The notes below the pieces were generated by a model. It was given only the letters and a program-made list of their open reading frames with translations. It ran no database searches and was not told the origin of the DNA. DNA of 64,000 nt, from the NCBI GenBank assembly GCA_905178155.1, contig CAJINV010000012.1, positions 1,678,492-1,742,491 on the forward strand, in the 5' to 3' direction. Source of the DNA: Amoebophrya sp. A120. Lineage: Eukaryota > Protista > Dinoflagellata. Positions 1 to 64,000 of this stretch are shown here, piece after piece (positions within the stretch are counted from its first letter, which is position 1; every line of letters starts with the position of its first letter). The position numbers and the translations under genes are program-made.

Positions 1-1481
1 TTTGAAGTCGTTCTTTTAGACAGGACGTTGCGCAAGAGCCAGCGCTTGTTCGTTGAACCAAGTGTCCATCTGACACGCTAACTCAGCATTTATACTTGTT
101 GTCATCTACAAACGAATACATCTAGCAATGCGAGTCAGAGTCTTTGCTTTTGGACCGAACTACAGAGCCGCACGCAAGTGTTTTTTTTTTATTGAAAAAG
201 GTTCTTGAAGATATAATCAAGATCAACAGGCGTATTGGCTTCTGGTGGTCATTCTCATTCTATCTTGTACGCATCAACTGACTCAGCCCGCCACAACTAC
301 ATTTTGAGAAAAAAACTACATTCAGTTTCTGTTCACCCACAAAATAGATCGCCGCAGCAATCATGGTTTTCTTCACATCAGCACTGTCCTCGTGCCGCTT
401 GTTCCTTCTTCTTCTATCCCCCCTCGCCACCCACCGCACCGTCCTGGCCGAGGAACCAGTGCCTTGTTGTGGCTACGGCGATGCAGATGGCAGGCTGCCG
501 GCGGACCCGCGGACCCCGAACACTATCGACGGCGCGACGCGGGTGGGCGGTGGTGGTCTCGGCGGCGGGACAGCTGATAAAAATGGCGGCGAAAATTATG
601 CTGGCGGTGATTCATCGGGTACAATTTTGCCCTCATCCGCCGAGGAAGCAGGTCCTCCGCGATTCTTCCACCATGACGTGGGAAGCGAAAGCTCTCCCCG
701 TGCCGCAAAAGGAAGGCGATTCCTTCTTTATCACGAAAGCGCAGTACAACAGTGCGTCAAAGACCGTCGGGGTCCGACAAGGTGGTTTGGACTGCACTGC
801 GCAAAACCCGTTGGACTGCCTGATGGCCGAGATTGGGAACGGATATTTCGCGACCGTCGGTCCCATCTGCGCGGCGGACCAAAGCGGGTGCGGGTCCCTC
901 TTCCTCGCGGGCGTGTTCGAGTACGGCTTCTGCGGCAGCGTCTTTGGCAGCTATGGTGTGCAATGCAGCTACCGGGCGAATCTGCCAAATCCGTTTTACC
1001 GGTTTCTCCCCAAGATTGACAGCTGGAACGCAATCGAACAAGTGCAGGTGCAAGATTTCAAAAATGCGTGCTTGATGTACTACTTCGGCAACGTCAGGGC
1101 GGAAAACGGAAAGACCGTCACCGTGCAGATGAAATTCTACGCGCATCGGAAACGGCGGAATTTGTTCGTCCTGGAATTGTCCAATGACCAGGAGGCAGAC
1201 ACGGCAGTGAATATGGTGAAACACGCGGCTGTAGTGTTTCCCGGGCAAAATGGCGCGCCTGGATTAAGTGCTTTCGAAACAACTGCAGCAGGCGCTAGTA
1301 GTTCTGGCACGACTGGTACGAGCAGCGATGTTCTTGTCCGCGTGCGCCAAGGCTCGACGAGCCGAAAGGAGGACGAGAATCTGCAGAAATCTTTACTGAA
1401 ATTCGCGGAGGCGCAAAATTTCGGCGATGATTACCGGCTCCTGCGAGCAGGGAGTTCTTCTACAGCGCAGGGGCAGCGTCC

Positions 1482-2742
1482 TATCCTGAGGAAAAACGTA
1501 CCCACACCAGAGTTGTAATGCAGATTTGCAAAGACAGGAACATTTGCAATGCGCATCGCCAGGAGAGGCATTTTTAGTCGCGTTTTGGAATTTGTAATGC
1601 TGTAAACAGGATGAGCAGATGGATTTCTGATGCAGCTGGCCTTGCGAACCTGCACTACACTACGGACTGCAACTTGTGATGTGTGACCCCCAAAAGTTCT
1701 AGGCTTGTGTTGCAAAATCCCCATAGCACTGGCGCAATCAAGACGCAGGCAAGAACAACGTGCTGAAGCAGAGGACAAGAGCAGATAGTAAGAATATCAA
1801 AACAAGACGACAAAGCCTTTGATCCGCGAAATTGCTGGAGTGTGAATGTCGTGGACAGCGGAAGGGGTCTCTCACATTACAGGAAACGCCCACCGCCCCC
1901 AAATAGCTTAGTGATCCGAATGATGAATCAACTCGACTACTTAATTTTTACAATCGTTTTACCAGCCGCAGGCTTGCATCTGCGGCTACTGCTACTCTGC
2001 AAACGCCCGGCGTATTTTTCAAAAAAAACATGATCTGCCTCGCTGCAACCGGGGTTAGGACGTACCTCATTCAGGGCGGGCGGTAGCTAAATGCAGACCT
2101 GTGCGGGCTTATGTTTTCTGAAGCGCGCACACAGTCACTAGCGTAACGCAATAGCTTAATCATTTTTGACCGTTTTACGAACTTCGTCGCAAAAGTCCGG
2201 GGCTGCTTCCTCCCGCAGTAAATAGAAGGGTTTAGGTGTTTAGGGTTTTCCGATTCAGAAAAAAATGAAGCTCTTCGTCGACGTGGAAAAAACTGGATCG
2301 GACGTGTGCCGCTGCTACCGGCTCGACACGTAGAAAACGAATTTCGCGCGTTGTGCGGGAGTAGCTACCCCTCCCCTACTTCGGGTTGTAGTTGCCATTG
2401 GCGTCATTGATTGCGGTCGACAATATCCTCGTCCCGATGATTTCCTTCTTTGGGTTTGTGTATGGTGAATAGGAGCTTGCTCCTGATTGGTGCCGCGGTG
2501 TCGGAGGTTTTGCAGCATTCACGCACAGACTGCATTTGTGGAAACGGAGGGGGGGTGTGGGACCCCCATCAAGTCGTCGCGGCGCGAAGCCGCAAATCCC
2601 TGGTCCTCGTTCACCATCAGAAGTGTTCGACCGGTGGGGCGCTCCACTGAAACTGAAACTGAATTTTAGAGGGGGCCTAGCAAAAAAAAAATAAAAAAAT
2701 ACCCATCTTGACTCTGGTGCGGGGATGTTTTTACTCAGGATA
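1482..2742. mobile_element. Introner family C (non-canonical intron) containing a nested ~1-kb insert
   Basis: TIR TATCCTGAG/CTCAGGATA, DR CGTCC; body is the reverse complement of 59838-60116. Confidence 0.85.
1725..2701 (+). mobile_element. A-tailed insertion nested in an introner
   Basis: Absent from sister copy 59838-60116; flanked by CCCAT duplication (1720-1724/2702-2706); ends in an A-rich tail. Confidence 0.7.
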
Positions 2743-2837
2743 CGTCCTGGCGCTCTCTCCTTTTCGAAAGCCAATCCGGTGGTACTGCTCTCCGCATACG
2801 CGAGTAGCAATATGGAAGAAGTAGAGGGCTGATTTGA

Positions 2838-3057
2838 TATAAGAGTGCACAACCCCCCTTCCCCCTCAATTGTGTGGCATTAGCAGCAATACAAACACCC
2901 GCACGCGTGGAGCCCATGCACGACAAATTTACATACGCAATGTAGTACTGTTTGAGCTTCCAGAATTTGTTATGCAAGCAGTGCCACAAGGCACCGATTC
3001 TTGGATTTGGGATTTTGCATGACAAATCAGGGGGAGGGGGAGTTGTGCGCTGTCATA
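2838..3057. mobile_element. Introner family B
   Basis: TIR TATAAGAGTGCACAAC/GTTGTGCGCTGTCATA; DR TTTGA. Confidence 0.85.
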
Positions 3058-3133
3058 TTTGAAGCAAATCGCGGCCCAAGCGGTACGGGACGCCATGAGC
3101 GTGACGCCCGCGCAACTGTTCCAGGAGCACGTC

Positions 3134-3369
3134 TATCAAATGCAAATATGTTTGGGTCTGGAAGATAGAAGTAGAACTTGTGATGCTGCATTTGGATTCC
3201 AAAGAAATCAGCATGGTGAGCAGCAAAGGGAATGTAAATTTTTGCTACGCGGAGAGTGCATTTGTCATGCGGAGCCCTCAAAAAAAGTTGTGATGCTAGG
3301 ACTTGCGTCACAGACTTCACGGGTCATGCAAAATGTGCATGACAAACCGCGACATATTTGCAATGCATA
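3134..3369. mobile_element. Introner family A2
   Basis: TAT..TGCAAATATGT TIR; DR ACGTC; removal gives EHVQTW. Confidence 0.85.
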
Positions 3370-3475
3370 ACGTCCAGACGTGGGCGGAGCTGTGGAAGTC
3401 TGGCGTAGAGATCGAGGGCGAAGAGGAAATCGAGAAGACCGCGATGGCGGGTCTCTATTGGCTGCTCCAGCACTA

Positions 3476-3735
3476 TATGGCTTGCATATATGTCTGGGTC
3501 TGGAAGAGCCAAACTTGTGATGCTGAATTTGGATGCTAACAAAATCTGTATTGCATGAGCAGCAAGAGGAGTCAAACTTGGCTACGCGGAGAGGGCATTT
3601 GTCATGCAGGATGCGCATCGATAGGCGCTCAAAAAATCTGTGATGCTATGGCATACATCAGAAACATCATGGATCATGGAAAATGTGCATAACAAACTTC
3701 TCCTCTTCCAGACCCAGACCTTTTTACATTTGATA
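3476..3735. mobile_element. Introner family A2
   Basis: GTCTGGGTCTGGAAG/CTTCCAGACCCAGAC TIR; DR CACTA. Confidence 0.85.
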
Positions 3736-4020
3736 CACTATCGGGCCGACACCTACTGGTCCAGCTCCCCCGGCGGAATTGCGACTAACAGCTACAACGG
3801 CCATGTGTTTTGGGACACGGAGCTGTGGATGTTTCCCCCGCTGCTCCTTTGGCACCCGGGGATCGCCAAGGCGGCGCTGCAGTACCGTTTGAACACGGTG
3901 CCGGGGGCGCGGGCGCGGGCGAAACTCGGGAACGACCCCTGGCGGAGTGGGGAGCGCGCGCTGCAGGGTTACAGCACGAACGGGGTCCGTTTCAGCTGGG
4001 AATCTGCCATCACGGGGAAC

Positions 4021-4166
4021 TATGCATTGCAAAAGTATCGTACTCGTATTGCAGTCATGCGTGATCTTAAGGTCAATCAGCATTACAACCTTTATCTCTC
4101 ATGCTGAGGAAATTTGTAATGCATTTATATATACGAGTACGATTTACGATACTTTTGCAATTCATA
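4021..4166. mobile_element. Introner family A
   Basis: TATGCATTGCAAAAGTATCGTA TIR; DR GGAAC. Confidence 0.85.
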
Positions 4167-4229
4167 GGAACGAGCAGACACCGCCGGGGTTCGATACGGG
4201 CGCGGCGGAAATCCACAACACAGGCGATG

Positions 4230-4419
4230 TATGCATTGCAAATGTAAGTATCGTAGCTACTCGTACTGATTGCAGATACGCATGACAAATCTACTCTTCC
4301 GTTTCAAGCGAAAAAATCACCATGACATGACAAATTCCGTTCGTCATGCTATAGACAATTTGTGTTGCAATTTTACCTACGGGTGCCTGCTGGTACGGTC
4401 CTTTTTGCAAAAATGCATA
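4230..4419. mobile_element. Introner family A (diverged)
   Basis: TATGCATT/AATGCATA ends; DR CGATG/CGTTG; removal gives GDVAF. Confidence 0.8.
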
Positions 4420-4478
4420 CGTTGTCGCTTTCGAAGCGGATCAATACTACAAGTTGACGCGCGACTTGGACTTCTTGA

Positions 4479-4697
4479 TATAAAAGTGCGCAACTCCCCC
4501 TCCTCCTCATTTGTATAGCATGAACGGCAATACAAGCATCAGCAAGAATACCGGTTTTGCATGACAAATTCGCACTGGATTAAATAGTGCTTTTTCGGCT
4601 TCCAGGATTTGTCACGCAAACAGTGCTACAAGGCAGCAGCTGGATTTGGGATTTTTGCATTACAAATGAGGAGGAGGGGGAGTTGTGAAGTTTCATA
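4479..4697. mobile_element. Introner family B
   Basis: CAACTCCCCCTCCTCCTCATTTG TIR; DR CTTGA. Confidence 0.85.
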
Positions 4698-5115
4698 CTT
4701 GAACAGTGGCGGCTACAAGGATCTGATCGAGGGCACGGGGCAATTTTGGTCCGAGTATGTCCGATGGGAGGGCGCCGCCGCTCGGGTGCTGAACGTCGTC
4801 CCGCCCGACGAGGAGGCGGGGTACCAGGATGATTCGATATTTACCAATGCCATTGCGGAAGAAAACATGCGGCTGGCAGTGTACTACATGGACCTCCATG
4901 ACAGGAGAGGAAAGTTCCGACTTGATCCCGCCCCAGACAGTGCGACGTTCAGGGAAAAGTTTGAGAGAACCATCGCCGGGCTGCAGAAGACGTATCCCAC
5001 GCTGTACGACAAAAACCGCGACGCCCACTACGAATACGCCGGCTAACAGTGGGGTAGCAGGGTGAAGCAAGCGGACGTCGTGTTGCTCGGGTTTCCCTTG
5101 ACCAAACCGATGGAT

Positions 5116-5304
5116 TATCCTGCGCAAAACCAAAAGTTATATCGTACTAGTACAAAGACAAACTCAAACCGCATGAGCAAGTTCTTCAGCATGAGAAATG
5201 GAAATTTGCAATTTGGATTTGACTTAAGATAGGAGATTTCCAATGCATGACTGCATTTAATAATAGTGCCTACCACGACTGCGATACAACTTTCGCAATG
5301 CATA
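5116..5304. mobile_element. Introner family A (diverged)
   Basis: TAT...ATA ends; DR TGGAT/TGGAA; frame restored on removal. Confidence 0.75.
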
Positions 5305-5433
5305 TGGAAACGCGCTACACGTTTCGGAACGACTTACTTGAGGCTGAAAAGGTCTATAACCCGGAGGCACCCTGCATGACGCACTCCATCCAGATGATCG
5401 GGTGGCTGCAGTTGAAGATGCGGAAAAAGTGCG

Positions 5434-5644
5434 TATGACGGTGCACAACTCCCCCTCCCCCTCATTTGTATAGCATTAAGGGCAATACAAGCATCAGCAA
5501 GATTGCAGGTCTTGCATGACAAATTTGCACTGGATTGTAGTGCTATTTGGGCTGCCAGAACTTGTCATGCAAACAGTGCTAAGAGGCACAGGGTCGATTG
5601 GGTATTTTGCATGACAAATGAGGCGGGAGTTGTGCACTATCATA
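5434..5644. mobile_element. Introner family B
   Basis: TATGACGGTGCACAACTCCC TIR; DR GTGCG. Confidence 0.85.
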
Positions 5645-5718
5645 GTGCGCGGCCCAAATCGAAAAGTCTTTTGAAAACGCTTACGGGCCGTTCCGCGTCT
5701 GGACGGAGTACCCCCGTG

Positions 5719-5879
5719 TATCCTGCGCAAAAGTATCGTACTCGTACTAGTAATTGCATTCATGCATTACAAATTATCTCTTTCTCAAGGCAAACCAGCA
5801 TTACAAATCGAATTTGTAATGCTGTGCTAATTTGTAATGCATTTTTACGAGTACGAATACGATACTTTTGCAATCCATA
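5719..5879. mobile_element. Introner family A
   Basis: GCAAAAGTATCGTA TIR; DR CCGTG; removal gives WTEYPRGGATNF. Confidence 0.85.
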
Positions 5880-6381
5880 CCGTGGGGGCGCCACCAACTT
5901 CATCACGGGTACCGGCGGCTTCTTGCAAACGGTGAGTTTCGGCCTGGGCGGATTGCGGATCCGAGAAAACGGTCTGCTGCTGGAGCCCGGGCTGGTGCGG
6001 AACATGAAGCGGGTGGTGTTGCGGGGAATTTTCTTCCTGAAATGTCGGTGGCGGATTGAGTTCAGCGATGCGGAATTTTTCATCACGGTCATGGAATGCG
6101 GTGCGGATCAGGACCAAGCTGTGATACCTTCCGACGCGGACTTCTATTCCACAAACGACAGGGCGAAGACCAGCACACCGCTTGGCTTAGTCGCCCGGTG
6201 GAACGAGATGGAATCGAATTCGAATACGGATGAGGCGTCTGGAAGTCCTCGTCGTGTGAAGATCTATCAAAAGCAGCACTTTTTCGAACTCCGAAGGGAC
6301 CTGCGGCTAAACAATTTTCCAAACGAGAACCAACGGAGGAATTACCGCCAGGTCTTACTCCAGCACGAACAAGATGCCCCG

Positions 6382-6625
6382 TATGGCGTTCTCACACGTT
6401 ACATTCTCAACTGCTCCATGAATTTTTCATGAAGGAATGGCAAACGTGAAAGGGGAGACCTAGCGCGTCTTGCATGACAGATTTAGCACAGATTCTCAGC
6501 CTGTTTGGCTCTTCGAGAATTTGTCATGCGAAGGAGCTTGTTGAAGTTGATCATGTAGCTATTGACGGCAATTTCGCATGACAAATCGTGCCACAGTTGA
6601 GAATGGAACATTTGAGAGTCCCATA
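6382..6625. mobile_element. Introner family D
   Basis: TATGG..CTCACACGTTACATTCTCAAC TIR; DR CCCCG. Confidence 0.8.
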
Positions 6626-6703
6626 CCCCGGCGTGGCCGGATGTAGGAGGGATTGCAGAAAAGAAAATCTGCACTCTCGAGGAAATAGACACGGACTACT
6701 TTG

Positions 6704-6864
6704 TATGAACTGCAAAAGTATCGCACTCGTAATAATTGCAGTCATGCATTAGAGATCTTTTTCTTGAGGCTAATCCGCATGACAAATTTTATTTCTCATG
6801 CTGAGGAAATGTAATGCATTTTTTTATAGATACGCATATGAATGCGATACTTTTGCAGTTCATA
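6704..6864. mobile_element. Introner family A
   Basis: Perfect TATGAACTGCAAAAGTATCGCA TIR; DR CTTTG. Confidence 0.9.
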
Positions 6865-8351
6865 CTTTGGCGGTGACATGGGCATCTGGGAAACGGCCGC
6901 GACCGCAGAGGAGTGTCGGCAAATCTGCGAACAAAACGCCGAATGCGAGCTGTTCACGTTTTTGAGAGGCCAGGTGAGAAACAATTGCCTGTTCAAACGC
7001 GGGCTCGGAGCGGAAAAGAGGTATAATAGCGACACGGCCAGTGGGCGTTGCGTGTTTGAAAAGGTGGATTACGAACTGGTGCAGGAGCCACCGGCGGCAG
7101 CGGAGGGTTTTTCTCCAAGTAGTGCAAGCAGCAATGGAAATAATGTTCCGGGACTAGAAGCCTCCGCGGCAGGTTTTTTGGAAAAGAGAAAAATGGAAGT
7201 AGATCGTGTTGTTGAAAATACGGGCGAGCGGATGGCTTCGCAGAGTGGTGATGATGATGAAAAGCGCAAAGAAATAGGACTAGCAGAAGATGCAATCAAG
7301 TTAGAGGACGGAAATAGTGCGCACGTCGAGGAGAAAAGGAATCAAAGCGAACAGGACCGGATGCTTCCCGCGGTGGGCGCAGCTAGAAGAATAAAAAGCC
7401 GTCCTCCGCTAAACAATCTTCCCTCGGCCGTGCAAGTAGCAGACATGACCGCGCCTTCATATCAAGCAGAAATTTGAAGAAGTGATATGATTTTGATTTT
7501 AGAAGTAAAGTGTTATGCATAACAAGAACTAAGAAAACACAACCTGGTCGTCGGCTATGTCGTGGGATCAACGTTGTTCGGGTGCGTTGAGAACTTCGAG
7601 AGCTGCACCAAGTAAGAACCAGATCTACAACTCCTCACCCTTGTGGATTGATTTAGCACTACTGACATAATCACTCAAGTCAACCTTGTGCGCCTCGTAC
7701 TTGATGAGTTCGCTGCAGCTCGAACAACAGCTCTGTAGACTTCGGACGAGAGAAGAGTGAAGTCGAGGTAAAGGGATTCAGACTCTTCGACAAAACCCTG
7801 CGAGTAAGAGGAAAACCGTAAATTACCGTATCGACTCTTGTTTTTTGTCATTTTCATACAAATAAGCTTTTCGTCGCACCCGCCGAGGACTGCAGCGAAA
7901 TAATAAAAGTTGTAAAGCTACCAAGACTACATATACGGAGCGACAAACTCACGTTCATACAAGATGTTTGTTGCCGCGCGTCAACATACAAACATCACCA
8001 GGACGCGTCCAGGTTGATGTGTGGCTCCCTCAAATAGCTGGCGCGGAGGCGGGGAGCACGAAGTAGAATCTCTTCAACACCACGTCCCTGCTGCAAGAGG
8101 GTCGTCCTCGTGATCGGAGCGGCTGCAGCGGCTGCATTCTTGCACGACAGCCAAAGCGGCCGGAGCGGCTGCACTCTTGCACGACACACACATCAAAGAA
8201 AATATCTACTACAACCACCTCAGTACAACTGCGCCGGTTGTCGCCGACAAAGATTCTCCGAGAAAGAATCTCAATCTGTACAACAGTCGACCACGCGACG
8301 TCCTCACATCTCCCTCGGACCATGACGGGTGGACTTCTTGGGTCGAGGAAG

Positions 8352-11300
8352 ATGGACAAGGACAACAAAAGGCCACTGCCGGTGACCCCTGCCCAGCACT
8401 CCCGCGGAACAAGCGGCGGAACGACCTGGGGTCGGAGCACCGCATCCACATCCTCCGGAACCAGAAGTCGCCCTAGAAGCTCGACCACTACTTCCACTTC
8501 ATGCTGCGGCCGCTGTTGGTGGTCCAGAAAGAACTACATCGTCAAGAACACCAAGACGGCTCGGCTCCTTTCCTCTTCTATCACCCTGCAGGTGTTCTTT
8601 CTCCTGCAGTCGTTCTATCTGGTTCAGCATGCGGATCTTGTACACGGAAGACGACGCATGCTGCGTCACGAGAACGACCGGGGGAAAGCAAAAGAGGAAA
8701 TTGGGTACGAGTTCCGCGTATCCTGTGCACAAGCATCGTACTCGTAGTAATCGCAGTTATGCATAACAAATCGCCTCCCTAAGCTAAAACAGCATGACAA
8801 ATTCCATTCGTCATGCTAAGGAAATTTGGAAATGCGATTTATACTTCTAGTACGATGCTTTTGTATTTCATACCACGAGAAGAGCGACCTCTTCCCGCTA
8901 GGCAAGGTGGTTGCAGGTTTGTGGTCTTGGGTTTTCGGCTCGGGTACTTCTACGGTGGAGGAAATGTACGGTTTTAATGTTTCTACGAACGGCACGGGCA
9001 CCAACGCGACCCCAAGCAACAGCACGGCGCCGAATGATACAAGTACGAACATTTCTTCCAACGACACGACAGGGCCCATGGTTGGCGCTACAGCGAGCGG
9101 GGACTACATAGCGGCTGTTGGCGCCAACAATTTGGCAACTAGTCCGACGTACGCTGGTGCTACTACCAATGCCGGTCATCTTCCGAAGAACGCGGGCATC
9201 TTCACTGCTGGGAACATGACGAGTGGAGGTCGGACCAATGGTACCATGATGCCTCTCGCCGCGAGCAGCAGTACAAACATCACAACCCCGGCGGTTTGGG
9301 GCGAGCAAGATGCCATTCGTCGTGCGACGAACAATAGTACTGGCGCCACTTCCAATTGGACCACAACGTCGAATCATACCGCCATCAATTGGACCACCAC
9401 GATCAATTGCACATCCTCTACAGCGGCAGTGTCAGGTATTTTCAGTGAAATTCTGTACCATTTTTTATTTTTTCGACTCTCAGGTTGCTGCACTGCTACT
9501 GGTCAGCACGTCTTGATGTTTGACGCGTTTGTTTTTATTTTTTCAGTGCGCGGTGCTGGCATTTGCATTTTGATTTTTTCGTTGCAAATATGAATCGGTA
9601 TGTTCCGAACTGAGGCACTAGATCAAAACTGTTATTGAAGAAATCCTACGTTCTTGAACAGGGCCGGATCCGGCCCCGCCGCAAGACGATGGCTATCTGT
9701 CCTGGGTTGGCGTAAATCTGGTAAAAACGAGCAGCAACACGAGCGTCACACATGATCAACATCCGGAAGATATGAAGATTCTCACGACGGACACCACTGC
9801 AACACCATTACCACTTGTCGTGACCTCCGGGGAACAGCAAATGCGGGAGGAAGCTGCGAACACAACAATGGTGGTGACGCTGAACAAACTACACCGTGAC
9901 CACGAGCAGTCGTTCACAACGCCAACGAATTCAACTTCCCCAAACACGAGTGCTGCTGCGACAGACGAGACGGTGGGAAAATCAGCGACGAAACGGCACG
10001 CGTCTCTGTTGCCCATCATGACAAAAGAAGTTGAAGATCCTGAAGTTGAAGTTCCTGTGGTACTACGAGATGCTTCTGTTTTAAGCAGCGAAGTAGAAGA
10101 GACACCTGCCTCCACGCAAGAAAACTCGGGTCTGGATGAGGACCACTCTGTCAGTGAAGACATCGACAAACCGAGGCCGGTCGGGGACGAATCTTCGCAT
10201 TATTTGTCCACGCAGGCAAAACTGTTCGAAACATCTTCTGTCTTCCCCAAAAATCTCCCTGATGTACCAAATTCCACGTCGTCCAGTGCTTCAGTGGACG
10301 AATTTCGCTTCATTTCGCCGCACCATGTTGTCTCACAACAAGATGAGGAATCGATTTACTCCTTCCTCGAGTTGAGCCAGGAACTAAATCATCACAACGT
10401 GGTTGCTGCAGAAGAAGATGCTGCGGTAGCAGGACGACAGGAGGGTGTGAAGACCGGTCTTCCACCTGCTGATGCTTCTGTTCGTGCTGGTTTAGACTAC
10501 GTTCCTAGCAAAAAACAAAAATCGAAAACGAGCGCAGCTTCCAAACTTCCACTGCCGTTACATGACGAATCGCCAGCGACCGCGGGAAATGCAGAAGATG
10601 AACACCCGATCGAAGATCCAGAAGAGTTTGACGCCACCTCTGCGCTGTCACAAAGCGGGGCGGAAATTTTCGCGGGGGAGAAGCACGTCGAACAAGGAGG
10701 ACACTCTGGTGAGCGGTCGGAGTACCATACAACTGGAGCAACAGCATCCGAAAATGGAGCTTCCGACAGCGTCGCAGGCGCGGCTGCACATGATCAGTCG
10801 CAAGAAGATGAAGCCGGGCAGAACGTCGTCGGGGTGGAAAGTATTTCGTCTCTGGACGAGCATGCCGAGCTTCCTCCTAGAAGTGACGGTCATGCTGGTG
10901 AAGCTGCAGAAGGGAAGAACGCGGAATCGGACGGTAGTGCTGTGATTGAAGAACCGAAGGACCACGACCACGACGACGAGAAAACTGGCTTTATTACCCC
11001 TGCTTCGGAAGGGAAAGAAGAAACTACCGTGCCCGGCGGAGAACGGGTGGAACGAGGTGCGGCGGAGAAGATGCAGGAGCAAACGAAAGGCGAAGTGGTG
11101 GTGGAGCGTAGCAGCTCGTCCGCAGTTGAGGTGAAACCTGCAGCACTTAGTGTGGCGCCTCCTCCCGGCGGTCCTGGCATATCGAGTCTCGTCTGGGGTG
11201 TGGGGGGTGGTTCTGCTCCCCGGCCTGCTTATGCCGAGTCTCGGGGTGAAGCACTTCCACTTTCTCCGACAACCGGCGGTGCTGCTGCGCTTGGCGTAGT

Positions 11301-14300
11301 TACTGGCGCTGCATCCCTAGGGCTAGGACATGCACGTGTACGAGATCCAGACCGAACGCGAACACGTGTTGTACGTGTACGGGGTGGCCCGGGAGGTGCA
11401 GACGCCAGTGGCGAAGGTGGACGTGGAGGAGGCGGCGGTGGTCCCCCCGTAGGAACTGCTGGCGGTACCCCCGATTCTCATGAAGGTTCTGGTCCTCTCG
11501 CAGATGAAGACCCCAATGCTGTGGTGCTCTTTCTGGGCTACGTGGATTTTGTACTTTCCGAACTCGCGGAACAGCTCCTCGTCGAACTCAAAATCCACGA
11601 AGCGGAGGAAGACGGGAGGAAACCCGATTCTTCATCATCTCTGGATGCTGCAGAATCGACGCCCGCCACGGTATCCAAATCATACACGTGCTCAGACCTG
11701 CTCGAGGTCGTGGAATGGTGCTGGGGATCTTTTCTATGCAAAAAATCAATTTGGGTGTTCGGGCATTCACGGTTTGCATGCCCGGAGTCACTATGTTCGT
11801 GTTCGATGGAGGTCTTCCTCTTCAATTGTTTCTATCGACTTGGCAATGTTAGTGTTACAGTAGAAATAAAAGTACTTACTTAACAAAGTACTTCATCAAC
11901 ACGCGGTGTGCTTCGACGTGTAGTTGATGTATCCATTATCCGTGTTCAATCACTGTACTAGCTGTAGCTGTACCTGGAAGCCGGGTCTATGTACAATGCA
12001 GGTGTGTGTCGAGATTGGTGATCAGCATGACGATTACTTGGTTGCATGAAGAGCTGCGCGCCATTCTTCGCTTCCTGTCTTTCAGTGCAGAAGGGCGAGA
12101 TGCAGCTCGGGAGGCACTTAAATACCACACGTCTCCCCTTGTTGTGCGGGTCTGAGCATATTTCTGTTGGATACTGGGACACCGAGCTTGTTAAGGTCGT
12201 CGAACTAAGTATCAGGCTGAAAAATGTTAATGTTTTCCTTGTGCAGTTTCGGTAGAGACTTCTGCATTTTTTGTGGGTACGACTACCAAGAAAGAAAATT
12301 GTAGGCAAGCCCATCTTTGCGTGCGAGATTCACCAGCCCCGACCTGCTGTGGATGGGGGCTTTCTAAAGGCGCCCACCGCTTGTGCACGTAGGTTCGTTG
12401 CATGATGACGGTCGCGCAGCTGATCAGGCCATAAATTGCTATATCTAATGAACAATTCATGCTGGCAGACAGCTAAAGTCATTCAGCTAAAGTCAATACT
12501 GTGAAAAAAGCTCGGCGGGCTTCTTTTTCTACCTGATACTCAAGGGCCCATCGGACAAACCAGTCACAGTCGTAGCCGCGACCGGAACGGTAGCTGCGAG
12601 GGACATGGCGGCAGCATTGTGGTATGCATTGCAAGTCTGTCTGGGTCTGGAACAGGGCAACTTGTGATGCTGAGTCCGAAGTAGCCAAAAATCTGTCTTG
12701 CAAAGAGAGCAAAAAGTGTGCGCTTTTTGTTTCTTGAACAAGAGGGAACTTCTCATGCAGGCTCGGCATGGAAATGCCTCAGCAGACCTTGTCATGCTCT
12801 GCGTGCAGTCCAGTCCTTCTCCTTGTTCTTGCAGGTTCAAAAAATACATGATCATGACATTCTTCCAGACCCAGACATATTTGCAGTTGATATCCGGTAC
12901 GCGATGACGATTGAAAAGGATTGGGTACAGAGTATCGCGGGCAGCATCGACCTGATCGTGGAGCGCCTCAAAAATCTCGATCGGAAATACCCGATGATAG
13001 CCGCTGCGTTCGCCGCCACGGGTGCAGCGAGTCTGGTGCTGATTCCGGGCGCCTCGGCTGCACTCGGTGCTGCAATTGCAGCAGCACCAAAAGTCGCAGA
13101 GGTCGCACGGCATGCCAATGTAGCTGCACACATTGGTCTCATCGTGTCGAGGATGATTGCAAAACTACCCCATGTACCGGGCTTCCCTGCCTGGACCGAT
13201 CTCCGATCGAAGGTTCTTGCTCAGGCGGCGCGAAGAGACGCAGGGTTCACTACCATACAGGAGGAGCTAAAGCTAGCAGCTGATGAGCCAGAATCTCCCG
13301 CTGCGTCATCTACCACGACTGCGACGTTCACACTAGCGCTAGCAACTGGTGGCAGGACCATTACGGAATGGCTGGTCGACTCTTTGGTTCTTCCGGATGA
13401 TTGGGGACTTGCGTTTCCTGTATCGCTTGAGGCAAGTTTCCAGCCGCATTGCTTCGCAGCTCACGCTCGGCTGCCCCCAATCATCGGCAAAACAACACCT
13501 GCTATCGCGTTCAGCATTTTCTTCCACACCGTCATCGTAGAGAAGGTCTGGGACTTTTTCATGGACGCGATCGTAAAGGAGCGCATCTTACACCCCCTGT
13601 ACAAATGGGGTGCCTGGGCGCTCCTTTCTGACGACACCGCGCAGGTTCTCTTCAATCCCGACAGCGTCGTCTACCAAGACGAGGTGCGGGAGCTTGATGA
13701 CCTCATTGAAAGACTGAAAGCGAAGGATATCGAACCTGAGGCAGCCTTGGAATTCGCTGAAAAGATACATCAAAAGAAAGCCGCCAAACGCGAAGCGAAG
13801 AGCTCATGGAGAACATGGCTGGAGGAAAAGGTTTTTGATTATGGTCCAACAAAGGAAAGAGACCCGAACTACACTGCCTTACTGGGCAAAGTGTTGGAGG
13901 GACTGAAAAACGACCCGCAGACCCCAAAGGAAGCGATTGGCGAGGACGTCCGCGAAGATTCTCCATCTACATCACCCCGTGAATTGCTTCGCGAAGATCA
14001 GCTCTTAGGAATGGGGAAACAGCCGCCGCAAAACTTCAAGATGGTCGAGGCTCTGCCCCTATCAATTGCAAATATGTCTGGGTCTGGAAACTTGTGGCGC
14101 TGCTTGAGAAAAGCGAGGACGCCAACGCCTCCATTGAGTGGCAAGCATGACAGGTCTTGGGGGTGCTACAGTATTGTCTTTTCTGCATGGCACAGCGAGC
14201 TTTGTTTTGCAAGACAGAACAGTGGGGCTTTTGTGTAATGCGCAGGACAGACTTGAGAGTCAGACGAGCATGACAAGAAACCCTGGATCTTTCCAGACCC

Positions 14301-15804
14301 AGCCATTTTTGCAGTTGATAGTCCCTTAGCTACTCTCCTGAAACGAGTCTCCCTCCTTCGTCGCCGTCGTCCAGCGCCGCTGATTCGCCTTCATCGTCGT
14401 CAGGAGGAACGAGTTCGACTTCAACCTTGACTCTCACAGATAACGATAAGCAGGTGCTGGACTCAAGAGTGGGTCCTTTCCTTGAAGATGAAGGCGGGGC
14501 CGCAACCGATCCCGCCGAGGGCGGCAGCTATTCAGCTGCACAACTGGGAACTGCCGGCGCCACTGACGCAACCAAGAACACGATGATTGCACCAGCAGGG
14601 GGATTTTCGCCCCGCGGGAATGAACAAGATGCCGCACGACTTGCAGTCAACACTGGCCTCGGACCGAAGGGGCCCACGACTTCCTCCGTTCTTGCAACTA
14701 CAGCAAGTAGCAGCGGCCCTGTCGCGCAACTAGAAGATCATCAATCTGGGTCCTCTTCTGGTGTAGTGCTGCCGGACCCGCTGCCCGGTAGAAGGAGTGC
14801 CCCAACTACAAAGGAGCTGCGCCACGACAGTTTGTCGCAGACGTCGTCGCCCGCAACACCGGCGCAACTCGGTGCAGAGCATGCCAATGTGCAGCATGCG
14901 GCGGCTGCGCCCCGTAGTAGCGAACTAGGACGAGCTTCGGAGTGGCAAAAACGGCAGATCATGATCGAGAACACCCAACAGGATTACAACACGAAGCTCG
15001 GAAGAATCGACGCAGCAAGCACTGTATGCATTGCAAATATGTCTGGGTCTGGAAAAGTGCATTTGTTTTTCATGCATCTACTTCTGCCACACCCACAGGT
15101 GGGTGGTCTGGATCTGAAATACACGCGAAGATACGCTTACAGGTTTCGGATGAGAAATTCGTATATTTGTACAGCAAAAAGTGGGCGCCAGCGTTTCTTG
15201 GCAGTCGTCATACAATAGTACAGATGTCTTTGCCTCCTGCTCAGTATGAGTTAGCGCCGCAATTTGGAAGTGGAACAAAGCTTCCCGACCCAAACACATT
15301 TGCAATGCAGACACCGAAGATAGCCCCCCGGCAGGAGCAGGACGACAACCCCCCGTCGCCGACCGTGGCACGACGAGGAACCAAGAAAACCCCGATGACT
15401 CCCACCTACCCGGACAGCAGACGGCCACTGCTACGGAGCAGCAGCCTGTGGGAGACCTGACGCGGCACCCGCACGAGGACGACGGGGACCCCACGAAACT
15501 GGACACGCAGTCAGCCACAACTGCGCTGGACACGACCGTCGTCCCGGACACGAGCAAACAAGGCAAGATCTTCGGACCAGTAGGAATCGGGCCGCCCCAC
15601 GGGGAGGACATCAATGCTGCACCTCTTCCCGCTGATCTTGTAGCACTCGGACGACCAAATGAACAATCATCTTCCGCAAAAGCTACAGCAACAACGACTG
15701 CGGCCGCGAGGTGGACCCCGACTGCTTCAATGCCAGATGAACAGGAGGAATCCGCAGGGACCGACGGCGATCAGGAAGGGAGACCCAACGTCCTCGGGTC
15801 GTGA
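8352..15804 (+). CDS. Large S/T/N-rich low-complexity, probably secreted or membrane protein of unknown function (paralog A); multi-exon
   Basis: Long open exons (8878-~9436, ~9663-11700, 12898-14059, 14326-15024, 15317-15804); hydrophobic segment LQVFFLLQSFYLV; many N-x-T sequons; blocks shared with paralog B (EKSDLFPLGKVVAGLWSW, QQD(D)E..IYSFLEL, PPQD..LSWVG). Internal exon structure at 11700-12600 unresolved. Confidence 0.7.
8719..8872. mobile_element. Introner family A
   Basis: TAT...ATA, AGCATCGTACT TIR; DR CCGCG/CCACG. Confidence 0.8.
12623..12892. mobile_element. Introner family A2
   Basis: TGTCTGGGTCTGGAA TIR; DR TGTGG/TCCGG. Confidence 0.8.
14060..14320. mobile_element. Introner family A2
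   Basis: TATCAATTGCAAA/TTTGCAGTTGATA; DR GCCCC/GTCCC; joins the 12718 and 14427 ORFs in frame. Confidence 0.85.
15025..15311. mobile_element. Introner family A2
   Basis: TATGCATTGCAAAT TIR (right end AGA); DR CACTG/CACCG; joins the 14427 and 15448 ORFs. Confidence 0.8.
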
Positions 15805-16901
15805 TTCCTCTGGAGAAATACAACGAAAAATGAAAAGGAACGTACTAAAGGAGACACCGTGCAAGAACTCTCTTGAGAATACAGCCCCAGTTCGTCGAAC
15901 TTTTCAGGTGCAGTATCTTTGTCTGCGTTGATTCTTAACAGACAAGTAGAACGTGTATAATCTATACCATCATGTAACAACCCTATGTATCAAACAACCC
16001 AAGAAGACTATAAAACCCTTCTACGCTGATAGGAAATACAGCGGACCAAATTGAGATTTTGCAAAAAGTATCTATCAAATGCACCAAAAAATCGGCATGC
16101 GTACTATTGTATGTACTTTATTTGAAGCGCTGAGCATGAAACTCCTTGTATTATGTCGGTGTAAAGAAGAAGTATCCTTCCTATCTCAAGACCGTCATGA
16201 CGATGGTAGCGGTACAGGCCACGGAAGTTGGTGGTCTTGCTTAAAAATCCGATTCGCCTTGTTCCTCCCAAAACCAAAGAGCAGACACGATCGATAAATT
16301 CGACGAAAGAACAGGTAAAAAGCTGCCTCTAGCTGATGTACTACATGTACTGTGTGTGATCGCGCAACGGGAAACTTTGTGGTTTTGTTTTTGAGGCAGT
16401 GAAAACTCAAACTGTCCAAATTCGTTTCTTCTTCAACCGCTCGAGAGGACGAGGCGATAGCTGTCGCGTCAGAGAGTTGTAGTTTAGTTTTGTGGTAGGA
16501 CAGATCGAGAGGCGCAGGATTTTTCGTCGAGAGCGGTGACTTATGAAGGTTGACACAAATTAAGTGTTAAAGCTTGGCACTGCCACTGGCAGTCGTAGCC
16601 TGATGCAGATTCATCTGTGCGAACGCGGGTAGTACAGTGCGTGGCTATACTTAGTCTCGGACGAGCAACTCTTCTGGCTTCCATTTTGATATGCTGATGC
16701 GCATCGAGTTTAAGACTAGCACTAGATTGATGGGACGCACACGTTGTGGTGCAACGACTAGTAATATGCACGTACGACTACGAGCAGCATAAGCAAACTG
16801 TACAACTTGTTCTGGCAAGGGGCTGCAAGTTGGTTCCTTGGTCACCGAATCATGAGTAACAACTGCGGGTAGGCCGCCTTGGGACGACGACGAGCAACAA
16901 G

Positions 16902-19900
16902 ATGGACAACTACAGTAGGCCGCTGCCGGTGACCTCTGCTCAGTTCCGCAGTAGCAGGGAAGTGCTTCGCGGTCGGACTACAATTAAGGGTTGAAAAAAT
17001 TAAGGTTTACATCAGGGTTTTGGTTCGTGGTTTCATAGATTTCGCAGCCCCCGCCTTTGTCCCTCTTCGCACCGCCCGGCAGTTGTCCAGGTGGTGCCTT
17101 GGTTCGTATTTCGTCTGGCTGGCAAAACCAAAGCCGCCGGGCCTTCAGAGCTGAAGGCCCNNNNNNNNNNNNNNNNNNNNNNNNNNNNNNNNNNNNNNNN
17201 NNNNNNNNNNNNNNNNNNNNNNNNNNNNNNNNNNNNNNNNNNNNNNNNNNNNNNNNNNNNNNNNNNNNNNNNNNNNNNNNNNNNNNNNNNNNNNNNNNNN
17301 NNNNNNNNNNNNNNNNNNNNNNNNNNNNNNNNNNNNNNNNNNNNNNNNNNNNNNNNNNNNNNNNNNNNNNNNNNNNNNNNNNNNNNNNNNNNNNNNNNNN
17401 NNNNNNNNNNNNNNNNNNNNNNNNNNNNNNNNNNNNNNNNNNNNNNNNNNNNNNNNNNNNNNNNNNNNNNNNNNNNNNNNNNNNNNNNNNNNNNNNNNNN
17501 NNNNNNNNNNNNNNNNNNNNNNNNNNNNNNNNNNNNNNNNNNNNNNNNNTGTTCTGGGCGGGTTTGTTCGCCCATATCGTGCCCAGGCAACCTGCCTGGC
17601 CTTGCAAGTTACTTGGGGCGAGTGACAGGGCGCCCGGTTGCTCTGCCTCCGGATCTCGTTCCGCAGTCTTGCGGGACAACGTTCGGAGGCAGAGGTAGAT
17701 CACCATCCTGGCCAGCCAAAGAGATGCTTGCCCCCGTGATGGCTGCCGCCAAAGCGGCAGGGTTTTGGTCAGGGTTTTGATCCGAAAAGGCTCACCGCAA
17801 TCGAAGCAAAAACTTATTTTTTTCGGGAGCTTCCCCCGAGCTAATAAAATAAGTTTTTGCTTTCGCTTTGCTCTCCTTTTTGTCGCCGAAAGTGTGGAGC
17901 TGTTCTGGGCGGGTTTGTTCGCCCAAATCGTGCCCAGGCAACCTGCCTTATGACGGGCCCGCCTGGATGGGACCCAATCTGAAATTATCTCCGATTTTTT
18001 TAAGATTTTTTTTTTTGAAAAAAATTTTTGCCTCGGTAAAATGCTGCAACGCCGCCTCCGTCTCCTGACTAAGTTTGCGAATGTCAATCCATCATCGCAT
18101 TCTGCTGTTTCTTCCTTACATTTGAATCGAGAGAAAACGTGTATAGTAGCTGTATTCTTTGCATGAGGTGAAAGTGTATAGATCGCATAGATGCTCTACC
18201 TACCTTGTGTTCTGTTTTTTTACCACGATGGGATGCGTCGGTTGTTTTTTTATGTTGAGCTGAGAGATAGTTTAAGTAGAAACACACAATCCCACTTAAG
18301 CGCCTCTAGCGACTGTATTTAGCTACTGAAAAACTAAAGTTGTTGTCAGTCGCCGCACAACCGCATCACGGCGCGAAAGCCCGTCGCTGATTTCGCCGAT
18401 GTCCGCGCACCGTCTGATCGCTATCCAAGTCTCCTCCTTCGCCCGTTATTCCACCGCTTTTCCACCGCTGAATCTTGACGAGGCTCCGATATCCCGCAGA
18501 CACCGACGCTTCGCGATCCGCACCGCAAATTCGCTGATTGTGATACGCGGAAGAGCAGGGGCTTGGCGATCCTCGTATTAGTAGGCGGGACGCCAAGCAA
18601 TGAAACAAAAACGCAAAGACCGCTGACGTCGAGCCATTCTTTTTCTACATCTCTTTCCTCACACTTCTATTCTTGATCTCAGTCTTTTCGTCGCTGTAAA
18701 CTTAAAGGAAGTCATCACTGTATAATTAGGCGCGGCTGTTTGTATGATTAAGTAATAAATTTTGAAAAGATCTTCACATACGCAGTATGTTTGGGATGCG
18801 ATCTGTATTTGTATGCCGCCCAGCGAGGCGGCGAATTTATGAATTTTGCGAAGGAACTTTTGGCGCATTTTGTATGATCTAGTTGTCGCCGTGAGCGATG
18901 TGATTTGTGGTGGGGAAAAGTGATGTCTTTGGTACCTTTACGAACTCTTTCTTTCGCCGCAGGATCTTACTCTTTCTTCCGCAGCATCGCAGTGATAGCA
19001 GACCGCGAACTACGCCAGCACTTCAGCAGCTAAATACAAGTCGCAAATCTAGTCGTGTTTTGTTACAGGTATAGACGGTTAATATCTGTCGGCGCGCGCA
19101 TGATGATTGTGATCACAGGTCGACATGGAGCTCTGCGAAGAGCCTATGATTGGCAATGCGAACTTCTCATCTGAAATCGCCCCGGCAGTATAGCACTCAA
19201 TGTTCTCACAGTATGAAACAGCGCTTTTTTTCACATTCATATAAATTGCAGCCTGTGTCACGAAATCGCCATCATTATTGCGCGGAGCAGTCGAATTTGG
19301 CGTGAAGAACTAAACTTGTAATAGGTAGAAGTAATGTTGCAACTCAAGCTCCACCGCTTACGACAAAGGCTTTTCTTCTACTTGTATCACACTCACCGAC
19401 GCCGCATCTATCGACATCTACCTCCATCGACCGAAATCGCAATGCTTTTTTCACCGACAAAGCAGCCTCCTACTGCTCTACTTCTTTCTGCCTAAGCTTT
19501 CCTATTCAAACCGACCGACACTTCTGCCACAGATTCCAGATATAGCCGCTTGCTTACCACCGCAGAACCGACGCCATGACTTCAGTTTCCTTTTCGTGCG
19601 AGCATCTTTGTCACCGGGATCACACCATGCTACGCTGAGCTTCGCTTCGTTTTAAAATAAAATTAAAATTTACATTTTGTGAAAACAGACGCAGCTTTTC
19701 CAGCTGGTCTGTTTTCAATATTGAAACATTATGTTTTGTTCAAACAACAGCTTACGCATCCCGTTTCAGAAGTGATTAATTATATTTTACTATATGAAAT
19801 TTTTTTTCCCAACATGTATGTAGTGCTTTTAAATCACTTCTGTTTCCCGCTCCTTATTTACTGCGTGGTGCTGATATGTTGCCCTCCGCCGCGTGTAAGT

Positions 19901-22900
19901 CTGTTGGCGTGGTTCTCCTACCACCAGGCGTCAAAGTTTTCTTTACGAAAAAATTGAACATCCTACTAAAATCATAGAGTGCCCCGCACTAGATGATCTA
20001 TAAGTATGCACTTTTACTTTATACTGTTTGTCATCTCGTGCAAAGCGGCAGAATTTGAAGTCTATTCATTTACTCAGACATAAAGTAGAAAGTACGCGGG
20101 AAAATAACCGTAAAAATTGCGATACTATTTTCGATAGTAAATCTTACAAGTATAATGATGTAAGTTTCCAATTTATTATATTAGTTCATTTAGTAGTCGC
20201 AGAATTTACATAGACGACACTAGGACAACTACTCCTCATCGTCCTGGTCATCATCCGCATTCGCCACCGGGGCCGGGGCAGCACCACCCGGGCGGTTCAA
20301 GTTCAACTGGATCCGGCGGCGCTGGGGCGGCGGTCCCATGTTGTTGACCGCGTTGGCGTTCAAGGCGGGATCACCGTTGGGGAGCTGGCGGGTGATTTCC
20401 ATCCAGAGCGACTGCTTCGGCGACGGGTGCAAGAACGAGTACGGCAAGACCAACGCGTTGTACGCACCGACGGCCTCATTGTACATACCTGATAATGTTG
20501 TTTTTGGAATATGTACTTGTAACTTTTTGCATCTTAAATACGCACGTTCATGCGGACATCATTTGTGATGCAATTTTCACCAAACCGCATCAGTACTTGA
20601 GTCAAGATTATCAACAACAAAGCAGCAATATGTACCAGCCGCCAAGGCGGTGCGCGCCGGTCCCTCTTCGAAACTCTGCATGCTCTGCACGAGCGGGAGG
20701 ATGAGCTCGTCGGTGTAGATGGTCAGCAGCGACGGGTACTCGGTGAACAAGCGGTTGCTCATGTCCTCGTTGTGCGTCAACATGTTCGCCGCCCGGTCCG
20801 CGTGGATGTTGGCGATCCCGTCCAAGTAGCACTGGATCATCGCCTTCATCATGTCAATCAACGACTTGAACTTGTGGCGGTTGGGCAACCGCTGGTGCAT
20901 CTCCAGCTGATCGCGCAAGTCGGTCACGTTCTGAATCGCCGGACGGTGGGCCCAGTCACGCAAGGTCTCGCACACGCCGCCGATCGCGCGGAGGCGGCCC
21001 TCCAACGTGAACATCTCGTCCTTCGCCCGATTCTCATCGAGGGTGAGCAAGTACCGCCGGAACTTGCCGGTGTACGGGTTGACGAAGTTGCCCGGCATTT
21101 TGGTGAACGGAATCACCGTCATGCCAATGAGCGCGGTGTGCAAACCCTGCAGGGTGACCAGAACCGGATGGGGATGGTCGAGCGACATCCAGTTGATCAA
21201 GCGCGTCAAGTAGTCCTGAAACCACGGCTGTCCCTGTTATTGTAGATTATGTGTAGTTCGTGATGCATGTGCTACATACCGTAGCAGCACTACGTAGGCA
21301 CCAAATAGATGTAGCAAAGCATCACTATCACCGATGGAAATAGATGTTACGAATGACGCTCGATCTCTCAATGCATTTCCAACAAAACAACTATATAAAA
21401 TCGCGCCAGATCCTTCAGCACCGCTTCGTTGATTCCGGCAAACCGGGCACGCTTCATGGCACCGATGATGAGGACCTCAGCACGCTCAGCGGTGTCCATC
21501 GCACGCATCAACTCCGGCAGAGTATGCAACTGCAAATAGATGAGGCGCATATTTTTGTCATGCAAGACAGCCTACTGCTGTCATGCGAAGCAGCTTATTT
21601 CTTTCCATTCTTTTTTTTTCTTGATTTCCTTTTGTTCACTGAGACTTGTTCTGGTTCTTTCTTTATGTACATTCTCTTTTCACAGTCCCATCCACGAAAG
21701 TATAGTAGTGTTCTAGTGAGAAACTCATCACTTGCCTGGAGCAAGAACTCCTCCACACGCCTCATCAGTTTTTTCTCATAAGCGGTGAAGCGGGCCTGAC
21801 CACCGCCGAGGAAGATACCCAAGTTGATCTCCATCTGCTTCAACAACTCCTCGACCGCGGAGAGACGCAGCATCTGATATTTGTGTTTTATTTTCATTAC
21901 AAAGAAAGACGCGCTCAAGTGTATTTGTGATGCAGTTTTCCGAAAAGTAATGCACGATCCAAGTGCAAGATAACGTATACGAAAAAGCACAAAGCTTGCG
22001 TGATTCTATCTGTACAAATTTCATGTAGAAACAGCCGTCGTTGTAGCACGAATGTAGTGTGTATCAAATCAAAATCATTCATACGTCGCTGGCCAGCTCC
22101 CAGAAGTGCTCCTGCAAGCTCTGACCACCGTTCTGGCCGGGCAGCTGCTGCAACTGGGTCTGGATCATCTCCTCCAACACCTGGATCTGACCAGACTCAA
22201 TGGCGTCCGAAATGACCTGCAGGCTCTCCTTGATCTCCGGCATGTTGCACCCGATACCAGTCACGAACGGGCGGGCCTGCGCAAAGCACCTGTTTTCATG
22301 CATGAAAAGATTATTACTTTCGCGATTGCGTGTCGTCTTTGCATCACAGTCTTTCGCATGTCTACACACCATCACATCATGCATATTCTAAATTGAAACA
22401 AACCAACACTCAATACCAGTTCCGGAACTCAAACAGCGTGCGGGGGCGGCGCTCGTTGCCCCGGACAAAGAGTCCTCCACGGAATAAGGCCGTGATGGCG
22501 GCACGTTCGCACTCGTCCTTGGCAAACTGGTCGTTGAGCATATGGATGAGACGATTGCAGGATCCGAGCGCCCGGAGGCTATTCTGTTCATCAGTCAGGG
22601 ACGCATAACGTCCCTGGAGATGGCGCTGTTGTAGTGGACGTGCATCATGTAGTTTTTTTGCATGAGAAGCTTGTATTTTCATCACAAATTCTTCGCATGA
22701 AAGCATCTAGCACAGCAGCAGCGGTTCTATGCATGACAAAAGCATCCTTTTTCCAAATTAAATACACTGAATCTCAACTCCTGGGCGGGGGTGGTGTGCT
22801 GAAAATCCAGCGAACTCAACCGGTTGACCTCAATGGCGATTTTGTCCGTCCGCGTGTACAAGAGGATGGAGCGGACGGCGGACGGAAGGTTCGCCATGCT

Positions 22901-25900
22901 GCGCGCGATCTGCTCTTCCGCGGGGTCCTGTAATTCACCAATCTGGACGGCGCTCAACTTGGACAAGTACTGGACGCGACTCAAACGCTATGCATATGAA
23001 AAAACGTCCTCAAAAGTGCCATGCTGTGCTTTCATGTAGACCTCAATTCCGCATGACAATTTCATACTTATTTCATACAAGATCATCGCATGACAAAAAG
23101 AGCATATTTTCCCACGAGAGCAACAACCTATTTTGCAAGACAAACAGATACTTCACATGCCAGAATACAATGGTGCTTTTGGGTTTTTGCAAATTACATA
23201 TAAGACGGGCGCCCGTCTTCTGCTCCTGGCGATAGATGGTGGACAAGGCGGCGATGTGGTTGGCGTCCACCTGTGTGTCATGGTATTAAAATTATTCATG
23301 ATATGCTCTTCATTTTTCGTGGTACATCAAGCACAACATGCATAAATCGAAGTAAGTTTTCAAATAGTACAATACCGGCATCGCCAGTTCGCGCAAGTAC
23401 GCCTCCGCGAACTCATTGGTGTTCTGGGCAGCAGCATTGCGTCGTTGTGCCATCTTGACTTCTTTTCTCAAAGAAAAGGAACTCTCAAGAGCAAAGGATC
23501 AAGTCCCGGATTTAGTTGCTACGGTTTTAGATTGAAAAAGGCGATAAAAGGTGGCTGCTTTTTAGTATGTGTAAAGGACAACGAAAGCAAAATCAAAAAC
23601 AAAATAAGGCGAAGGTAGAAAAGCAAAGGGCGGCCACGTGTTCTGATCCCCAAGATCCTTGTTAAACTGCGTAAAGATGTGGCTTTTTTTTCCTACTGTC
23701 ATCAATCCAAAGCTGTTTTTTACACTAATACACAACGCGCTCTCTCATCAGAAAAAAAACAAACAAAGAACCGACTTCAGATGGCCTTTCACAAACAGTT
23801 TCAGCATTTACGAGAACGACATCCACACGGACGCGGCCTGATCGCCTTGGACATGGACAGTCTCAGCGTCGCAAGATGCACAAAAAAAAAGTACAACTCT
23901 CAGCCTAAAGCGGTGCGTTATGATATTGATCTTTGATAGTTGTATCTGGCAGGTGTGAGTCAAAGCTGTGTTCGAGATTTGTCATGCATATCACACGTAA
24001 CAAAAGAGAACAGGTCAGGAGCATGCTCACGACCTGAAAGGCGTGGAGTTTCTGCTCAGCGCGCGAGCTTCGCGTGCTGTTTTTACGCTGCATACAGCGC
24101 AGCGAGATTTTCTTTCCTGCATGACAAATGTATGGCCCTGGCCTTATGTATATGACATACTTGCATGTAAAACTCTTTGACTTTTCCCCACTACTGCCAG
24201 TCTGGTTCTATATACTATGTTTTTACTCATGTGCGCTATGTTTTTTACTACTATGTACTATGGAACTCGTGCGCGTGACTAGTGTTGCTTGATTGTACAA
24301 AACTACATCGAACTCTTCTCGTTATTGCAGTGCATTATAGTGCGTTCTATCCTATTGATAATCTTACAGTATTTACTACATTATACAATCAGGTGGACAG
24401 GCAAGGCGGACGCGGTAGCTTGCTTCTATGCCACCGTCAGTTTGGCCATGGTGATCTCAGAGGTGCCGCGCCGTGTCGTTCATCATCAACAAGTAGAGCG
24501 CGGCTTCCAAGTCCCAGGTCACGAAGCGTCATCGTCCATGCCACAGGTGCTGCCAGAAGGTGTCGGACGTGCCGTCCGTGACCACCGTTGCCCAGTCCAC
24601 AAGAGAATTATACAAGAGGAGCTAAATATTGATCGTCATTCTGCCGCTTTACCTACTTATAAGCTGGTACTTTTACTTGCTCAAAATCAACGGCTTTTCG
24701 TAGAGCTAGAATTCCTAAAAGAAAATAGATGTTTTGAAGAGTCAAAAATAGATATTTTGCGAGACTCAAAGTGGAGCACTTTCTACTTTGGAAAGTGAAT
24801 TGGAGCTATCTTTTTTCTGAGCGACAAAATATACAAAAAGATATTTTTAGCCGACCTATATTCAGTTATTTCCGGAGCTTAGTTTTTTTCGCGATACATG
24901 GCCGGAAGAAAGTTATTTTGGAAAATCCAGGAGATATTTTGAGTGAGAGAAAAAGAGGCATTTTGCGAGGTCTTTCTGAGAGAGCATTTTTTGAAGTACA
25001 AAAATCATACAAGAAGAGCAAGAATTTACTGAAGTTACATGTGTGTTCTTTTCCTACGACTTGCTGCGCAACGACATCTGCAGCTACGCCACCACCGGGC
25101 CATCCAGCAACGTATCCGCCCACGCTTCCTTTCCATTCTCCGCTTTATCCTGCTTCTTCGTCTTCGCTTTGATCTTCTGCTTCTTTTCCAGAAGCACCGT
25201 CGCCAACTCCAGTTCCTCCGCGCTGATTTTGCGAAAGTCGATCCAGTCCCCGGTAGCTGCGGATGGATCCATGTAGAGAAACGCATTTGCCGACACTTCC
25301 ATCATCGCGCCAAACTCCTTCTGCTTCGCTTTGTCGCCGTTCGTCCGCTGTGCAGCAAATTCCCGTATCTCCTTGGAGTACTCGGCATATTGGGCTCGCA
25401 GAATAGCCAGATCTTCTGGCTTCGACACCTGCAGGTAGTTCTTATCATCTCCTGCGTTCTCCGTCAAGAACCGCGTCCGCATCGCCCACCCGTTCAACAA
25501 CGCTTCCACCCACAACGGACCCTCCTTTTCGGCGTACCGCATCGACCGCATCGGCCGCGCCGTGGATTGGCATTTGAAGTCGATACCGGGATGCAGCAGC
25601 AACTTCTTGATTTTCTTCGCCAAACCGCTGTCGATGCACTTGGTCGACAGTCGCACCGAATCGCGACCAGTCTGTTTTTTGTCGAATACGGTGGAAGCCT
25701 CGATGCACTTGAAGCCGGCTACGCGGGTGGAAAGCAGCATATTCGCCACCTTTTGCCGTTCGTCCTGGTGGAGCTGGTAATTCTTTGCATCGATCACCAT
25801 CTGCGCGATCTTGCTCAACACCTGCGTCCCACCTTGGGTTTCCGCCTGCGTGGAAGATTGGGTAGTAGCAGCGCCAGCAGTTACGGTATGCGTTTTCCGA

Positions 25901-28900
25901 ATGGCGTCGGCATTCACATCGTCGCTGCGCAACTCGCGGTACGTCATTTTGTTGTCGTCAACAACCCAGATGCGGTCCGTAGACGATGGCGCCATAATCG
26001 ACGTAGAAAGCGGCTGCAAGAACGCATCCAGATTCGCCTGCGCGATCGCCTTTTCGCTGTTCAAAGCGGTGGAAAAAGGTTCTTCAGTCGTCTGCTCCTT
26101 CCGGTCTCCAGCACGACCGTTGCCGCTTTTGAAGAAGGACAAGTTGATTTTCTCGCCACAGTAAAACACGGACTTCGGCTTCCGCATTTTCACGTCGAGC
26201 TTCACGGTGTAAATCGGAGAGCTGCTATGCACTGAAAACTGGTCCCGTAGCTACAAATTTGTCCTGCTTTTTGCATGACTGATTATGTATGCGCTTTGTA
26301 TGTGCAAAACATATCTACAGCAGCTGCGCTTTTGTATTTGGAATGCGCAAATTTGTACTACAGGATCACTTTTACAGGCGTATATTGTGTCCAAGTCGTA
26401 TCCGGTATCTTCGTCATCCGAGAACAACCCTGCGTGCGTGGTGAGCTGCAAAGCGACGTCGAGCCACTCCTTGCCATTGCGGTTGGCCTGGTTTTCCCGT
26501 AACAGAATCGCTTTGAAGGCGGCAGGCTGCAAGACGATATCACACACGAGGAGCGTGCCCATTCTGCCGGATTTGCCGTGGCGAAACTGCGTAATTACCA
26601 GCGGCGACAGCAAGGTTGACACTTCCACAATACCCTCGAGGTCAGGCAGCACGACGTCGTTATTTTGGTCATCCAGATCCGGGTCTTCGAGGACGAGTTC
26701 GTCGTTTGCTATGCAGTGCACAGCTTCCACCGCCTGAAGCTTATTTGTCATGCGAAGCGACAATGCAAATGTGAAAAATATCTATCAGGTGGTGGACAAG
26801 TTGCACTGCATACCATCTCCGTCGAGTTCGGCAAGCGTCAGTTGATCCAGATCTCCGTCCTGCACACCGCTCTGCTTGCGCTGCTCCCGTAATGACTTCA
26901 GCTTTGCCCGTTTGGCCCGGACGTAGCGGGAAAGCAGGATCGCACTAGCAGGCTTCGGCCGAGCCTTCGCGCGGATGTTCGGGACCGTAGTATTCGACAG
27001 TTCTTGGTTGGTGCGGTTGCACATTGCCGGGAGCAACACGCGGTAGTTTCCCTGCTCCTCACGGTGCCGCTTTTCCACCTTGCTGCGTACCGCGGAATAA
27101 AAAGCAAGCTCCGAATTGCAGGGGACGAGCGGACGGATGTCATCTTCGTGATCGCTTTCACTTTCGGAAGAGCTCTCCTGTGCTTTCTGTTCCTGCTCCA
27201 TTTTATCCATGCGCGCGGCCATCAGGATGTACTTCGCCTTCTCGTCCTTGTTGTTGGGATCCCACTTATTGTGCTTTACGTTTTCGACCAGAGCTTCCTT
27301 TTGGGTTCGCTTCGCGCCGTCAGTCGGGAAAAAATCACGGCGCTTCTGATCAATGGCGCGATTGCAGGCGTAGGCACGCTTCGGCGGTGGATGTTCCTCC
27401 TCTTCTAGTTGCTGGTCTTCGCGGCGGTGCCACTCGATATCGGCGCTCGCTTGGGATTCCATCGTCTGCCAGTCCGCACGGTTCAACGCCGAGTCTGCTA
27501 CTATGGAAATGAAAACTATTTTGCGACGCATATACTACGTCAATTTGATGCACGAAAGCAGTGCCTTCTACTTGATTACAACAACTACAGGCTGCGCATG
27601 TAGATTATGTCTTACTACTTTTTTTATGTTGAAACTCGATGCTGGTCATGAATTCGCACTGTAAGTGACGCAGTGTAATGTCGCAAAGTGATTTTCTTCG
27701 CAGCATATCGCCCGGCACGCTTTTGGTTCCCCGCGCAGCGTAGTGCCCATGGTATTTGAACCGGCCACCACGGCGCTCGCAGTTTTTCAGGCAGACAGGT
27801 CCGGGCGAATTCCCGCCCTAATTGGCTGCTAAAAAATGGCTAATTTGTATCGGCGCCGTTGTCTCTGCCATGTGTTGCGCGCCGGGTGGCATGCTTGGCA
27901 GGAGCCGGCTGCCGCTCCGCTTCTTTGGGGGTTTTAAAATTTAAAAATTCGGCGTGTTTTTGGGTATAAAGGCGGGCGGGGGGATTGTCTTTGGTTTGTT
28001 GTGGGTGTTTCCTTTTCGGGTGAGTGTTGTGTTGTTCGAGCTCCCGGGGGACTTGCTCATGTCGCTTCCCGAATTAGATCACCCGGATGTGGTTGGGTTT
28101 GGGTGATCTAATTGCCCAGGAAGGTGGGCACTAAACGGCAAGGCCAAATTTCTAATTTGCATTTCTAACTTGCAAAGCAAGTTCTTCGCCCATCCGAAAC
28201 GGGTCTTCTAACCCGTCAGCTAACCGCATCTAATTGGTCGGCTAACCTGTTCTAACTGGCATCTAACTGCGTACGGGTAGGGAATTCCAATGGGATTTCG
28301 TTGATGTTTTTTTCATCAACGAAATCCCATTGGAATTTCCGACCCTGGTGTGCACAGGGGGATGCAAGTTAGAACACGATTAGACGACAAATTAGAAGGG
28401 GCCAAAAAAAATTAGATGCAGGTTAGCAGGCAGGTTAGAATGGGGGGGCTCTGGATTCGGGTAGCAGTTTAGCAGACTCCGGAGGGGGTTCGCCGGAGGT
28501 AAATTAGACGACAAATTAGAAGCCCGGTGTGGGGACTTGGATCTCAAGCAACCGCATTCGGGGTCCGCCGGCCTGCCTTTTGGGTTTCCTTTTTTGGCTT
28601 TCGAAATGTCCGCGGCGGGGGCCGTTTTTCTTCTCTCTGGGTCTTCATTCAGCCAGCTGCCAATGTTTCGGCCGCCACCTTCCTTCCCCGTCCTGTTTTC
28701 GCCTTCTCCTTTGGTTTTGGCCTTGGGTTCGAAAGGCCATCAAATTAGCCCGCTTTTATCTTCCAATTAGAAACGTTAGGTCGCCCGGGCCTGTCTTCCT
28801 GAAGTTTTTGCTACTGCGATTAACGACCTGCAAGTACTCAGTCAGTTTCTGCATCTGCTGCTTGCGAATCTCCTCCGGTTGATTCATCATCCACCGCTGA

Positions 28901-31900
28901 ACGCTGTGCAGGGAGATGCTGCCAGGGTCTTCTTGGACGTACACCGCAAAGTCCATTTCTTTCAAGTTCTGCATTTCCGCTTCGAGGTTTGCTTTTGCCT
29001 TTTGGATCCACTCTTCGCGCAGGTCTCGTTTGCCATCCCGGTGCCACAAAATAACTCGGCTGATGAACAACATCTGCTGGGCGGAAATCCGTGCAAGCTC
29101 GATCTGAGTGAGTTTATATATGCACATGATGTAACGTTCATTGTTCCGACGCGAATTATGCATGACAAATTTTGCAAAAAGTATAAAGAAATACTAAGTC
29201 TTTTTGTGCGTCGTCGAATATCACCTCGCCGATTCCGATTCCGCACATCAGATAGGCGATGTCGTCGTAAACCGCATCCAGGTCGGACAGATATAAATAA
29301 ACCTCCTGCAGATCCTCCAAGAAGCGGCTCCTCAAACTAGTGCGGGTGCGTTCGTGAAGGTCGTTTTTGAGCATTGCAGCATTATAATGCTCAATCGGCT
29401 TCAGAATCATGTGCAGAAACCGCGAGACGATGAGAAAAATGAACTGTGTGCCTGGAGATAATTGGATTTATTTTGCATGGTGGTGCACTTTTTTAATCAC
29501 ATACTGGCTTACAGATTGCATTACAAATCATGCTGCCACGAAGTGTCTTTACACATGTAAAAGCGTTTGCATTTCTAAGAATTTGCATTACAGATTTATG
29601 CTATACCGCTTTCCTTCGACATGTCCAGCTTGAACCCGTGCTCCAGTATCTTTTCCGCCCCAAAACTGACCCGCTCTCCTAGTCCGTAGAAGATCCTCGC
29701 CAAAAACATACTGCAGCACAACAGCATTTGTCCGAGGGCTTGCCGCACTGTGAGCCAGCGGGTCCAGACTGGCGCCCGCCAGCCGCGATACAAACTATGT
29801 AATCCACGCAGCGCAGCGGTTCTTCCGTCCTTCGGCACTATCAACATCCGCTGCTTCACCGAGCATCCGCGGAGGAACTTTTTCTTCTTGTAGTTTATCT
29901 CGCGTCTGTCCAAGAAGTTGTTAAAGGCTTGGTCTTTCGCCATCGGTTCGCTCTTGTCCCATGGCGCAATCCACCGAGCAACGCCGTCGAGCGAGTTGTG
30001 TATTTTTTCGGACAGCAGTTTCACACTGTGCACCTGTAGATTAGAAGTAGTTGGCTTTTGATTTGAAGTGCACATTTGTCATGCAAATAAGCATGCGATC
30101 ATAGTACTGAAATGCATTACAAAAATCAAAAAAAACAGTACTTGCAGCCGCAGTCTCTTCTGCCATCCTTTCGGATCCAGATTGAGCATCCCGAGATACA
30201 TCTCGGCTATTTGGCGGGTTACTAGTGCTGCTTGGTGCACCTTACACCTCTGTGTCCACAGCACCACATTGGCCAGGTGCTTGCCCATCATAAAAATTCC
30301 GCCGATGAAGAAGAGCGTATTTATTGTGCTTCCACCCGAGTCCGTCACTGGACTCCAAATTTGCACGCACTGCTGCCCGAAACGCCCGAAAAAAATTTCC
30401 GGGTTGTGAAACGTCAGCACCTGGTCCGCCACCTCCCATGCTTCTTTCACTCCAACCGCGAAAGCAGCTCTTTTGTCCCTTTACTTTCGCCCCGAAGTTC
30501 TGCGACGAAGGATATAGCACGGTGTGCGTTGGCACAAACACCGACCCGATGTTCATCAGGCTTCCGCAGCAGAAGGTAATCGCGACGATCGACGCCATCA
30601 CATGCGCGAAGATCTTAATCCTCCCCCTCACACTGTTTTCAAACAGCATGCTCTGCGTCGTGGTTCCGTCGATCTCCACCCGGTAGTGGACCAAGGTGAG
30701 TTTCGGGTTCGCGAAGTACTCGCGTGCGTACTCGAAAGCCGTCTCGCATAACAGGTAGCACAGCTTCCACAACTTGCGTGGTGCCAAGTAGGCTTTTGCT
30801 GTGAAGAATTTTTTGCATTCCTCGTTCTTTTCTTGTTCCGCCTCGGCCTTCTTCTCCTCTTTGTTCATCTTCTCGTCGCTGCCGAAACAATAGAAGATGA
30901 CCACAGAAGGAGTGGGTTTGCTTTTTGTCTACTATGATGATCCGCGGTGTAGGTGTGGAAAGAATAGTATGACTTTATGGCGCACTATCTACATTCCAAA
31001 AAAAAACGGGCCCTGTAGTTATACTAGTGGGATTGTGTGTTTTAGTTACTTCATTATGTATGTTTTTAGTTATATTAGTTTCATGTAGACACTAGATTTA
31101 GGTCCTGGCTCTGCAAAACAAATATCATGATAGTTGTTTCTTCGATTGGTCCCCGATCTTCAGGCGGACGGCCCGGGGCGGGGATTCCGGCTATATTCCG
31201 GCTATGACCTGGCTAAATTTTTGCGCAGCCCGCGCAGGTTTTTTCTTCCTTGGGGCCGGGCTGCTCGGGCGCGCCAGCGCACCCTTCCCCCCATGCGTGG
31301 AGCAGCCGGGCGGCGGGTGTTTGGCGCAGCTGCGCGCGCGGCCCGCGGCGCCAGTGCTTCGGCAGCGCCTCGCCCCGGGGTGCCGCCCTTGGCCGTTTTG
31401 AGTTTTAAAGACTCGCAAGGTTTTTGCGCTGGGGTTTTTAAATTCCCAAGAGGCCGGCCCACTTGGCCGATATTTCTTCCAGCATTCATCCTGCCGCCGC
31501 CTGGGCGACAGGGTAAATGCTGGCGGAAATCGTCGGCCAGGATCCGGCTAAAATCCGGCTAAATTGGAGCTAATTCCCAAAAGAAATTCAGCTAAGTATC
31601 CAGCTAAGTGCTCCGCTAAATTCCAGCTAAATTCTGGCTAAGTATCCGGCTAAGTATCCGGCTAAATGTTGGACACTGGGAAAACGGGAAGGATTTTGGC
31701 CCCGGGGCCCCCTCGGGCCCTCCGGCCCCCTCCCGGGGGACCCAATTTAGCAGAGCACTTAGATGGATACTTAGATGGATATTTAGATGGATTTTTTTTG
31801 GCCTCCCGAGCCGAAAAGCGGCCGCGAATTAGCGAGGCCGGAGGCAATTTAGCAGAGCATTTAGCCGGAGGCCCGCTAGATATCTCCGGCGTTTCCCGAA

Positions 31901-34900
31901 AAGGCCTGCGCGTGAGGCTGGCCGGCCACGCGGCATTTGCAATACCGGGCCCGCGGGGTCGGGCCCGTCGCGCGCGGGCCGGGGACGCTCCGAAGCCGTG
32001 CCGCGGCCGCAGTGCGGGCCCCGGATGGCCCGGCCCGTTCGCTTCCGCCGCCTACGGAGGGATGGGCCGGAGCCCGCGATCGCAAGGGCGCGCGCCTTCT
32101 TTTGGTTCCACGCCCGGAAGCGCGCCCGCGGGCATTGGGTCCGTGCGCTTCCGGCTTTTCAATTTAGCCAGAATATAGCGGTCGTTTAGCGCGTTGCCCC
32201 GCCCCGGGTCGTCCGCCTGACGATCTTCGTCTTCACCGGTAGAGGCACTGCTATTTCAGAACTTGAAAACAACCGTCGCTCCGCCATCCGCTCCTGAAAT
32301 AAACAAAAACCTCTCATTTTTTCAGAACAAAAAACAACCGCATCGTGGTAAAAAAACGTAGCAACTATCGAAAAAAAACAAACACGTAGCACGATAGAGC
32401 TACACAATACAGACCGCATAGCTACTAGTCACGTTTTTTTCATAATCATCTCCGCCGGTGCTCCGCTGACCTTCCGGGCTTCAAAATCATCACGCCGACA
32501 TCTTATTTTCTTACCTTGATGTGCTCTTCCGCCCGGTCTTCGTCTTTTCCTTGAAAACTTTTCTGCTATACAGGGCTGTAAAGCGGAGTACTTACGAACC
32601 CTTCCGCAACTCCGAAACCCTCGCAGCCGCACTATGCAGCGGCTTCCGCGATCGGGTTGGGATCGCTGCAACCTGCGATCTAATATTTGTCATGCAAAAA
32701 CAGAAGTTTTTGCATGACAAATTTTCGCATCGCAAGGTTACGAGTCCCAACCTTTACGACAGCCGCTGCTGTCAATGTGCGGCCGAGTGCCGATCTGTGT
32801 GTCGCCTGGCAGATCGGAAAAAGTGTTTGCGATCACGGAGGAAAGGCAGACACCGCTCGGCGGTATGGCCGAGGAAAAAAGCCTAGTATTCACATAGCAG
32901 CAACAGCCGCGGGTCGTGTGTTGTTTCTTTTACTATTCGACCACAGTGATCAAATAGAAAAAGAACACGCTTCTCCCCTCCTACTTTTCCGGTTCTCCCC
33001 GTCGTGTTTGATATGGTGATCGCGGTGACAATTGTTACTTCTACCTCGTCATCCCATGAAGGGTGAAAAGGGACTCGAAGTAACAACTAGGTGCCTTTAC
33101 CGCTCGGCCAAATGGCCGAGCGAGTAAGAACAGGCCGGAAGCATCGTATCAAACACGATAGCTTTTTTTGCGCCGACCACGGAGCATAGAGCTGTCGCAC
33201 CACGACGCTGTGGCTCCGCGGTTTCTTAGTGCTTTTCTTGACCGCACTACACTGCGCAAAAAATCACCGTCTTCGGGAATCGAACCCGAGGTCGATGAAG
33301 GGTGAAAAGGGACTGGGACAAACAACCGGGGGCCTTAACCGCTCGGCCAATAGGCCGAGCGAGAGAAGACGATCACGCGCGTCGAGTTCGCATCCTCTCA
33401 TCGATCGAGGCGGATTCCGTGCTGTTTCGCATTGTGCGGTGACCACAGCATGGGAATTCGCGATCGATGATGTGAAATCGAAAGCGATCACCTAGGTTCG
33501 AATCGACGATACCATCGGGATTCGAACCTATGATAAAAGTGATCGAAATCGGGTGTCGACGACGACCTAGGGGCCTTAACCGTTGGGCCAAGCGCCCTAA
33601 CAGCCCCAGAATAGAACAAAGAGGACCTAAAACAGGTCGAAGCAGCCTGCTAGTCGATTTTCGACTTGAAAATCGAGCTGAGCAGGCGAAATCGGTATAG
33701 AAATGGCCCTCACACCCTGTATAGCAAAAAACTTTTCAGTGAAAATCTAAACGAAAAATTCCAAAAAATTTTCAAAAAAAAAAATTTCAAAAAAATCGGA
33801 GAAAAATAGACGAAATTTCTTATCAGTAGGGCCCATCATAACCTGCCTGGCCTTGCAAGTTACTTGGGGCGAGTGACAGGGCGCCCGGTTGCTCTGCCTC
33901 CGGATCTCGTTCCGCAATCTTGCTGGACAACGTTCGGAGGCAGAGGTAGATCACCATCCTGGCCAGCCAAAGAGATGCCTGCCCCTGTGATGGCTGCCGC
34001 CAAAGCGGCAGGGTTTTGGTCAGGGTTTTGCTCCGAAAAGGCGCACCGCAATCGAAGCAAAAACTTATTTTTTTCGGGAGCTTCCCCCGAGCTAATAAAA
34101 TAAGTTTTTGCTTTCGTTTTGCCCTCCTTTTTGTGGCTGAAAGTGTGGAGCTGTTCTGGGCCGGTATGTTCGCCCACATCGTGCCCAGACAACCTACCTG
34201 GCCCTGCAAGTTACTTGGGGCAAGTGACAGGGCGCCCGGTTGCTCTGCCTCAGGATCTCGCTCCGCAATCTTGCGGGACAATGTTCGGAGGCAGAGGTAG
34301 ACCACCCTCCTGGCCAACCAAAGGGACGCCCGTTTCTGAGGCGTCCGCCGCCGACCTCATCTGCAAACCAAAACCTTACTTTATTAGGTGGCGTTTCGGA
34401 GAAAAAATAATTAAGGTTTTGGTTTAGAGATGAGGTCGGAAGCCCGGTTTTCCCGGGGCTTCCCCCGAGCTAGTACGGTATGTCTTTGTCGTCAAATCGG
34501 CCACCCGGGTGTGCGGGTCTAGGCATGGCCAACATCCGCCGCCGGAGATTGGCTGGGCAAAATCCCGGCCACAACAAGAGGGCTGCTTTCCGGGGCTGCT
34601 TGCGGAGCTCGTGTTGAAAGCAAAAACTTATTTTATTAGGTCGTGTTTCGGAAGAAAAAAAACTAAGTTTTTGATTTGAAGTGAGCTCGTTATACTCAGC
34701 CGACAAAAGTCGGCCTCTCTTTTTGAGGTCAAGTTCCTACGGGCCGGCCATGGCCAGCCTCCAGCCACTGCGAGTGGCCCAGCAGGAAGTGGACCGCAAA
34801 AAGAGAGGGCGATCTTTGAGGTTGGGTTGTCGACCTCATCTCCAAACCTAAACCTTAATTTTTTTTTGTCCGAAACGCGACCTAATAAAATAAGGCTTTG

Positions 34901-37900
34901 GTTTGAAGATGAGGTCGACGGCGGACACCTCAGAGCCAAGCATCTCTGTGGCTGGCCAGGAAGGTGATCTACCTCTCCCTCCGTACGTCGCCGCGCAAGA
35001 TTGCGGAGCGAGATCCGGAGGCAGAAAAGACGGGCGCCCTGCCATATGCTCCAAGTAACTTGCAGGGCCTGGTAGGTTGTCTGGGCACGATGTGGGCGAA
35101 CATACCGGCCCAGAACAGCTCCACACTTTCAGCCACAAAAAGGAGGGCAAAGCGAAAGCAAAAACTTATTTTATTAGCTCGGGGGAAGCTCCCGAAAAAA
35201 AATAAGTTTTTGCTTCGATTGTGGTGAGCCTTTTCGGAGCAAAACCCTGACCAAAACCCTGCCGCTTTGGCGGCAGCCATCACAGGGACAGGCATATCCG
35301 TCGTTGGCCGTTAAGGTGCTCTGCCTCTGCCTCCTCCCGTTGTCCCGCAAGATTGTGGAACGAGATCCGGGGGCAGAGAAGCCGGGCGCCCTGCCAGTTG
35401 CTCCAGGTGGCTTGCACGACGAAGCAGGCCGCCTCGACACGATATGGGCGAGCATATCGGCGCAGCTCGGCTCCGCACTTTCGGCCACAAGATGAAGCAC
35501 AAAGCGAAAGCAAAGGCTTACTTTTCTAGATCGGGGGAAGCTCCCGGGAAAAGTAAGTCTTTGCGTCCATGTCCGTGAGCCTCTTCTGAGCAAAACCCTG
35601 GCCAAAACCTTGCCGCTTTGGCGGCAGCCACTACAGGGGCAAGCATCTCTGTGGCTGGCCAGGAAGGTGCTCTGCCTTTGCCTCCGGACGGCGTCCCGCA
35701 AGATTGCGGAACGAGATGCGGGGGCAGAGAAGCCGGGCGCCCTGCCATTTGCTCCAGGGAACTCGCAGGAAAAGGCAGGCCGCCAGGCCAAGATAGGGGC
35801 GCCCGTGTCGGCCCAGTTTAGGCCACCAAGTTCGGCCGAAAGGGGGGGGCCAGGGCAAGGGCAAAGGCGCAAGCGTTAGTCTGGGGAAAGCTCCCGGAAA
35901 AAGTCAGAACCTGCTTCCATTTTGGTGCGCTTTTGTCATGAAAAGGCCTAGCCGAGAACTTGCCGCCTTGGCGGCAACCGGGACCCGGCCAAACCTCCAG
36001 CCGGGCAAGCCCGCAGCTGCTCAGCCTCTTCCCCCGGACCCCGCTACGCGCCACCGCAGGATGAGATCTGGGGGCGGAGAAGCCAGGCCAGCAGCCCGGC
36101 GCCCCAAATACCTCGCGGCGGATGGCATGCGTCTGGGGTTCTTCTGGGGAGGTGCCGAGGCTAATATCTTGGCCAGCAGTCCAGGTCAGCAGAAGCCGAG
36201 AAAAATGCCGCCGCGGCTTCATCGTATTCACCCGGGGGAGAGGTTGGAAGCAGCAAGCGCGCGGCCTCCATTTTGCCCGGCTTCTGCTGGTCTGGATACC
36301 GGCCGAGATGTTGACATCGGCGCAGCGAGCTTTTTCGGCTGGATGGTCTGCGCTTTCCTTTTCCATTCAGAGCGAAGAGAAAAAAAATGAAAAATCGCAA
36401 ATCAAAACCTTGACCAAAACCTTAATTCTTTCAACCCCTAATACAACGTCAAGAGCCACCCTCACCGGCCGGACCAGCAGAACGAGAACTCCCCGTGGAA
36501 GCTCGACCACTACTTCGTGGTGTCGCAGGAGCTGGTGGTCCAGAAAGAGCCACATCGTCAAGAACACCAAGACGGCTCGGGCTCGGCTCCTCCTGTCCTC
36601 TTCGCTCACTCTGCACCTGTTCTTTCTCCTGCAGTTGCAGTCGTTCTATCTGGTTCAGCATGCGGATCTTGTACACGGAAGACGACGCATGCTGCGTCAC
36701 GAGGACGACCGAGGGAAAACAAAAGAGGAAATTGGGTACGAGTTCCATATGCATTGCAAATATGTCCGGGTCTGGAAGGTTGGGACTTGTCATGCTACAT
36801 CTGGATCGTGGAAAGATTTGTGTTGCACGATTACCAAAAGAGGTCCACTTTTGAACAAGTTTGGAGGCAGTTTCTGATGCAGGAAAGGCATGATAGAGAT
36901 CTCACAGAACCTGTCATGGTAGGCCACGCATACAAGACCGCGTGGGCCATGGAGAATCTGCATGACAAACCTGGATGTCCACGGCAGCCGGATGTCCGTG
37001 ACCTGGTTATAAAGGGCTTCGTCGATCGATTGCGCCACTAGGGCCTTGTGTTCCGGCTACTCCGGATCGCAATCGATGGAGGGCGGGGCCTGCACCGGCG
37101 ACAGGCGCTATCCAACCAACCAACCAAACCTAGCAATCTTCCAGACCCAGACATCTTTGCATTTGATATTCCGCGAAAAAAGCGACCTCTTCCCGCTAGG
37201 CAAGGTGGTTGCAGGTTTGTGGTCTTGGTTTTTCGGATCGGGTACTACAGTGCGAGAAACGAACGGTTTTAATATTTCTACGAACGGCACGGGCACCAAC
37301 GCAACCCCAACCAACAGCACGACGCCGAACGGCACTAGGTCTACGAGCACTTCTCCCGGCGAGACAAGCACCACGGTTGGTGGCGTAGCGAACGACAACG
37401 CGGCGGCTGTTGGCAGCATCAGGTGGGCATCTTCAGGTAGCCCGACGTCCGCTGGTAGTGCCAATGCCGGTACGAGCGGTTTTATCACGACTGCTGGAAA
37501 CATGACAAGGCGGCGGAGCAAGAATGACACGATCATAAGTCCCGCCACCAGCAGCACAAACATAACGAACGCGGCGGTAAGTGGAGAGAGTACCATTCGC
37601 GCGACGAACATCACCAATACGACTTTTAATGGGACCCGGACGTCGATGAATGGCACCACGAATTGGACCAATTATGGGAGTGTGGAACTCCCCATCCCCC
37701 TCAACTGATGTAAGTAGCTTGAGATTCTCTACACTTACAGCAATGCAGGCATTCACGATCAAGCAGCCTCTAAATCGAAAATTTGAAGGTGGATTGTGCT
37801 TATTGTTTGGTCTACTACTACTTCCGAAAGTTGTCATGCACACAGTGCAAAAAGCAAAACTAAGTCACATAGTCGGTATAATTTTGCATCACAAAAAATG

Positions 37901-40900
37901 CTAATGCAAGTCTTCGTGACGAGCAGCGGGAAGGGGGTTTGTTCGCTTTCAGATCTTCAATTGCACTTCCTCTACAGCGACCGTGTCAGGTATTTTGTGT
38001 GAAACTTCTACCATTTTCATTCTCGACTCTCAGTTTGTCATGCTGATAAAAAGCACGTTTGGAGGGGATGTTCTTATTTGACCTGTCTTTTTTGACGCGT
38101 TGGAACACACAGTTTCTTGCATGTTCTTCCAAACTGAGACAGATCATTGTGATGGTAGAGGTTTCGCGCTGCATAGTCCCGGCTCCTCCTCCGCAAGACG
38201 CTGATCACCTGTCCTGGGTTGGCGCAGCAAATCAGGAGGTAACGGGCAACAACGTCACACATGAAGATCATGCACATGTTGAAGTGATCCTGCCCACAAC
38301 GAACACTACTGGCAGTGTTACCAACCAGGCGGTCGCCGGATGGACGGGACCAACAGGAGGAGCAACTGCTTTGAATAGCGACGAGAAAACCGTGGCTCAG
38401 AAGACGGAGAACGAGCGGGGCGGAGAAGAACGGGACGATGGGGGCGCTGATGAAGATGACCAGGACCCCCCTGCTCACCACGTTTCAGACCCTCTCTCGC
38501 AACGAGAAGATCACGTTGATTCACGACAAAGAATTACATCTACAGCTGCACCAACCGAGCATCGCGAGGAGGAGGTATCAGGAGAACCAAAGTCGGAAAC
38601 TACATCTGCTGGAACGATTTTCGCCAAACCCGTACCGAACTCTACCTCCAGTACAGCGAAAATCGACTTTGCCATAACAGAGGGATTGGAGCGTTGGGAT
38701 CGGGAAACGCGGAGCAATTTGGAGGAGTACAAGGAGAAGATGCACCAGCATCAAACCACAAGAACTTTCAGTACAACGGTAACCACGAGGACCACAAACA
38801 AGCACATTTTTAGTGATGTTCTGTCTAGTACGGCTGTTGATCGCCGGGATCCGTCTCCGTACCGGATATCAAAGGTTTCGAAGCACCATGACCCTACTTC
38901 CTCCTCACAGCAGGACGATGAACAAGCGATTTACTCCTTTCTGGAATTGAAAGGGGAGAACCACCAGCACCACAACCACCAGCAACTACTTGCCGGAACA
39001 GATGAAGACTTCATGGCGAACAAAAAGGAAGGTGTTGCTGCGCCGGGCACTCGCACTGCGAGCAGCAATTTTGTTGAAGACACAACGACATCAACTCGTC
39101 GTGCTGGCAATTCTGAATTTTTGGAGAAAAGCGAGGGAGAGATGTCGCCTACTCCTGCGTCCTCCTCCTCGTCAACGCCTGTCTCGTCGACGGTCGTTGA
39201 TTCGACAAAGCCAGCATCTACTTCCACCAGGAAGCCCGAATTCAACTCCCAATTGAGGACAGACGGTGCGAAAATTATTCCCGTCACGGGTAGTGACGGA
39301 GCTGCGGCCGCAACATCATCTTCGACACTGCTGGACCAGGACGAACAGTCAGCCGCACGACCACGTGGTGTGGCGGTTCAGGAAGAAAAACTGGTGGCTG
39401 GCGAACAAGAAGAATTTGATGACACGGCTGCGTTGATGTCCTCAGAAAGATCCGGGACCGCGACGGACGAGGAGAGGACCGGCGACAAAAAAGGAAGCTT
39501 CGACGAAGAGCAGAAGGCGGAACGCGAGGCGCCAGCGTCGTCGGCAGTATCGACGCGAAACGAGCTGGACTCGCACGAGGAAAAAACCAGAGAGGCCCCT
39601 GCTGCTGGTCCGCATGATCAACAAGCCCAAAATCCCCTGCAAGAACACACGACGGAATTCGGCTCCACTGCTGCGAATGCGGGTACCGAACACAACTATC
39701 CGAAGGACGTCGTCGAGCCAGCAGGAGCGGTCGCGGAACTACAAGTGACTTCGGAAGACGAGGAGTTCAAGTCCGCGACGCAACGGCAACAAGAACAGCA
39801 ATCCTCCTCCACTACAGGTCCGCTAACAGGGGATTTGCACCCGGGCAAAGACGACGAGGAAGGATTTTTCGAGCCAGATGCTGGGCTCCGGACGACGACC
39901 GACCTAGTCCCCGGTGATCTTACACCCGCGATGAACGAGGTTCACACGGAAGTTGTCAAGCGGGACTCGCAGGGCGGCCCGGAGGAAGAGAGTAGTACAG
40001 TCGCAAGTAAAACGACATCTTCGGGAAGTGCTAGCGGCACTCCACCTGGCGAAGAACAAGTAGAGGAGGGCCACCGCGACCAGGAACAACTACACGAGAC
40101 TGACGGTAGTTCTTACTTGCCTGTTGACCGTGCAGCTTCTGGGAAAAATCTTCACGCTGGGGACACACCAGGCGCAGTGGCAGAAGAGCGGAAAATTACC
40201 GCGATGAAAATACCGGAGAAGAGCACGGAGCAAAGTGAAAATGCCGCAAGAAGAGTCTCCAAAATGCGGGAGGCCACTGCGGTGCCAGGAGATGAAAACA
40301 CTGGCCCCGCGGCCAAGGTAACAGGAAATCCCAGTCGGAGTGCGTCACGGGGAAAGATGACTATTCCCACGAACGAAGATGATACCAACAATGTTGCAGG
40401 GATATCTGCAGCGGCAGGCGGTTCTACTGGCAGTGGCATGCATAATTATGGGGCTACTTCTGCGGTGGAGACGAAGAAATCGCTTTCGGTTAAACCACCC
40501 ATCCCGAGGAGCCCAGCTTCTCACTTTCGGAACTTAGGAAGGCTCATACCGCCGGCTCTTCGGGCCTCCGGCAATGGTTACGTCTCGTTGGATGGAGGTA
40601 GCGAAACCGCAGAATCGGGCCCTGCCCGTGGAACAGCCACCTCTGCCGCAGCTGCAGTTGGGTTCCTCGGCTCCGCTTGGAGAATGGGCGCACGAGCTGC
40701 TGCGCGTGCGCTTCCAGGACGCGCACTAGCGGCACCTCGCCGCGGCGCGGGCCGGACTGTTGCCCCGACGGGAGGCGGGGGTGGTCCAGGGGATCGTGGT
40801 GGACCACCGGACGCAGTCGCAGAAGGAGATGACGATGAGGAAACCGAAATATCGGCCGAGATGTTCATCCCCCTCTTGGCGTACATTCAAACGGCGCTTG

Positions 40901-43900
40901 ATACTGTCAAGATGCAACTCGATCACAGCTTGCAAGAAGAAGGTGATAACGCGGATTGGCAAGAAAAAAAAGTAGGTGATGCCGCTATGGCCTGCTCAGC
41001 TGAAAAAATCTCAACTTGAACAAAGAAGCAAAGCCCAAATTTCATAGCGGAAGAACAAACCTTTTTTCGTTAATATGGAAATGGATTTGATGTCATGCCA
41101 AACACCAAGAAGAACAATGTTGAAACTAGAAAGGCAGATCGTTCACATTTTGCATCGCCAATTGGCCCAGTTGAGATTGCTGCAGCTGAGATGGGCATAC
41201 ACACGAGGGCCGAAGGCAAAGACGGGACGTCAAAGCGCGTGGACCTAGAACGCAAATCAAAGTCCATTTCTACCGACGAGTCTATCAAGTGCAAATATGT
41301 CTTTGAGTTGCAGCATACATCGCGGTGCAGGAGTGCCTAAATTTGAGCTTGCTTTCGCAGATATTAGGAAGCACTGATAATTTTGATCGCTATTGCGCAG
41401 GGCTGCAGGAGCAGGAGGTGGAGGTCTGGACATACTAATGCATGCCAAAGCATTTTTGCACATAGTCTAGCTCTAGTTTACGTTTTGGTTCCGCAACTGC
41501 CTCTGTATATTAATGCCAAAGCACTCAAATGTATGGCGAGTAGTTGCTTCTTCACATGACCAAAAAACAAATCGGACAAACTTCGCTGCCAAAGCCAGGG
41601 AAAAGCACACTCATTTTTACATTGTCCAGCAAACAGAGCATCACAAATTATCTGGATCTAGCTTTACTTCCTGGCGCGTCCCAGAAATATTTGCAAAACA
41701 TAGTCTCAACCTGCCGGGAGTTGGCATTCGAGTTTGAAACAACTCGAGACTCGTCCAAGTCCCCTACAGAGTGGCCGACGAATCGCGCCGAGTTTTCTGC
41801 GAAAGGAGTGGCGAATATTGACGCAGCAATTCGCGTAGAGACGATTTACATGTTCGCGAAAGACTTCGTGAAACCCATTGCGTATCACACAAACACGCGT
41901 TCCTGCGTCGCCTGCCTCTCTGGAGAATGTTCGGACACGTGGCATACTAGTACGATATATTTACAAGTGATGATGATGCAGAATAAATGATGGTTGTGAA
42001 GATATAACACGTGTCCGAACATTCTCACGAGTGAAACACTAAGCATTCTGATCGGCGAACATGCATGTGGTCGATGAAACTCCACAAGAACTAAATATGC
42101 ATACCTGGTCAGGGCTTTACTCGTCGCCTACCGGATAAATAACAGAAACGACTACATAGAAGCTAAATATAAATATGTGGAGCTTACCTATGGCCTCGAA
42201 AACCTAGAACAGGATCAAACTACTCCATCAAAGTTGGTAGGTACAGAGATAGACCACGACGACGCAGGACGATGAAAATTCAGACATCAGCAGAGTGGCA
42301 GAGACTTGTTTTTGCATATCCTCAAAAGCGTGGACGCTCTCATCAATCGCCTACATGAGACGGAAGTACCTCTGTGGCAACGGTTAACCCAGGTCGGAAC
42401 CGCGTCAGCTGTACTTGCTGGCGGCGCCGCAGCCGTAGCGTCCGGTCCGGTTGGCTCCTTACATGCGCTTGCGGTTGGCTTGAGAATCATCGTGGGTGGT
42501 GCGGTCGCAGAAGTTGTGACAACCAAAGCGATGAAAAAACCCAGCCTCTTGAAGCCCCTCGCCGATATCTTTCGAAAAGAAGCGGGATACCTGACAGGCA
42601 AGGAGGCGCTCAGGAAGGCCCGCACAAAAAGTATCCCGCCCCGGAGGCGCTTTCGCACTGCTGAGCAACTCCGTGCGAGGATGAACTACAGCGGTAAAGA
42701 GGACACCACGGACCTGCCGGAGTTTTTCGTCAAAGTCCTCGTTCTGCCGTACGTCGGAAAGGTGGTCAAATTGTTTCTCGAGGGCGGTGTTGGTCTCAAG
42801 AGTATTGGTCTCCTACTCCTCCCACAACCGGACATGAAAGACGCGAGCGGCAACTCCATCAGTGCGCTAGCGATGCGTGTCTTTACGCACCACGACGGAA
42901 AAAAAGAGAGCCAACCATTCTTGGAGCTCCTGTTTCAGAGCACGAAGTCTGAAGTGTTGGAAGTGGCTCTGGATAAAGTCGTAGTGGATCCTATAGTGTC
43001 CGCTGGCCTCCCGTGGTTTCTTTGGGGCATGTGGGACAGCTTTGCAGTTCTTCTCTCCGCGGACGAGAGAGGGAAAGAACGACCCGCCGAACAAGAACAG
43101 CAAAAACACGTGACGTACCCTCCCAACCCTGTGCTAAAGCCGGAAGCTTTTCCGACAGAAATCCAAATCCCGATCTTGCAGAAGATACTGAAGGTCAAGA
43201 TTCCATCAATTGTTCCAATCGCGAAGACGATAGTCCGAGCGGTGTTGCGAGTGACGCTCCGCACATTGGATCCGCTCTCGCAGGAAGAAAGCCTGGGAGT
43301 CGACATCGACAAAAACTTCATTCCGACACCAGCAGCGAAAGAAGCAGCACAACTCTTCGCGGTTTCTGCCACGGAGCAGCAAAAAGTAAGACTAGATCCA
43401 GAGTGGGCGGCAGCTAATCTCGCGCCCCCCGCGACCGTAAATGCTTTCCAGAACTTTCTTCCTGGGGAGGAGTATGACTTGGGCCCGGATGAAGATAACG
43501 TCCTGTCCGTCCCTTCTCCTTCTGGAAGTAGCTCCAGTTCCTCCCCGGGCGACGGCGACGGGACATCGACTCCAAGGACAGCAGTTGCGTCTCCGCCTGG
43601 TCCAATGCTGGCTGCTCTACTACGGGCTCCCCCTCGTCTGACAGCAAATCAACCATCAGGCGACGCGGCAGTTGGAGAATTTGTGAAAAAGCAAAATGAG
43701 ATTCGCAGCAGAGTATGGGGCCTGGCTCGGAAAGAGTTCCAAGCGAAAGAGTTCCAAGCGAAGATAGAAGGAGCAGCTTCTTCCGCAACGCAGCTAGCGT
43801 GGTCCCCTACTGTTACGAAAGGAAAAGTGGCGCCGACTGCGACGCCTGCGTTGAATGTGAAAGACACCACCACGGGCACTGGCCAACAGAAGAATGCGCG

Positions 43901-45521
43901 GGACCAGGTCCAGGGCCCTGCTTACGGCGAGGACGATCTTCCTTGTGATTCGCACGCGGCGAGCGGCGGAGGAAGCGCAGGAGCTACTAGTGCCACCACT
44001 TCTGCGATTGTAGGAGGAGAAACAGGGGGTAGCAATCTCGACGCACGCACTTCGGGCATCGCGTCGGGCGTCACGGGAGTGGGCGAAAACATTTACGCCG
44101 GGAAAGCTTTTACCTTCTTTAGCCATGCCCCTCATAGAAGTAACAGCAGCCGGACGCCCTTCACACGCATGATCTTGATTTCAAGTTGTCGCATCGCTTG
44201 CATGGGTCTTATGAGCATACCTGCATCTGCTTTTTGAAAAGTCAACTATCCGACAGCTGTTAAGGCTAGGTATGCTACTATATACATAGTTACTTCTACA
44301 GCTGCAGTTATTTTCGCTTCAATTTCATCTGTACCACCGAAACCGATGTTTTGTTTTTGTCTACGTCTTCTCCCTAATAAACAGACTGTCTGTTGTTCTT
44401 GCTTTGTGTTGCTGCTGCCGCGGATGAACATGGGCATGCCTGATGATGGTTTTGCACAGGATAAAGCGCTTTTTCTCGACTCGCCTCCACGCAAGACATC
44501 GGGATCACGGACAAGTAGTGCGCAAGGACAACCAGCCGCAAGAGCAGCGCCAGCGTCTGCAGTGGCAAGGAATTCTGTTGGAGGACATGATGAGGGACTG
44601 AGCGTGACACTGGTGCAGGGTAAGGAGGTGAACGGAGGCGATGACAACGTCAACTTTTTGGAGCCACCAAGCGCGAGCGCCGGTAGCGGCGAGGACGCGA
44701 ACATGCTGGCCGCGCAAGCTTCTTCGACGGCGCTGAGCAGTGGCAGTAGCGGTACACCGAAGGTTAAAGAAGAAGTCGAGGCGCAGCGGCGCGAGACGCA
44801 CGAAGTGGCACAACCACTAGTGAAAAACGTTGACCACAACCAGAACAAGAATGTCAAGACCGCAAGGACGCCGACTGGAATTCCACACGGTGACGTGCAT
44901 GCGCCGATCGCCCCGCACGACGACCGGAGCGCCGCTTTTCCAAGTACTGGCGACGACGGAGGAAATTCGGTTTTGCAGAACAAGCAAGAGATGATGCTGA
45001 TCAAAGACACCAGCATGATCGGGAACTACCCTGAACAAGATAGCAAAAGGATGAGCACCGAAATGGCCACTGCACTACCAACAACGCCTTCTCCCTCCAG
45101 CCCTAGCACCGACGACAGCAGCAAAAACGTCGACGCCGCGGACCCCTCAGCGACCGGAGGAGGAGACCAAGAACCCCCCGTCGCCAACCGGGCTGCGACG
45201 ATCACAAGCAAAAACCGCGCTGACCTCCGCGTCGCTGGACAGGAGCAAAAGGACAGGGAACAGGAAAAAGAAATGTCGCAGCTCGTTTCATTCGTCCCGT
45301 CTGGTCAGGGGGAACAAGAGCATGTGTTGTACCAGGAAAACTACGGGGAGAGTACAACTGGTCATGAAAACTACCACCGTGGCTCGTCCAAGACGGAGGC
45401 GGTGAAGATCACCTCCGCGGCACGGCAGCCCGAAGGCGCGGAGGTGCAGATGCAGTACAAGAGCCCTGGCCACGAAAACGAACGTGACACGACTGGAGAA
45501 CAAGAAGATCACGGTCAGTGA
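16902..45521 (+). CDS. Paralog B of the 8352-15804 gene, first exon split by a 19.5-kb nested TE stack
   Basis: MDNYSRPLPVTSAQ (16902) matches paralog A MDKDNKRPLPVTPAQ; the frame continues at 36447 (TSRATL..WWSRKSHIVKNTKTAR). Downstream ORFs 37174-37708, 38059-41019, 42306-44237 and 44346-45521 are open. Confidence 0.7.
17161..17549. other. Assembly gap (N run)
   Basis: 389 N within the repetitive left arm. Confidence 0.99.
17550..17948 (+). repeat. 351-bp tandem unit, left arm of foldback element
   Basis: TGTTCTGGGCGGGTTTGTTCGCCCA at 17550 and 17901. Confidence 0.9.
20229..23453 (-). CDS. Multi-exon orphan cargo protein carried by the giant transposon
   Basis: GC-rich coding blocks separated by short AT-rich GT-AG introns: MAQRRNAAAQ.., VDANHIAAL.., SRVQYLSKL.., GRYASLTDE.., CFAQARPF.., MLRLSAVEE.., LHTLPELMR.., DYLTRLINW.., MYNEAVGAY..DDEE*. 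No recognisable domain; assembly into a single gene is inferred. Confidence 0.65.
25080..27497 (-). CDS. Probable C-terminal exons of the transposase, including an HMG-box-like segment
   Basis: ORFs 26785-27531, 26251-26763 and 25084-26232 separated by short introns; PPPKRAYACNRAIDQKR..KWDPNNKDEKAKYILMAARMDK resembles an HMG box. Confidence 0.55.
27700..30904 (-). pseudogene. hAT-superfamily DDE transposase core (disrupted)
   Basis: Ordered motifs EIDGTT (~30665), VTDSGG (~30340), RCKVH = CxxH (~30240), PVWTRW (~29760), SSKNCER (after removing MITE 27787-28802). Frameshift near 30480. Confidence 0.8.
27787..28802. mobile_element. MITE 1 (TCAGG...CCTGA)
   Basis: 22-bp TIR TCAGGCAGACAGGTCCGGGCGA (2 mismatches); TSD AGTTTT; central palindrome 28282-28340; CTAA/TTAG arrays. 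Confidence 0.85.
31160..32220. mobile_element. MITE 2 (TCAGG...CCTGA)
   Basis: 24-bp TIR TCAGGCGGACGGCCCGGGGCGGGG (1 mismatch); TSD CGATCT; 12-bp GCTAAGTATCCG-type arrays in inverted blocks. Confidence 0.85.
33040..33597 (-). promoter_or_regulatory. Three ~240-bp-spaced tRNA-derived A/B-box (Pol III type 2) units
   Basis: Minus-strand A boxes TGGCC(G/C)A(G/A)CGGT(T/A)AAGGC at 33093-33110, 33332-33349 and 33573-33590; B boxes GGTTCGA(T/A)TCCC at 33275-33287 and 33517-33529. Confidence 0.65.
33841..36100. repeat. 351-bp units (direct to ~34330, inverted from ~34930) of the foldback element
   Basis: Unit recurs at 33841 and 34192; reverse-complement copies at ~34930-35950 decay outward; 34330-34440 is an IR of 34830-34935. 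Confidence 0.85.
36748..37168. mobile_element. Introner family A2 with nested ~150-bp insert
   Basis: TATGCATTGCAAATATGTCCGGGTCTGGAAG TIR; DR TTCCA/TTCCG. Confidence 0.85.
36973..37124 (+). mobile_element. Short retroposon-like insert with (CCAA)n tail
   Basis: Not in sister copies (e.g. 58031-58295); flanked by CAAACCT duplication; ends (CCAA)3. Confidence 0.55.
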
Positions 45522-46945
45522 GGATCAACGAAAACATAAAGAAAGGACGGATTTCAGAAACAAATTTTTCAATTGTTGAGCGACGTATTACACGTTGCAA
45601 AACTAGTAAGTACTTAAATGGAAAAAGGACGTGTAGTTGTAGTTCCTTCCCAAGAAAAACCACAGTGAGGTTCTTCCTATCCACATCAATCCACTTCTGA
45701 TGAAGAACTCCGCGGAGAACGACCATGTACCAACCAGAAAAACCAGAACTAAAAGTAGAACTACCCTGCTCTGCCTGAAAGGTGGATAGCTTGTACTGCA
45801 TGATGTACGATTACCCGACCCTGTACCAACTTCAACCTCTGACCTCGACTTCGAGAATGAAGCTTACCCATTTTTAGAACATAAAAGAACGCGCATCAGG
45901 TGCGGACGCGTTATACGACTGAATTGAACTTGAAGTTCTTGTAGAAAAAGTACCGTTGTCTTGAAATTGATGATTTTTTCAGATTGCATATGCATAAAAT
46001 GTACCAACAGCAACAAATTCAAATTCGAAGAATGCGTCGTGTATAGTTAAAATTGATGATGAAAGTAGAGGACGATTTCGATGTATGAACCCTGCCCGCT
46101 GTTTCCGTTTCCCAATCAATGTACCAAAACGAACTTCTAGCAAACACAAAGCTGAGCTCGTCTATTTACATACTTGTATTGAACTCCTCAAAGCAAGACA
46201 GAAAGAGATAGAGCTACAAAATCCAAAAAAGGCGCGGCTTCCTGTCGTCCAAAGGAGAGGCTGCTGAGGAAGCGCAGCCGCTAGTACTTATGGCAAAATT
46301 TACAAATTGACGCGTTGATTTGAAATTGCGCTGCACTCGTCTATCTTGTAAAAACTGTAACTGTTATTTTGAACTTGTACTTGATAAAAAACAAAATGAT
46401 AGTTGAGGCCTGTTTTGCGTGGTGGGTGATACCCTCGTTTTATTTTTGTCCTCACATCACGATCACCGCCACTCGTGTTCGAAATTCAACTTTTTTATGG
46501 GAAGTCCCACGTCGATCCAAATGTTTTGGGTCCTGTATTTTTGCGGCGATTTTCCGCCTCTTAGGAAGTTAGTGCAGGCTTCATTGAACAAAAGCGAAGC
46601 ACAAGCAAAAGCATAGTAAGTAGCCTTTTCTTTTTGCAGCGTGGCCGTACTTCTATCAGTAGGGCGCACCCGCGCTTGCGTGATCAGTTCGTCGAGTTCT
46701 CGTGAGAAGATGCGAAAATCAATGTCGCCGAGCCTTTGATTTTTATGCATCTGCAGCTTTTACTAGTAGACCGCTCTTCTTCTTTTCCCTGAAACGACAG
46801 TCCACTCTTGAGATTAGTGCGTCATTGCATCTCCGGTTTTACATTTAGGCTGATATTTATAAAATGCCTTCAAAACGACCGCCTGCGGCAGATTGTAGTA
46901 GACGCTAGCCCGGTGACGCCGGTGGAAGCTCGCTGAAAAAAGAGC

Positions 46946-49900
46946 ATGTCTCGCTTGTGCAGCTCCAACCCCGTTCTAGCATCATCTGCTTCTGATCTAG
47001 AAGCTGGAACCTCCGCAGATGATGGAGTTCTTGCTGGCCGAGTAGGTGTACAGCAACCACGGCGGGAAAAATATCAAGAGCCCGCTGGAGCTGCTCACTG
47101 CGGTTCGGCAGCCTCGTCTGCGACGCCCGATGAGGTAGATTTCGATGCACCAAGCTCTTCTAGTCGTGATGAACGAACAAGTGGAGGAAGAAAGAGTAGG
47201 CCGCGTATACTGACCACTCGTGGAAGACGTCGGGGCAAAAACGGCAAAGTACTAAAGGCTTCGTCCGAAGGTACGATGTCATTGACCACCAGGAAGATGA
47301 AGAGGAAGTGGAAAATAAGAATAACCAGCACACCAGGAACCACTACACGGCGTGGCACAACTACTAGACCCTTCTTTATCTCAAAGCCTACCCACGACCT
47401 GGCACGCTGTCTGCTTTCCTCCCTGTCCCTCCTACCGGTTTTTCTTTTCTCCACGACGATATTTTCATCCCTGTTCGCTGATGGCCGGCTTGGGAGAAGG
47501 AGGAAAGTGCTTCCAGGTGCGAGATCTAGTACTGCAACTTCTTCGCAGGATGAAATAAGGACAAGAACCGCTGTTCTTGATGCGGCGGCAGCCACAATTC
47601 CTGCGCCACATGAAGATGGTCGTCGCGCAGGCCAACATCCCTCCGGAGAAGATGCACAGCGATCAGCACAGGTTTTGAGTAGCTACTTGCACGACAACGT
47701 AGCTAAAGTAGACCCTGCGTCATTAACTACAGCAACTCCACCAGGCCAAGGCGAGCGTTTGCCGTTGTCCGAAGATTTTTCTTCGACGTCCAGTATAAAG
47801 CTTCACAGCGCGCCGTGGTCGTCTCCTCAGCCGGCAAGAACTTCAACTCCCCTCAGCGACGACTTCGAAACTTTGAGTACCATTGCACCTTCCAGCACAC
47901 AGAGTACCCCCATCGCGCGACAAGTAGCGCCAAGGATTGTAGGACTGGCAGGAAGTTCAAGTTCCTTTTCGACGTCTACCTCCGGGACGACTTCAGCCTT
48001 GTTTTCCGGATTTCCTTCATCTTCGGCCAGAAATGGCGTTGCTTCATCCTCCACCTCGCCAAGCTACGAATTTTTACCGGGTTCTTTCGGCACACCAACC
48101 CCATCACGCAGCCGAAGCGCCACGGAGGGTAGTGAAGGGCAACCGGGACGATTTGGTGTTGAGCACGAGGACGTACTCGACCAAAAGGGACAAGAATTAT
48201 TTCATCACCTTTGGTCAGATACTAGTCCGGAGGAGGGAGATGAGGAAGTGGGGAGCTGCGACGGGGATGAACAGCAGGAAAGCAGTCGAAAGAGGAGAAG
48301 TACTACCACCGACGCTGCGTTTCGTTCGGCACTCGACAGTACAGTAGTGATCCCGTCCGCGGCTGCGGAGAGAGTCAGCAGACGCGCTTTTCCCGGTCGG
48401 GGACAACAACATCCGCAAGGAATAAGCGCTCTGGCTTTTGAGCACGACAAGGAGGATCTTGGAGCAGAAATAAAGCCGGAGATAGGGTTGCCGGAACGAG
48501 ACTCAACATTCTCATCTGCGGCTTCATCGTCCCACAAGGACCAGCAACGGGTACCAGCACAACTACTCCCACCGGCGCTTCTTCCGTCTTACACCGTCGC
48601 TCGCTCAAGAGCCTTTTTCCCCTGGGGCCGGCGCACGATAGGGACCACGAGTGATGATTTCTTTTCAACAAGACGGACCTCATCTTCGACGTCCAGAAGT
48701 GGGGTGAATTATGCGGAAGGTGAAGCTGTTGTACACCATCAAGACGAGGAGGACCAGGAGAACACCACTAGTTTCAGTTCGACGCAGCCAGAGGACCTAC
48801 ATAGACACGACGATGACCAGACGAATGTGTTAAGGCGACGAAGAAGAAACACTGATGTTGTAAACGAAGAGCAAATCACGAATCGCATCACCGGCTGTAC
48901 TGCACTAGATAGGGATGGTGCGGACACATCTTCTAATGGTCCTGTGTTGGCCCCCGCTGTACCAGTTTCAGCTCGTGGACAACGGCGTAGTAAAACTAAT
49001 TCGTCCCTGTTTTCCTTGGAGCAGTCTACTTCCAAGCAGGAGCTGCAGCTGCAGAACATGACGGATTTTATTTCCATTGGGAACCTCGTGCAGAACCCAA
49101 GTCACCCTTTTCGCCTGTTTCCCAGCTTGTTCCTCTCCAATGTGGCCGCGGCTGGTGCTGCTAGCAGTGGCAGTGCTGCTAGAAGTGCAGCAGCTTCGTC
49201 GTCCAGTCCAAGAGCAGATCAAAAGGACCCGCCAAGTGCAAGTTCTGCTGCTCTTGCTGAAGCTGGTACGAGTTCATCTAGGTGCATCACAACAGAGGAA
49301 CGGTCGAAGCCGAGTTATACCTGTGATCGCACTAAGGAGCGTGCTACAGCCGCAGCTTGCGGTTCACCTTCAACTACAGTAGACGAGGATGTGATTTTCT
49401 ACGACGCAGTGACAGAACCAGATGATGCTGCGGACGCCGTAGACTCTTTAGAAGTACCACATGCTGTGTCACTACCAACTACTAGCGCGAGTGTTGGGAC
49501 GAGGACCACCACTGACACAGGCAGCGAGAGGACGCAGCGAGAAGAATTAGGTGGAGAATCTTCGGAAGAACTAGACAGGCGACGACAGTTACAAGAAGAA
49601 GTAGATGAAAAACTTTCCTCATCTCCTGGTGAAGATATTATCAATTCGGAGGCCGTCTTCTTCAATGACGAGCGAACGGATCTCTCTCAGTCTCCCCTTC
49701 CCAGCTCAAAATCGTCCAGCAACAGTTTGTATGAGGAGTTGGATTGTGAGCTGCAATATGAACTGCAAAAGTATCGTACTCGTATAAATGCATTACAAAT
49801 TTCCTCAGCATGAGGAATAAGATTTGCAATGCGGATTTGCCTTAAGAAGAAGATTTTTGATGCAAGACTTGCATTTATACGAAGGAATGCGATACTTTTG

Positions 49901-52900
49901 CACAGGATATGCAAAAAAAACTGGAGCAGCAGCTCGAGGACTGGAGAGACCAGACGCTTTTCGAAGAATTTCAAGAAGGGCTAGTGCTTGCCGAGGGAAC
50001 GGGAAGGATAACGCAAAAACAAAGAGAAAGCTGTGCGACGAAGTTGTCACGCGGCGAGGACAGAAAGGTGGGCTATTCCGATCTAGTCCTTGGGCCGCAG
50101 CTGTGCGGGGCGAGTACTGGTGCTGGGGTGGAAATGGGTCGACGTTTAGAAGGTGTGTCTGGTTCAACAGCAGCAGCAAGAGCAACATCAACCAAAAACG
50201 AAGACGACACGACGACTACTTCAGCTGAACAGGATGACTCACTGCCGCACGACGACAAGTCCCCGCCGCGCAAGGCTTCTCCGCCGTCGGCGGAAGAGCA
50301 AAGGCTATTAAAGCTGTGGCAAACCATCTACTGTCCGTCCCCGTTGTTTTTTCGACAAAACACATCAGCCTGCGCGGAGGTCACAGCTGCGCTGCATCAA
50401 AAGTCATCTCAGACAGATCATGAAAGAGCAGGCTCTGGTGGCTCTAGATCATCCCCCTCCTCAGCGTCGACCTGTGATGTTAGTGGTTCAAGCGGAAGCT
50501 CGCGTGAACAGGCAGGAACGACAAGTACTAGAGAGCACCCAGCGAAGGCTTATTCGGAATCGGAGGTGCAGGAAAAACAAAGTTTGTTTGATGCCGACGT
50601 ACCAATGAAAGTAGGGCAAGTAGAAGAAGGACGACAGCCACCACCAGCACCATCAACAGCACAGCCGCAGCGCAGCGCCTGTGAAAAGACCACAGCGTCC
50701 TCTTCTCAAAGACCACCGCAGGAGAAGATCTTGCCATGCCAACACCGCTACATGTCGGAAGCGTTTGAAAAGTCGAAGCAGTTGAAGATTTTCCTGACCC
50801 GCATGGCAAATCGCCTCCGCATGTGGCACTTTCTCGGTCTCCAGGCGACTGTAAACGAGAACGATGTATGCCCGATCTGCTTGGAACCGGTGCTGATAAG
50901 CCGCGGCGGTGGGAAGATGCAGAAGGATAAGACGCATGACAAAGTGACAGACTCTTCCTCATGCAGCAATGGTGCCGAGGATGATATCTCCGAGCTTCTC
51001 GTGTCGTGTGCCTCCAGACCGGTCGCGCACGTGATGCACGCCAGCTGCTATGTGCAGCATGGGTACGAGCTCGGGGGCAAAAAACAACTCTACCGGAAAC
51101 GGAGTCGTCGGTTTCTCCGGGACTGCCCGGTCTGTCGCGAGTCGAAGTTCCCGCGGATGAGAGGACGCGTACGAGAAAATGACGTGGCAAATAAAGCCGG
51201 TCCACACATCTTTAATGATGCGAAGGTGCCTGCTGACGACAGCGAGGACAAGAAAAAGACTTCTCTATCAAGAACCTCAGAAAGAGAAAGAAGGTCGGAG
51301 GTGCAAGAAAACCTTAACACCAGCACGGAGAAGAATAACCAGGCCGCCAATAGTTGTGTCTTCGAGTCCGACTCGAGTTTGCTAACCGCGGCGTTGAAAC
51401 GGGCTCTGTGTTGCAATCGGCGGGTGGCTCTGTCAAATTTCGAGAAGAAAAAGCTGCTGCTGCTGCAGCAAGCAAGGCTGGAGAAGGAGCAGGCGCAAGC
51501 AAAGCTGGCAAGGGACGAGCGGGCGGTGAAACAAGAAAAGGAACTACACGAAGATCATACTGATGCTCTTTCGTCGGAGCGAGAGCGTGATCTTGAGAAC
51601 CGCCCCGCTTCAGCCTCCTTTTCGTCCCGGTTATTTTCGCCCAATAATTATGCGAGCAATGTGTGGCGCCTGAGCAGCAGCGCAGCTAGCAGCTCTGGAT
51701 CTGCAGCTACAACAACCTCCGCGATGAACAACGTCGAACTGGATCCACCAGCATCCGAAACCATCCTCCTCCGCACCCGCAGCACCGCCGCTGAAGAAGT
51801 GGCGACGCGGTGGAATAACGTGATGGAGGTGTTTCGCAACGCACTCTCGACAATTGCTATCCAAGAAAAAAACTGTGTTAGTGTAAACTTTCTTTGGCTG
51901 ACAGCATCTGCTCTACATGACAGAGAAAACCTGTCATGCGTGGCTTACAAGGGAAAACACACAGGAAAAGAAGACCGCATGGTTGTCTGGCATGACAGGT
52001 GTAAACAGTTTTGCATTTTCTGCATTACAGAGCTACACTTAGACAGTTTTTTTCTTGCATAATTGCGGACGAAGACAGCGAAGACGAGGATAGCTGGCTG
52101 GAAAGCTGGAGCTCCTTTCTCGACGTCGTTCCGCTGGTATGACAGTGCACGACTCCCGCTCGTCCCCCTCATTTGTCATGCAAAATACCGAATCGTCCAC
52201 ATCTTGCGCTTGCCTTTAAGCACTCTGCGCATGACAAGTTTTGGACGCCCAAACGCCCAAACAGGACTACATTCCACATTTACGGACTTGTCATACGAAA
52301 GCTACGTTTGTGGCATTGCTTCTGTTCCTGTTGCTGCTCATGCTACAGTACAAATGAGGAGGAGGGGGAGTTGTGCACTCTCATAGCTGGCGCCTGCTGC
52401 TGCTCCGAGCGAGGGAACAAGATCTACAGTCCGCGGAGGTGCAACGGCGAATGTAATGCCATCGAATAACTTGTTGAACTACAATTTGAATGATTTGGTT
52501 TTTCAGCAACTGCAGGACAGTCTTCTAAACCACAATCGTAACGACCACACTAACATAAACATGCCAACGAACGCAGCTGACTTGGACGAAACCGCCGGGA
52601 TTTGGGGCGGTTTGGCCCTGATGCCGTTCGCGGACGCGATTTCTAATCGAGGGACAGCACAGGAACAGGACATGCCGTGGTACCAATTCGGCGGCCCGCC
52701 GGTGCCATATCCTGTGCAAAAGTATCGTACTCGTATTGCAGTCATGCATTACAAATTTTTTTCTGAAGCTAAATCCGCATATAGATTTCTCATGCTGAGG
52801 AAATTTCTAATGCATTTATACGAGTGTATCGAAGAAAAAAACACCATCACAGTCACAAAATTCAAATTTTCAAAATTTTGCAGGAGCTGAACAAAAAATT

Positions 52901-54845
52901 ATTTTGATTTTCAGGTAAGAAAATACTTTTCAATTCTCGAATGCGAATGTATTTATTTTTGTGTTAGCTATTTGGTTATGTCAAAAATGGCGGTTTGAAT
53001 AAGCTAGTTAAGAAAGAGTTCTGAAGACAAACGATCAGCTTCCAGCAGACGAAGCTTGGTAGATGGGGTTGTCGCCCTCGTCTGGCCCCAGGTGGGGCCA
53101 GAGGGCGACAACCCACACTACCACTGTTCGTCTGCTGGAAGCTGAACGATTGTCTTCAGAAATCTCTCTTCTTAACTAGCTAGCTTACCATGCGAGCTTA
53201 ACTTAATCATGCGAGCTGCTTCGGCAGTTTTTACCGTCCTCTTGCTATCACAATCACTCCCTTTGGCTGCAGCGGATGTCGTGCAGTCGATCGTGGACCA
53301 TAATGCAGAGGCTTTCAGCCCCGAAACCAATGCGGCTGGCGGAACGGCGAAAGGTATCTACTTATATTGCTTTTTTAACAACGGGCTCATTTGGTGCTTG
53401 CGCCTCGAGGTCTCTTGGTGCTTGCACCTCGGGGTTTAGGGTCGGAACGTTCCCAGCACCGCTGGAAGCACTGAACCTGAAGGGCGTGCACGCCTGGAAG
53501 GATCCGAGCATGGCGCTTTACTAGCGCCTTTTCAACGTTTACCTTCATCCTCCTTTTTGTTTCTGCTGTTTTCCTTTTCTCGGGCCCTACTGGCACCAAG
53601 CAGTTTCTTTCTGCGGCTCCCGCCCTTCCTGCTGTCGGTTTTGTCCTATTTTAGTTTTTTTCATATGTGCACATGACGATGTGTACATGATCATGCGTAC
53701 CGCGGCCTTCTCCTTTTTCTGCACGGGCAGCTTCCCTCCAACACATCTCCCCTCCACGTCTCCGTCACGTCCCGGATGCCGACCCGGTCCAGCAGCCGAC
53801 GCAGGGGTTTTAGGGTTTAGGCTTTTAGGGTTCTCCTATTTTGATCTTAACTAGCTAGCTTACCGCCAATAGCCAATATCATAAATCATCTGCTTCAAAA
53901 CTCAACATTCAAAACCAGATACAACAGGTTCGGGAGTGCCGCGAAAGTCCAACGAAATTTTAATTTTGATGGTCAAAAATTTTGAAAATTTGAATTTTGT
54001 GATTGTGATGGTGTTTTTTTCTTCGATAGAGTGCGATACTTTTGCAATGCATATGCCACGACCGGCGCAACAAGGTGCTGGTGGTTCCACCACTGTAGTT
54101 CCCCCAAACCGACCAGTGACTTTGACCACAACCAATCTTCCGGATGACCAAGAACACAATTCCTCCTCGTGGAGCTACACCCAGGTCAGGCGAGGCTTGT
54201 TGAACCGGCTAGGATTTAGCCGTGGCAATGTCAATGCTGCTCAGGTAGAGGATGAAGCTAGAAGTACGGCTAGCAGTACAACTCGGAACGAGCGGAGACG
54301 AGCAGGCAGTTCGCCGGAAGTAGATGGACCTGCTCCCTCTCATCGCGAACTCATTATGCTACTCAACTTGAACCACGGCACTGCTGCGGCGGGGACAGGA
54401 GTTGCACCAAGCGACAGCCCGAGAAACTACTACCAAAATGAAAATGTTTTTGACTCTGCATCTTCTGCTGCTTCTCCGCACCCACTGCAGCCGATGCCAA
54501 TTCCGGTCCGGGTCCGGTTGGAACATGCCTTGGTTCCGGATGACGTGTTATGCTCTGCAAAAATGTGGCGCTCGTAGTACTTACTCGTTGCAATTCTGCA
54601 TTGCAAATCGTATTCAGATAGGAAAATCAGCAAGACAAACTCCGATTGGTTTTTGAAAAAGTTTGTCATGCGATGTTTACTAGCTGCGATATTTTTGCAA
54701 TGCATACGTACGAGCCCTGATCCAGGAAATTCATTCCGATGACGTGCGGTATCTCTGGCTCGCAGTGGAGGAAGCGCCAATGGTGTCGGTCGGATGCCTG
54801 GCGTTTTTGACGGTCCTACTAGAAAAAGCGTGGAGCCCGATGTAG
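46946..54845 (+). CDS. Large low-complexity RING-H2 finger protein (putative E3 ligase); 5 introners; start uncertain
   Basis: CPICLEP..CASRPVAHVMHASC..CPVCR at ~50869-51138; exons join in frame across five introners to TAG at 54843-54845. Confidence 0.75.
49757..49909. mobile_element. Introner family A
   Basis: TGCAAAAGTATCG TIR; DR TGCAA; joins the 955-aa and 717-aa ORFs. Confidence 0.9.
51858..52061. mobile_element. Introner family E
   Basis: TATCCAAGAAAAAAACTGT TIR; DR ATTGC. Confidence 0.85.
52138..52385. mobile_element. Introner family B
   Basis: TATGACAGTGCAC TIR; DR GCTGG. Confidence 0.85.
52708..54053. mobile_element. Introner family A with nested 1.2-kb TIR element
   Basis: TGCAAAAGTATCG TIR; DR TGCCA. 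Confidence 0.85.
52827..54028. mobile_element. 1.2-kb non-autonomous TIR element (TAT...ATA, 5-bp TSD)
   Basis: ~50-bp TIR TATCGAAGAAAAAAACACCATCAC...; TSD GAGTG; internal 180-bp hairpin. Confidence 0.85.
54549..54706. mobile_element. Introner (family A-like)
   Basis: TATGC..TGCAAAAAT TIR; DR CGTGT/CGTAC. Confidence 0.75.
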
Positions 54846-56172
54846 GAAAATGTGACTGAGAAAACTTCTGGTCTCATGAAAACAACGACCCGGAAAGAAC
54901 TCAAACTCTGTCTGTACTAAGGTGATACATATGTTTGTTGACATAGCCTTCTGATGATGCTTCATCATGCATGGCATATTGATCTGCTCCGAGCCGGAAA
55001 ATGATTTTCGTGAGGACGAGGATGTTTTTCCATAGCATACGCCATTCGAATGGTTTACCAACCCACCTGCCGGCGCGGTGTGAAGGAACAAGCACGCGCG
55101 ATGCAACCGCGTGAAGTGCTGCCGGTTGTACGAAAATAGGAACATTGTTTCATGGGGAATAAAAGGGGAGTTGTCATTGAGAGTAGTTTCTATCAAGAAT
55201 AAATGCGCAATAATGTTGCTGCGACCACTACAAGAACTTGCTGTTTCAAACATGACACATAACACATATTGTGTAGACATAGATTTCAATTTCTGGCGTT
55301 TTGATCGACTTTGACAGTTTTTAAAAGAGTTAGCGTACGAGATCAACAACGCGATTGGATGAAGCATGGAAAATACTTAAAATGTACGACTGAAGTAGAG
55401 ATACCAGTCTCAATTGCAATTGCAAATCGAAATCTGGATACATAGGTAGCACGACCAGTAAGACCACGAGGCTATCGAATGATTTAGATTTTGTTTTGTG
55501 TCGTTCCTGCCATCATGCTAGTTTTTTGATACGTCCGCAAAAAATATTTCTGGTGCTGCAAAAAGGAAAACGCTGGCACTGCTTCAGAATGGTTAATACA
55601 GTATGTAAAACCTCCACTGGTTCTCCTTCCTATCCCCGCGTCCTCTTCACAATATCTCCATAAGCTTGGCGCTCTGGGAAAAGGATGTAACTGACCAGTC
55701 TGAATGTCCATCATCTGGATGATCGATTGATAGATTTACAAATGCATCAATTCAATATCCCCCAGCCCTGCATCGGGCTTGCATAAAAGTGCACGTGGTC
55801 GTGTATATCGCGTTGGATCTTTCGTTTCTTCAGCATAGGCTGGCAGGAGTGTTTCAAAAGGTTTTTGCTCCTATTAGGACGGATGTAGTCGTGTTCCAAT
55901 TCTACCTAATAGAGCGTCTCTGTTTCTTCAAAAACGAGGGAGTTGTACTAGTGAGCCACGGAAAAAGACTATCGAGTGGGACAGATAAATCAAAATTTTT
56001 GCCGCTTCTTCCAAGCGAGCCATTTCTTTGAGTGGGCGATGAAGTTAGTATAGTGGTCCTACCAAGCAGATAAACTCCTTCAAAACGACATCAGAGCTGT
56101 ATCTTGTCGAAAAAGTAGAATCCATCCGCTGCTGAAGCTAGAGCTACTCGTAACAGAAAACTACCTCACAAG

Positions 56173-59100
56173 ATGTTTTGCGGTGGTGCCTCCGGTCCAT
56201 ATACGACGGATTTGCCGCAGCCAAAGCCGTGTCGCGAAGGCTGGAAGCAGACGGTCGATCGCCAGCCGCCGTATGGTGTGTACCAACCGGGGACGGCAAA
56301 CAAGGACCTGGGGGTACGGAAATGGAAAAACATAGAACAGAAGCCGTCATGTGTTGTCATGCAGGTGTCTGCAGCAGTGTTACGTTTTGTCATGCAGGGA
56401 CTGCATTTGATTTCGATGCTTCTTGACAAGACTTTTCACTCCATACTCTCTCGGTCCCATCCTGTACAACAGCGCGTACAAGGACACATGGAAGTTGCCG
56501 ACAGGTATCAGATAGATCATGAACTACCCGATCTTCACACTGAAAAGCTGTCATGCGGAAACAGCATGTTGCAAAGATCTTGTGATCTTCATGTTGAAGA
56601 TCCACTAGCTGCAAAATTAAGTAAGGTAACTAGCATCACATCGAAATCACTATATCAGGCCCCGTCTCCGGCCACAAGAATATCATCGAGTGCTGGCACA
56701 ACGCCTGCCTGGACTTATGAACTGCAAAAGCATCGTACTAGTATAAGTCGCATGACAAATTTCCACAGCATGAGAAATAAAATTTGTAATGCGGATTTAA
56801 CTTCAGAGAGAAACTTGTAATGCATGACTGCGATTACTACGAGTACGATACTTTTGCAATGCATAGGACGGCAAGGACGGCAACGCCATGGGGTATATGC
56901 AGTGCAAATATGTCTAGGTTATTTGGAAGGTTGCGCACTTGTCAAGCTTAGTCCGGATCGTATAAAAATTTGTGTTGCAGGATTGCCAAATGTTGTTCAC
57001 TTTTGACCAAGTTGGGAGAGCTTTTCTCATGCAGGATAGGCATGATCACAGAGGTCTCGCAGAGTCTGTCATGCTAGGTCCTGCATTGCAGCCTGTCATG
57101 GGTTATGGACAACCTGCATGACAAGTCTCGCAACCTGCAGACCCAGACATATTTGCATTTGATAGGCTACCGCAAGCTGATCGACATCGTGTACGAAAAG
57201 GACCCGATATGCGAAGAAAAAAGTGTTACCGTTACACATTGTGTTGCAGGCCAAGCAAGACAGACAATCTCTGTCATGCCGGATATGCATCATGGGAGCC
57301 TAGTTTGTTCATAGATACGCGTTTTCCCTTGTTATGATCTCTGCATTGCAAGCTTTTCCTCTCATGCAGAGAAATAAATCTGTGTTGCTAAATTGTTGAC
57401 AACAAATGTGTAATTGTAAAACACTTTCTTCCTTGGATACCCAAAGGACGGCAAAGAATACGAAAAGCTGCACCTCGCGAACGAGCTCACCTACGTCACC
57501 TACACGCAGTTGCTCGACCGTGTGAAATATCAAGTGCAAAAGTATCGCACTCGTATAAATGCATTACAAATTTTCCCAGCATGAGAAATGAAATTTGTAA
57601 TGCGGATTTCCCTTAACGCCTAAATTTGTAATGCATAACTGCAATTGGTACGAGTGCGATACTTTTGCACAGGACATGAAGGCCTTCACCATGGGTTTGA
57701 AGGACTTCACTGGTGAGGACTTCTTCGCGAACAAAAACTCCCGCGGCGTCATTTTATGAGAGTGCACAACCCCCCCTCACGACCCTCATTTCTAATGCAA
57801 AATACCGAACCCACCTCTTGCCTCTAAGCACTGTACGCATGACAAGTTTTGGACGCCCAATCAGGACTACAATCCATGTCCGGATTTATTGTCATGCAAA
57901 AGCTACATTCATCCTCATCGTGGCATTCGCATTCCTTCTGTTGCTGCTCATGCTATACAAATGCGGGGGACGGGGAGTTGTGCACTGTCATACACTTTCG
58001 CGGACACGCAGATGGACTGGATGTGCTCCGTATGGATTGCAAAACTGTCTGGGTCTGGAAGATTGCAACTTGTCATGGTAAATCTGAAGCATGCAAAAAT
58101 CTGTGTTGCATGAGTGCCAAAAGCTGCAAACTTTTGAACGAGTTGGAAGGAAGTTTCTCATGCAGGATAGGCATGGCAGAGACCTCGCAGAGTCTGTCAT
58201 GCTAAGTCCCGCATTCCAGACCTCATGGGTCATGGAAAATCTGCATGGCAAGTCCGCAGCTTACTTTCCAGACCCAGACACTTTTATTTTTGATACTCCG
58301 CGCTCGGGTTCTTTTCCCAGGCACTCCCGATCGTGACGGTTTACTCGACTTTGGGGGAGGAGGGACTGAAGTTCGCGCTGACGCAAACCTCCGCGGAATT
58401 CGTCGTCACCGACGCGAAACTGGCCAAGGTGCTGGCCAAGGTGCTGCCCTCGGTGAAATCCACGATGAAGTACGTGGTTTTACTCGGCGACGCGAAGAAG
58501 TACTGCAGTGCGGAGGTCATTATCAACTGCAAATATGTCCGGGTCTGAAAACTTGGCATGCATGTCAGTGAAAAATAAGCACACTGCAATGCACCGCCAA
58601 GCATGACAGATTTTTTCGTGGCTCCTCTGTGTTGTGGATTCTGCATGAGATGAAGCTGCGTTTTTGGATGGCAGACGCAAGGAGCTGCTCTACTTCGTGG
58701 CCCCGCAATGCAGATCTCGGAGTCATGCCAGACTAGCATGACACTCTTGCTCTTCTAGACCCTGACATATTGGCAGTTGATAGTCATGAAGACGTTATCC
58801 GAAAACGTCAAAGTCGGAATTTTCAACGAACTGGTAGAGATCGGTGCGCCAAAGATCATATGCAAATTGCAAAAGTATCGTACTAGTAGGAATTATTGCA
58901 TATACAAATTTTATTCTCAGAAATAACACAAATGGAATTTGTGATACTGATTCAGCTACTAAAGTAGATTTGTCATGCGAGGCTGCAATTTTTACTACGA
59001 GTATCTGATACTGTTGCAGTGCATAGATCAGCGAATGGGCGATTAAACCGGTGAGTTTGGAGGAAACGGCAGTGATCATGTACACCTCGGGGACCACCGG

Positions 59101-61182
59101 GAATCCGAAGGGCGTCGTCATCTCGCACGGCAATGTCGCTGCTCTAATTGCGGCGGGGGAGCAGGTCTTCGCGGGGATGGTGGAAGCGGGGGATACGGTG
59201 CTGGCGTACTTGCCCTTGGCGCACATCATGGAGATCGCGAGTAGAATGGAAGTGATGGCTTCACCTGCTATGCTCGGCATGCATAATTTGCATATTACAA
59301 TACTGGCAGATCATGTTCCTTTACTTCTGTCCCAATAAGTCTGGTGTACTATAAATGCGAGAAACGCATCAAATAAACCAAAAGGTGAAGTGACCTGTAT
59401 GTCGACCGGAGTGACGCTCTGCTACGCGAACCCGCACACATTATCCGCGACCGGTGTGAAGCTGAAAATACCGGAATCGAAGGGAGACTTCGAGGTTTCG
59501 AGGCCGCACAGCCTGCTGTTTGCGCCAGCGGTGTTGGAAAAAGCGTACAACGGGTTGAACTTGCTCTTTGCGAGTGGGATTAAGAAGAAGATTTTCGACG
59601 GTATACATAGTGTAGTTAGATAGTCGTGTAGTTTGTAATGCGACAACACACGACCATGGATGTTGCGCGTCTGATTTAAGTATTTCCTTTTCAGTTTTCT
59701 GTCATGCATACCGCACTAGCTACAAATCACTGCATATTACCGTTGTGGATGATTTAGATTCGCATTACAACGAACAGCCGCCGTCCGCAACGGGAAAGCG
59801 AAGTTCCAAGCCTCCGGCGTGACCCGCGACGAGTGCTTATCCTAATGAAAAACGTCCCCACCCCAGAGTCAAGATGGGGATTTTGCAACACAAACGTTGG
59901 AGTTTTGGGAGCCACGCATGACAAATTGCTAGCTGTAGTGTAGTGCAGTTTAGAAAGGGAAGTCGCATTACAAATCCATCTGCTTATCCTGTTTACAGCA
60001 TTACAAGTTCCAAAACACGATCGGAATTGCCTATCATGGGGATGCGCATTACAAATGCTCTTGCGCTTGCAGATCTGCATGACAACTCTGGGGTGGGGAC
60101 GTTTTTACATAGGATAGTGCTACTTGGGTACCACCGGCTGCTTTCCCAACATTGTCTGCAAGAAGATCCGGGCCCGGTTCGGCGGCCGACTGAAGGCGGT
60201 GTTGACCGGTTCTGCCCCGTTATCGAAGGACTTGATGTGCTTTTTCCAGACGATTTTGGGGATTCCGGTGCGACAGGGATACGGATTGACGGAAACGTGT
60301 GCGGTGTCGTGCATCGCCTTCTGGTGCGACAACACGCCCGCGAGCGTCGGGCCGCCAGCGATGGCGTCGGTATAATGATGGTGTGAGTTGTTGTAATGCA
60401 GAATCAGAATCTCGGTCTGTGTTTGTCATGCGGGAATGAGACTAGGTATTGAAGGCGTGTCATACTCAACTACATGCAAAATAAGGTCATCCGGCTCCGT
60501 GACTGGGAGGAGGGCAACTACAAAACGTCCGACGAGCAGGACCCAAATATCGGCAAACCGCGGGGGGAGGTGTTAATTGGCGGTCCGATGGTTACGCAGG
60601 GGTACTTCATCAAAAACCCATCCGATCCGGACGAAGAGGACCAGGCCTTGATGTATGACTCGCTCAAACGTTACAATCTCAAACGTTACAATAGAGTCTG
60701 GAATTTGTGTTGCATGATGAGCATGACAGACTCGCACAGCGTTCCACCTTTTGCAATAGAAACTTTGCCAGATTGTAGGGGGGTTTGGGGCTCAGGAACT
60801 TGTCATGCGCAATCCTATGAGAGTTGATGGCGAGAGGACTATGCACTCTTGCGTCACAGATTTCCATACTCTATTCGTAACGTTTGAGATTGCAACACCT
60901 GAGCGGGTTACATGATGCAGAAAAACAAGGAGGAATACCTGGAGGTCGACGGATACCGGTGGTTATCGTGTGCAAAAGCATCGTACTCGTACTAATCGCA
61001 GTCATGCAAAACAAATTTCATTTTCAAGCTAAATCAGCATGACAAATTCCGTTGGTCATGCTGAGCTAATTTGTGTTGCAATACTACGAGTACGATACTT
61101 TTGCAGTTCATAGTGGTTTTGCTCCGGCGATATTGGCCAGATCTCCCAGCACGGGACCTTGCAAATCGTGGACAGGAAGAAG
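56173..61182 (+). CDS. Long-chain acyl-CoA synthetase (AMP-binding family); 3' end lies beyond the window
   Basis: Spliced motifs VIFADTQMDWM, VTVYSTLGEEG, IMYTSGTTGNPKGV, YLPLAHIME, FGGRLKAVLTGSAPLS, QGYGLTET, PRGEVLIGGP, WFCSGDIG, IVDRKK; 11 introners plus GT-AG introns (~56314-56658, 59241-59384, 59601-59778, 60370-60486, from 61183). Confidence 0.92.
56716..56865. mobile_element. Introner family A
   Basis: TIR; DR GGACT/GGACG; body antisense to 6704-6864. Confidence 0.85.
56896..57164. mobile_element. Introner family A2
   Basis: TGCAAATATGTCT TIR; DR GGGTA/GGCTA. Confidence 0.85.
57208..57439. mobile_element. Introner family E
   Basis: TAT..AAAGTGTT..TTACACATT TIR; DR CCCGA/CCCAA. Confidence 0.8.
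57528..57676. mobile_element. Introner family A
   Basis: GTGCAAAAGTATCGCACTCGTA TIR (right end ACA); DR TGAAA/TGAAG. Confidence 0.85.
57755..57992. mobile_element. Introner family B
   Basis: TATGA.AGTGCACAAC TIR; DR CATTT/CACTT. Confidence 0.85.
58031..58295. mobile_element. Introner family A2
   Basis: TGTCTGGGTCTGGAA TIR; DR CTCCG. Confidence 0.85.
58521..58782. mobile_element. Introner family A2
   Basis: TATCAACTGC.AATATGTC TIR; DR GTCAT. Confidence 0.85.
58859..59025. mobile_element. Introner family A
   Basis: TATGCA..TGCAA TIR; DR GATCA. Confidence 0.85.
59838..60116. mobile_element. Introner family C
   Basis: TATCCTA..AAAAACGTCCCCACCCCAGAGT TIR; DR GTGCT. Confidence 0.9.
60654..60912. 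mobile_element. Introner family D
   Basis: CAATCTCAAACGTTAC IR (right end ACA); DR TGATG. Confidence 0.8.
60964..61112. mobile_element. Introner family A
   Basis: TGCAAAAG.ATCGTACTCGTA TIR; DR GTGGT; removal gives YRWFCSGDIG. Confidence 0.9.
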
Positions 61183-61249
61183 GTACTTACTCAATCGATA
61201 CTACAGATTTTTTGAATTTTGCCTGGTTGTAGTACACGCGATGGCGCAA

Positions 61250-64000
61250 CTACTCCGCATGAGAGTAGTACTTCCGATGCTGTGCCGCTCCAGGGCGCCG
61301 TAGAAACGATGCTCGCGGGGACCCTGATCTTCCTCCCGGGAGTGGAAATTATTGCGGAATTTTTAGAGGAGATTTTTGATGAAAGTGGGCGAGTAAGCGA
61401 AAGCAGACTGCAGGCAGCAGAGGCGAAAATGAGAACAAGAGTAAAGCGACTATACAAAGGGGGGGATGTCGACACGACGTTCCCGGACTACGACTACAGG
61501 ACAGAAGTGGACGAAATCTATCACGAAGAAGCCTCGCCGGCGGAAACGGGTTACAGGAGGGGAGAAAAGGTGACAACGGGAAAGGAAAAAGGGGGTAAAG
61601 ACAGGGAGAAGAAAAAAACAGAAACAAGATACTATACGGGAGTCTTGCGGGGCGTCAGCAATAAAAAGTGGACGCTTTGTGTCCAATATGTCGATGGCGG
61701 CACCCTAGTGGTGAAGTTTTACATAGAGGATATAAAACCTATAGTGAGGGCATTAAAAGCAGCAAGCTGGGCATGCGAGGAGATCTATGCAACGGAGGGC
61801 CAGTTTTTGGCGCCACAGAAGTGCGAGTTAGCAACATCCATAGGGGGCGCGAAACTGGTTAACCTGCTCCGGCAAGCATTCCAGCCATTCGGAATACTAT
61901 ACGAGGAGAAGAGCTTCCTCAAGATTCTGGGCATCAAAATAGTGCCGCAAGACAAAGAAGAGCAGGCGAAAGTCCTGCAGGGGCAGGTGAGGCAAAGTAT
62001 AGGGATCGGCCAGCGCCTGGCGTGCCAGGTGATGATGCGAAGAAGGGGGCTGAGCGGAGAGGAATTGACTTGGGTGGTGCAGGTGTTTTTCGTCTCGGCA
62101 ATGATTTACTATCTTCCAGTAATGCGTCGCTTCTTCGAAGTAAAAAAATGGGCAGAATTAATGGGAGAGATGGCGCTGACAATAGCAGAAACAATGGGGA
62201 TGACAATGGAGGTCGTGGAGGAAAATAATGAAAAGAACAGGAGCAGAAGCAGAGACGTTTTACAGGGTGGTCTTTGGCATGAACATGCTAGGGCTCGCGG
62301 ATCCGTACACGATGGGGCTGAAAACGTTGCGGGCAACAGCGCAGGCCAACTACCTGACGGGCCCAAGTATTTTTGCGCCTCTAGCGACGACACCAGTAAA
62401 GGTAGTGGGACAATCGAATGCGGGTATATCCAAAACAGATGAGCGCCAGATACTGAAAAGAAAAGAAGCAGGCCTCGCGCTCCTGCAGGCGCTTAGCGAC
62501 GGGGCAAAAGTGAGGCTATCGCCTGGGAGCGACTTGCGAGCGTGTGGAATAGTAAAGCAGCGTAGCGCAGTAGGGAAACTGAGGACGGCGAGCCAATATA
62601 CACACCGAGGCGACGCGAGCCTTATGGTTGATCGGGAAAGGCAGGGGGGATACGGAAAAAAGGGGCAAGCAGATAAAAAGCAAAAAATATGGGTGAAGCA
62701 TTCGGAAAAGGCGGGCACGACGATAGTAACAATACAAGAGGAAAGCTCGAGAGCCGAGGCACACCTGTGGAAAATAGAAACAAAGGGGAGCCGCCTGAAG
62801 TCGGAAGTAAGAGAAGAAGAGAGGAGCTTCGTGGCGTATTGCAATAATGCAATAAGAACAATCGAGAAGGTGAGGGAGAGAAGAATAGGCAAACAAGGTA
62901 GGACAGAAATAATGCCACTGGACTATAACGAACTAAGGGAAAAGACGAGCGGCCTGCTGCGCAAAGGAAATGGCATAGGGCTGGAGCTACGAGAAACGAT
63001 CGAAAAGGCAGAAAGCGAGGATGCAGGGCTGACAGTCGAAAAGAGAAGAGGAAACGGAAGGAGGACGGAGGCGAAAAGGGATATAGAGAAGGAGATAACG
63101 GAACTGATCCCGCTTCGAGTAGCGAATGTGTTGAATCATGACAATGAATACACATGCTGGATTCGATTCGATTTTGGGAAAAAGTGTATAGGTATGGACC
63201 CTGTATGGGAGTGGCCGGAAAGGTCAAAAATAAAAAGGCAGGCTTGCATCCACAGGAAAATATTAGGCGAGAGCAAGAAAGAAGAGAGAGAAAACGACAA
63301 CGGAGAAGGTAACAAGGAGAAGGAAAAAGCAGGGGGCGAGGGAATGATGGAAAAAAGGGACAAGAAGAAGGGAAGAGGTGGAGAAAACGAGAATCGGGCC
63401 GCGAACGCGGGAGCGAGTTCGTCGGGGAGCAGCCAGGTAAATGCAAGAGGAAAACAGAAAAAAAAAAAAGAAGAAAGAGAAGAAAAATCGGACGAAACCC
63501 TTTCAGAAACGATTCCCAGATTGATAGAAAAAGAGAAGAAGGCAGCGGACCAAGGAGGGGAGGAAATGAAGCAGAGGGCTCTGGGAATAATCGAGAAGGC
63601 GACGCGACTCTTGAAAGAGGCCGAGGGATTAGACCACGACCGGGGAGAAGAGAAGAGCACAGGAATGGAAATTGATGGAGACGCAGAAAGCGCAGACGAG
63701 GGTGGAGAAATGGAAGTCGAAACGAAAAAAGAATCGGACGGGGGAGGCGAATTCTACAAGGCAGAGGCAGATACATACGAAGGCACACGGCGCGGATACG
63801 TTTTCAAATTAGGGAAAGCGGGGCAAGGGTATTACAAGGACAGGGGACCCGAGGAAGCCACCCGCGTCTTCTTTAGCTGCTGCGTAGGCTGGGGGGAGGA
63901 TGAAAAAAGGGAGGAAGCAAGAAGAAAGAGAGCAGAGCCGGCCTCAGACCCACAAATAGAAGAGGCGCCACGAAAAAGGCAACACAGAAAAGACGAAGAG
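61250..64000 (+). mobile_element. 5'-truncated, degenerate non-LTR-type retroelement (RT) in an acyl-CoA synthetase intron
   Basis: RT-like motifs AVPLQGAVETML (B), VQYVDG (C, degenerate YxDD), QKCE, LKILGIK; frameshift near 62260, then an open frame to the window end; strongly purine-rich. Confidence 0.6.

Follow-up and report, generated by a model that had tools for sequence, protein, structure and literature searches.

Host genes and elements at the locus

The window, a stretch of 64,000 bp from Amoebophrya sp. A120 (contig CAJINV010000012.1, positions 1,678,492 to 1,742,491), contained a GH65 and PAN-domain gene, a RING-like gene, and the gene for a long-chain acyl-CoA synthetase (ACSL), as shown in Table 1. 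Two further paralogous genes, referred to as gene A and gene B and not named in the first-pass annotation, carried six elements of the kind described below. A first-pass annotation had listed 33 TAT...ATA elements with terminal inverted repeats (TIRs) and 5-bp direct repeats (DRs). Our hand-curated catalogue confirmed the class and raised the count to 35 between positions 1482 and 61112. All 35 elements started with TAT and 32 ended with ATA, as claimed; the other ends were ACA (57676 and 60912) and AGA (15311). The DRs were exact in 21 elements, had one mismatch in 11, and had two mismatches in 3. The core size given earlier, about 145 to 290 bp, held for 30 elements (146 to 287 bp), but five were longer (420, 421, 1202, 1261, and 1346 bp).

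A relaxed scan at a TIR score of at least 8 yielded 29 pairs (26 catalogued and 3 outside the catalogue), compared to 0 to 1 per simulated sequence (n = 10). With clustering at a score of at least 50 (the background maximum was 33), the elements formed five multi-member clusters of 13, 9, 7, 2, and 2 members plus two singletons. Because the 7-member cluster split at higher thresholds, the earlier count of six families was fair. In the TIR profile, positions 11, 12, and 13 were A in 37, 44, and 40 of 50 seed ends, respectively. A search of viral contigs with the family A pattern and an Rfam search of the window each gave 0 matches.

Table 1. Host genes, elements, and other introns in the window (DR, direct repeat; upstream/downstream copies are given where they differ)
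Feature	Position	Strand	Remarks
GH65 + PAN-domain host gene	217..7477	+	Two frame breaks, in-frame TAA at 5044
Family D element, GH65	1482..2742	+	~970-bp poly(A)-tailed insert (~1725-2695); DR CGTCC
Family C element, GH65	2838..3057	+	DR TTTGA
Family B element, GH65	3134..3369	+	DR ACGTC; not in annotated protein P0121
Family B element, GH65	3476..3735	+	DR CACTA; P0121 comparison
Family A element, GH65	4021..4166	+	DR GGAAC; P0121 comparison
Family A element, GH65	4230..4419	+	DR CGATG/CGTTG; P0121 requires cut after DR base >=3
Family C element, GH65	4479..4697	+	DR CTTGA; P0121 comparison
Family A element, GH65	5116..5304	+	DR TGGAT/TGGAA
Family C element, GH65	5434..5644	+	DR GTGCG
Family A element, GH65	5719..5879	+	DR CCGTG
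Family C/F element, C-terminal part of GH65	6382..6625	+	DR CCCCG
Family A element upstream of PAN domain	6704..6864	+	DR CTTTG; TIR match 20/20
Family A element, gene A	8719..8872	+	DR CCGCG/CCACG; paralog requires cut after base >=3
Family B element, gene A	12623..12892	+	DR TGTGG/TCCGG
Family B element, gene A	14060..14320	+	DR GCCCC/GTCCC
Family B element, gene A, AGA end	15025..15311	+	DR CACTG/CACCG
Family B element, 421 bp, gene B	36748..37168	+	Paralog requires cut after base <=4
Singleton element, 420 bp, gene B	41283..41702	+	DR GAGTC/GTCTC
Decayed intron TT..GC, gene B	44093..44467	+	Unambiguous cut, same register; no DR, no predicted end hairpin
RING-like host gene	46946..55083	+	Stop-free model, 1933 aa, after element removal
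Family A element, RING-like gene	49757..49909	+	DR TGCAA
Family E element, RING-like gene	51858..52061	+	DR ATTGC
Family C element, RING-like gene	52138..52385	+	DR GCTGG
Family A element, RING-like gene, contains nested element	52708..54053	+	DR TGCCA; transcript-like contig piece begins 54054
Nested TAT..ATA element, 1202 bp	52827..54028	.	53-bp TIR (98%), DR GAGTG, inner 180-bp palindrome
Family A element, RING-like gene	54549..54706	+	DR CGTGT/CGTAC; contig piece stops at DR base 4 (54547)
Decayed intron GT..CC	54842..55043	+	End ATA+4; 5' end inferred from record lengths
ACSL host gene	56173..61182	+	First 603 of 742 aa in window
Decayed intron GT..CT, ACSL	56314..56449	+	End ATA+4; unambiguous; no DR
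GT-AG intron, element-like G-TAT ... ATA-TCAG	56505..56658	+	Transcript-like contig joints
Family A element, ACSL	56716..56865	+	DR GGACT/GGACG; cut allowed after base 0-4
Family B element, ACSL	56896..57164	+	DR GGGTA/GGCTA; cut allowed after base 3-5
Family E element, ACSL	57208..57439	+	DR CCCGA/CCCAA; cut allowed after base 4-5
Family A element, ACSL, ACA end	57528..57676	+	DR TGAAA/TGAAG; cut allowed after base 0-4
Family C element, ACSL	57755..57992	+	DR CATTT/CACTT; cut allowed after base 3-6
Family B element, ACSL	58031..58295	+	DR CTCCG
Family B element, ACSL	58521..58782	+	DR GTCAT; orthologous locus L114 is an empty site with one GTCAT
Family A element, ACSL	58859..59025	+	DR GATCA; also present in L114
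GT-AG intron without element features	59241..59384	+	U+2/A+3 and A-5
GT-AG intron without element features	59601..59777	+	U+2/A+3 and A-5
Family D element, ACSL	59838..60116	+	DR GTGCT
Family C/F element, ACSL, ACA end	60654..60912	+	DR TGATG; not in annotated protein P0001
Family A element, ACSL	60964..61112	+	DR GTGGT; P0001 comparison

Exon-like reading frames contained 34 of the 35 elements. The nested element lay inside another element, so the claim that all were in coding exons failed for this one; it gave no match in a Pfam search. Element removal, which had been said to rebuild the host sequences, left the 603 aa of ACSL encoded in the window free of stops and gave a stop-free RING-like gene. 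In contrast, with all 12 elements removed, the GH65 gene still had the TAA at 5044 and two frame breaks, one at about 2822-2830 and one close to its start, and its public annotation covered only 3095-5043 (291 aa). The label RING agreed with Cys/His spacing judged by eye, but a Pfam search of this gene gave no match. The exons were identical to annotated A120 proteins.

This element class has already been published for A120 as introner elements (Farhat et al. 2021, PMC7789003), and the first-pass annotation had correctly mentioned such a report, which concerned the same strain and described the TAT start and direct repeats. In the available excerpts of that paper, an 8- to 20-nt inverted repeat starts with TAT and is followed by about 7 nt and then an A run; 3- to 5-nt direct repeats lie over the exon/intron border; and the elements are about 240 nt long, form repeated families, and are RNA-supported non-GT-AG introns for which no transposase was found. 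The elements in the window were alike in their TAT-start inverted repeats followed by As, direct repeats, repeated families, and non-GT-AG removal.

Absence of the elements from transcript-like contigs

Runs X1 and X4 each had one contig that skipped 13 ACSL introns; we call these contigs transcript-like, their RNA status being a program's guess and no run being recorded as RNA. All nine elements tested in 56150-60250 were skipped, and none of the nine skips allowed a GT..AG register. This agreed with the earlier proposal that the elements are introns without GT-AG ends, and such ends were found in 0 of the 35 window elements. GT/GC...AG ends were found in 3 of 162 oriented copies in related loci. 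Coverage of the locus came from assembled contigs of one study, and the raw-read RNA runs X9 and X10 yielded 0 and 4 reads, respectively. For the RING-like gene, the evidence consisted of contig-piece ends rather than directly read joints. The annotated proteins P0001 (ACSL) and P0121 (GH65) also lacked element sequence. One joint (56837 to 57649, X1 only, depth 12.8) connected two copies of family A; we treated it as a repeat artefact and retained 13 of the 14 rows.

A fixed cut register shared with GT-AG introns

The skipped pieces had the form N-TAT...ATA-NNNN: the 5' cut lay 1 nt ahead of TAT and the 3' cut 4 nt past ATA. Exact-repeat elements fit this rule by construction, and the register was based on 14 joints and three contig ends. 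Five mismatched repeats permitted cuts after bases 0-4, 3-5, 4-5, 0-4, and 3-6; base 4 alone was compatible with all five, which indicated a single register. In 14 of 14 joints, exactly one register placed TA at +2/+3 and A at -5, and the joints included three GT-AG introns and two zero-ambiguity introns without a repeat. Cuts after base 3 or 4 were independently permitted by P0001 and by the paralog pair 8719/36748, in which the gene B element lay 3 bp off the paralogous site of the gene A element. Two AGs went unused, namely, an in-frame AG one base downstream of the cut at element 57528 (DR base 5) and the AG within ATAG at element 56896. The fixed register and its sharing with GT-AG introns are the new result of this analysis; in the excerpts of PMC7789003, the splice signature was unclear and the sites varied relative to the hairpin.

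A hairpin with a direct repeat is a known setting of reverse-transcriptase template-switch artefacts. The architecture of the elements fits that setting, and the evidence came from cDNA-derived contigs whose RNA status was guessed, so the skips might be template switches, or else excisions at the DNA level, and the elements might not be introns. We find this hardly credible. Two zero-ambiguity joints had no repeat, and one of them also had no hairpin; all mismatched repeats fit one register; and the conserved enzyme was readable only once all elements were removed. As for DNA excision, contigs of DNA run X5 spanned the element-exon borders at depths of 36 to 48 (43 in unique flanks), which showed that the elements are retained near full depth.

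Among the 289 copies collected, 228 were oriented, and U+2 and A+3 were present in 227 and 228 of these, respectively. Changes at TIR bases 1, 2, and 3 numbered 1, 0, and 8 at the 5' end and 3, 4, and 2 at the 3' end. The 5' T-A was more conserved than its 3' mirror (Fisher P = 0.015; 18 events, with model-based strand calls). The sole change at +2 produced a GC donor, and the GT introns of the window all read GTA. Base +1 was nearly free (A 53, G 47, C 31, and T 31 in 162 oriented copies), no G preference was found at +5 in the oriented copies, and no 3' base was invariant among the 228. The last two intron positions showed mild enrichment of AC (28 versus 14.8 expected) and AG (24 versus 16.1) in the 228 copies, and AG was found there in 0 of the 35 window elements. 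An apparent depletion of AG in the direct repeats of the window was rejected because the 162 oriented copies showed 54 versus about 47 expected. Predicted minus-strand AG introns near 29104 and 30034 and one read by eye at 23271, none of them RNA-supported, lacked A at -5; they were not counted because minus-strand intron ends are not fixable by reading frame alone.

Machinery of intron removal

The first-pass annotation had proposed removal by a mechanism independent of canonical splice sites. This was true of G+1 and the 3' AG but not of U+2/A+3 and A-5, which the elements share with GT-AG introns of the same gene, and this sharing favors a single relaxed machinery rather than two distinct ones. 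A U2-type spliceosome in modified form is, in our view, probably responsible; it would be indifferent to +1 and the 3' AG and would likely measure from a candidate branch A. The sense TAT would supply U+2/A+3 of the donor site, an A of the antisense-end ATA (-7 or -5) would be the candidate branch point, and distance from it would set the 3' cut. An RNA hairpin may help to join the ends in young copies and be dispensable otherwise. Since 1 + 4 equals the 5-bp duplication, the exon is exactly restored, and since the TIR is symmetric, families are found in both orientations. Excerpts of PMC7789003 report U2, U4, U5, and U6 and 83 of 89 spliceosomal proteins in A120, with U1 snRNA undetected.

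Several observations run counter to a spliceosome, among them the lack of a G preference at +5 and of an invariant 3' base in the oriented copies, and the three AG introns with no A at -5. In addition, positions +1, -2, and -1 seem free, and a strong terminal hairpin, predicted in most young copies, would bury both proposed signals. Among 19 introns folded, the end-duplex z was below -4 in 11, and the stem was predicted to close at U+2:A-5 (probability of at least 0.6) in 9. These stems, the freedom of +1, -1, and -2, the ignored AGs, and the undetected U1 (PMC7789003) would also suit a euglenid-like or tRNA-endonuclease-like endonuclease and ligase that work without the spliceosome and cut 1 nt before and 4 nt after the TIR hairpin stem. 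According to excerpts of PMC11282704, euglenid non-conventional introns have TSD-like repeats, no GT-AG, and a terminal hairpin offset from the cuts, with the larger offset on the 3' side; they pair +4..+6 with -8..-6 and exit as lariat-free circles. Unlike the introns studied here, in which pairing starts from +2/-5, they pair from +4/-6 and have a Y|R junction consensus, which was absent from our 162 copies (base before the cut: C 49, G 47, A 44, and T 22). Such an enzyme seems rather unlikely because intron 44093-44467, with no predicted end pairing (duplex z of 0.1), was cut in the same register, hairpin-less GT-AG introns also have TA at +2/+3 and A at -5, none of eight 5' changes at +4 was compensated at -7 (228 oriented copies), and the two ends differ in conservation.

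It is also conceivable, although we judge it very unlikely, that the chemistry is spliceosomal and the introns are marked on the DNA by a putative TGTNATGC-binding protein during transcription. The exact TGTNATGC occurred 70 times in the elements (9,839 bp) and 9 times in the other introns (1,304 bp), compared to 4 times in coding DNA (18,782 bp) and 6 times in intergenic DNA (15,118 bp), and it was found in both orientations. However, transposons are expected to have subterminal repeats, and the older introns might be transposon copies that have decayed. In addition, the exact TGTNATGC was missing from 2 of 34 elements, and intron 59241-59384 had no match in a one-mismatch TGTNATGC map.

The modified spliceosome has a partial parallel in Fritillaria borealis. 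In the excerpts available (PMC11282704; PMC13326754), its U2 spliceosome processes transposon-derived non-GT-AG introns with TIRs and a target duplication that provides the 3' site. Fritillaria prefers AG-AC/AG-AT and retains U1, whereas the A120 pattern is looser, with +1, -2, and -1 nearly free and U1 undetected. In Entamoeba invadens (bioRxiv 2022.06.08.495308, in part), the 3' cut likewise lies at a near-constant distance from the branch A, but the branch is at -8 and AG is kept; the candidate A here is at -7 or -5, the latter nearer the 3' cut, with no AG.

More than 60% of the introns removed in A120 lack GT-AG, and terminal dinucleotides are usually considered essential for exon ligation. 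We see about even chances that the A120 spliceosome needs neither G+1 nor a 3' AG and reads N-U-A ... A-N-N-N-N by ruler, which would make TAT-ended transposons perfect introns at any site and in any orientation. If so, the published lack of a splice signature in tens of thousands of introns would reflect one rule masked by direct-repeat ambiguity. A spliceosomal route would also mean that terminal dinucleotides are dispensable and would explain how a transposon family could spread into coding DNA while costing the host almost nothing. The fixed register makes the removal mechanism sharply testable through the branch position, the need for U+2/A+3 or the stem, and the junction logo.

Insertion and mobilization

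A transposon origin, also part of the earlier proposal, was borne out by two reciprocal empty sites, one in L114 and one in the window, each of which held one 5-mer (the L114 polymorphism comparison covers 489 bp). Because the empty orthologous sites have a single 5-mer, the 5-bp repeat was made on insertion. These non-coding TIR elements generate a 5-bp duplication when they insert into genes, and the repeats given as 3 to 5 nt in PMC7789003 (excerpts) are 5-bp target duplications here. In related loci, exact direct repeats were 5 bp long in 195 of 264 cases, 4 bp in 1, and 6 bp in 1.

No transposase or integrase was found among the ORFs searched, which comprised 48 of the 58 ORF pieces listed for the long inserts and 61183-64000, and 115 of the 149 locus ORFs with at least 190 aa. 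The 5-bp duplication together with the TA..TA ends narrows the candidates for the mobilizer to integrase-like DDE enzymes. As the weakest step of the proposed mechanism, such a transposase may be encoded elsewhere. In the excerpts of PMC10045372 and PMC6839031, IS3EU/GingerRoot, IS481EU, and Ginger2 share TA..TA or TNT..AYA termini with our elements, and Ginger2 also makes 4- to 5-bp duplications, whereas the duplications are 6 bp for IS3EU/GingerRoot and 4, 15, or 25 bp for IS481EU, compared to 5 bp here. A120 introner family 38 is described as having TIRs and Copia/Gypsy-like ORFs (PMC12130899, in part).

Catalog of the elements and their insertion

A window scan for inverted repeats flanked by exact 5-bp repeats yielded 37 pairs, compared to 8 to 13 in five simulated sequences. 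In another scan, fixed on TAT, TGT, or TCT ends, 29 pairs had a score of at least 8, compared to 0 to 1 in each of ten simulations. Element pairs at 31597-31769 were false and were produced by CTAA-rich tandem-like repeats. The catalog, which was hand-curated using an end profile, contained 35 elements between 1482 and 61112, and these grouped as five clusters and two singletons. All 35 started with TAT, and they ended with ATA (32 elements), ACA (2), or AGA (1). The TAT...ATA elements with terminal inverted repeats (TIRs) listed in the first-pass annotation were upheld and their number rose from 33 to 35; the 5-bp direct repeats (DRs) were exact in 21, with one mismatch in 11 and two mismatches in 3. 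The elements had all been placed in coding exons; none of the 34 non-nested elements was in the ~15.1 kb of intergenic DNA, as delimited by eye (P of ~6e-6 under uniform insertion), although one element was nested in another.

Features of the window
Feature	Position	Location or remark
Nested element	52827-54028	Inside another element; TTTAGGG-like repeats
Family D copy with ~970-bp A-tailed insert	1482-2742	GH65
Insert with A-rich tail and near-match 10-12-bp duplication	~1725-2695	Within the family D element; looks retroposed; TTTAGGG-like repeats
Element with second ATA-GTCT end near 41463	41283-41702	May be composite
~350-bp units, direct and inverted arrangement	17550-18000; 33830-36100	One unit adjoins N gap 17161-17549
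Short tandem-like CTAA-rich repeats	31560-31880; 28130-28530	GC-rich intergenic DNA
Paralogous genes	~8070-15800; ~36440-45520	No Pfam matches
Purine-rich frame, 408 aa	61216-62439	No convincing Pfam match
Purine-rich frame, 599 aa	62204-64000	No convincing Pfam match
Introns with a decayed-element look	22989-23200; 26710-26812; 27502-27707	Minus strand; no direct repeats

The same families were present in 154 loci from one other assembly, which were retrieved by pattern scan. The acyl-CoA synthetase (ACSL) ortholog in locus L114 lacked element 58521 and had a single GTCAT there, it carried a family A copy missing from the window, where the site had one ACGCA, and it shared element 58859 with the window. 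These empty sites, with one 5-mer each, showed that the 5-bp repeat arises on insertion, and a transposon origin of the elements was supported. Among 264 elements called independently of the repeat, the 5-bp duplication was exact in 195; duplications of 4 bp and of 6 bp were each exact in 1. Families occurred in either orientation to the host (58 versus 68 for family A). We concluded that the elements inserted with a 5-bp duplication.

No transposase was found among 48 ORF pieces from the long inserts and from 61183-64000, or among 115 of the 149 ORFs of at least 190 aa in the related loci. The TA..TA ends and 5-bp duplication were similar to those of integrase-like DDE groups, but no single group definition matched (PMC10045372). 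Copia/Gypsy-like ORFs have been reported in a TIR-bearing A120 introner (PMC12130899); for the present elements, these resemblances serve only as a lead. The only TAT..ATA element of >450 bp in the loci was an 815-bp family F-like element (L035:4024-4838) with a TIR match of 19/20 and a 5-bp duplication.

Host genes

Element removal had been reported to rebuild the GH65, RING, and ACSL genes, with the host ORFs otherwise intact. This was the case for ACSL: the model was 603 aa, stop-free, and matched Pfam AMP-binding. One ACSL exon was 100% identical to an annotated Amoebophrya sp. A120 protein of 742 aa, and the model agreed with that protein across all 603 aa; these elements have therefore already been taken out in the public annotation. 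The RING-like frame was restored to 1933 aa, and Pfam gave no RING domain match for it. GH65 remained broken: its frame was still interrupted twice, a TAA persisted at 5044, and its annotated product was a 291-aa middle piece spanning five elements; the gene is either a pseudogene or an assembly error. This gene (217-7477) was fused to a PAN domain, and the in-frame TAA was located where a Tyr was expected. The ACSL intron starting at GT 61183 extended past the window, and the C-terminal 139 aa of the protein were missing; its 61183-64000 portion, which contains the two purine-rich frames, is perhaps a large inserted element. The paralogous pair shared one insertion site, at which copies of two families, 3 bp from each other, had inserted independently.

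Skipping and the cut register

In region 56150-60250, one contig each from X1 and X4, two runs from one study whose RNA status was a tool's guess, skipped 13 introns, including 9/9 elements and three GT-AG introns. No permitted cut placement gave GT..AG for the nine elements, as the first-pass annotation had proposed; 56716 could be read as GA..AG and 58859 as AT..AG. It is very improbable that the skips were artifacts, and contigs from DNA run X5 crossed the element borders at a depth of 36-48 (43 in unique DNA).

In register 1+4, the cuts are 1 nt before TAT and 4 nt after ATA. Exact-repeat elements fit by construction; the informative cases were five mismatched DRs, two repeat-less joints, and two plain GT-AG introns. 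The permitted numbers of DR bases kept from the 5' copy (k) at the mismatched DRs were 0-4, 3-5, 4-5, 0-4, and 3-6, and only 4 was common to all. A k of 3 or 4 was permitted by the annotated ACSL protein and by the independent insertions 3 bp apart in paralogous genes A and B. One contig piece in the RING-like gene stopped at DR base 4 (54547), and contig pieces began four bases past ATA at 55044 and 42323 (leftmost placements). The repeat-less, ambiguity-free joints 56314-56449 (GT..CT) and 44093-44467 (TT..GC) were in the same frame. Each of the 14 joints offered a single register that placed TA at +2/+3 together with an A at -5, and among these joints were GT-AG introns 59241 and 59601, which lacked element features; GT-AG intron 56505-56658 had the form G-TAT ... 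ATA-TCAG. At 57528, an in-frame synonymous AG one base downstream was unused. Skipping thus occurred in register 1+4 and was independent of the DR and of AG. The proposed independence from canonical splice sites held for G+1 and the 3' AG, but GT-AG introns had the +2/+3 TA and the -5 A in common with the elements.

The feature is real, and its class is already known. Farhat et al. 2021 (PMC7789003) describe A120 introner elements with TAT-start inverted repeats and 3-5-nt repeats, 29,850 repeated introns, no detected U1 snRNA or transposases, and 'no clear splicing signature', with splice sites that vary relative to the hairpin; reviews restate this account (PMC11282704, PMC11453091, PMC12787238). 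In a literature search covering few subscription papers, no paper was found stating a fixed register or branch position for Amoebophrya, and Fig. 3 and Figs S19-S25 of Farhat et al. may partly show the same. The fixed register is the point of interest since it renders the open splicing question directly testable.

Signals at the element ends

A transposase treats the two ends equivalently, which RNA processing need not do. In the 228/289 copies oriented by a coding model, TIR bases 1-3 had 1, 0, and 8 changes at the 5' end and 3, 4, and 2 at the 3' end (P=0.015, 18 events). The sole +2 change produced G-C, a tolerated donor, and one of two -7 changes was within an AGGTG repeat offering GT..AG. 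Base choice was nearly free at the start of the intron (+1) and at its final two positions, with AC and AG in mild excess at the latter.

We somewhat favor a single spliceosome that serves both intron kinds. It would read U+2/A+3 as the donor signal in elements and GT-AG introns alike, and the 3' cut would be set by its distance from a candidate branch A within ATA. However, +1 and -1 are free, no 3' base is invariant, the numbers are small, and a terminal stem would bury the signals. An endonuclease measuring from the hairpin is less likely. Strong terminal stems were predicted in most young copies, and none was predicted in the three GT-AG introns or 44093-44467. Marking of introns by a DNA motif appears quite unlikely; in its favor, the TGTNATGC motif occurred at ~7 per kb in elements and other introns versus 0.2-0.4 per kb elsewhere, and it was present in both orientations. 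Unnamed minus-strand genes at 20200-30600 contained many short introns bearing this motif.

What the first reader, a model, noticed from the sequence alone, without database searches (positions are those of the whole stretch)
1482..60116. Introners work in either orientation
All host genes are + strand, yet same-family bodies occur in both orientations: family C 1482 vs 59838, family A 6704 vs 56716, family B 4479/5434 vs 52138/57755. A directional branch point or polypyrimidine tract cannot easily be required, which points to recognition of the symmetric TIR stem.
Basis: partly seen in the sequence, partly recalled or inferred. Interest (0 to 1): 0.7.

Follow-up and report, generated by a model that had tools for sequence, protein, structure and literature searches.

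The report
Two-way introners with fixed cut register
Small DNA transposons in the parasitic dinoflagellate Amoebophrya sit inside genes in both directions about equally often and are removed from transcripts either way, likely at a fixed spacing from their mirror-image ends instead of at the usual GT-AG signals; the elements themselves are already published.

Summary
Observation confirmed. The window is Amoebophrya sp. A120, and the repeats are its published TAT...ATA introner elements with 5-bp target duplications (PMC7789003). Same-family bodies lie in both orientations, even within one gene. In a second assembly, orientation against the predicted host strand is 98:87 (family A 61:56). Contigs from probable RNA runs and three transcript-guided NCBI proteins show precise removal in both orientations. 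Elements 1482, 5434 and 6704 have no direct RNA test.

New: every informative junction fits one register, with the 5' cut 1 nt before TAT and the 3' cut 4 nt after ATA. Only one junction excludes the neighbouring register.

No polypyrimidine tract or strong body branch point exists, and an inner inverted-repeat (TIR) helix is predicted in 182 of 186. But TIR positions 4-8 do not covary, terminal pairs tolerate mismatches, and U+2 never varies (0 of 190). A TIR also offers the same linear signal in either orientation, so symmetry does not prove stem recognition. Two-way introners are known in Polarella and Aureococcus.

The parts
1482..2742 (+). Family C introner, reference orientation, TSD CGTCC; body interrupted after 1723 by a ~970-nt insertion
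   Evidence: flanking exons align in frame to homolog P0122; no RNA test
59838..60116 (-). Family C introner, reverse orientation, TSD GTGCT, in + strand acyl-CoA synthetase gene
   Evidence: RNA-guess contigs start at the TSD edge
4021..4166 (+). Family A, forward
   Evidence: removed in P0121
4230..4419 (+). Family A, forward; imperfect TSD CGATG/CGTTG gives register k 3-7; inner helix shifted 3 nt
5116..5304 (-). Family A, reverse, in the GH65 gene
   Evidence: frame continuous with homolog P0123
5719..5879 (+). Family A, forward
6704..6864 (+). Family A, forward (reference copy)
   Evidence: no RNA test
8719..8872 (+). Family A, forward; TSD CCGCG/CCACG gives k 3-5
   Evidence: P0224
49757..49909 (-). 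Family A, reverse
   Evidence: X4 record 8 stops aligning at 49751, the TSD edge, and runs on 163 nt
52708..54053 (+). Family A, forward, holding a nested TAT...ATA element 52827-54028 (TSD GAGTG)
   Evidence: 52703-54053 skipped in one joint in X4 record 10
54549..54706 (+). Family A, forward; TSD CGTGT/CGTAC pins the intron to 54548-54710 (k=4)
56716..56865 (-). Family A, reverse; TSD GGACT/GGACG gives k 0-4
   Evidence: P0001
57528..57676 (-). Family A, reverse; 3' end ACA instead of ATA, still removed precisely
58859..59025 (-). Family A, reverse; inner helix shifted 2 nt
60964..61112 (+). Family A, forward, in the same gene as three reverse copies
2838..3057 (+). Family B, forward
4479..4697 (+). 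Family B, forward
   Evidence: removed in P0121
5434..5644 (+). Family B, forward
   Evidence: no RNA test
6382..6625 (+). Distant family B relative, forward
52138..52385 (-). Family B, reverse
   Evidence: 72-nt record gap in X1 and X4 equals precise removal
57755..57992 (-). Family B, reverse; TSD CATTT/CACTT gives k 3-6
   Evidence: P0001
3134..3369 (+). Family D, forward
3476..3735 (+). Family D, forward
12623..12892 (+). Family D, forward; k 3 or more
36748..37168 (+). Family D, forward
56896..57164 (+). Family D, forward
58031..58295 (+). Family D, forward
14060..14320 (-). D-like subfamily (D2), weakly reverse to D; k 2 or more
58521..58782 (-). D-like subfamily (D2), reverse to D (69 vs 25 against 56896)
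51858..52061 (+). Family E
57208..57439 (-). Family E, opposite to 51858 (53 vs 29)
11672..12173 (.). Unassigned introner; k 3-5
12210..12538 (.). Unassigned introner; k 4 or less
15025..15311 (.). D-type TIR, body unassigned; 3' end AGA
60654..60912 (.). Family F introner, TSD TGATG, 3' end ACA
54842..55043 (+). Decayed intron, G-TAG ... ATA-CGCC; ends inferred from contig pieces
56314..56449 (+). Decayed intron, G-TAC ... ATA-CTCT; TSD lost; k 3 or 4
56505..56658 (+). Introner whose k=4 ends coincide with GT-AG (G-TAT ... ATA-TCAG)
26710..26812 (-). Old TAT...ATA element in a minus-strand gene
217..7477 (+). Host: GH65 glycoside hydrolase + PAN domain gene, 12 elements; carries a frameshift and an in-frame TAA
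8322..15804 (+). Host: 1807-aa unnamed protein (P0224)
46946..55085 (+). Host: large protein with a RING-like Cys/His pattern (read by eye, no Pfam hit)
56173..61182 (+). Host: long-chain acyl-CoA synthetase, residues 1-603 of P0001, 16 introns

Best explanation
These are Amoebophrya A120 TIR introners that lie in genes in either direction and are removed precisely in both, likely always with the 5' cut 1 nt before TAT and the 3' cut 4 nt after ATA, probably by a relaxed spliceosome that would read U+2/A+3 in whichever TIR lies upstream while the predicted inner TIR helix would hold the intron ends together. Steps: (1) Shown: MITE anatomy (TIR, 5-bp TSD), about 50:50 orientation against the predicted host strand, and precise loss of element plus one TSD copy from transcript contigs and transcript-guided proteins. 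(2) Shown for a few junctions, inferred for the rest: the fixed register N/UAU ... AUA-NNNN/, which removes exactly element + 5 nt whatever the target sequence. (3) Predicted: a helix at TIR positions 9-16 in both orientations. (4) Inferred: spliceosomal catalysis, with G+1 and the 3' AG both dispensed with and U+2 kept. The helix would stand in for the reportedly missing U1 and for the absent pyrimidine tract. Orientation is then irrelevant because signal and helix both come from the TIRs and the body is passive. The branch nucleotide was not located.
For: Orientation: 98:87 among 185 family-assigned elements, p=0.46; the strand caller was 97% right at the margin used. Removal: X4 record 10 measures 1396 nt from 51339 to 54547, equal to the precise-excision model and against 3209 genomic; it spans E, B-reverse and A-forward elements. 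The k=4 model reproduces P0001 residues 1-603 letter for letter over 16 introns, 12 of them non-GT-AG. Contig lengths imply 5' UTRs of 70 and 80 nt if all 13 upstream introns are removed. Register: 10 informative junctions all allow k=4 (8719, 11672: 3-5; 12210, 56716: 4 or less; 12623, 4230, 57755: 3 or more; 14060: 2 or more; 56314: 3-4; 54549: 4 only); rough joint chance 0.0008 for a given k. All nine predominant A120 site types in Table S4 of PMC7789003 are NT-xx. Only 25 of 224 elements offer G[TCA]-AG in any precise register. U+2 is unchanged in 190 of 190 with the triplets left free, and both +3 changes are A to G. TSD mismatches are synonymous in 24 of 50 against 28.6% expected (p=0.003; forward 12 of 23, reverse 8 of 16). 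Most spliceosomal proteins and U2, U4, U5, U6 are reported in A120.
Against: Only 54549 (an A-forward copy, two samples) excludes k=3; no reverse-oriented copy is pinned to a single register. The 54842 intron was inferred from piece arithmetic, not from a listed joint. Runs X1 and X4 are only guessed to be RNA and are contigs, so they give no strand, level or efficiency. The annotated proteins rest on BLAT alignments and may share data with those runs; aligner bias could also shape Table S4. The U+2 asymmetry is not significant in the unbiased set (exact p=0.075). The codon test of register in the second assembly was inconclusive, with position 2 going 2:8 against k=4. PMC7789003 calls splice sites variable relative to the hairpin (Fig. 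3 legend). No evidence here touches catalysis (lariat or not). Arms show no covariation, so selection on the helix is not shown.
Confidence: 0.55

Rival explanations
1. Pure stem recognition. A non-spliceosomal nuclease/ligase, or an altered machine, measures from the end of the TIR duplex, cutting 1 nt 5' and 4 nt 3' of it, as proposed for Euglena nonconventional introns.
For: Inner helix predicted in 182 of 186 in both orientations; no pyrimidine tract or strong branch motif. G+1 and AG are at background level (68 and 16 of 224). U1 was not detected in A120. Euglena's tested code N3-CDG ... CH'G-N5-6 has a similar 2-3 nt longer 3' overhang. A(-5) to G and A+3 to G changes keep G-U wobble pairs.
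Against: The cut tracks TAT/ATA rather than the stable helix when they are offset (58859, 4230). The terminal triplet is predicted paired in only 126 of 186. All three terminal pairs occur as true mismatches with no compensation. Positions 4-8 pair at chance within family A.
Confidence: 0.25
2. Linear signals only. The TIRs carry a 5' site (N/UAU) and a branch A inside the 3' TIR with a fixed-distance 3' site, and pairing is a by-product of transposon structure.
For: No arm covariation; U+2 invariant; decayed introns 56314 and 54842 keep the register with little stem left.
Against: Both candidate branch adenosines vary (A-7 in 2, A-5 in 3 of 190). A three-letter signal is too weak to define ends without help. 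The inner helix is nearly universal.
Confidence: 0.13
3. A conventional degenerate branch point in the body works in both orientations because the internal 12-mer (TTTGTMATGCA / TGCATKACAAA) is repeated on both strands.
For: 79 hits in the window on both strands; on both strands in 99 of 186 bodies; TRAY in the last 60 nt in 75 of 98 and 69 of 88.
Against: No fixed distance was tested or seen. The motif resembles TIR positions 3-14, so it is more simply a transposase-binding repeat (inference). It does not explain a 3' site without AG.
Confidence: 0.05
4. One orientation is not spliced, and such copies sit in dead genes.
For: The GH65 host has a frameshift and an in-frame TAA; its 5' and 3' elements lack RNA tests.
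Against: Both orientations are removed within P0001 and within X4 record 10. Retention would break the frame in 95 of 97 forward and 86 of 86 reverse copies, yet the ratio stays near 50:50.
Confidence: 0.02

Closest known systems
Amoebophrya A120 introner elements (Farhat et al. 2021, PMC7789003)
   Same: Same genome and elements: IR starting TAT + 7 nt + AAA, 3-5 nt direct repeats, non-canonical ends, hairpin proposed to join the exon boundaries, U1 not found.
   Different: Element orientation is not discussed in the passages and sections read; all 4 main-text uses of 'orientation' concern genes. The paper calls the splice sites variable relative to the hairpin, whereas here one register fits all informative junctions. 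Figures (Fig. 3 logos, S19-S25) could not be seen and may show part of this.
Polarella glacialis introner-like elements and Aureococcus anophagefferens introners (bioRxiv 10.1101/2020.10.14.339549, passages; Huff et al. 2016 not held, cited through that text)
   Same: DNA-transposon introns with TIR and TSD; several classes create introns in either orientation.
   Different: Those use GT/GC/GA-AG sites taken from the TIR or TSD and are biased to one orientation; here there is no G+1 or AG need and no bias (98:87).
Euglena nonconventional introns (PMC12501133 abstract, introduction and passages; PMC11282704 section 6)
   Same: TIR-bounded, MITE-like, no pyrimidine tract, cuts at fixed offsets outside a terminal paired triplet, 3' overhang longer than 5'.
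   Different: Motif CDG/CH'G at +4 and N5-6, against TAT at +2 and N4 here; pairing tested genetically and circles reported there, neither tested here; a purine is needed at the 3' exon start there.
Fritillaria borealis non-canonical introns (PMC11282704 section 6; PMC13326754 passages)
   Same: MITE-derived non-GT-AG introns handled by a modified U2 spliceosome.
   Different: Preferred AG-AC and AG-AT ends, with U1 conserved.

Membership tests
Amoebophrya A120 introner element | Located in the A120 genome | tested here: met
   Three exons are 100% identical to NCBI A120 proteins
Amoebophrya A120 introner element | IR of 8-20 nt starting TAT, then about 7 variable nt and an A run | tested here: met
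Amoebophrya A120 introner element | 3-5 nt direct repeat at the boundaries | tested here: met
   5-bp TSD; perfect in 226 of 309 raw calls in the second assembly
Amoebophrya A120 introner element | Repeated families | tested here: met
Amoebophrya A120 introner element | Removed from transcripts with non-canonical ends | tested here: met
   not directly for 1482, 5434, 6704
Non-autonomous TIR DNA transposon (MITE) | TIR, constant-length TSD, short non-coding body, either orientation | tested here: met
Non-autonomous TIR DNA transposon (MITE) | Cognate transposase and superfamily | not testable with these tools
   No whole genome held; families are listed as TIR DNA, unknown, in the 2 rows seen of the PMC12130899 dataset
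Aureococcus/Polarella-type two-way introner | G[TCA]-AG sites from the TIR or TSD in each orientation | tested here: not met
   25 of 224 have such a pair in any precise register, 3 of 224 at k=4
U2 spliceosomal intron | G+1 and 3' AG | tested here: not met
   GT 68 and AG 16 of 224 at k=4; 12 of 16 acyl-CoA synthetase introns are non-GT-AG
U2 spliceosomal intron | U+2 and purine +3 | tested here: met
   190 of 190, 16 of 16; also expected from the transposon end itself
U2 spliceosomal intron | Branch point and polypyrimidine tract | tested here: inconclusive
   No tract and no strong motif; weak TRAY common
U2 spliceosomal intron | Lariat formation | not testable with these tools
   Only contigs covered the locus
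Euglena nonconventional intron | N3-CDG ... CH'G-N5-6 signature | tested here: not met
   N-TAT ... ATA-N4 here
Euglena nonconventional intron | Terminal base pairing required | tested here: inconclusive
   Helix predicted, no covariation, mismatches tolerated

The most novel reading that the evidence does not exclude
Amoebophrya A120 runs a fully orientation-blind splicing code, N/UAU ... AUA-NNNN/. In it a transposon's TIR helix replaces U1 and U2AF for intron definition, a spliceosome that has dropped the G+1 and AG requirements keeps only U+2/A+3, and the 3' site is set by a ruler 4 nt past the TIR. Any insertion of these MITEs, at any sequence and in either direction, becomes a perfect intron.
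Probability: 0.4. Interest if true: 0.8.

Novelty: new variant of a known kind. Interest (0 to 1): 0.5.

Why it matters
How Amoebophrya removes tens of thousands of non-GT-AG introns without a detectable U1 is an open question (PMC7789003). A single fixed register with unbiased orientation turns the apparently variable splice sites into one rule. That rule explains why insertion is harmless at any target and in either direction, allows re-annotation of the genome, and separates spliceosomal from Euglena-like stem cutting by a simple lariat test. The orientation observation alone is modest, because two-way introners are known and the hairpin idea is already in print.

Tried and rejected
1) TSD position 1 looked invariant in the window (0 of 21 mismatches). 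It was not reproduced in the second assembly (14, 10, 8, 8, 10 by position), so rejected as chance.
2) A branch adenosine fixed at -5: all 16 acyl-CoA synthetase introns have it, but it varies in 3 of 190. Not supported.
3) Drift towards G+1: G at TSD position 5 is 75 of 238, like other positions. Rejected for young copies.
4) Codon-likelihood test of register: positions 1, 4 and 5 agree with k=4 (11:3, 6:2, 2:8), position 2 disagrees (2:8), position 3 is 4:4. Inconclusive.
5) Arm covariation at positions 15-20 in the window (p<0.001) vanished within family A of the larger set (757 vs 760 permuted). Attributed to subfamily structure.
6) ORF restoration after removing element + TSD is automatic for any insertion and was not counted as proof of splicing.
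7) No RNA holder was on record as RNA. Raw-read run X8 touched 5 of 30 bins at 90-95% likeness and was uninformative. The joints table was swamped by DNA-like run X5.
8) No whole genome and no further sequence for the second assembly. Huff et al. 2016 was not held. No earlier scan notes.
9) A branch-point consensus for this genome's canonical introns could not be built; too few lie in the window.
Full report
Identity. Three exons match NCBI proteins of Amoebophrya sp. A120 at 100%. A search for terminal inverted repeats (TIRs) with flanking duplications found 38 elements of about 100-500 nt, two longer through nested insertions, that begin TAT, end ATA and carry a 5-bp target-site duplication (TSD). 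This matches the published A120 introner elements (PMC7789003; abstract, sections 10, 11, 12, 16, 25, supplement part 2 and Table S4 rows read; figures not seen).

Observation. With TIRs trimmed, the named pairs align far better in reverse than forward: C 24/260, A 32/102, B 24-29/88-139, against a shuffled maximum of 26 (alignments). Hosts are + strand. Family A is 8 forward and 5 reverse in the window, with both directions inside three single genes. Two corrections: element 1482 runs to 2742, and a minus-strand block near 20-31 kb holds an old element.

Is orientation neutral? Its ten longest matches to the window were element-sized. Of 309 elements, 17 duplicates were dropped, 54 for uncertain host strand, and 14 for weak TSDs or internal-motif pairs, leaving 224; 185 were assigned to window families. 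Host strand came from a codon model blind to the element, 97% right at the margin used (79 of 129 test windows called). Orientation was A 61:56, B 5:5, C 6:6, D 15:12, D2 6:3, E 4:4, F 1:1; total 98:87, p=0.46. Retention would break the frame in 95 of 97 and 86 of 86. TSD mismatches are synonymous in 24 of 50 against 28.6% expected (forward 12 of 23, p=0.015; reverse 8 of 16, p=0.058), which suggests hosts stay under selection after insertion. One arm of many family A copies was fixed by the search pattern; this does not depend on host direction.

Are both orientations removed? Runs X1 and X4 are contigs, guessed to be RNA. X4 record 10 joins 51339-51851, 52386-52702, 54054-54547 and 55044-55811. 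Its 1396 nt up to 54547 equal the precise-excision model, against 3209 genomic, across E, B-reverse and A-forward copies, one of them 1346 nt with a nested element. X1 gives the same 72-nt gap. Records stop or start at the TSD edge of A-reverse 49757 and C-reverse 59838. The transcript-guided protein P0001 lacks all ten catalogued elements of the acyl-CoA synthetase gene (A reverse x3, A forward, B reverse, C reverse, D forward x2, D2, E). P0121 lacks five forward A, B and D copies, and P0224 lacks six elements. These models come from BLAT-aligned transcripts and may not be independent of the runs. Elements 1482, 5434 and 6704 rest only on frame continuity with homologs, and their host carries a frameshift and a TAA. 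Efficiency by orientation was not measured.

Register. With k the number of TSD letters kept from the upstream copy, imperfect TSDs bound the cut: 8719 and 11672 allow 3-5; 12210 and 56716 allow 4 or less; 12623, 4230 and 57755 allow 3 or more; 14060 allows 2 or more; the decayed 56314 allows 3-4; 54549 allows 4 only, in both samples, and 5 would give a stop. Three further imperfect TSDs were synonymous and uninformative (56896, 57208, 57528), as was 15025; 5116 lies outside the annotated protein. The decayed intron 54842-55043 also ends 4 nt after ATA. One rule, N/TAT ... ATA-NNNN/, rebuilds P0001 residues 1-603 exactly. At 52138 a GT...ATAG pair is available, but using it would add 3 nt, which the 72-nt gap excludes. 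All nine top A120 site types in Table S4 start NT, though aligner preference may contribute. Against: only one junction excludes k=3, and the codon test was mixed.

Stem or sequence? An inner helix (TIR positions 9-16) is predicted in 182 of 186 in both orientations, the terminal triplet in 126 of 186. There is no pyrimidine tract, TACTAAC is absent, CTRAY is rare and TRAY is common. Family A positions 4-8 pair 221 of 545, as for permuted arms, with no covariation elsewhere. With triplets left free, 16 of 190 elements vary: +2 none, +3 two (A to G), +4 six, -7 two, -6 three, -5 three (exact p=0.075), with no compensatory change. Copies whose inner helix is offset 2-3 nt are still cut relative to TAT/ATA. 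So the helix probably brings the ends together while the cut is read from the terminal letters. From recall, not from a call: in the spliceosome U+2 contacts the U6 ACAGAGA box and G+1 pairs with G-1, so joint loss of G+1 and AG with U+2 kept is what a relaxed spliceosome would show.

Comparison. Two-way introners are reported for Polarella and Aureococcus, with G[TCA]-AG ends and an orientation bias (10.1101/2020.10.14.339549, passages). Euglena has a tested offset code with paired triplets (PMC12501133). Five searches, passages of PMC9860276, PMC12130899, PMC11282704 and PMC13326754 and 12 of 14 supplements of PMC12130899 gave no statement of orientation ratio or fixed register for Amoebophrya. 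The unseen figures of PMC7789003, the two unsearched files and subscription papers could hold one.

Verdict. Real, spliced, known elements. The unbiased orientation is well supported and the fixed register moderately supported; both look unreported. Stem recognition is plausible but unproven. Interest 0.5.

Noticed in passing
window 2820-2837 and 5044-5046: The GH65 gene has a frameshift just before element 2838 and an in-frame TAA where a homolog has an aromatic residue. The NCBI model P0121 covers only the part between them. Pseudogene or assembly error.
   Followed up: partly
window 52827-54028: A 1202-nt TAT...ATA element with its own TSD (GAGTG) is nested in family A element 52708 and holds a further hairpin (53010-53170). 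The whole 1351 nt is skipped in one joint.
   Followed up: partly
window 8719 and 36748: Paralogous genes carry different families (A and D) inserted 2 nt apart at the same codon, and share an older intron (9436 and 37990) with diverged 3' ends.
   Followed up: partly
window 56505-56658, 59601-59777, 60370-60485: GT-AG introns that start G-TAT; 56505 keeps ATA exactly 4 nt before its AG. They look like introners that became canonical.
   Followed up: partly
window 61183-64000: The next acyl-CoA synthetase intron runs past the window end and holds a 408-aa ORF (61216-62442) with no Pfam hit. The DNA-like run shows variant copies. Possibly a retroelement fragment (by eye).
   Followed up: no
window-wide (79 hits): An internal motif TTTGTMATGCA / TGCATKACAAA is shared by all families, on both strands, and resembles TIR positions 3-14; a candidate transposase-binding repeat.
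   Followed up: partly
window 20200-31000: Minus-strand gene block with several decayed introner-like introns; no Pfam hits for the four ORFs tested.
   Followed up: partly
window 33800-35820 and 17550-17950: Large nested inverted and 351-nt direct repeats, next to an N gap at 17161-17549.
   Followed up: no
PMC7789003 Table S4: Strain A25 top splice sites are all TT-xx and its IR starts TTA, so it too keeps U+2 and A+3.
   Followed up: no
L001-L143: A second assembly shares families A-F and holds at least six further small families, four of them in both orientations.
   Followed up: partly

What the first reader, a model, noticed from the sequence alone, without database searches (positions are those of the whole stretch)
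1513..61070. Shared intronic motif TTGT(C/A/G)ATGC / GCAT(G/T)ACAA in introners AND canonical introns
This ~9-mer recurs, usually several times and in both orientations, inside all six unrelated introner families (e.g. four copies in 5719-5879). It also occurs in GT-AG introns of the acyl-CoA synthetase (~59633, 60391, 60423) and of the giant transposon's genes (~21556, 22731, 23051, 26746, 29160, 30077, 32688). By eye it is rare in exons. Inference: a genome-wide intron-marking or protein-binding element that the TEs exploit to be spliced, possibly linking canonical and non-canonical splicing.
Basis: partly seen in the sequence, partly recalled or inferred. Interest (0 to 1): 0.8.

Follow-up and report, generated by a model that had tools for sequence, protein, structure and literature searches.

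The report
Helically phased sites inside jumping introns
The jumping-DNA introns in this genome (likely the marine parasite Amoebophrya) share one 11-letter sequence, often repeated three DNA-helix turns apart, which is likely a protein docking site that helps them move, and the ordinary-looking introns that carry it are likely worn-down old copies.

Summary
The motif is real: 79 copies in the window against 1.7 in shuffles. It is the core of a longer asymmetric 11-bp site, GCAWBASARAT. All 32 family introners of the window and 448 of 448 auto-detected introners in 583 kb of related loci carry it, in 14 families that are mostly unrelated outside the site. The geometry is DNA-like: same-direction pairs 31-33 bp apart (11 of 14 families) and outermost sites 36-39 or 46-50 bp from the ends. 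One family has all six sites in one direction yet sits in genes either way round (16/23), which argues against a single-strand RNA signal. It is not a general intron mark: 52 of 80 predicted GT-AG introns and one RNA-verified GT-AG intron lack it. The positive ones cluster in introner-rich genes and keep introner end traces. Best reading: binding sites for a shared transposition factor (0.5). Rival: a DNA-bound host splicing aid (0.3), kept alive by strong sites in repeat-less introns and one motif-free nested element. Side result: one splice register (1 nt before TAT, 4 nt after ATA) fits all 12 informative RNA joints.

The parts
1482..2742 (.). Family-3 introner (1482-1724 + 2697-2742) with a motif-free nested insert at 1725-2696; 2 strict, 6 matrix sites
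2838..3057 (.). Family-4 introner; 1 strict, 4 matrix sites
3134..3369 (.). Family-1 introner; 4 strict, 6 matrix sites
3476..3735 (.). Family-1 introner; 2 strict, 5 matrix sites
4021..4166 (.). Family-0 introner; 2 strict
4230..4419 (.). Family-0 introner, diverged; 1 strict
4479..4697 (.). Family-4 introner; 2 strict
5116..5304 (.). Family-0 introner, diverged; no strict copy, 4 matrix sites
5434..5644 (.). Family-4 introner; 3 strict
5719..5879 (.).
6382..6625 (.). Family-7 introner; 2 strict
6704..6864 (.). Family-0 introner; 1 strict, same-direction pair 31 bp apart
8719..8872 (.). Family-0 introner; 1 strict, pair 31 bp apart
9436..9661 (+). Predicted GT-AG intron with no site; homologous to TIR-type intron 37990-38176 of the paralogous gene, which keeps one
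11672..12173 (+). Old TAT...ATA intron candidate with inverted ends and no site
12623..12892 (.). Family-1 introner; 2 strict
14060..14320 (.). Family-1 introner; 1 strict
15024..15310 (+). Family-1 introner that now has GT...AG ends (predicted); only weak internal sites
16983..36444 (.). Giant element with TTA...TAA inverted ends and 5-bp target duplication TACAA; no strong site near its ends; genes of unknown family on the - strand
20489..20635 (-). Predicted GT-AG intron, no inverted ends; site at 20563
21531..21735 (-). Predicted intron, 5' end uncertain; site at 21555
21874..22084 (-). Predicted GT-AG intron ending ATA-TC-AG; site at 21925
22626..22765 (-). Predicted GT-AG intron; 3 matrix sites including 22731
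22989..23202 (-). Decayed TAT...ATA intron (not GT-AG); sites at 23051 and 23088
23979..24127 (.). Two strong outward-facing sites in non-coding DNA of the giant element; weak family-1 similarity (E 0.015)
26226..26385 (-). Old TIR-type intron; 4 matrix sites
26709..26813 (-). G-TAT...ATA-G intron, GT-AG and TIR element at once; site at 26745
27501..27707 (-). Old TIR-type intron with no site
29104..29194 (-). Predicted GT-AG intron, no inverted ends; near-perfect site at 29160
29452..29606 (-). Predicted GT-AG intron; 2 strong sites including 29518
30034..30141 (-). Predicted GT-AG intron; sites at 30076 and 30114
32632..32770 (.). Palindromic hairpin element with an outward-facing pair (32687, 32712); not shown to be an intron
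36748..37168 (.). Family-1 introner with nested insert 36974-37124; 2 strict
37673..37955 (+). Decayed family-4 introner; 2 strict
37990..38176 (+). G-TAT...ATA-G intron with inverted ends; site at 38035
40986..41199 (+). Old family-8-ended intron; ends kept, one weak site
41283..41702 (+). Old family-1-ended intron; 1 strict
49757..49909 (.). Family-0 introner; 1 strict
51858..52061 (.). Family-2 introner; no strict copy, 3 matrix sites
52138..52385 (.). Family-4 introner; 2 strict
52708..54053 (.). Family-0 introner interrupted by the nested element below; 1 strict
52827..54028 (.). Nested TAT...ATA element: perfect 5-bp duplication, ends 52/53 identical and 29/31 identical to a family-11 introner end, yet no site
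54549..54706 (.). Family-0 introner; 1 strict
56314..56449 (+). RNA-supported GT...CT intron (G-TAC...ATA-CTCT); duplication lost; two sites 33 bp apart (56354, 56387)
56505..56658 (+). RNA-supported GT-AG intron with introner relics (duplication ACAGG/TCAGG, TAT...ATA); one matrix site
56716..56865 (.). Family-0 introner, RNA-supported; 3 strict
56896..57164 (.). Family-1 introner, RNA-supported; 1 strict
57208..57439 (.). Family-2 introner, RNA-supported; no strict copy, 4 matrix sites
57528..57676 (.). Family-0 introner, RNA-supported; 3 strict
57755..57992 (.). Family-4 introner, RNA-supported; 2 strict
58031..58295 (.). Family-1 introner, RNA-supported; no strict copy, 5 matrix sites
58521..58782 (.). 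Family-1 introner, RNA-supported; no strict copy, 3 matrix sites
58859..59025 (.). Family-0 introner, RNA-supported; 1 strict
59241..59384 (+). RNA-supported GT-AG intron with no site (counter-example to a general intron mark)
59601..59777 (+). RNA-supported GT-AG intron, no inverted ends; strict copies at 59633 and 59762
59838..60116 (.). Family-3 introner, RNA-supported; six sites all in one direction (spacings 31, 49, 33, 48, 31)
60370..60485 (+). RNA-supported GT-AG intron; two same-direction sites 32 bp apart (60391, 60423)
60654..60914 (.). Family-8 introner; 1 strict, 5 matrix sites
60964..61112 (.). Family-0 introner, RNA-supported; 1 strict (61037)

Best explanation
The motif is the core of an asymmetric 11-bp site that sits in helically spaced arrays inside all the TAT...ATA introner families examined, and it is likely a double-stranded-DNA binding site for a transposition factor that these families share; GT-AG introns that carry it are likely eroded introners. 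Shown: the site, its enrichment, its spacing, its strand independence and its absence from most predicted GT-AG introns. Inferred: a protein (the transposase or a host helper) binds pairs of sites three turns apart, on one face of the helix, in phase with the element end. This would help assemble the transposition complex, so elements with unrelated bodies converge on the same site. Splicing is inferred to rest on the ends instead: 1 nt before TAT and 4 nt after ATA is the only register that fits all informative RNA joints. An insertion into NNAG|G therefore gives a G-TAT...ATA-NN-AG intron at once, which then loses its repeats and in time its sites.
For: (1) Geometry tied to element ends, counted once per family: 11 of 14 families have a same-direction pair at 31-33 bp (null 1.9); 20 of 28 ends have the outermost site at 36-39 or 46-50 bp (null 6.7; windows chosen after seeing the data). 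(2) Family 3, with six same-direction sites, lies 16 sense and 23 antisense in predicted genes. Introner sites are 1016 sense and 1105 antisense. (3) It travels with the element: 18.6 sites/kb in genic copies and 14.8 in family-matching DNA predicted as intergenic, against 0.65 in other intergenic DNA and 0.26 in exons. (4) The elements are mobile: L002 and L012 differ by presence or absence of introners, with empty sites. (5) 52 of 80 predicted clean GT-AG introns lack a site, as does RNA-supported 59241-59384. (6) Positive GT-AG introns sit in introner-rich genes (25 of 55 against 3 of 25) and keep ATA at -7 (5 of 38 against 0 of 56) or TA at -6 (11 of 38 against 3 of 56). Paralogous introns 37990 and 9436 show a TIR intron with a site becoming a plain GT-AG intron without one. 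Farhat 2021 reports direct plus inverted repeats in 15% of A120 canonical introns. (7) Core positions of 477 genic copies differ from consensus at 4.8%, about the neutral post-insertion rate read from target duplications (4.1% and 4.8% at codon positions 1 and 2, 9.6% at position 3). Copies stripped of strong sites are not under-represented (3 observed, 0.7 expected). (8) Precedent: Lemi1/Emigrant subterminal motifs and the Ost35 internal enhancer.
Against: (1) No transposase or binding protein was found, and binding is untested. (2) Element 52827-54028 has family-11 ends and a perfect duplication but no site, and sits where it needs no splicing of its own. (3) Repeat-less GT-AG introns hold more strong sites than neutral decay predicts: 8 strict copies in the ten giant-element introns against about 1.5 at the divergence needed to erase the repeats (p about 2e-4). 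Strong sites are 43% of sites against 16-29% simulated at 15-35% divergence, and the positive introns show no inverted-repeat remnant (z 0.13). Positions 1-2 of the expected duplication match at chance (7 of 28 each). (4) In diverged copies the core is better kept in genes (245 of 2898, 129 copies) than between genes (28 of 135, only 7 copies). (5) Several core columns in the two largest families vary less than neutral, and a rare-allele count gave 2.6% against 5.95%, a measure I judge biased downward. (6) Families with different long inverted repeats sharing one site suggests a host protein, which would have a host job.
Confidence: 0.5

Rival explanations
1. A host protein binds the site on double-stranded DNA and helps co-transcriptional splicing (or chromatin set-up) of introns. 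Only transposons that carry it are tolerated in exons, and introner-derived GT-AG introns keep it by selection.
For: Motif-free nested element 52827-54028. Excess of strong sites in repeat-less GT-AG introns. Intron 56314-56449 has lost its duplication but keeps two sites 33 bp apart and is spliced. Same-direction pairs in GT-AG introns fall on introner spacings, 6 of 19 against 2.3 expected, p 0.02. The core is better kept in diverged genic than intergenic copies. U1 snRNA was not detected in A120 (PMC7789003).
Against: Most predicted GT-AG introns and one RNA-supported one lack it. TIR-type intron candidates with no site at 10 bits exist (11672, 27501, L042:13413, L006:2517), although none has RNA proof. 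No exon avoidance, no last-site protection, and average core divergence equals the neutral rate. Phase relative to DNA ends is more natural for a transposition complex than for a flexible RNA (inference).
Confidence: 0.3
2. The site acts in RNA, as a single-strand protein site or as a paired stem that extends the terminal hairpin.
For: Several families (1, 6, 7, 10, 12) have mirror-image outer sites that could pair.
Against: Family 3 has six same-direction sites that cannot pair with each other and occurs in both orientations; RNA-supported copy 59838-60116 is one of these. No strand bias in GT-AG introns (29 against 34). Spacing peaks at 31-32 bp, fitting B-DNA better than A-form RNA. No Rfam match in the window.
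Confidence: 0.07
3. No function: the site is a relic of common ancestry or module shuffling among the families.
For: Families 7/8 and 4/8 are related outside the site (2 of 91 pairs); the test had little power for families 0 and 1.
Against: 89 of 91 family pairs show no similarity after masking. Core positions are far more constant than other interior positions (4.8% against 9.1%). Spacing is conserved while spacer sequence is not.
Confidence: 0.05
4. The site is a target for base modification or a nucleosome-positioning signal rather than a factor-binding site.
For: Pair plus gap gives an 80-86 bp repeat in families 1, 3, 4, 5 and 6, close to one nucleosomal superhelical turn (about 80 bp, recalled).
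Against: 13.8 bits of specific, asymmetric information is more than positioning signals usually carry (recalled). No modification data were available.
Confidence: 0.08

Closest known systems
Amoebophrya sp. A120 introner elements (Farhat et al. 2021, PMC7789003; saw abstract, passages, section 12 and supplement passages)
   Same: TAT-started inverted ends with an A-run, short direct repeats, non-canonical junctions, sizes near 240 nt; 15% of canonical introns with the same repeats.
   Different: The passages I saw describe no internal shared motif or helical phasing, and leave the splice position unresolved (1-5 nt from the repeat). Here one register fits all 12 joints.
Emigrant MITE / Lemi1 subterminal repeated motifs (PMC1636448; abstract and outline only)
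   Same: Repeated internal motifs in a MITE, bound cooperatively besides the terminal repeats.
   Different: One element family with a known transposase; here one site across 14 families with different ends, spread through the body, and no binder known.
Stowaway Ost35 internal enhancer and mPing internal regions (PMC3660474 passages; PMC9921582 abstract)
   Same: MITE interiors can raise mobility, and a longer non-autonomous relative can lack the enhancer, as 52827-54028 does here.
   Different: Those elements are not introns, and I saw no phased 11-bp array described.
Coral CMITEs (PMC2872659; abstract only)
   Same: Internal sequence more conserved between families than the terminal repeats; role in transposition proposed.
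   Different: A contiguous homologous region there; discrete phased sites in otherwise unrelated bodies here.
ApiAP2-type TGCATGCA and Oct-Sox composite site (both recalled; one search gave a listing only)
   Same: Share the letters GCATG, or TTTGTCATGC.
   Different: The site is asymmetric: weighted TGC-N3-ACA 107 against TGC-N3-GCA 15. It has no ATGCAAAT extension and is absent from host intergenic DNA.

Membership tests
A120-type introner elements | Inverted ends starting TAT with an A-run, flanked by short direct repeats | tested here: met
A120-type introner elements | Spliced out at non-GT-AG junctions | tested here: met
   Joints in contigs of runs X1 and X4 (guessed RNA, one study); register
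MITE subterminal/internal binding-site arrays | Carried by non-autonomous TIR elements that move | tested here: met
   Presence/absence with empty sites between L002 and L012
MITE subterminal/internal binding-site arrays | Repeated sites at set distances from the ends | tested here: met
MITE subterminal/internal binding-site arrays | Independent of the transcribed strand | tested here: met
MITE subterminal/internal binding-site arrays | Present in the autonomous partner | tested here: inconclusive
   No autonomous element found; a long relative (52827-54028) and the giant element's ends lack it
MITE subterminal/internal binding-site arrays | Bound by the transposase and needed for mobility | not testable with these tools
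   Needs binding and excision assays
Intronic splicing enhancer (RNA-protein site) | Bias to the sense strand | tested here: not met
   1016/1105 in introners and 29/34 in GT-AG introns
Intronic splicing enhancer (RNA-protein site) | Present in most introns, at a set distance from a splice site | tested here: not met
   38 of 94 GT-AG introns; distances scattered
Intronic splicing enhancer (RNA-protein site) | Avoided in exons | tested here: not met
   57 observed against 36 expected in 190 kb of predicted exons
Intronic splicing enhancer (RNA-protein site) | Purifying selection after insertion | tested here: inconclusive
   Neutral on average; signs of retention
ApiAP2 TGCATGCA-type site (recalled) | Palindromic TGCATGCA core enriched upstream of genes | tested here: not met
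   Asymmetric; 0 strict copies in host intergenic DNA

The most novel reading that the evidence does not exclude
An organism in which U1 snRNA was not detected marks introns on the DNA: a sequence-specific protein binds helically phased 11-bp sites and licenses co-transcriptional splicing at a fixed register from the TAT/ATA ends, whatever the junction letters. Transposons become harmless introns by picking up this mark, and the GT-AG introns derived from them keep it.
Probability: 0.25. Interest if true: 0.9.

Novelty: new variant of a known kind. Interest (0 to 1): 0.62.

Why it matters
How Amoebophrya A120 moves and splices its tens of thousands of non-canonical introns is open: Farhat 2021 found no transposase in A120 and no U1 snRNA. 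A shared, phased 11-bp site gives a bait for pulling down the missing factor and a marker for telling introner-derived GT-AG introns from ancestral ones. The fixed register explains how an insertion into NNAG|G makes a canonical intron in one step (9 of 428 intact copies are GT-AG under it). If the binder is a host splicing aid, it would be a DNA-level intron mark.

Tried and rejected
No whole genome is held, so genome-wide counts were impossible. Raw-read runs X9 and X10 laid 0 and 4 reads: no test. The giant element's genes had no cover in four contig runs; this is no evidence on expression. Two scans of viral contigs for introner ends found nothing. Pfam gave no hit above cut-off for 14 exon pieces of the giant element and the window's 3' end. 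The protein atlas gave no usable hit for one piece and was unreachable for the other. Rfam: no match. Earlier scan notes: nothing. A first motif fit looked palindromic and was rejected after an orientation-mixture fit. The reversed-sequence control is invalid, because reversal keeps inverted repeats, and is not used. The rare-allele test is biased because recurrent transitions count as common alleles; the column tests replace it. A search for duplicated insertions gave 2 pairs, with no substitutions at sites in the one examined, so it had no power. GT-AG introns without a site show at most a slight excess of weak sites (32 against 22.6, sd 4.9, at 5 bits). Target-duplication mismatches show no drift toward GT or AG.
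Full report
Setting. The window is eukaryotic gene-dense DNA with many TAT...ATA elements flanked by 5-bp duplications. This matches the introners described for Amoebophrya sp. A120 (PMC7789003); the organism is my inference, as no genome is held. Host genes include a GH65 hydrolase and an AMP-binding (acyl-CoA synthetase-like) enzyme. Contigs of runs X1 and X4 (guessed RNA, one study) show 15 joints in the synthetase gene; 12 further joints were not displayed. As a second data set I fetched loci with an exact family-0 end. Of 134 loci, 128 remained after removing overlaps, and the 70 of at least 2 kb (583 kb) were analysed. The 75 loci listed by name all come from one assembly (JACKZZ01). They share introner families with the window and are biased toward introner-rich regions.

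Observation. The strict 9-mer occurs 79 times (38 on +, 41 on -) against 1.7 in shuffles. Per kb it is 7.6 in family introners, 3.3 in old TIR introns, 5.0 in repeat-less GT-AG introns, 0.06 in exons and 0 in host intergenic DNA. In the 70 loci it is 9.0/kb in 448 auto-detected introners and 0.63/kb elsewhere.

What the motif is. An orientation-mixture fit gives an asymmetric site, GCA W B A S A R A T, of 13.8 bits. It occurs at about 21 per kb, and 448 of 448 detected introners have at least one site at 9 bits. Among 537 full-length profile hits, 2 have none at 10 bits. All 14 multi-copy families carry it. After masking the site and the ends, 89 of 91 family pairs show no similarity; power was low for families 0 and 1. 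Counted once per family, 11 of 14 have a same-direction pair 31-33 bp apart (null 1.9), and 20 of 28 ends have the outermost site at 36-39 or 46-50 bp (null 6.7; windows chosen after inspection); three more lie at 57-60. These are steps of one B-DNA turn. Family 3 has six same-direction sites and lies 16 sense and 23 antisense in predicted genes. I infer that the site is read on double-stranded DNA.

Canonical introns. Gene models for the loci come from my own gene finder. On the synthetase gene it placed 10 of 15 RNA joints exactly but only 2 of the 4 GT-AG ones, so the counts that follow are noisy. Of 213 predicted GT/GC-AG introns, I kept the 80 that start GTA, are at most 260 nt, have flanking exons of at least 40 nt, and show no family match or inverted ends. 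The others were set aside as 49 with a family match, 4 with inverted ends, 29 at contig edges and 51 other. The 80 have 3.0 sites/kb (shuffle 0.48, intergenic 0.65, introners 18.6); 28 have a site, with 24 sense and 17 antisense sites. In the window 13 of 17 repeat-less introns have one, 56314-56449 included, but RNA-supported 59241-59384 has none. Positive introns lie in introner-rich genes (25 of 55 against 3 of 25; introns within a gene are not independent) and more often end ATA-NN-AG (5 of 38 against 0 of 56, p 0.009). The positive share, 38 of 94, is close to the strain-specific share of A120 canonical introns, about 45% by my arithmetic from 35% canonical and 19.4% conserved. Individual cases show the path: 15024-15310 is a family-1 copy with GT...AG ends; 56505-56658 keeps a 4/5 duplication and TAT...ATA; and paralogous introns 37990 and 9436 differ by loss of both the 3' repeat and the site.

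Splice register. Across 12 RNA joints at TAT...ATA-type introns, the only register that fits all is 1 nt before TAT and 4 nt after ATA; joint 56313-56450 allows no other. This assumes one rule for all. Under it, 136 of 428 intact copies start GT, 31 end AG and 9 do both. An insertion into NNAG|G is thus a canonical intron from birth.

Is the site kept after insertion? Target duplications mismatch at 4.1%, 4.8% and 9.6% at codon positions 1, 2 and 3, implying roughly 3-5% neutral change. Core positions in 477 genic copies differ at 4.8% and other conserved interior columns at 9.1%. Copies with no strong site are not depleted. Both fit selection during movement only. Four results point the other way. 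Repeat-less GT-AG introns hold more strong sites than simulated decay allows; the simulation used point changes and single-base indels only, so loss of ends by deletion or origin from unsampled families could explain this. Diverged intergenic copies lose the core faster than genic ones, on 7 copies. Some core columns vary less than neutral. And 52827-54028, with family-11 ends and a perfect duplication, has no site and is nested. I call this test inconclusive.

Mechanism and rivals. Best (0.5): phased binding sites for a factor shared by all families that helps build the transposition complex. The motif-free long element would parallel the non-autonomous Osmar14 element, which lacks the Ost35 enhancer. 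Rival (0.3): a host DNA-bound splicing aid. RNA-level action (0.07), modification or nucleosome signal (0.08) and functionless ancestry (0.05) fit worse. No binder was identified; the giant element's proteins match no Pfam family above cut-off and its ends lack strong sites.

Literature. Searches listed no paper describing this internal motif in Amoebophrya; the exact-sequence search showed 30 of 939 papers, none on this organism. I saw: PMC7789003 (abstract, passages, section 12, supplement passages; figures not visible); PMC12130899 (passages and supplement passages; files 13 and 14 not searched); PMC9860276, PMC11282704, PMC12005148 and PMC3660474 (passages); PMC1636448, PMC2872659 and PMC9921582 (abstract and outline). 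Roy et al. 2023 (Curr Biol) was not read. Unseen figures and supplements could show the motif. The ApiAP2, Oct-Sox and nucleosome-turn comparisons are recalled. Family numbers 0-13 are my own labels.

Verdict. 'Universal intron mark' is not supported, while 'shared protein site' is. It is a new variant of MITE internal binding arrays, with an open and testable chance of a DNA-level splicing role. Interest 0.62.

Noticed in passing
window 56173-61182: One splice register (1 nt before TAT, 4 nt after ATA) fits all 12 RNA joints at TAT...ATA-type introns; the junction letters themselves are free.
   Followed up: yes
window 16983-36444: A 19.5-kb element with TTA...TAA ends, 5-bp duplication TACAA, long internal repeat arrays and at least three intron-containing genes of no known family. 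Its ends start TTA like the A25 introner ends described in PMC7789003.
   Followed up: partly
window 8719-8872 and 36748-37168: Paralogous genes carry different introner families inserted about 2 nt apart at the same spot, which suggests an insertion hot spot.
   Followed up: no
window 362-7477: The GH65 gene has 12 introners, an apparent frameshift near 720 and an in-frame TAA near 5044: a pseudogene or assembly errors.
   Followed up: no
window 52827-54028: Motif-free TAT...ATA element nested in an introner, with further inverted-repeat elements nested in it.
   Followed up: partly
L002:3075-3353, 3419-3687 and L012:2255-2506: Closely similar alleles or paralogues differ by three introner insertions; clean empty sites are visible for the two in L002.
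   Followed up: partly
window 30480-30520: Frame change between two long reading frames in a giant-element gene, with no intron found.
   Followed up: no
window 61294-64000: Purine-rich long reading frames with no Pfam match after the last synthetase intron; possibly another inserted element.
   Followed up: no
window 44468-46391: Contigs of runs X1 and X4 cover this stretch in one unspliced piece that runs about 850 bases past the reading frame.
   Followed up: no
L004:2204-2726: A second motif-free nested TAT...ATA element, with an 8-bp duplication, perhaps another superfamily.
   Followed up: no

Follow-up and report, generated by a model that had tools for sequence, protein, structure and literature searches.

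The transposon-derived introns of the dinoflagellate Amoebophrya sp. A120 are cut at one fixed register. The machinery is likely the major spliceosome in a relaxed form, able to work without a G at the first intron position (G+1) and without an AG at the 3' end. Within the window, the whole 64-kb stretch of DNA analysed here, the evidence supports a junction after base 4 of the 5-bp direct repeat (DR) flanking each introner element, 1 nt before TA(T) and 4 nt after ATA, which gives introns of the form N-TA(T)...A(T)A-NNNN. The mRNA retains DR bases 1–4 of the left copy and base 5 of the right copy. Of the 66,565 A120 introns with RNA support, about 65% are non-canonical (PMC7789003). New here is one register, together with a code of four bases, for introns earlier described without a clear splice signal; our literature search found no paper stating the fixed 1/4 rule.

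The introner elements of A120 were published as elements with TAT-N7-AAA inverted repeats, a hairpin and direct repeats of 3–5 nt across the junction (PMC7789003). Farhat et al. (2021) reported no clear splicing signature and sites variable relative to the hairpin, with a border that 'remains unknown' (Fig. 3 legend; PMC7789003). The exon translations of the window are 100% identical to proteins of A120, and its elements carry an inverted repeat that opens with TAT, followed by about 7 variable bases and an A run, as in that definition. Each element (TAT...ATA) is flanked by 5-bp DRs, which are not due to chance. Across nine element pairs chosen by inverted repeat alone, blind to the DRs, 41 of 45 DR bases are identical, against a mean of 13.4 matching bases in shuffled controls (0 of 10,000 shuffles reach 41), and a repeat length of 5 bp scores best (0.91 versus at most 0.33 for lengths 2–4 and 6–8). 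The elements are repetitive, with a summed contig depth in run X5 of 1e4–3e5 at several of them versus about 45 on unique sequence. They are missing from contigs of run X1, which is probably RNA, and present in those of X5.

Comparison with five database proteins revealed that the 1/4 register is compatible with all 35 of their non-GT-AG introns. A junction after base 3 (register 2/3) fits 30 of them and fails at 5 sites, retention of the whole left DR (0/5) fits 28 and fails at 7, and retention of the whole right DR fails at 13; whole-DR retention is thus rejected. Seventeen of the 35 sites are informative and all 17 agree on one register, with a log10 likelihood ratio of 5.8 for a single register over uniform placement; the other 18, with a perfect DR or a synonymous difference, carry no register information. 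A GT-AG placement compatible with the protein is absent in 35 of 40 introns. An earlier note on this DNA had proposed a fixed junction within the DR, 1–2 nt before TAT and 3–4 nt after ATA, and these data narrow it to 1/4.

All genes and introns located below lie on the + strand. The GH65-family gene (362–7479) contains 12 introner elements, and 10 of its introns are covered by P0008 and P0007. The element at 4230–4419 sits between a left DR CGATG (4225–4229) and a right DR CGTTG (4420–4424). Asp in P0008 places the junction of the corresponding intron (4229–4423) after base 3 or later; the protein reads GDVA, as predicted from the left A, and the respective column in 55 homologs holds C 36, D 13, T 6 and V 0. 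In intron 5115–5308 (TGGAT/TGGAA), Glu in P0007 takes base 5 from the right copy. Paralog A (8322–15804; P0065, 1807 aa) and paralog B (36443–45521; P0066 from aa 27) have no Pfam match and seven introns each, for paralog B within the modelled part. Both were expected to encode the same Arg, and both proteins read EFRE, a reading obtained only if the junction follows base 3 or base 4: Arg of P0065 places that of intron 8718–8876 (CCGCG/CCACG, element 8719–8872) after base 3 or later, and Arg of P0066 takes base 5 of intron 36747–37172 (TTCCA/TTCCG, element 36748–37168) from the right. Elsewhere in paralog A, P0065 locates the decayed intron 11671–12177 (CACGG/CTGGG; after base 3 or later), has Lys at 12209–12542 (CTAAG/CTCAA; base 5 from the right) and LWY at 12622–12896 (TGTGG/TCCGG; after base 3 or later). 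In paralog B, P0066 allows only base 4 or 5 at three decayed introns, 37672–37957 (3' end AGA, CCAAT/TCTTC; Asn), 40985–41203 (GCCGC/CACAC) and 41882–42322 (TTGCG/TCCTC), and base 3 or later at 41282–41706 (GAGTC/GTCTC; Glu). Two further decayed introns permit a junction after base 4 only, namely 44093–44467 (T-TAC...ATA-AAGC, ACATT/AAGCG; Met) and 37990–38179 (G-TAT...ATA-GTCC, TCAGG/GTCCC), where an in-frame GT-AG alternative, 3 nt shorter, is left unused. The latter and the GT-AG intron 9436–9661 of paralog A are homologs by both position and sequence, so that one intron is GT-AG in one paralog and GT-CC in the other. The register in these three genes is read from proteins only.

Nucleotide-level junctions came from X1 contigs, and all three fall after base 4, one read directly and two deduced from piece ends and one length. 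The 5' part of an AMP-binding (acyl-CoA synthetase-like) gene (56173–61183) was modelled with 16 introns, 12 non-GT-AG and 4 GT-AG. The model equals P0001 aa 1–603 and matches 11 of 11 contig landmarks, every one of which requires exactly 5 retained bases; the end of GT-AG intron 59601–59777 was placed from the length of the X1 contig and is not an independent landmark. The joint 56313>56450 is read directly in X1, with no letters compatible with both sides, and P0001 and the A25 protein P0002 both read GL there. The intron it removes (56314–56449, G-TAC...ATA-CTCT) has a fully decayed DR (GGGGG/CTCTC, 0 of 5 bases matching) and is spliced in register; the splice site is therefore not determined by the sequence of the DR. 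At intron 54548–54710 (CGTGT/CGTAC, element 54549–54706), an X1 contig matches through 54547 (left base 4), with no differing letter, and then departs; keeping the whole left DR at 54544 would yield TGA, as the earlier note had pointed out. The same contig restarts at 55044 (right base 5) after the decayed intron 54842–55043 (G-TAG...ATA-CGCC, CGATG/CGCCA), and the 131 letters between the two pieces equal 54711–54841. The unspliced X5 contig over 54100–56742 has the same DR mismatches and no other letters. Further sites in the AMP-binding gene are read from P0001, which has G rather than C at 56715–56869 (GGACT/GGACG; base 5 from the right) and I rather than T at 57754–57996 (CATTT/CACTT, element 57755–57992; after base 3 or later). 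The left T predicted for the latter DR at 57750 is borne out by VIFADT in P0001 and VIYADT in its A25 homolog P0002; the coordinates given earlier were correct, and all four examples hold.

X1 is classed as RNA by a software guess and is the sole source of nucleotide-level junctions. Among the joints listed are one X1 joint and eight X1 pieces, and the introns at 56715, 56895, 57207, 57527 and 57754 are not among the base-level junctions. Rare forms are lost from assembled contigs, which could hide minority junctions. The protein models were probably built on transcripts of the same strain, thus not being independent of X1, and P0065 and P0066 come without a source label. Every discriminating site lies on the + strand of this single 64-kb window. 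When the rule was applied to six minus-strand introns chosen by eye, the frame stayed open in five, with no discrimination between registers, and one gave no candidate ends.

Position counts over 37 introns revealed four invariant bases, U+2, A+3, A-7 and A-5 (37/37 each). Position +1 is free (G 16, T 9, A 7, C 5), and we found no consensus in the last four intron bases, including the last two. An AG located 3 nt upstream is bypassed in 11 of 11 introns, including two whose donor is GT. A+3 is unchanged in four cases with a mutated pairing partner and A-7 in three. Pairing of U+2 with A-5 is possible in all 37 introns; folding of 36 introns predicted a terminal stem (P>0.5) for 26 of them, and positions -14 to -10 are still complementary in most elements. 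The decayed intron at 54842 has no predicted terminal pair, yet is spliced in register. GT-AG introns of the same genes start with GTA in 5/5 and GTAT in 4/5, and the introner donor corresponds exactly to this local GTAT once the G is removed. A is found at -5 in 5/5 annotated GT-AG introns, and is absent from unverified minus-strand GT-AG introns judged by eye. No CTRAY-like branch consensus was found upstream of the conserved A in the position counts. The intronic copy of DR bases 1–4 drifts towards pyrimidines (18 vs 4, p=0.004, post hoc), and the 3' exon starts with a purine in 22 of 35 cases. In Table S4 of PMC7789003, all 9 predominant non-canonical classes of A120 have T at +2 and 8 of 9 have A at -2; the former hints at the same signal genome-wide, whereas only 5 of 37 window introns have A at -2, a gap that mixed strands would explain.

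These observations enable us to propose a putative model, in which a relaxed spliceosome is the most likely machinery. The element inserts with a 5-bp target duplication, as its DRs show, and the signal is N|UA(U)...A-N-A-NNNN|. The 5' site may be recognised as a local GUAU donor that lacks the G. For the 3' site, counting may start at the conserved A-N-A where the terminal hairpin has its foot, a hairpin that would bring both intron ends together. Because 1+4 equals the length of the duplication, excision leaves no scar at any target sequence; given the strand-symmetric element ends, removal would work in either orientation of insertion. Shared machinery is suggested by the GTA donors (5/5), the paralog switch between GT-AG and GT-CC, and the intron 56505–56658 (G-TAT...ATA-TCAG, ACAGG/TCAGG), which satisfies both the GT-AG and the introner rule. 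A120 possesses 83 of 89 spliceosomal proteins, with U1 snRNA not detectable (Farhat et al., PMC7789003). The earlier idea of a site set by distance from the stem base and not by sequence holds in part: the 3' site looks measured, with no tail consensus and the AG bypassed, but the four invariant bases, the match of the 5' end to local GT-AG donors and the incomplete occurrence of the terminal stem speak against it.

More tentatively, introns of the form N|UA(U)...A-N-A-NNNN| may have a splicing system of their own in A120, either distinct from the major spliceosome or a strongly rewired form of it, with a 1+4 stagger matching the 5-bp duplication of a transposase. Rather doubtful is a non-spliceosomal nuclease plus ligase, of the kind suggested for the nonconventional introns of Euglena, that keeps the same register by cutting at distances of 1 nt and 4 nt from where the terminal hairpin begins; the staggered cut proposed in the earlier note would be of this type. 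This reading is in line with the dispensable G+1 and AG, the universal possibility of a U+2/A-5 pair, the predicted hairpins, the absence of U1 snRNA from A120 searches (PMC7789003) and the Euglena sites, which the accessible part of PMC12501133 describes as set by spacer lengths from a paired motif. However, A+3 and A-7 stay constant despite mutated partners, 10 of 36 introns lack a predicted terminal pair, the donor resembles adjacent GT-AG donors, and a homologous intron changes type between paralogs. It is unlikely that splicing is spliceosomal with the hairpin a mere transposon relic, A-7 or A-5 serving as branch adenosine and the acceptor lying at a fixed distance from it without AG. Such anchoring would account for an A-7 invariant whatever its pairing, for a register maintained without a predicted stem and for the skipping of an AG very near the branch point, and constant spacings of comparable length between branch point and acceptor have been described, as the available portion of PMC2483917 indicates; against it stand the missing CTRAY-like consensus and the complementarity at -14 to -10 in most elements, and a paired stem would need melting for U2 binding.

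We consider it very improbable that the register merely reflects junction sliding within the DR, or an artefact of aligners or RNA editing. Farhat et al. call the sites variable relative to the hairpin, with possible editing at 4% of boundaries (PMC7789003), the stretch is covered by contigs and not raw reads, the raw-read runs X7 and X8 giving 0 and 4 matching reads, and at 54548 only, a whole right DR plus one A-to-G edit gives identical letters. Such editing cannot generate 54842 or 56314, however, and slidable DRs suffice to account for the published variability, while the 17 informative protein sites and three contig sites share one value. Removal from DNA by programmed elimination is largely refuted and hardly credible: ciliate eliminated sequences resemble these elements in their terminal inverted repeats (TIR) and DRs, and X1 is RNA by guess only, but X5 carries the unspliced form and the X1 contig lacks GT-AG introns too, as expected of mRNA.

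The window elements share strain, inverted repeats, direct repeats and hairpin with the published A120 introners; the difference is that here one register and one code of four bases hold for each intron tested, whereas the paper has variable borders (PMC7789003). According to PMC12501133 and PMC11282704, the nonconventional introns of Euglena likewise have ends like TIRs and target-site duplications (TSDs), no GT-AG, a fixed spacing from a paired motif and a 5' spacer shorter than the 3' spacer, and their register was established by discarding slidable junctions. In those sources Euglena, an unrelated lineage, uses a CAG/CTG motif placed 3 nt and 5 nt from the splice sites, and its 3' exons open with a purine. 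A120 instead has TA(T)/A(T)A at distances of 1 nt and 4 nt and does not require a purine. Position counts over the 37 introns showed no CAG at +4 to +6 pairing with CTG at -8 to -6; the A120 spacers are fixed at 1 and 4 nt instead of 3 and 5, alike in working but different in code. The TSD-co-opting introners of Micromonas, Aureococcus, Symbiodinium and Polarella, as described in bioRxiv 2020.10.14.339549 and PMC11282704, are all MITE-like, with TIR and TSD, and become introns. Class 12 of Polarella even has a 5-nt TSD with the junction after base 4 (NNAG|G), like A120. Those introners need a near-canonical G[TCA]-AG from element or target, whereas in A120, where most introns have no protein-compatible GT-AG that element or TSD could supply, neither G nor AG is required and the target sequence is therefore free. 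Fritillaria also has transposon-derived non-GT-AG introns, reportedly removed by a modified U2 spliceosome, but their preferred AG-AC/AG-AT ends, derived from a TAC target, form a different code (PMC11282704 and PMC13326754, in their accessible parts). In Giardia, Trichomonas and Yarrowia, a short, constant spacing separates the 3' site from an adenosine motif upstream of it and there is no polypyrimidine tract, as in A120, but these retain CTAAC and a terminal AG, both missing from A120 introners (PMC2483917, in the portion available). Of the canonical U2 signals, the introners keep U+2 and A+3 in 37/37, but G+1 in only 16/37, and they bypass AG.

In summary, the rule predicts every border, corrects annotation, and singles out bases for mutagenesis and adenosines that could be examined as branch points. 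It explains how introners can spread without GT or AG in the target and would permit scar-free insertion in almost any gene, and the paralogs show a route by which such introns turn into, or arise from, GT-AG introns. If A120 does run its own splicing system, the transposon end would be a complete, orientation-free splice signal that makes insertion at any coding site silent; intron gains in the tens of thousands would thereby be explained, and the system would represent a convergent counterpart of the Euglena system.

The genes of the window are eukaryotic and multi-intron, with exon translations of 100% identity to Amoebophrya sp. A120 proteins. Each intron consists of a short element that has terminal inverted repeats TAT...ATA and is flanked on both sides by direct repeats (DRs). 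These elements belong to the introner class of A120 as described in the available text of Farhat et al. 2021 (PMC7789003). In nine left-right pairs picked by inverted repeat alone, 41 of 45 flanking bases are identical, against a mean of 13.4 upon shuffling (41 reached in 0 of 10,000 shuffles), and the score is high at 5 bp only among the repeat lengths compared. The DRs are genuine. Inspection of sequence and translation confirmed coordinates and residues for the four DR examples (4225, 57750, 54544 and the pair in paralogs A and B) from which an earlier note had placed the splice junction between DR bases 3 and 5. At 52708–54053, a short introner contains a nested 1.2-kb TAT...ATA element (52827–54028) with its own 5-bp repeat GAGTG. 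The words TTGCA, GCATGAC/GTCATGC and GCATTACAAA, possible protein-binding or hairpin motifs, recur inside many introner elements and older introns. TAT/ATA ends are absent from the long, almost perfect inverted repeats and the scattered GC-rich repeats at 33988–35282, which have related blocks near 17550–17960 and 35500–35800.

Models with 40 introns reproduce five database proteins letter for letter: the acyl-CoA synthetase-like P0001 (aa 1–603), P0007 and P0008 of the GH65-family gene, paralog A (P0065) and paralog B (P0066, from aa 27). GT-AG is possible in five introns and impossible in 35, six elements being taken from the proteins rather than the motif scan. For each intron, we listed all same-length placements yielding the database protein and scored the compatible offsets from TA and A-N-A. 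Register 1/4, in which the intron starts 1 nt before TA and ends 4 nt after ATA, is compatible with 35/35 non-GT-AG introns at the protein level, compared with 30 for 2/3, 28 for 0/5, 23 for 3/2, and 22 each for 4/1 and 5/0. Seventeen sites were informative and 18 uninformative; introns 37990 and 44093 allow only 1/4, and a junction after base 3 is excluded at three more. According to the accessible methods of PMC7789003, the gene models were probably built on same-strain transcripts, being RNA-based and not independent of sequencing run X1. Outgroup support is limited to P0002, the A25 homologue of P0001 (GL, I), and one GH65 column, where V occurs in none of 55 homologs. We conclude that register 1/4 very probably holds for these introns. 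The GH65 gene also carries an in-frame TAA at 5044–5046 where homologs have Tyr (P0042 EYAGYQD), at which the database splits it into P0008 and P0007, and a frame change in its first exon (362–1481); a decaying gene, an assembly error or recoding would each account for this.

Four sequencing runs were compared with 54100–61200: two raw RNA runs did not contain this stretch, and X1 (RNA by guess only) and X5 were compared as contigs. The introns are absent from X1 contigs and present in X5 contigs, one of which covers 54100–56742 with zero differing letters. One X1 contig matches up to 54547, base 4 (the left-specific G) of the left DR CGTGT, without reaching base 5, and resumes at 55044, base 5 of the right DR CGCCA; the 131 letters between are exactly 54711–54841. 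Thus, two junctions lie after DR base 4. A second X1 contig directly lists the joint 56313>56450, where no letter fits both sides; this intron reads G-TAC at its 5' end and ATA-CTCT at its 3' end, and its DR copies, GGGGG and CTCTC, have nothing in common. All 11 listed coordinates of this contig are reproduced by a model retaining five DR bases per element. The alignment tool sets ambiguous joints leftmost, and pieces stop at 58515 and 60648, directly before perfect DRs. In 61184–64000, the acyl-CoA synthetase gene extends beyond a long GT intron, just before which, at 61183, an X1 contig has a loose end. The intron contains purine-rich open frames, which gave no Pfam match within 61261–62439, and may represent a large mobile element. 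A long low-complexity gene at 46940–55100 shows, by eye, a RING-like Cys/His pattern near 50870–51140.

Among 37 non-canonical introns (the 35 protein-tested and two contig-only), U+2, A+3, A-7 and A-5 occur without exception; three introns deviate at +4 and four at -6, and +1 and the final four bases are free. In 11/35 introns, the last A of ATA and the next G form a frame-preserving AG 3 nt upstream of the used acceptor. This AG is used in 0/11, two of which have a GT donor; the 3' site therefore appears to be set by distance rather than by a scan for AG. In the intronic copy of DR bases 1–4, purine-to-pyrimidine differences number 18 versus 4 in reverse (p=0.004), and C occupies -2 in 9/13 (p=0.009), both comparisons being post hoc and unpolarised.

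The five GT-AG introns of the same genes all start GTA, four of them GTAT, and intron 56505 meets both codes. Between the paralogs, one homologous intron switches type: the copy in A (9436–9661) is GT-AG, and the copy in B (37990–38179) is GT-CC and carries ATA at -7. The acceptors differ by 3 nt, and P0065 and P0066 differ there by one residue. The two paralogs also carry introners of different families at 8719 (A) and 36748 (B), whose insertion points fall within one codon pair and are offset by 2 nt, a parallel gain at nearly one site. On the minus strand, an intron-rich gene (20230–23450), one exon of which gave no Pfam match, has old introns that start GTAT, some obeying the 1/4 rule.

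Judged by sequence, the donor of the rule-type introns looks spliceosomal. Because of this donor, the dual-code and type-switching introns, and an A120 spliceosome described in the available part of PMC7789003 as near-complete, with U1 snRNA not detectable, we somewhat favor a relaxed spliceosome as the putative machinery. A separate Euglena-like machinery is the less likely candidate. According to the accessible text of PMC12501133, 3- and 5-nt spacers from paired CAG/CTG set the sites of Euglena nonconventional introns; the A120 elements work alike, yet fail that family's motif tests. A purely branch-anchored site, recalling the fixed branch-to-AG spacing of Giardia, Trichomonas and Yarrowia (PMC2483917, in part), would leave no role for the terminal stem, which is predicted for 26 of 36 introns folded, and seems improbable.

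Unlike the A120 elements, introners of Polarella, Symbiodinium, Micromonas and Aureococcus recruit near-canonical dinucleotides, as reported in the available portions of bioRxiv 2020.10.14.339549 and PMC11282704. The text at hand of PMC7789003 calls the splicing signature unclear, with sites varying relative to the hairpin and a border that "remains unknown"; its Fig. S23 legend puts inverted repeats 1–5 nt from splice sites. In its Table S4, T at +2 in 9/9 predominant A120 classes agrees with the rule, whereas A at -2 in 8/9 is not obviously in line. A fixed register is unstated in the accessible parts of the literature searched, including PMC12130899, PMC11282704, PMC11453091, PMC12005148, PMC12787238 and PMC13326754; logos in Farhat Fig. 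3 and S19–S23, PMC12130899 datasets, PMC9860276 or subscription papers may already show part of the rule. The feature is real and its elements already known, the splice rule being apparently unreported. In the proposed mechanism, a non-autonomous DNA transposon would insert and duplicate 5 bp, and excision from 1 nt upstream of the element to 4 nt downstream of it would take out exactly one duplication's length besides the element. Since 1 + 4 nt equals that length, the original coding sequence would be restored, leaving the target sequence unconstrained.

Follow-up and report, generated by a model that had tools for sequence, protein, structure and literature searches.

Amoebophrya, in which no U1 snRNA was found, takes tens of thousands of non-GT-AG introns out of its transcripts, by a U1-lacking spliceosome or by another machinery. 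The locus described here, within a 64,000-nt stretch of contig CAJINV010000012.1 of Amoebophrya sp. A120 (the window), raises the question of how this is done at an extreme length: is a 19.5-kb stack of nested transposons, lying in the first coding exon of a gene, removed from the transcript as a single intron? A sequence-only reading of the window had suggested that it is. Our analysis makes it quite likely that the nested stack in this expressed gene is spliced out as a single non-canonical intron, with ends that are probably recognised through TIR pairing.

The nested anatomy claimed in that reading was confirmed by TIRs, TSDs and two MITE-like inserts within the host exon. The outermost layer is a foldback element at 16984-36441, which measures 19,458 nt as assembled if the 389 Ns of a gap at 17161-17549 are counted. 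On the forward strand the 5-bp TSD TACAA borders it at 16979-16983 and 36442-36446. Its left part (16984-17948, no strand assigned) holds a 42-nt TIR, the N gap and subrepeats of ~351 nt; the remainder (33849-36441, likewise without strand) comprises the rest of the left arm, the centre, the right arm and the right TIR. The TIRs (TTAAGGG.../...CCCTAA) match at 18 of 20 and 35 of 42 positions, i.e. with 2 and 7 mismatches, and when the left 42-mer was compared with the reverse strand of the whole window the right end was the best match (35/42; runner-up 25/42; mean 10.4, sd 3.0). With the insert removed in silico the element measures 3,558 nt, and its arms, built from subrepeats of ~351 nt, pair over 971 nt at 85% identity. 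The introner-like TIR and 5-bp direct repeat architecture occurs together with kilobase-scale self-complementary arms, as had been noted, and the long inverted arms of tandem subrepeats that mark foldback-type elements are present; the TSD is 5 bp, versus 9 bp for FB and 7 bp for Galileo. The gap length of 389 nt is approximate, because arm symmetry does not fit exactly this value: the centres of the arm repeats lie 476 nt apart on the left and 351-352 nt apart elsewhere.

Taken as a rough guide to copy number only, depth in the DNA run X1 (495-955 at two points of the left part and ~200-290 on longer contigs of the right part, versus 42-43 for single-copy sequence) identifies the outer element, together with other flanks at both of its ends, as a repeated family covered at ~200-955. 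Other copies differ at 1 of 76 nt at the left end and 2 of 96 nt at the right end, and because they carry nearly identical ends, decay of this copy does not follow from its 7 TIR mismatches; we rejected them as a sign of age, contrary to what had been assumed. An X1 joint from 17939 to 33840 at depth 494.9 represents family members without the insert.

The inner element (17949-33840, minus strand, 15,892 nt) is a single copy, with X1 depths of 40.6-51.7 over 17986-33869, and its genes run antisense to the host gene. It is flanked by an 8-bp TSD (ACCTGCCT, forward strand, 17941-17948, with the right copy at 33841-33848) and ends in a 12-bp TIR (TATGAYGGGCCC) with 1 mismatch, next to T-rich subterminal blocks common to both ends. 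The 8-bp TSD and short TIR are those of hAT transposons, whereas the TIR begins with TATGA and does not match the hAT consensus YARNG. The earlier designation 'hAT-like' is a putative one, resting on the TSD and motifs read by eye, with no profile match. The 8-bp TSD, short TIR and subterminal repeats are shared with hAT transposons, and the D...D...CxxH...W order of motifs (PMC4763223) may be; the 15.9-kb length, the additional multi-exon genes and the TATGA terminus set the element apart. Two MITE-like inserts of ~1 kb each, both TCAGG...CCTGA and without assigned strand, lie within it: insert 1 at 31160-32220 (24-bp TIR with 1 mismatch, 6-bp TSD CGATCT) and insert 2 at 27787-28802 (6-bp TSD AGTTTT). 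Their ends are also found elsewhere, as seen for insert 1 from the other flanks behind 32221 in two X1 contigs, and their interiors are near single-copy depth (51.7).

The passengers of the inner element had been described as decayed, which applies to one gene and not visibly to another. The transposase-like gene (26785-30928, minus strand; IDGT, TDSGG, CxxH and TRW motifs) carries a frameshift near 30480 and is interrupted by MITE-like insert 2; a homologue from Amoebophrya sp. AT5, P0002, spans the frameshift (identity 36% and 52%), and P0003 aligns to both sides of the insert. DGT, TDSGG and CxxH are common to the gene and its AT5 homologue, and the catalytic E was not located. At the curated cut-off, Pfam assigned no family to sets of 17, 9 and 1 proteins, searches of PDB and Atlas with the transposase-like candidate gave no match, and a single-sequence fold of P0002 was a low-confidence model (pLDDT 38.6). 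In contrast, a predicted nine-exon gene of ~680 aa with GT/GC-AG introns (20229-23453, minus strand) gave an open frame that is not visibly broken in a permissive splice-chain search run without RNA support; for five of its exon ORFs Pfam at the curated cut-off returned no family. Two further ORFs of 176 and 388 aa (25084-26781, minus strand) had no matches, and a homologue search with 25087-26250 found none among longer proteins. RNA contigs cover the inner element little or not at all, which we do not take as silence of its genes.

The transcript evidence is a joint from 16978 to 36442 that skips 19,463 nt, the junction predicted earlier at about 16980/36445, with 5 nt shared by both sides. 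It occurs in contigs of all three RNA-type runs across the stack, X3 (depth 8.0, side 254), X5 (depth 9.8, side 224, 0 other letters) and X6 (depth 5.6, side 69), and is absent from the single DNA run X1; the support consists of assembled contigs rather than reads and comes from two samples of one study. X3, X5 and X6 are labelled 'RNA?' and derive from samples other than that of X1. X3 and X6 contigs lack downstream introns that X1 reads straight through, as expected of spliced RNA, and the 0-2 other letters in their long pieces over 37199-46000 indicate the same strain. The raw RNA run X9 gave 0 reads over 36000-46000, a result that carries no weight either way. The X3 contig extends at least 323 nt upstream of the joint, so that the transcript begins before the insertion and not downstream of 36441, which would have spoken against the sequence-only reading. 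In X1, one contig links exon 1 to the left TIR (16725-17013) and another links the right TIR to exon 2 (36414-36665); both have a depth of 41.9, compared with 42.8-43.5 for unique DNA. With both insertion junctions at single-copy depth, there is no sign of a second, empty and otherwise identical gene copy. The cut can be placed in six equivalent ways, none of which gives GT-AG, GC-AG or AT-AC borders, and TACAA stands on both sides of the boundary with one copy kept in the RNA, the direct repeat characteristic of introners. This joint, without GT-AG borders in any placement, supports the earlier proposal that the whole stack leaves as one non-canonical intron (16983-36445, forward strand, 19,463 nt as assembled, with the cut placed by the inferred register described below). 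A point against it is that elsewhere the family of the outer element looks unspliced in RNA contigs, with its first 76 nt on a contig of depth ~920-980 in X3 and X5 and its right end on an X6 contig.

Removal of the stack restores a long coding sequence on the forward strand. The 5' UTR reaches to at least ~16656, and the first coding exon from the ATG occupies 16902-16982 according to RNA contigs, the N-terminus of the public model P0001 and homology to paralog A (X3 record 9 and X5 record 12 show 0 other letters over 16725-16978). Exons 2-5 (36446-36746, 37173-37671, 37958-37989 and 38180-40984) and exons 6-9 (41204-41281, 41707-41881, 42323-44092 and 44468-45521), defined by RNA pieces and joints, span 36446-45521 and are separated by seven TAT-type introner introns of 190-441 nt. 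Once spliced, the gene reads through 2,264 aa without a stop and agrees with the Amoebophrya sp. A120 model P0001 at 2,264 of 2,264 residues, which means that the giant intron is already part of an annotation; P0001 is a transcript-based model and probably not independent of the RNA-type runs. The downstream ORFs previously read as 986, 643 and 391 aa are indeed open (989, 653 and 427 aa from stop to stop) and prove to be exons of this one protein rather than separate genes. A canonical AG exon border at 38175-38176 was discarded, as the resulting model differed from P0001 at residues 295-305; RNA piece ends favour the borders 37958 and 38180, and the model with these is the identical one.

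Paralog A (8352-11883, forward strand, exon borders predicted, ATG at 8352) has no insertion at the matching site, as an N-terminal alignment over 337 codons shows, and represents the ancestral empty state. The dN/dS of paralog B, the host gene, against paralog A was 0.54 (bootstrap 0.41-0.70; exon model differing from P0001 at residues 295-305), a value that does not bear out neutral evolution of paralog B and mostly reflects the time before the insertion. Of the DNA indels between the two, 18 of 24 are multiples of 3. With the same earlier exon model, the probability of finding no stop is 0.027 at 1.6% divergence and 0.32 at 0.5%, a weak argument that depends on insertion age. A metagenome scan yielded no empty site; of the five loci it returned, four matched over 12 residues and the fifth was weak, and all were rejected as chance.

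The small introns of the host gene suggest how the ends of the giant one may be recognised. All seven are consistent with cutting 1 nt ahead of the TIR and 4 nt behind it (-1/+4), unambiguously so in four (two by direct joints, two from piece ends together with the public model), and in one of them an in-frame AG 3 nt upstream is passed over. This fixed register, overriding an available AG, amounts to a precise rule that is checkable genome-wide and in reporters. The giant intron is compatible with it, its joint being ambiguous over six placements within the 5-bp repeat. Its 50-nt ends form a duplex of -50.3 kcal/mol, compared with -21.7 to -44.2 kcal/mol in eight small introners; within the 19.5 kb neither end has a better partner than the other (runners-up -34.5 and -38.9 kcal/mol), and MFE folds of the outer element, computed without the insert or with only the ends of the insert left in, show the two paired. 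We therefore regard TIR pairing as probably the way in which the ends are recognised and propose the following hypothetical sequence of events, in which (i) the two 42-nt outer TIRs would pair in the pre-mRNA; (ii) the inner element would close on its own TIRs and loop out; (iii) the machinery that serves the 200-400-nt introners of this genome would cut 1 nt ahead of the stem and 4 nt behind it; and (iv) cuts at 16982|16983 and 36445|36446 would take out the element with one 5-bp repeat. The giant intron is ~80 times as long as the mean of these non-GT-AG introns, and it is removed exactly although its interior contains TIR-like repeats that are skipped; it provides a natural test of whether the ends find each other by long-range pairing.

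The same mature RNA would result from stepwise, twintron-like removal, with the inner element leaving before the 3.6-kb foldback, or from halves joined in trans via the paired arms. The inner ends (TATGA...TCATA) are of the introner TAT...ATA type and form a duplex of -41.0 kcal/mol, like those of small introners. Against this, no RNA joint near 17948->33845 is listed, even if mature RNA would not retain such intermediates, and the inner TSD is 8 bp, so that a -1/+4 cut would leave 3 extra nt, harmless inside an intron; we hold this order of events to be unlikely, the least so of the alternatives. Somewhat less probable is that insertion-free cells or chromosomes gave rise to the joined transcripts, by way of a pre-insertion allele, precise excision in culture or stage-specific DNA elimination, the inserted allele being silent. 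A precise empty site would yield an identical joint, RNA and DNA runs are from different samples, contigs drop rare variants, so that a minor empty allele could go unseen, and the well-conserved family ends leave room for recent activity. However, X1 has both junctions at single-copy depth with neither the joint nor a break at the TSD, the joint was seen in two RNA samples, and the gene loses seven other TIR/DR introns with this same geometry although its DNA contains them; the 17 of 1,074 letters by which this copy differs from collapsed family contigs (four X1 records) speak weakly against a very recent jump.

A further alternative accepts the intron at ~3.6 kb and assigns the 15.9-kb element to another foldback copy, misplaced through a collapsed-repeat assembly error. 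Neither the repeated arms nor the N gap is spanned by any X1 contig, and it is therefore the assembly that places the inner element in this copy; the gap within the left arm is of approximate length, the 2.6-kb right arm has roughly 5-7 copies by DNA depth, and other family members lack the insert. Such an error would require both a wrong scaffold link and a chimeric join, whereas 17550-36441 is contiguous in the window with copy-specific arm letters, and Nanopore reads were used to screen the scaffolds of the published A120 assembly for chimeras, a point that has weight only if the window derives from that assembly; we consider it improbable, slightly more so than an insertion-free source. 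That the joint is an artefact, caused by template switching across the hairpin while cDNA was made or by chimera formation with paralog A, seems very improbable. The strong terminal hairpin and the 5-nt direct repeat would suit it, as would the paralog A letters at 36704 and 36712 in X3 and X6 contigs (RNA editing at these positions was rejected, the letters matching paralog A), but both flanks of the joint are specific to paralog B, and in X5 their 254 + 224 nt contain 0 other letters, contigs from host exon 1 into the TIR are not listed for X3, X5 or X6, and the joint restores a frame homologous to paralog A.

Removal as one intron thus being the preferred reading, the giant intron is a very large variant of the known Amoebophrya introners. 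In the sections of Farhat et al. 2021 (PMC7789003) drawn on here, whose organism label is the same as that on the host protein, IEs have an inverted repeat of 8-20 nt and a direct repeat of 3-5 nt over the exon/intron boundary, and no transposase is reported in A120; the giant intron shares with them non-GT-AG borders, a TIR, a 5-bp direct repeat, membership of a repeated family and precise removal. It differs in its 19,463 nt (mean of A120 non-canonical introns 240 nt), its kilobase-scale foldback arms with nested transposase-like cargo in place of short transposase-less IEs, and a TIR of ~42 nt. Since this TIR starts with TTA and two purines, the motif given for A25, and not with the TAT ... 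AAA of A120 (PMC7789003), the outer element does not belong to a typical A120 family. The longest A120 intron in Table 1 of that study is 35,152 bp, while its intron analysis was filtered to 40-1000 bp, which excluded this size class. In introners as described by Gozashti et al., a transposon makes an intron on insertion, as here, and some A120 families have TIRs and ORFs (PMC9860276, PMC12130899), with family medians of 30-654 nt (Gozashti et al. 2022, PMC9860276); the word 'nested' is absent from the main text of Gozashti et al. 2025 (PMC12130899), whose supplements may list long copies. In the papers searched, no multi-kb nested introner is described for Amoebophrya. Nonconventional introns of euglenids show similarly variable non-canonical borders, terminal base pairing and a proposed MITE origin, but they belong to another lineage, have a different cut register, reach 5,931 bp for the longest in the E. 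gracilis set, and include no nested transposon stack in the portions of these accounts considered (PMC11170887, PMC11282704).

Once spliceable, the outer element would give larger antisense cargo a neutral place to land, and an introner would in this way shelter multi-kb transposons within a coding exon. More tentatively, and a little short of probable, the strain may splice by stem geometry alone, with any TIR element that has a 5-bp duplication cut at -1/+4 regardless of sequence and at any length up to at least 19.5 kb, in which case large transposons, including a DDE/CxxH transposase lineage missed in this strain, could lie within coding exons as nested giant introns that carry genes. Large canonical introns with nested transposons, often antisense to the host gene, are also found in plants and animals; there the GT-AG borders pre-exist, whereas here the ends of the outermost transposon itself form the borders.

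The 19.5-kb transposon stack in the first coding exon of the host gene (paralog B) is a real, RNA-supported introner-like variant. A joint from 16978 to 36442, skipping 19,463 nt with five ambiguous letters, occurs in all three runs labelled 'RNA?' (X3, X5 and X6; two samples of one study, assessed across 16725–36724), at depths of 8.0, 9.8 and 5.6, respectively, and the X5 contig has zero other letters across 254 + 224 nt. Of eleven runs available, five were compared with the window: these three, the DNA run X1 and the raw RNA run X9, which gave zero reads and carries no weight either way. X3 and X6 also skip the downstream introns, where X1 is continuous, and agree with the window with nearly zero differences; they therefore look like spliced transcripts from one and the same strain. 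The RNA-type and DNA runs represent different samples. The exon–exon junction predicted by the sequence-only reading is thus present in the RNA-type contigs and was not found in those of X1. X1 contigs instead cover both borders of the insertion, linking exon 1 to the left TIR and the right TIR to exon 2, each at a depth of 41.9, compared with 42.8–43.5 for unique DNA, and none of the listed RNA contigs goes from host exon 1 into the TIR. As contigs, these data establish the presence of the joined form rather than its share, and a rare empty allele can stay hidden in them.

With RNA-guided borders, the nine exons of the host coding sequence total 6,795 nt and hold zero internal stops, and its product of 2,264 aa is identical, exon by exon, to the public A120 protein model P0001. 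The giant intron is therefore already spanned by the public annotation, which is transcript-based and probably adds no independent support. The three downstream ORFs noted earlier are indeed open, but they are exons 5, 8 and 9 of one gene rather than separate genes. A Pfam search with the protein gave no family. The protein contains two hydrophobic stretches, both weak, and its 19 N-x-S/T sites are concentrated in residues 141–360, where 16 lie. The dN/dS comparison with paralog A, suggested by the same reading, gave 0.54 (bootstrap 0.41–0.70; 337 codons), which is not neutral over the post-duplication span, and 18 of 24 DNA indels are frame-preserving; both figures derive from an exon model differing at residues 295–305. 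Taken together, these sequence comparisons indicate constraint since duplication, not necessarily since insertion. The 5′ UTR of paralog B also contains a short upstream ORF (16852–16872).

The nested anatomy initially proposed is borne out by TIRs, TSDs and insert boundaries. The outer foldback element (16984–36441) is flanked by two TACAA copies, and its ends match at 18/20 and 35/42 letters, the next best site in the whole window reaching 25/42. Without its insert it measures 3,558 nt, including 389 N, and its arms, built of ~351-nt subrepeats, form a paired stretch of 971 nt with 85% identity. The inner element (17949–33840; 8-bp TSD, 12-bp TIR) is single-copy in X1 and absent from other copies of the outer family, as seen from an X1 joint 17939→33840 at a depth of 494.9. 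Within it lie two inserts of 1 kb each, both bounded by TCAGG...CCTGA and flanked by TSDs of 6 bp. Paralog A (ATG at 8352) has the matching site without insertion.

The genes of the inner element are in antisense orientation relative to the host gene and contain introns of the GT-AG type. One of them (~30.9–26.8 kb; 26785–30928, minus strand) has a homologue, P0002, in Amoebophrya sp. AT5 (E 6.7e-27), the sole match among 1.84 billion representatives, and shares with it DGT, TDSGG and CxxH motifs; a TRW lies further on in the gene. All of these motifs, together with the 8-bp TSD, suggest a hAT-like DDE transposase; profile and structure searches gave no confirmation of this class. Roles of CxxH and W in transposases are described in the excerpted text of PMC4763223. 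The only homologues of this DDE/CxxH-like gene are AT5 proteins labelled Amoebophrya, and it possibly represents an undescribed transposase lineage; the excerpted text of Farhat et al. (PMC7789003) gives A120 as being without transposase. The claim that the passengers are decayed holds for this gene, which is frameshifted near 30480 with P0002 homology continuing through the shift, but not for a second predicted gene (20229–23453, minus strand), whose nine exons with canonical introns give an open chain of ~680 aa; Pfam gave no family for five of its exon ORFs. A second AT5 protein aligns on either side of the MITE-like insert at 27787–28802.

The giant intron can be cut equivalently at six placements, of which none is GT-AG, GC-AG or AT-AC. 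The seven other introns of the host gene (190–441 nt) are all elements of the TAT type, one end being decayed in two of them, and a single register describes them all: the cuts fall 1 nt ahead of the 5′ TIR and 4 nt past the 3′ TIR. This register is unambiguous in four of them because their repeats have diverged (two by direct RNA joints, two by piece ends and the public model). In one of these four, the introner at 37990–38179, which starts with GT, an in-frame AG at 38175–38176, 3 nt upstream of the used site, is passed over; RNA pieces and the public model place the cut 4 nt after the TIR, suggesting that canonical signals yield to stem geometry. For the giant intron this register would give 16983–36445, a placement consistent with the joint, whose exact cut is ambiguous because the TSD is perfect. 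Its 50-nt ends form a duplex of −50.3 kcal/mol, versus −21.7 to −44.2 for eight small introners, and are mutual best partners across 19.5 kb. Folding the outer element after deleting the insert, or after trimming it to its ends, keeps them paired; the trimmed insert closes as a separate stem. The stack is most likely spliced out in one step, probably guided by the pairing of the intron ends. The inner element could also be spliced out before the remainder, a stepwise route yielding a final mRNA indistinguishable from the one-step product. No X1 DNA contig spans the outer arms or the N gap, whose size is approximate; were the assembly wrong, which is unlikely, the true intron could measure 3.6 kb.

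Against this reading, besides the difference in samples and the A25-type start of the outer TIR, stand other outer-family copies that are partly retained in RNA contigs: one contig from another locus, at a depth of ~920–980, holds the outer element's leading 76 nt (16984–17059). Two short contigs with ~30-nt foreign flanks may be forks between spliced and retained forms of other loci.

Small introns in the window start with TAT, end with ATA and carry 5-bp direct repeats, a signature shared with A120 introners in the excerpted text of Farhat et al. 2021 (PMC7789003). The giant intron behaves as an Amoebophrya introner in five features, but departs from it in the A120 motif, its outer TIR beginning with the A25-type TTA, and in the short, transposase-free form. 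As excerpted, Farhat et al. (PMC7789003) analysed introns of 40–1000 bp, put the average A120 non-canonical intron at 240 nt and, without comment, list 35,152 bp as the greatest intron length in A120. Excerpts elsewhere list introner family medians of 30–654 nt (Gozashti et al. 2022, PMC9860276) and a longest nonconventional Euglena intron of 5,931 bp (PMC11170887, PMC11282704). Our literature search, covering partial texts, did not bring up any nested introner of multi-kb size, though supplementary material may contain one. The stack is a variant of the Amoebophrya introner kind, and its nested multi-kb form sets it apart from the introners described in the texts covered.

Elsewhere in the window, a 1,202-bp element (52827–54028; 53-bp TIRs, TSD GAGTG) lies inside a small TAT introner (~52707–54060), a candidate second nested introner judged by sequence. 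One TAT family with 5-bp TSDs has members of 1,261 bp (1482–2742) and 279 bp (59838–60116), an introner size series. Introners of different families at 8719–8872 (paralog A) and 36748–37168 (paralog B) occupy the same coding position, 2 nt apart, and are independent insertions at one spot. An ORF at 49861–52062, for which Pfam gave nothing at E 0.1, shows by eye a RING-like C-x2-C ... H-x2-C ... C-x2-C pattern, and 62200–64000 is strongly skewed towards purines and holds a long open frame that continues past the window edge.

Follow-up and report, generated by a model that had tools for sequence, protein, structure and literature searches.

A large, probably defunct two-gene hAT-like transposon of a divergent lineage in the dinoflagellate Amoebophrya sp. 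A120

Our analysis of 64,000 nucleotides of the Amoebophrya sp. A120 genome (the whole stretch is called the window here) shows one 15.9-kb insertion that has inverted ends and is flanked by a target duplication. It is likely a dead cut-and-paste transposon; its predicted enzyme of about 1,350 amino acids (AAs) likely worked as a hAT-like (Hermes-type) DDE transposase, and its second predicted gene is likely an accessory gene of long residence. We give this reading a probability of roughly 65%. The analysis demonstrates the inverted ends with their duplication, an empty site, two nested MITEs, the frameshift and a family of homologous proteins; judged by its sequence, the whole is probably a large hAT-like element, now dead, that carries two genes and belongs to a divergent lineage. 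Positions are collected in table 1.

Table 1. Features of the insertion and its surroundings (positions in the window)
Feature	Positions	Strand	Remarks
Insertion host, a fold-back repeat element of ~3.5 kb (389-N gap counted)	16984..36441	.	351-bp units; TTAAGGG..CCCCTAA ends; 5-bp duplication TACAA
Left copy of target duplication, ACCTGCCT	17941..17948	+	6-bp reading is CCTGCC with TTATG termini
Whole element	17949..33840	.	15,892 bp; 13,803 bp without the two MITEs; inverted ends, and empty junction in X1 contigs
Left end	17949..18021	+	12-bp terminal and T-rich subterminal (17985-18021) inverted repeat
Second gene (model)	20229..23453	-	9 exons, 639 AAs, open; 6 GT-AG, 1 GC-AG and 1 non-GT intron; GC3 0.82
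Weak candidate for a small third gene or gene remnant, divergent from gene 2	23781..24666	+	ATG at 23781; best coding score in gap 24394-24621; Pfam blank
Broken transposase-like gene	25084..30928	-	1,357-AA model; six GT-AG introns of 105-155 nt; start not defined
End of SSxxxER motif, putative E582	27776..27781	-	Separated from SSK by MITE1; homologues all stop short
MITE1	27788..28801	+	1,014 bp; (T)CAGG ends; inside E motif; perfect 6-bp or one-mismatch 8-bp duplication
TRW motif, W355	29755..29763	-	RW kept in P0003, the only homologue reaching there
Putative second Asp D196 (TDSG) to CxxH (C228/H231)	30235..30342	-	TDSG in 2 of 3 homologues, CxxH in 3 of 3
4-nt excess causing frameshift	30442..30445	-	AT5.2 homologues in frame across site; excess also in X1 contig without differences
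Putative first catalytic Asp, D87 in IDGTT	30668..30670	-	DGTT kept in P0001 and P0002, deleted in P0003
MITE2	31161..32219	+	1,059 bp; (T)CAGG ends; distant relative of MITE1; upstream of modelled exons
Three ~240-bp repeats with tRNA-type A boxes	33056..33591	-	Two with B boxes
Right end	33769..33840	-	Subterminal and terminal inverted repeat
Right copy of target duplication, ACCTGCCT	33841..33848	+	

The element and one 8-nucleotide copy of the duplication can be deleted to leave a 351-nucleotide unit that aligns without gaps, and with 11 mismatches, to the intact neighbouring unit of the surrounding fold-back repeat, and the same empty junction is spanned by a contig in public DNA (run X1). 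The block is thus one real insertion event. Both ends named in the initial annotation are evident; the terminal inverted repeat (TATGACGGGCCC at 17949, its inverted match ending at 33840) is 12 bp long with one mismatch, and the subterminal repeat is 37 bp long and 92% complementary. The TATG termini differ from the CAG or TAG usual in hAT elements. Perfect 8-bp copies flank the element, as that annotation had it, and leave TATG ends; the sequence can equally well be read as a perfect 6-bp duplication that leaves TTATG ends or a 7-bp one that leaves asymmetric ends. For both MITEs 6 bp is the better fit, their own duplications being perfect only as 6 or 7 bp. The three readings all fall inside the published hAT range, with families of 5, 6 and 7 bp on record (PMC12730594). 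An exact 8-bp repeat joined to a near-perfect 12-bp inverted repeat occurs six times in the window, five of them inside other repeats, so the decisive evidence is the empty site and not the end pattern alone. The size of about 13.8 kb without MITEs given at the outset was confirmed; the element is large because of its intron-rich genes (4.8 kb and 3.2 kb) and spacer and subterminal DNA (about 5.8 kb), to which the MITEs add 2.1 kb.

The exon models of both genes are predictions from DNA without RNA support; an RNA-level check (0 reads in X4 and X5, one poor read in X6) had no control stretch and is no test of expression or splicing. The modelled transposase is interrupted by six GT-AG introns, one 4-nucleotide frameshift and one MITE. 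Five hAT hallmarks had been claimed for it, and all of them (D, D, CxxH, RW and SSxxxER) are found in order on the minus strand, but the last appears only with MITE1 removed, and then as SSKNCER or SSKNFER according to the duplicate that is retained. The ordered five-motif pattern arose in none of 20,000 shuffles, a figure that is only indicative since the pattern was chosen after the sequence had been seen; the D-CxxH-RW pattern without the E motif arose in 183 of 20,000. Some 775 AAs C-terminal to the last motif contain no known domain. Neither the model nor the homologues show a BED finger, which is common but not universal in hATs, or any other N-terminal DNA-binding domain; the start of the gene is disrupted near MITE2, and the homologue models begin about 80 AAs before the first Asp. 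We conclude that the broken gene probably encoded an unusually large and very divergent hAT-like transposase, and that the element is likely dead as an autonomous unit.

This protein has relatives. Among 1.84 billion representatives the sole match was P0001, a gene model of Amoebophrya sp. AT5.2 (38% identity, E 4.9e-22), and a later homologue search found two further AT5.2 gene models, P0002 and P0003. The three show a 33-56% match to the window and keep DG, TDSG, CxxH and RW among them; the conservation of the first four motifs across three gene models marks a real protein family. These models end where introns 1 and 2 of the window's gene start, which suggests shared intron positions, and the presence of three diverged copies within one genome is in keeping with a repeat family. 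All transposase homologues found are Amoebophrya gene models, and the alveolate host originally proposed is upheld.

Pfam was blank for all window pieces and the fragmentary homologues (queries were exon-sized, and the C-terminal hAT motif was scanned in two halves), a PDB sequence search with exon-sized pieces and homologues gave no match to a known transposase, and Atlas gave no usable match for P0001. A word-based search with the transposase core against proteins of 516-2000 AAs yielded no relative among 983 candidates; metagenome scans yielded none among 122 and 573 pattern matches, viral scans no relatives of gene 2, P0002 or the transposase C-terminal exon, and PHROGs nothing below E 0.03. 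A match of the C-terminal exon to histone H2A (PDB, E 0.24) was treated as noise. The AlphaFold model of P0001, built from 4 sequences, has a mean pLDDT of 35.7 and is uninformative on fold, Foldseek with this low-confidence model returned no matches at E<=0.001, and a second model (mean pLDDT 40.3) is likewise of low confidence.

Motif order and spacing appear hAT-like, and the spacing is unlike that of Mutator. The modelled W-to-E distance is 227 AAs, and that of Hermes, with E572 as its glutamate, is 253 AAs; the spacing within SSxxxER also matches hAT. In the hAT protein Kat1 the distance is 319 AAs (W576, E895; PMC4763223), and in the Mutator transposase Muta1 it is 18 AAs (W401, E419; PMC5225508). 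The resemblance to hAT elements (Hermes, Ac, Kat1; hAT5, hAT6, hAT7) takes in the short terminal and subterminal inverted repeats, the duplication readable as 6-8 bp, the nested MITEs and, in the model with its putative E, the D-D-CxxH-RW-SSxxxER order and the long W-to-E segment. The element differs from them in a protein without detectable sequence similarity, modelled at about 1,350 AAs with about 775 beyond the E, and in its TATG/TTATG termini, its second intron-rich gene, the Pol III-type boxes near one end and a BED finger not seen in the model. We think it rather unlikely that a genuine element encodes an enzyme from a different CxxH-type DDE group (Mutator/MULE, Dada, P, Kolobok or KDZ/Zisupton) or from a sister group still without a name. 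MULE and hAT have CxxH and the Trp in common (PMC5225508), but the MULE layout, with long inverted repeats and the short W-to-E segment of Muta1 (PMC5225508), differs from the 12-bp ends here and is excluded by the 227-AA distance if E582 is the catalytic residue. Dada elements are hAT-related, have 6-7 bp duplications and occur in the alveolate Perkinsus (PMC3706591); as described there they are without terminal inverted repeats and target small-RNA genes, whereas here the ends are present, the target is a fold-back repeat and no Rfam small-RNA gene was found at it. Zisupton duplications are 8 bp (PMC12730594), a length among those to which the ambiguous duplication here can be read, and the dissimilarity to known hATs would also suit a non-hAT group; the SSxxxER spacing argues for hAT.

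The second intron-rich gene had been noted at the start and is present as an open model. We found no homologues of it in Pfam, viral scans, PDB or a word-based protein search; a gene 2 exon searched against proteins of 355-2000 AAs found none among 1,468 candidates, and none beside the transposase homologues in that size range. A match to reovirus sigma NS (PDB, E 0.013) was treated as noise, and in Atlas the exon falls in mixed HEAT/ARM-type clusters with low recognition, a weak helical-repeat lead. Codon use (RSCU) in gene 2 correlates with that of the transposase at r 0.77 and with that of 9 host ORFs at r 0.42 (raw ORFs, a rough control), being less host-like than that of the transposase by the same control, and the two genes also have an intron motif in common. 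With no homologue and transposase-like codon use the "cargo" of the initial annotation is not demonstrated, and gene 2 is more likely a long-resident accessory gene than fresh host cargo.

These data also bear on whether the element is a composite, a smaller hAT-like element that acquired, or was split by, a host segment with gene 2, so that 13.8 kb would be a one-off and not the architecture of a family. The element interior is single-copy in the X1 contigs at 85% likeness; each of the two ends occurs there a second time, and the second left end is followed by different sequence beyond about 100 bp. These copy counts come from contigs, which show presence, not absence, and the run behind them may be the source of the window itself. 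No other locus in X1 links the same ends with the same content, and since the interior is seen in one copy only, the joint mobility of its content rests on one event. The single-copy interior, the second left end with another interior, the failure to find a gene 2 homologue beside the transposase homologues (at 355-2000 AAs) and a seemingly intact gene 2 next to a broken transposase would all suit a composite. We nevertheless consider it unlikely, for the entire block inserted as one unit, a scan for nested inverted repeats with duplications around gene 2 found only the two MITEs and no convincing boundary, and gene 2 has the less host-like codon use of the two genes (by the rough 9-ORF control). 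That there is no transposon at all, and an assembly artefact or chance repeat pair surrounds ordinary host genes, is very improbable and largely refuted: an N gap does lie 400 bp to the left and the window holds the five other repeat-derived end-plus-duplication pairs, but 17986-33869 is spanned by three pieces of X1 contig that show 0-1 differences, the last crossing the right end into the flank, and the split 351-bp unit rejoins gap-free.

In the history that we propose for the hAT-like element, the transposase would have bound the terminal and subterminal repeats and cut both ends by means of D87, D196 and E582, aided by CxxH and W355. The cut ends would then have been joined to a staggered target in the multicopy fold-back repeat, gap repair would have created the duplication, and a later 4-nucleotide frameshift and two MITE insertions, one of them within the E motif, would have killed the transposase gene.

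The repeats near the right end, first described as tRNA-like, do carry A boxes, three in all, and two of these are followed some 62 nucleotides downstream by a B box, but ARAGORN called no tRNA gene and Rfam no tRNA among 35 matches at E<=10; they are likely Pol III promoter-like and not tRNA genes. Rfam matches of miRNA type were plain hairpins below gathering scores and were set aside.

Large gene-carrying hATs are already in print, as the architecture of ToxhAT shows (PMC6737239). That element of wheat-pathogenic fungi likewise spans about 14 kb from one inverted repeat to the other and combines a hAT-like transposase with additional genes and nested elements; it differs in having eight genes, 74-bp ends and, as described, no target duplication (PMC6737239), whereas the Amoebophrya element shows a duplication and an empty site, and neither of its genes has a known function. 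The TET-carrying hAT7 elements of rust fungi share a second gene and a non-8-bp duplication, but have recognisable hAT transposases, and their extra gene is a TET/JBP dioxygenase (PMC12730594). Of the suggestion that this is an undescribed large hAT lineage in alveolates, the hAT-like motif order and spacing, the alveolate host and the large size stand, but similarity to known hATs is absent (Pfam, PDB) and such large elements have been published. A whole-word search of the literature on Amoebophrya hATs and DNA transposons, with Repbase and subscription journals outside its scope, found no paper on this element; these repeats may appear in the supplements of PMC7789003 and PMC12130899. Large two-gene hAT-like elements would extend to an early-branching dinoflagellate lineage. 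As one dead copy with a putative fold and an unassigned role for gene 2, the locus offers a useful lead and not a new mechanism. A transposase-like family missed by known-domain searches, with clear ends and an empty site, can serve as a seed for finding DNA transposons in Amoebophrya, a parasite.

One place for such a family is suggested by the introner elements of this genus. A published Amoebophrya study describes inverted-repeat introner families starting with TAT, with no transposase to move them in that strain; its known-domain transposon search gave two putative transposases for one of its strains and no transposase for the second, and how thousands of introner elements move was left unexplained (PMC7789003). 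It is quite improbable, though conceivable, that the present family supplies the transposase that has been missing for the TAT-ended introners, which make non-canonical introns in Amoebophrya. The enzyme would then be hAT-like, too divergent for domain searches and housed in large two-gene elements, with subfamilies that differ in duplication length like hAT5, hAT6 and hAT7. As an autonomous partner of the introners the large element has matching termini (TAT[G/C]) but not a matching duplication: theirs is 5 bp (16 exact of 37 candidate rows), and the element's is 6-8 bp with no 5-bp reading. Introns of host genes in the window carry short TAT[G/C]-ended elements, as the large element starts with TATG, and the one at 5434 has the same first 8 bases as the large element.

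The hAT-like block with inverted ends that we call the large element is a real insertion. It begins with TATGACGGGCCC and closes with an inverted match to it (one mismatch in 12), also contains a 37-bp subterminal inverted repeat, and carries ACCTGCCT on both flanks. Such an end-plus-duplication pattern is not unique by itself (the window holds six such pairs, five from other repeats); the insertion is settled because an empty site exists. A single 351-bp repeat unit is split between the flanks; deleting the block and 8 bases rejoins it, and it then aligns with its intact neighbour with no gaps and 11 mismatches. The empty junction is spanned, at depth 495, by one contig of the public DNA sequencing run X1, and three X1 contigs cover the interior at depth 43–52 with 0–1 differences (X1 may be the window's own source, so its contigs are not independent of the window). 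The inverted ends reported in the initial annotation are thus borne out. The target lies within a larger fold-back element that has its own 5-bp duplication. The locus is layered: the fold-back element holds the large element, which in turn holds two MITEs (MITE1 and MITE2). The two MITEs are colinear, highly diverged members of one group.

Coordinates of the features discussed, as positions in the window
Feature	Position	Strand	Remarks
Fold-back element	16984-36441		~3.5 kb; 351-bp units, multicopy in X1; TTAAGGG..CCCCTAA ends
Assembly gap	17161-17549		389 N; within fold-back element, 400 bp left of insertion
Large element	17949-33840		
Inner subterminal regions	18120-18300, ~32290-32450		
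17-bp perfect inverted match	18280-18296, 31026-31042		Left non-coding; upstream of transposase exons
Gene 2	23453-20229	minus	Open model, 9 exons, 639 aa; one GC donor, one non-GT donor
Possible third small gene	23781-24666		
Transposase intron	26710-26812		TATG..CATA hairpin without duplication; possibly an old introner within the large element
Region within MITE1	28229-28396		Internally palindromic; 12-bp tandem repeats
Region within MITE2	31586-31795		Internally palindromic; 12-bp tandem repeats
TAT[G/C]-ended short elements	1482-60116		At least 16 with exact 5-bp duplications; e.g. 5434-5644, 6704-6864, 52827-54028, 58521-58782
Host exon	6842-7474		PAN domain (Pfam PF00024, E 2.6e-7)

The length of the target duplication is ambiguous. 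Because the duplicated 8-mer begins with A and finishes with T, it reads perfectly as 8 bp (TATG ends), 6 bp (TTATG ends) or 7 bp (uneven ends), so the 8-bp duplication originally proposed stands as one of three equally perfect readings. The MITE duplications are perfect only as 6 or 7 bp, and read as 8 bp they share one mismatch, identical in kind and position; a T also precedes a second left end in X1. Duplications of hAT5, hAT6 and hAT7 are given as 5, 6 and 7 bp in PMC12730594, and every reading falls inside the hAT range published there.

On the minus strand, removal of six GT-AG introns (105–155 nt) and MITE1, together with one 4-nt frameshift, gives a single open 1,357-aa transposase-like model, predicted from genomic DNA alone and with its start undefined. 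With the first exon as query, a full HMMER search of 1.84 billion representatives yielded one relative (P0001, 38% identical), and P0001 as query added P0002 and P0003 (3 of 1,536 candidates, itself counted); all three are labelled as Amoebophrya sp. AT5.2 gene models in their sources, and the relatives read across the frameshift in frame. The five claimed hAT hallmarks are all in the model (D87, D196, C228xxH231, R354W355 and E582), and four are kept among the relatives: DGTT in two of three, TDSG in two, CxxH in all three, and RW, without the T of TRW, in the sole relative that extends so far. As judged by sequence comparison, the protein family and these four motifs are real; none of the three relatives reaches the E582 region, so E582 is a putative catalytic E, seen in the window model only. 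Pfam, PDB and other searches with window pieces and the relatives gave no link to any known transposase, no BED finger was seen in the model or relatives, and the predicted structures proposed for comparison with Hermes were uninformative on fold; a fold search with one of them yielded no match.

Since CxxH and W are common to hAT and Mutator transposases (PMC5225508), these do not distinguish the two. The W-to-E distance separates them, at 18 aa in the Mutator element Muta1 (PMC5225508) and 319 aa in the hAT Kat1 (PMC4763223); it is 227 aa in the window model if E582 is the E. The protein likely works like a hAT, and membership in that superfamily is probable. Overall, the large element is real and dead, and carries two predicted genes, one for a very divergent, probably hAT-like transposase. 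Large or gene-carrying hATs are already known, namely ToxhAT (14.3 kb; PMC6737239) and hAT7 elements with a TET gene (PMC12730594). The available text of a review on giant eukaryotic transposons leaves hATs unmentioned and reports that transposition drops above 6 kb of cargo (PMC6431247). A literature search, with Repbase outside it, found no paper describing this family.

Of the element's length without its MITEs, 4.8 kb is taken up by the transposase locus and 3.2 kb by gene 2; non-coding sequence on the left makes up 2.3 kb, a gap 1.6 kb and the right end 1.8 kb. The second intron-rich gene noted earlier is present as a predicted model; no homologue was found in the searches made, of which the one able to catch an AT5.2 orthologue spanned proteins of 355–2000 aa. 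Its GC3 is 0.82 (transposase 0.69; nine raw host ORFs 0.45–0.62) and its codon bias correlates at r 0.77 with the transposase versus r 0.42 with those host ORFs, which hints at a resident accessory gene rather than recent cargo. The repeats called tRNA-like do contain three A boxes, a B box accompanying two of them, but are not tRNA genes: tRNA and Rfam scans found no tRNA. The inner subterminal regions show degenerate inverted homology (score 84 versus a shuffle maximum of 78, n=200, for segments picked by eye), possibly reflecting paired inward promoters.

Ends of this kind form a small family. X1 depth across the interior is flat at 85% likeness, and the left end matched five X1 contigs: this copy, the right end of the large element itself, another right end, and a second left end in two pieces, whose flank differs, whose terminus has diverged and whose interior departs beyond ~100 bp. 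Other copies of the ends thus exist, but none in the X1 contigs joins them to this content.

Intron architecture and the names of the transposase relatives suggest a host close to Amoebophrya, among the syndinian dinoflagellates. TAT[G/C]-ended short elements flanked by 5-bp duplications lie in host introns of the window; of 37 candidate rows, several of them false, 16 have exact duplications. The elements fall into several families, and some are nested. They are introner-like, and Amoebophrya introners with like ends and duplications are described in PMC7789003. The TATG terminus also occurs on the large element, whose first 8 bases recur in one intronic element; the duplication of the large element has no 5-bp reading, so it is unlikely to be their direct parent, though a common lineage is conceivable. 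Amoebophrya introners have been traced to diverse elements, unknown ones among them (PMC12130899). Among 19 large host ORFs scanned, the PAN-domain exon was the sole clear Pfam match.
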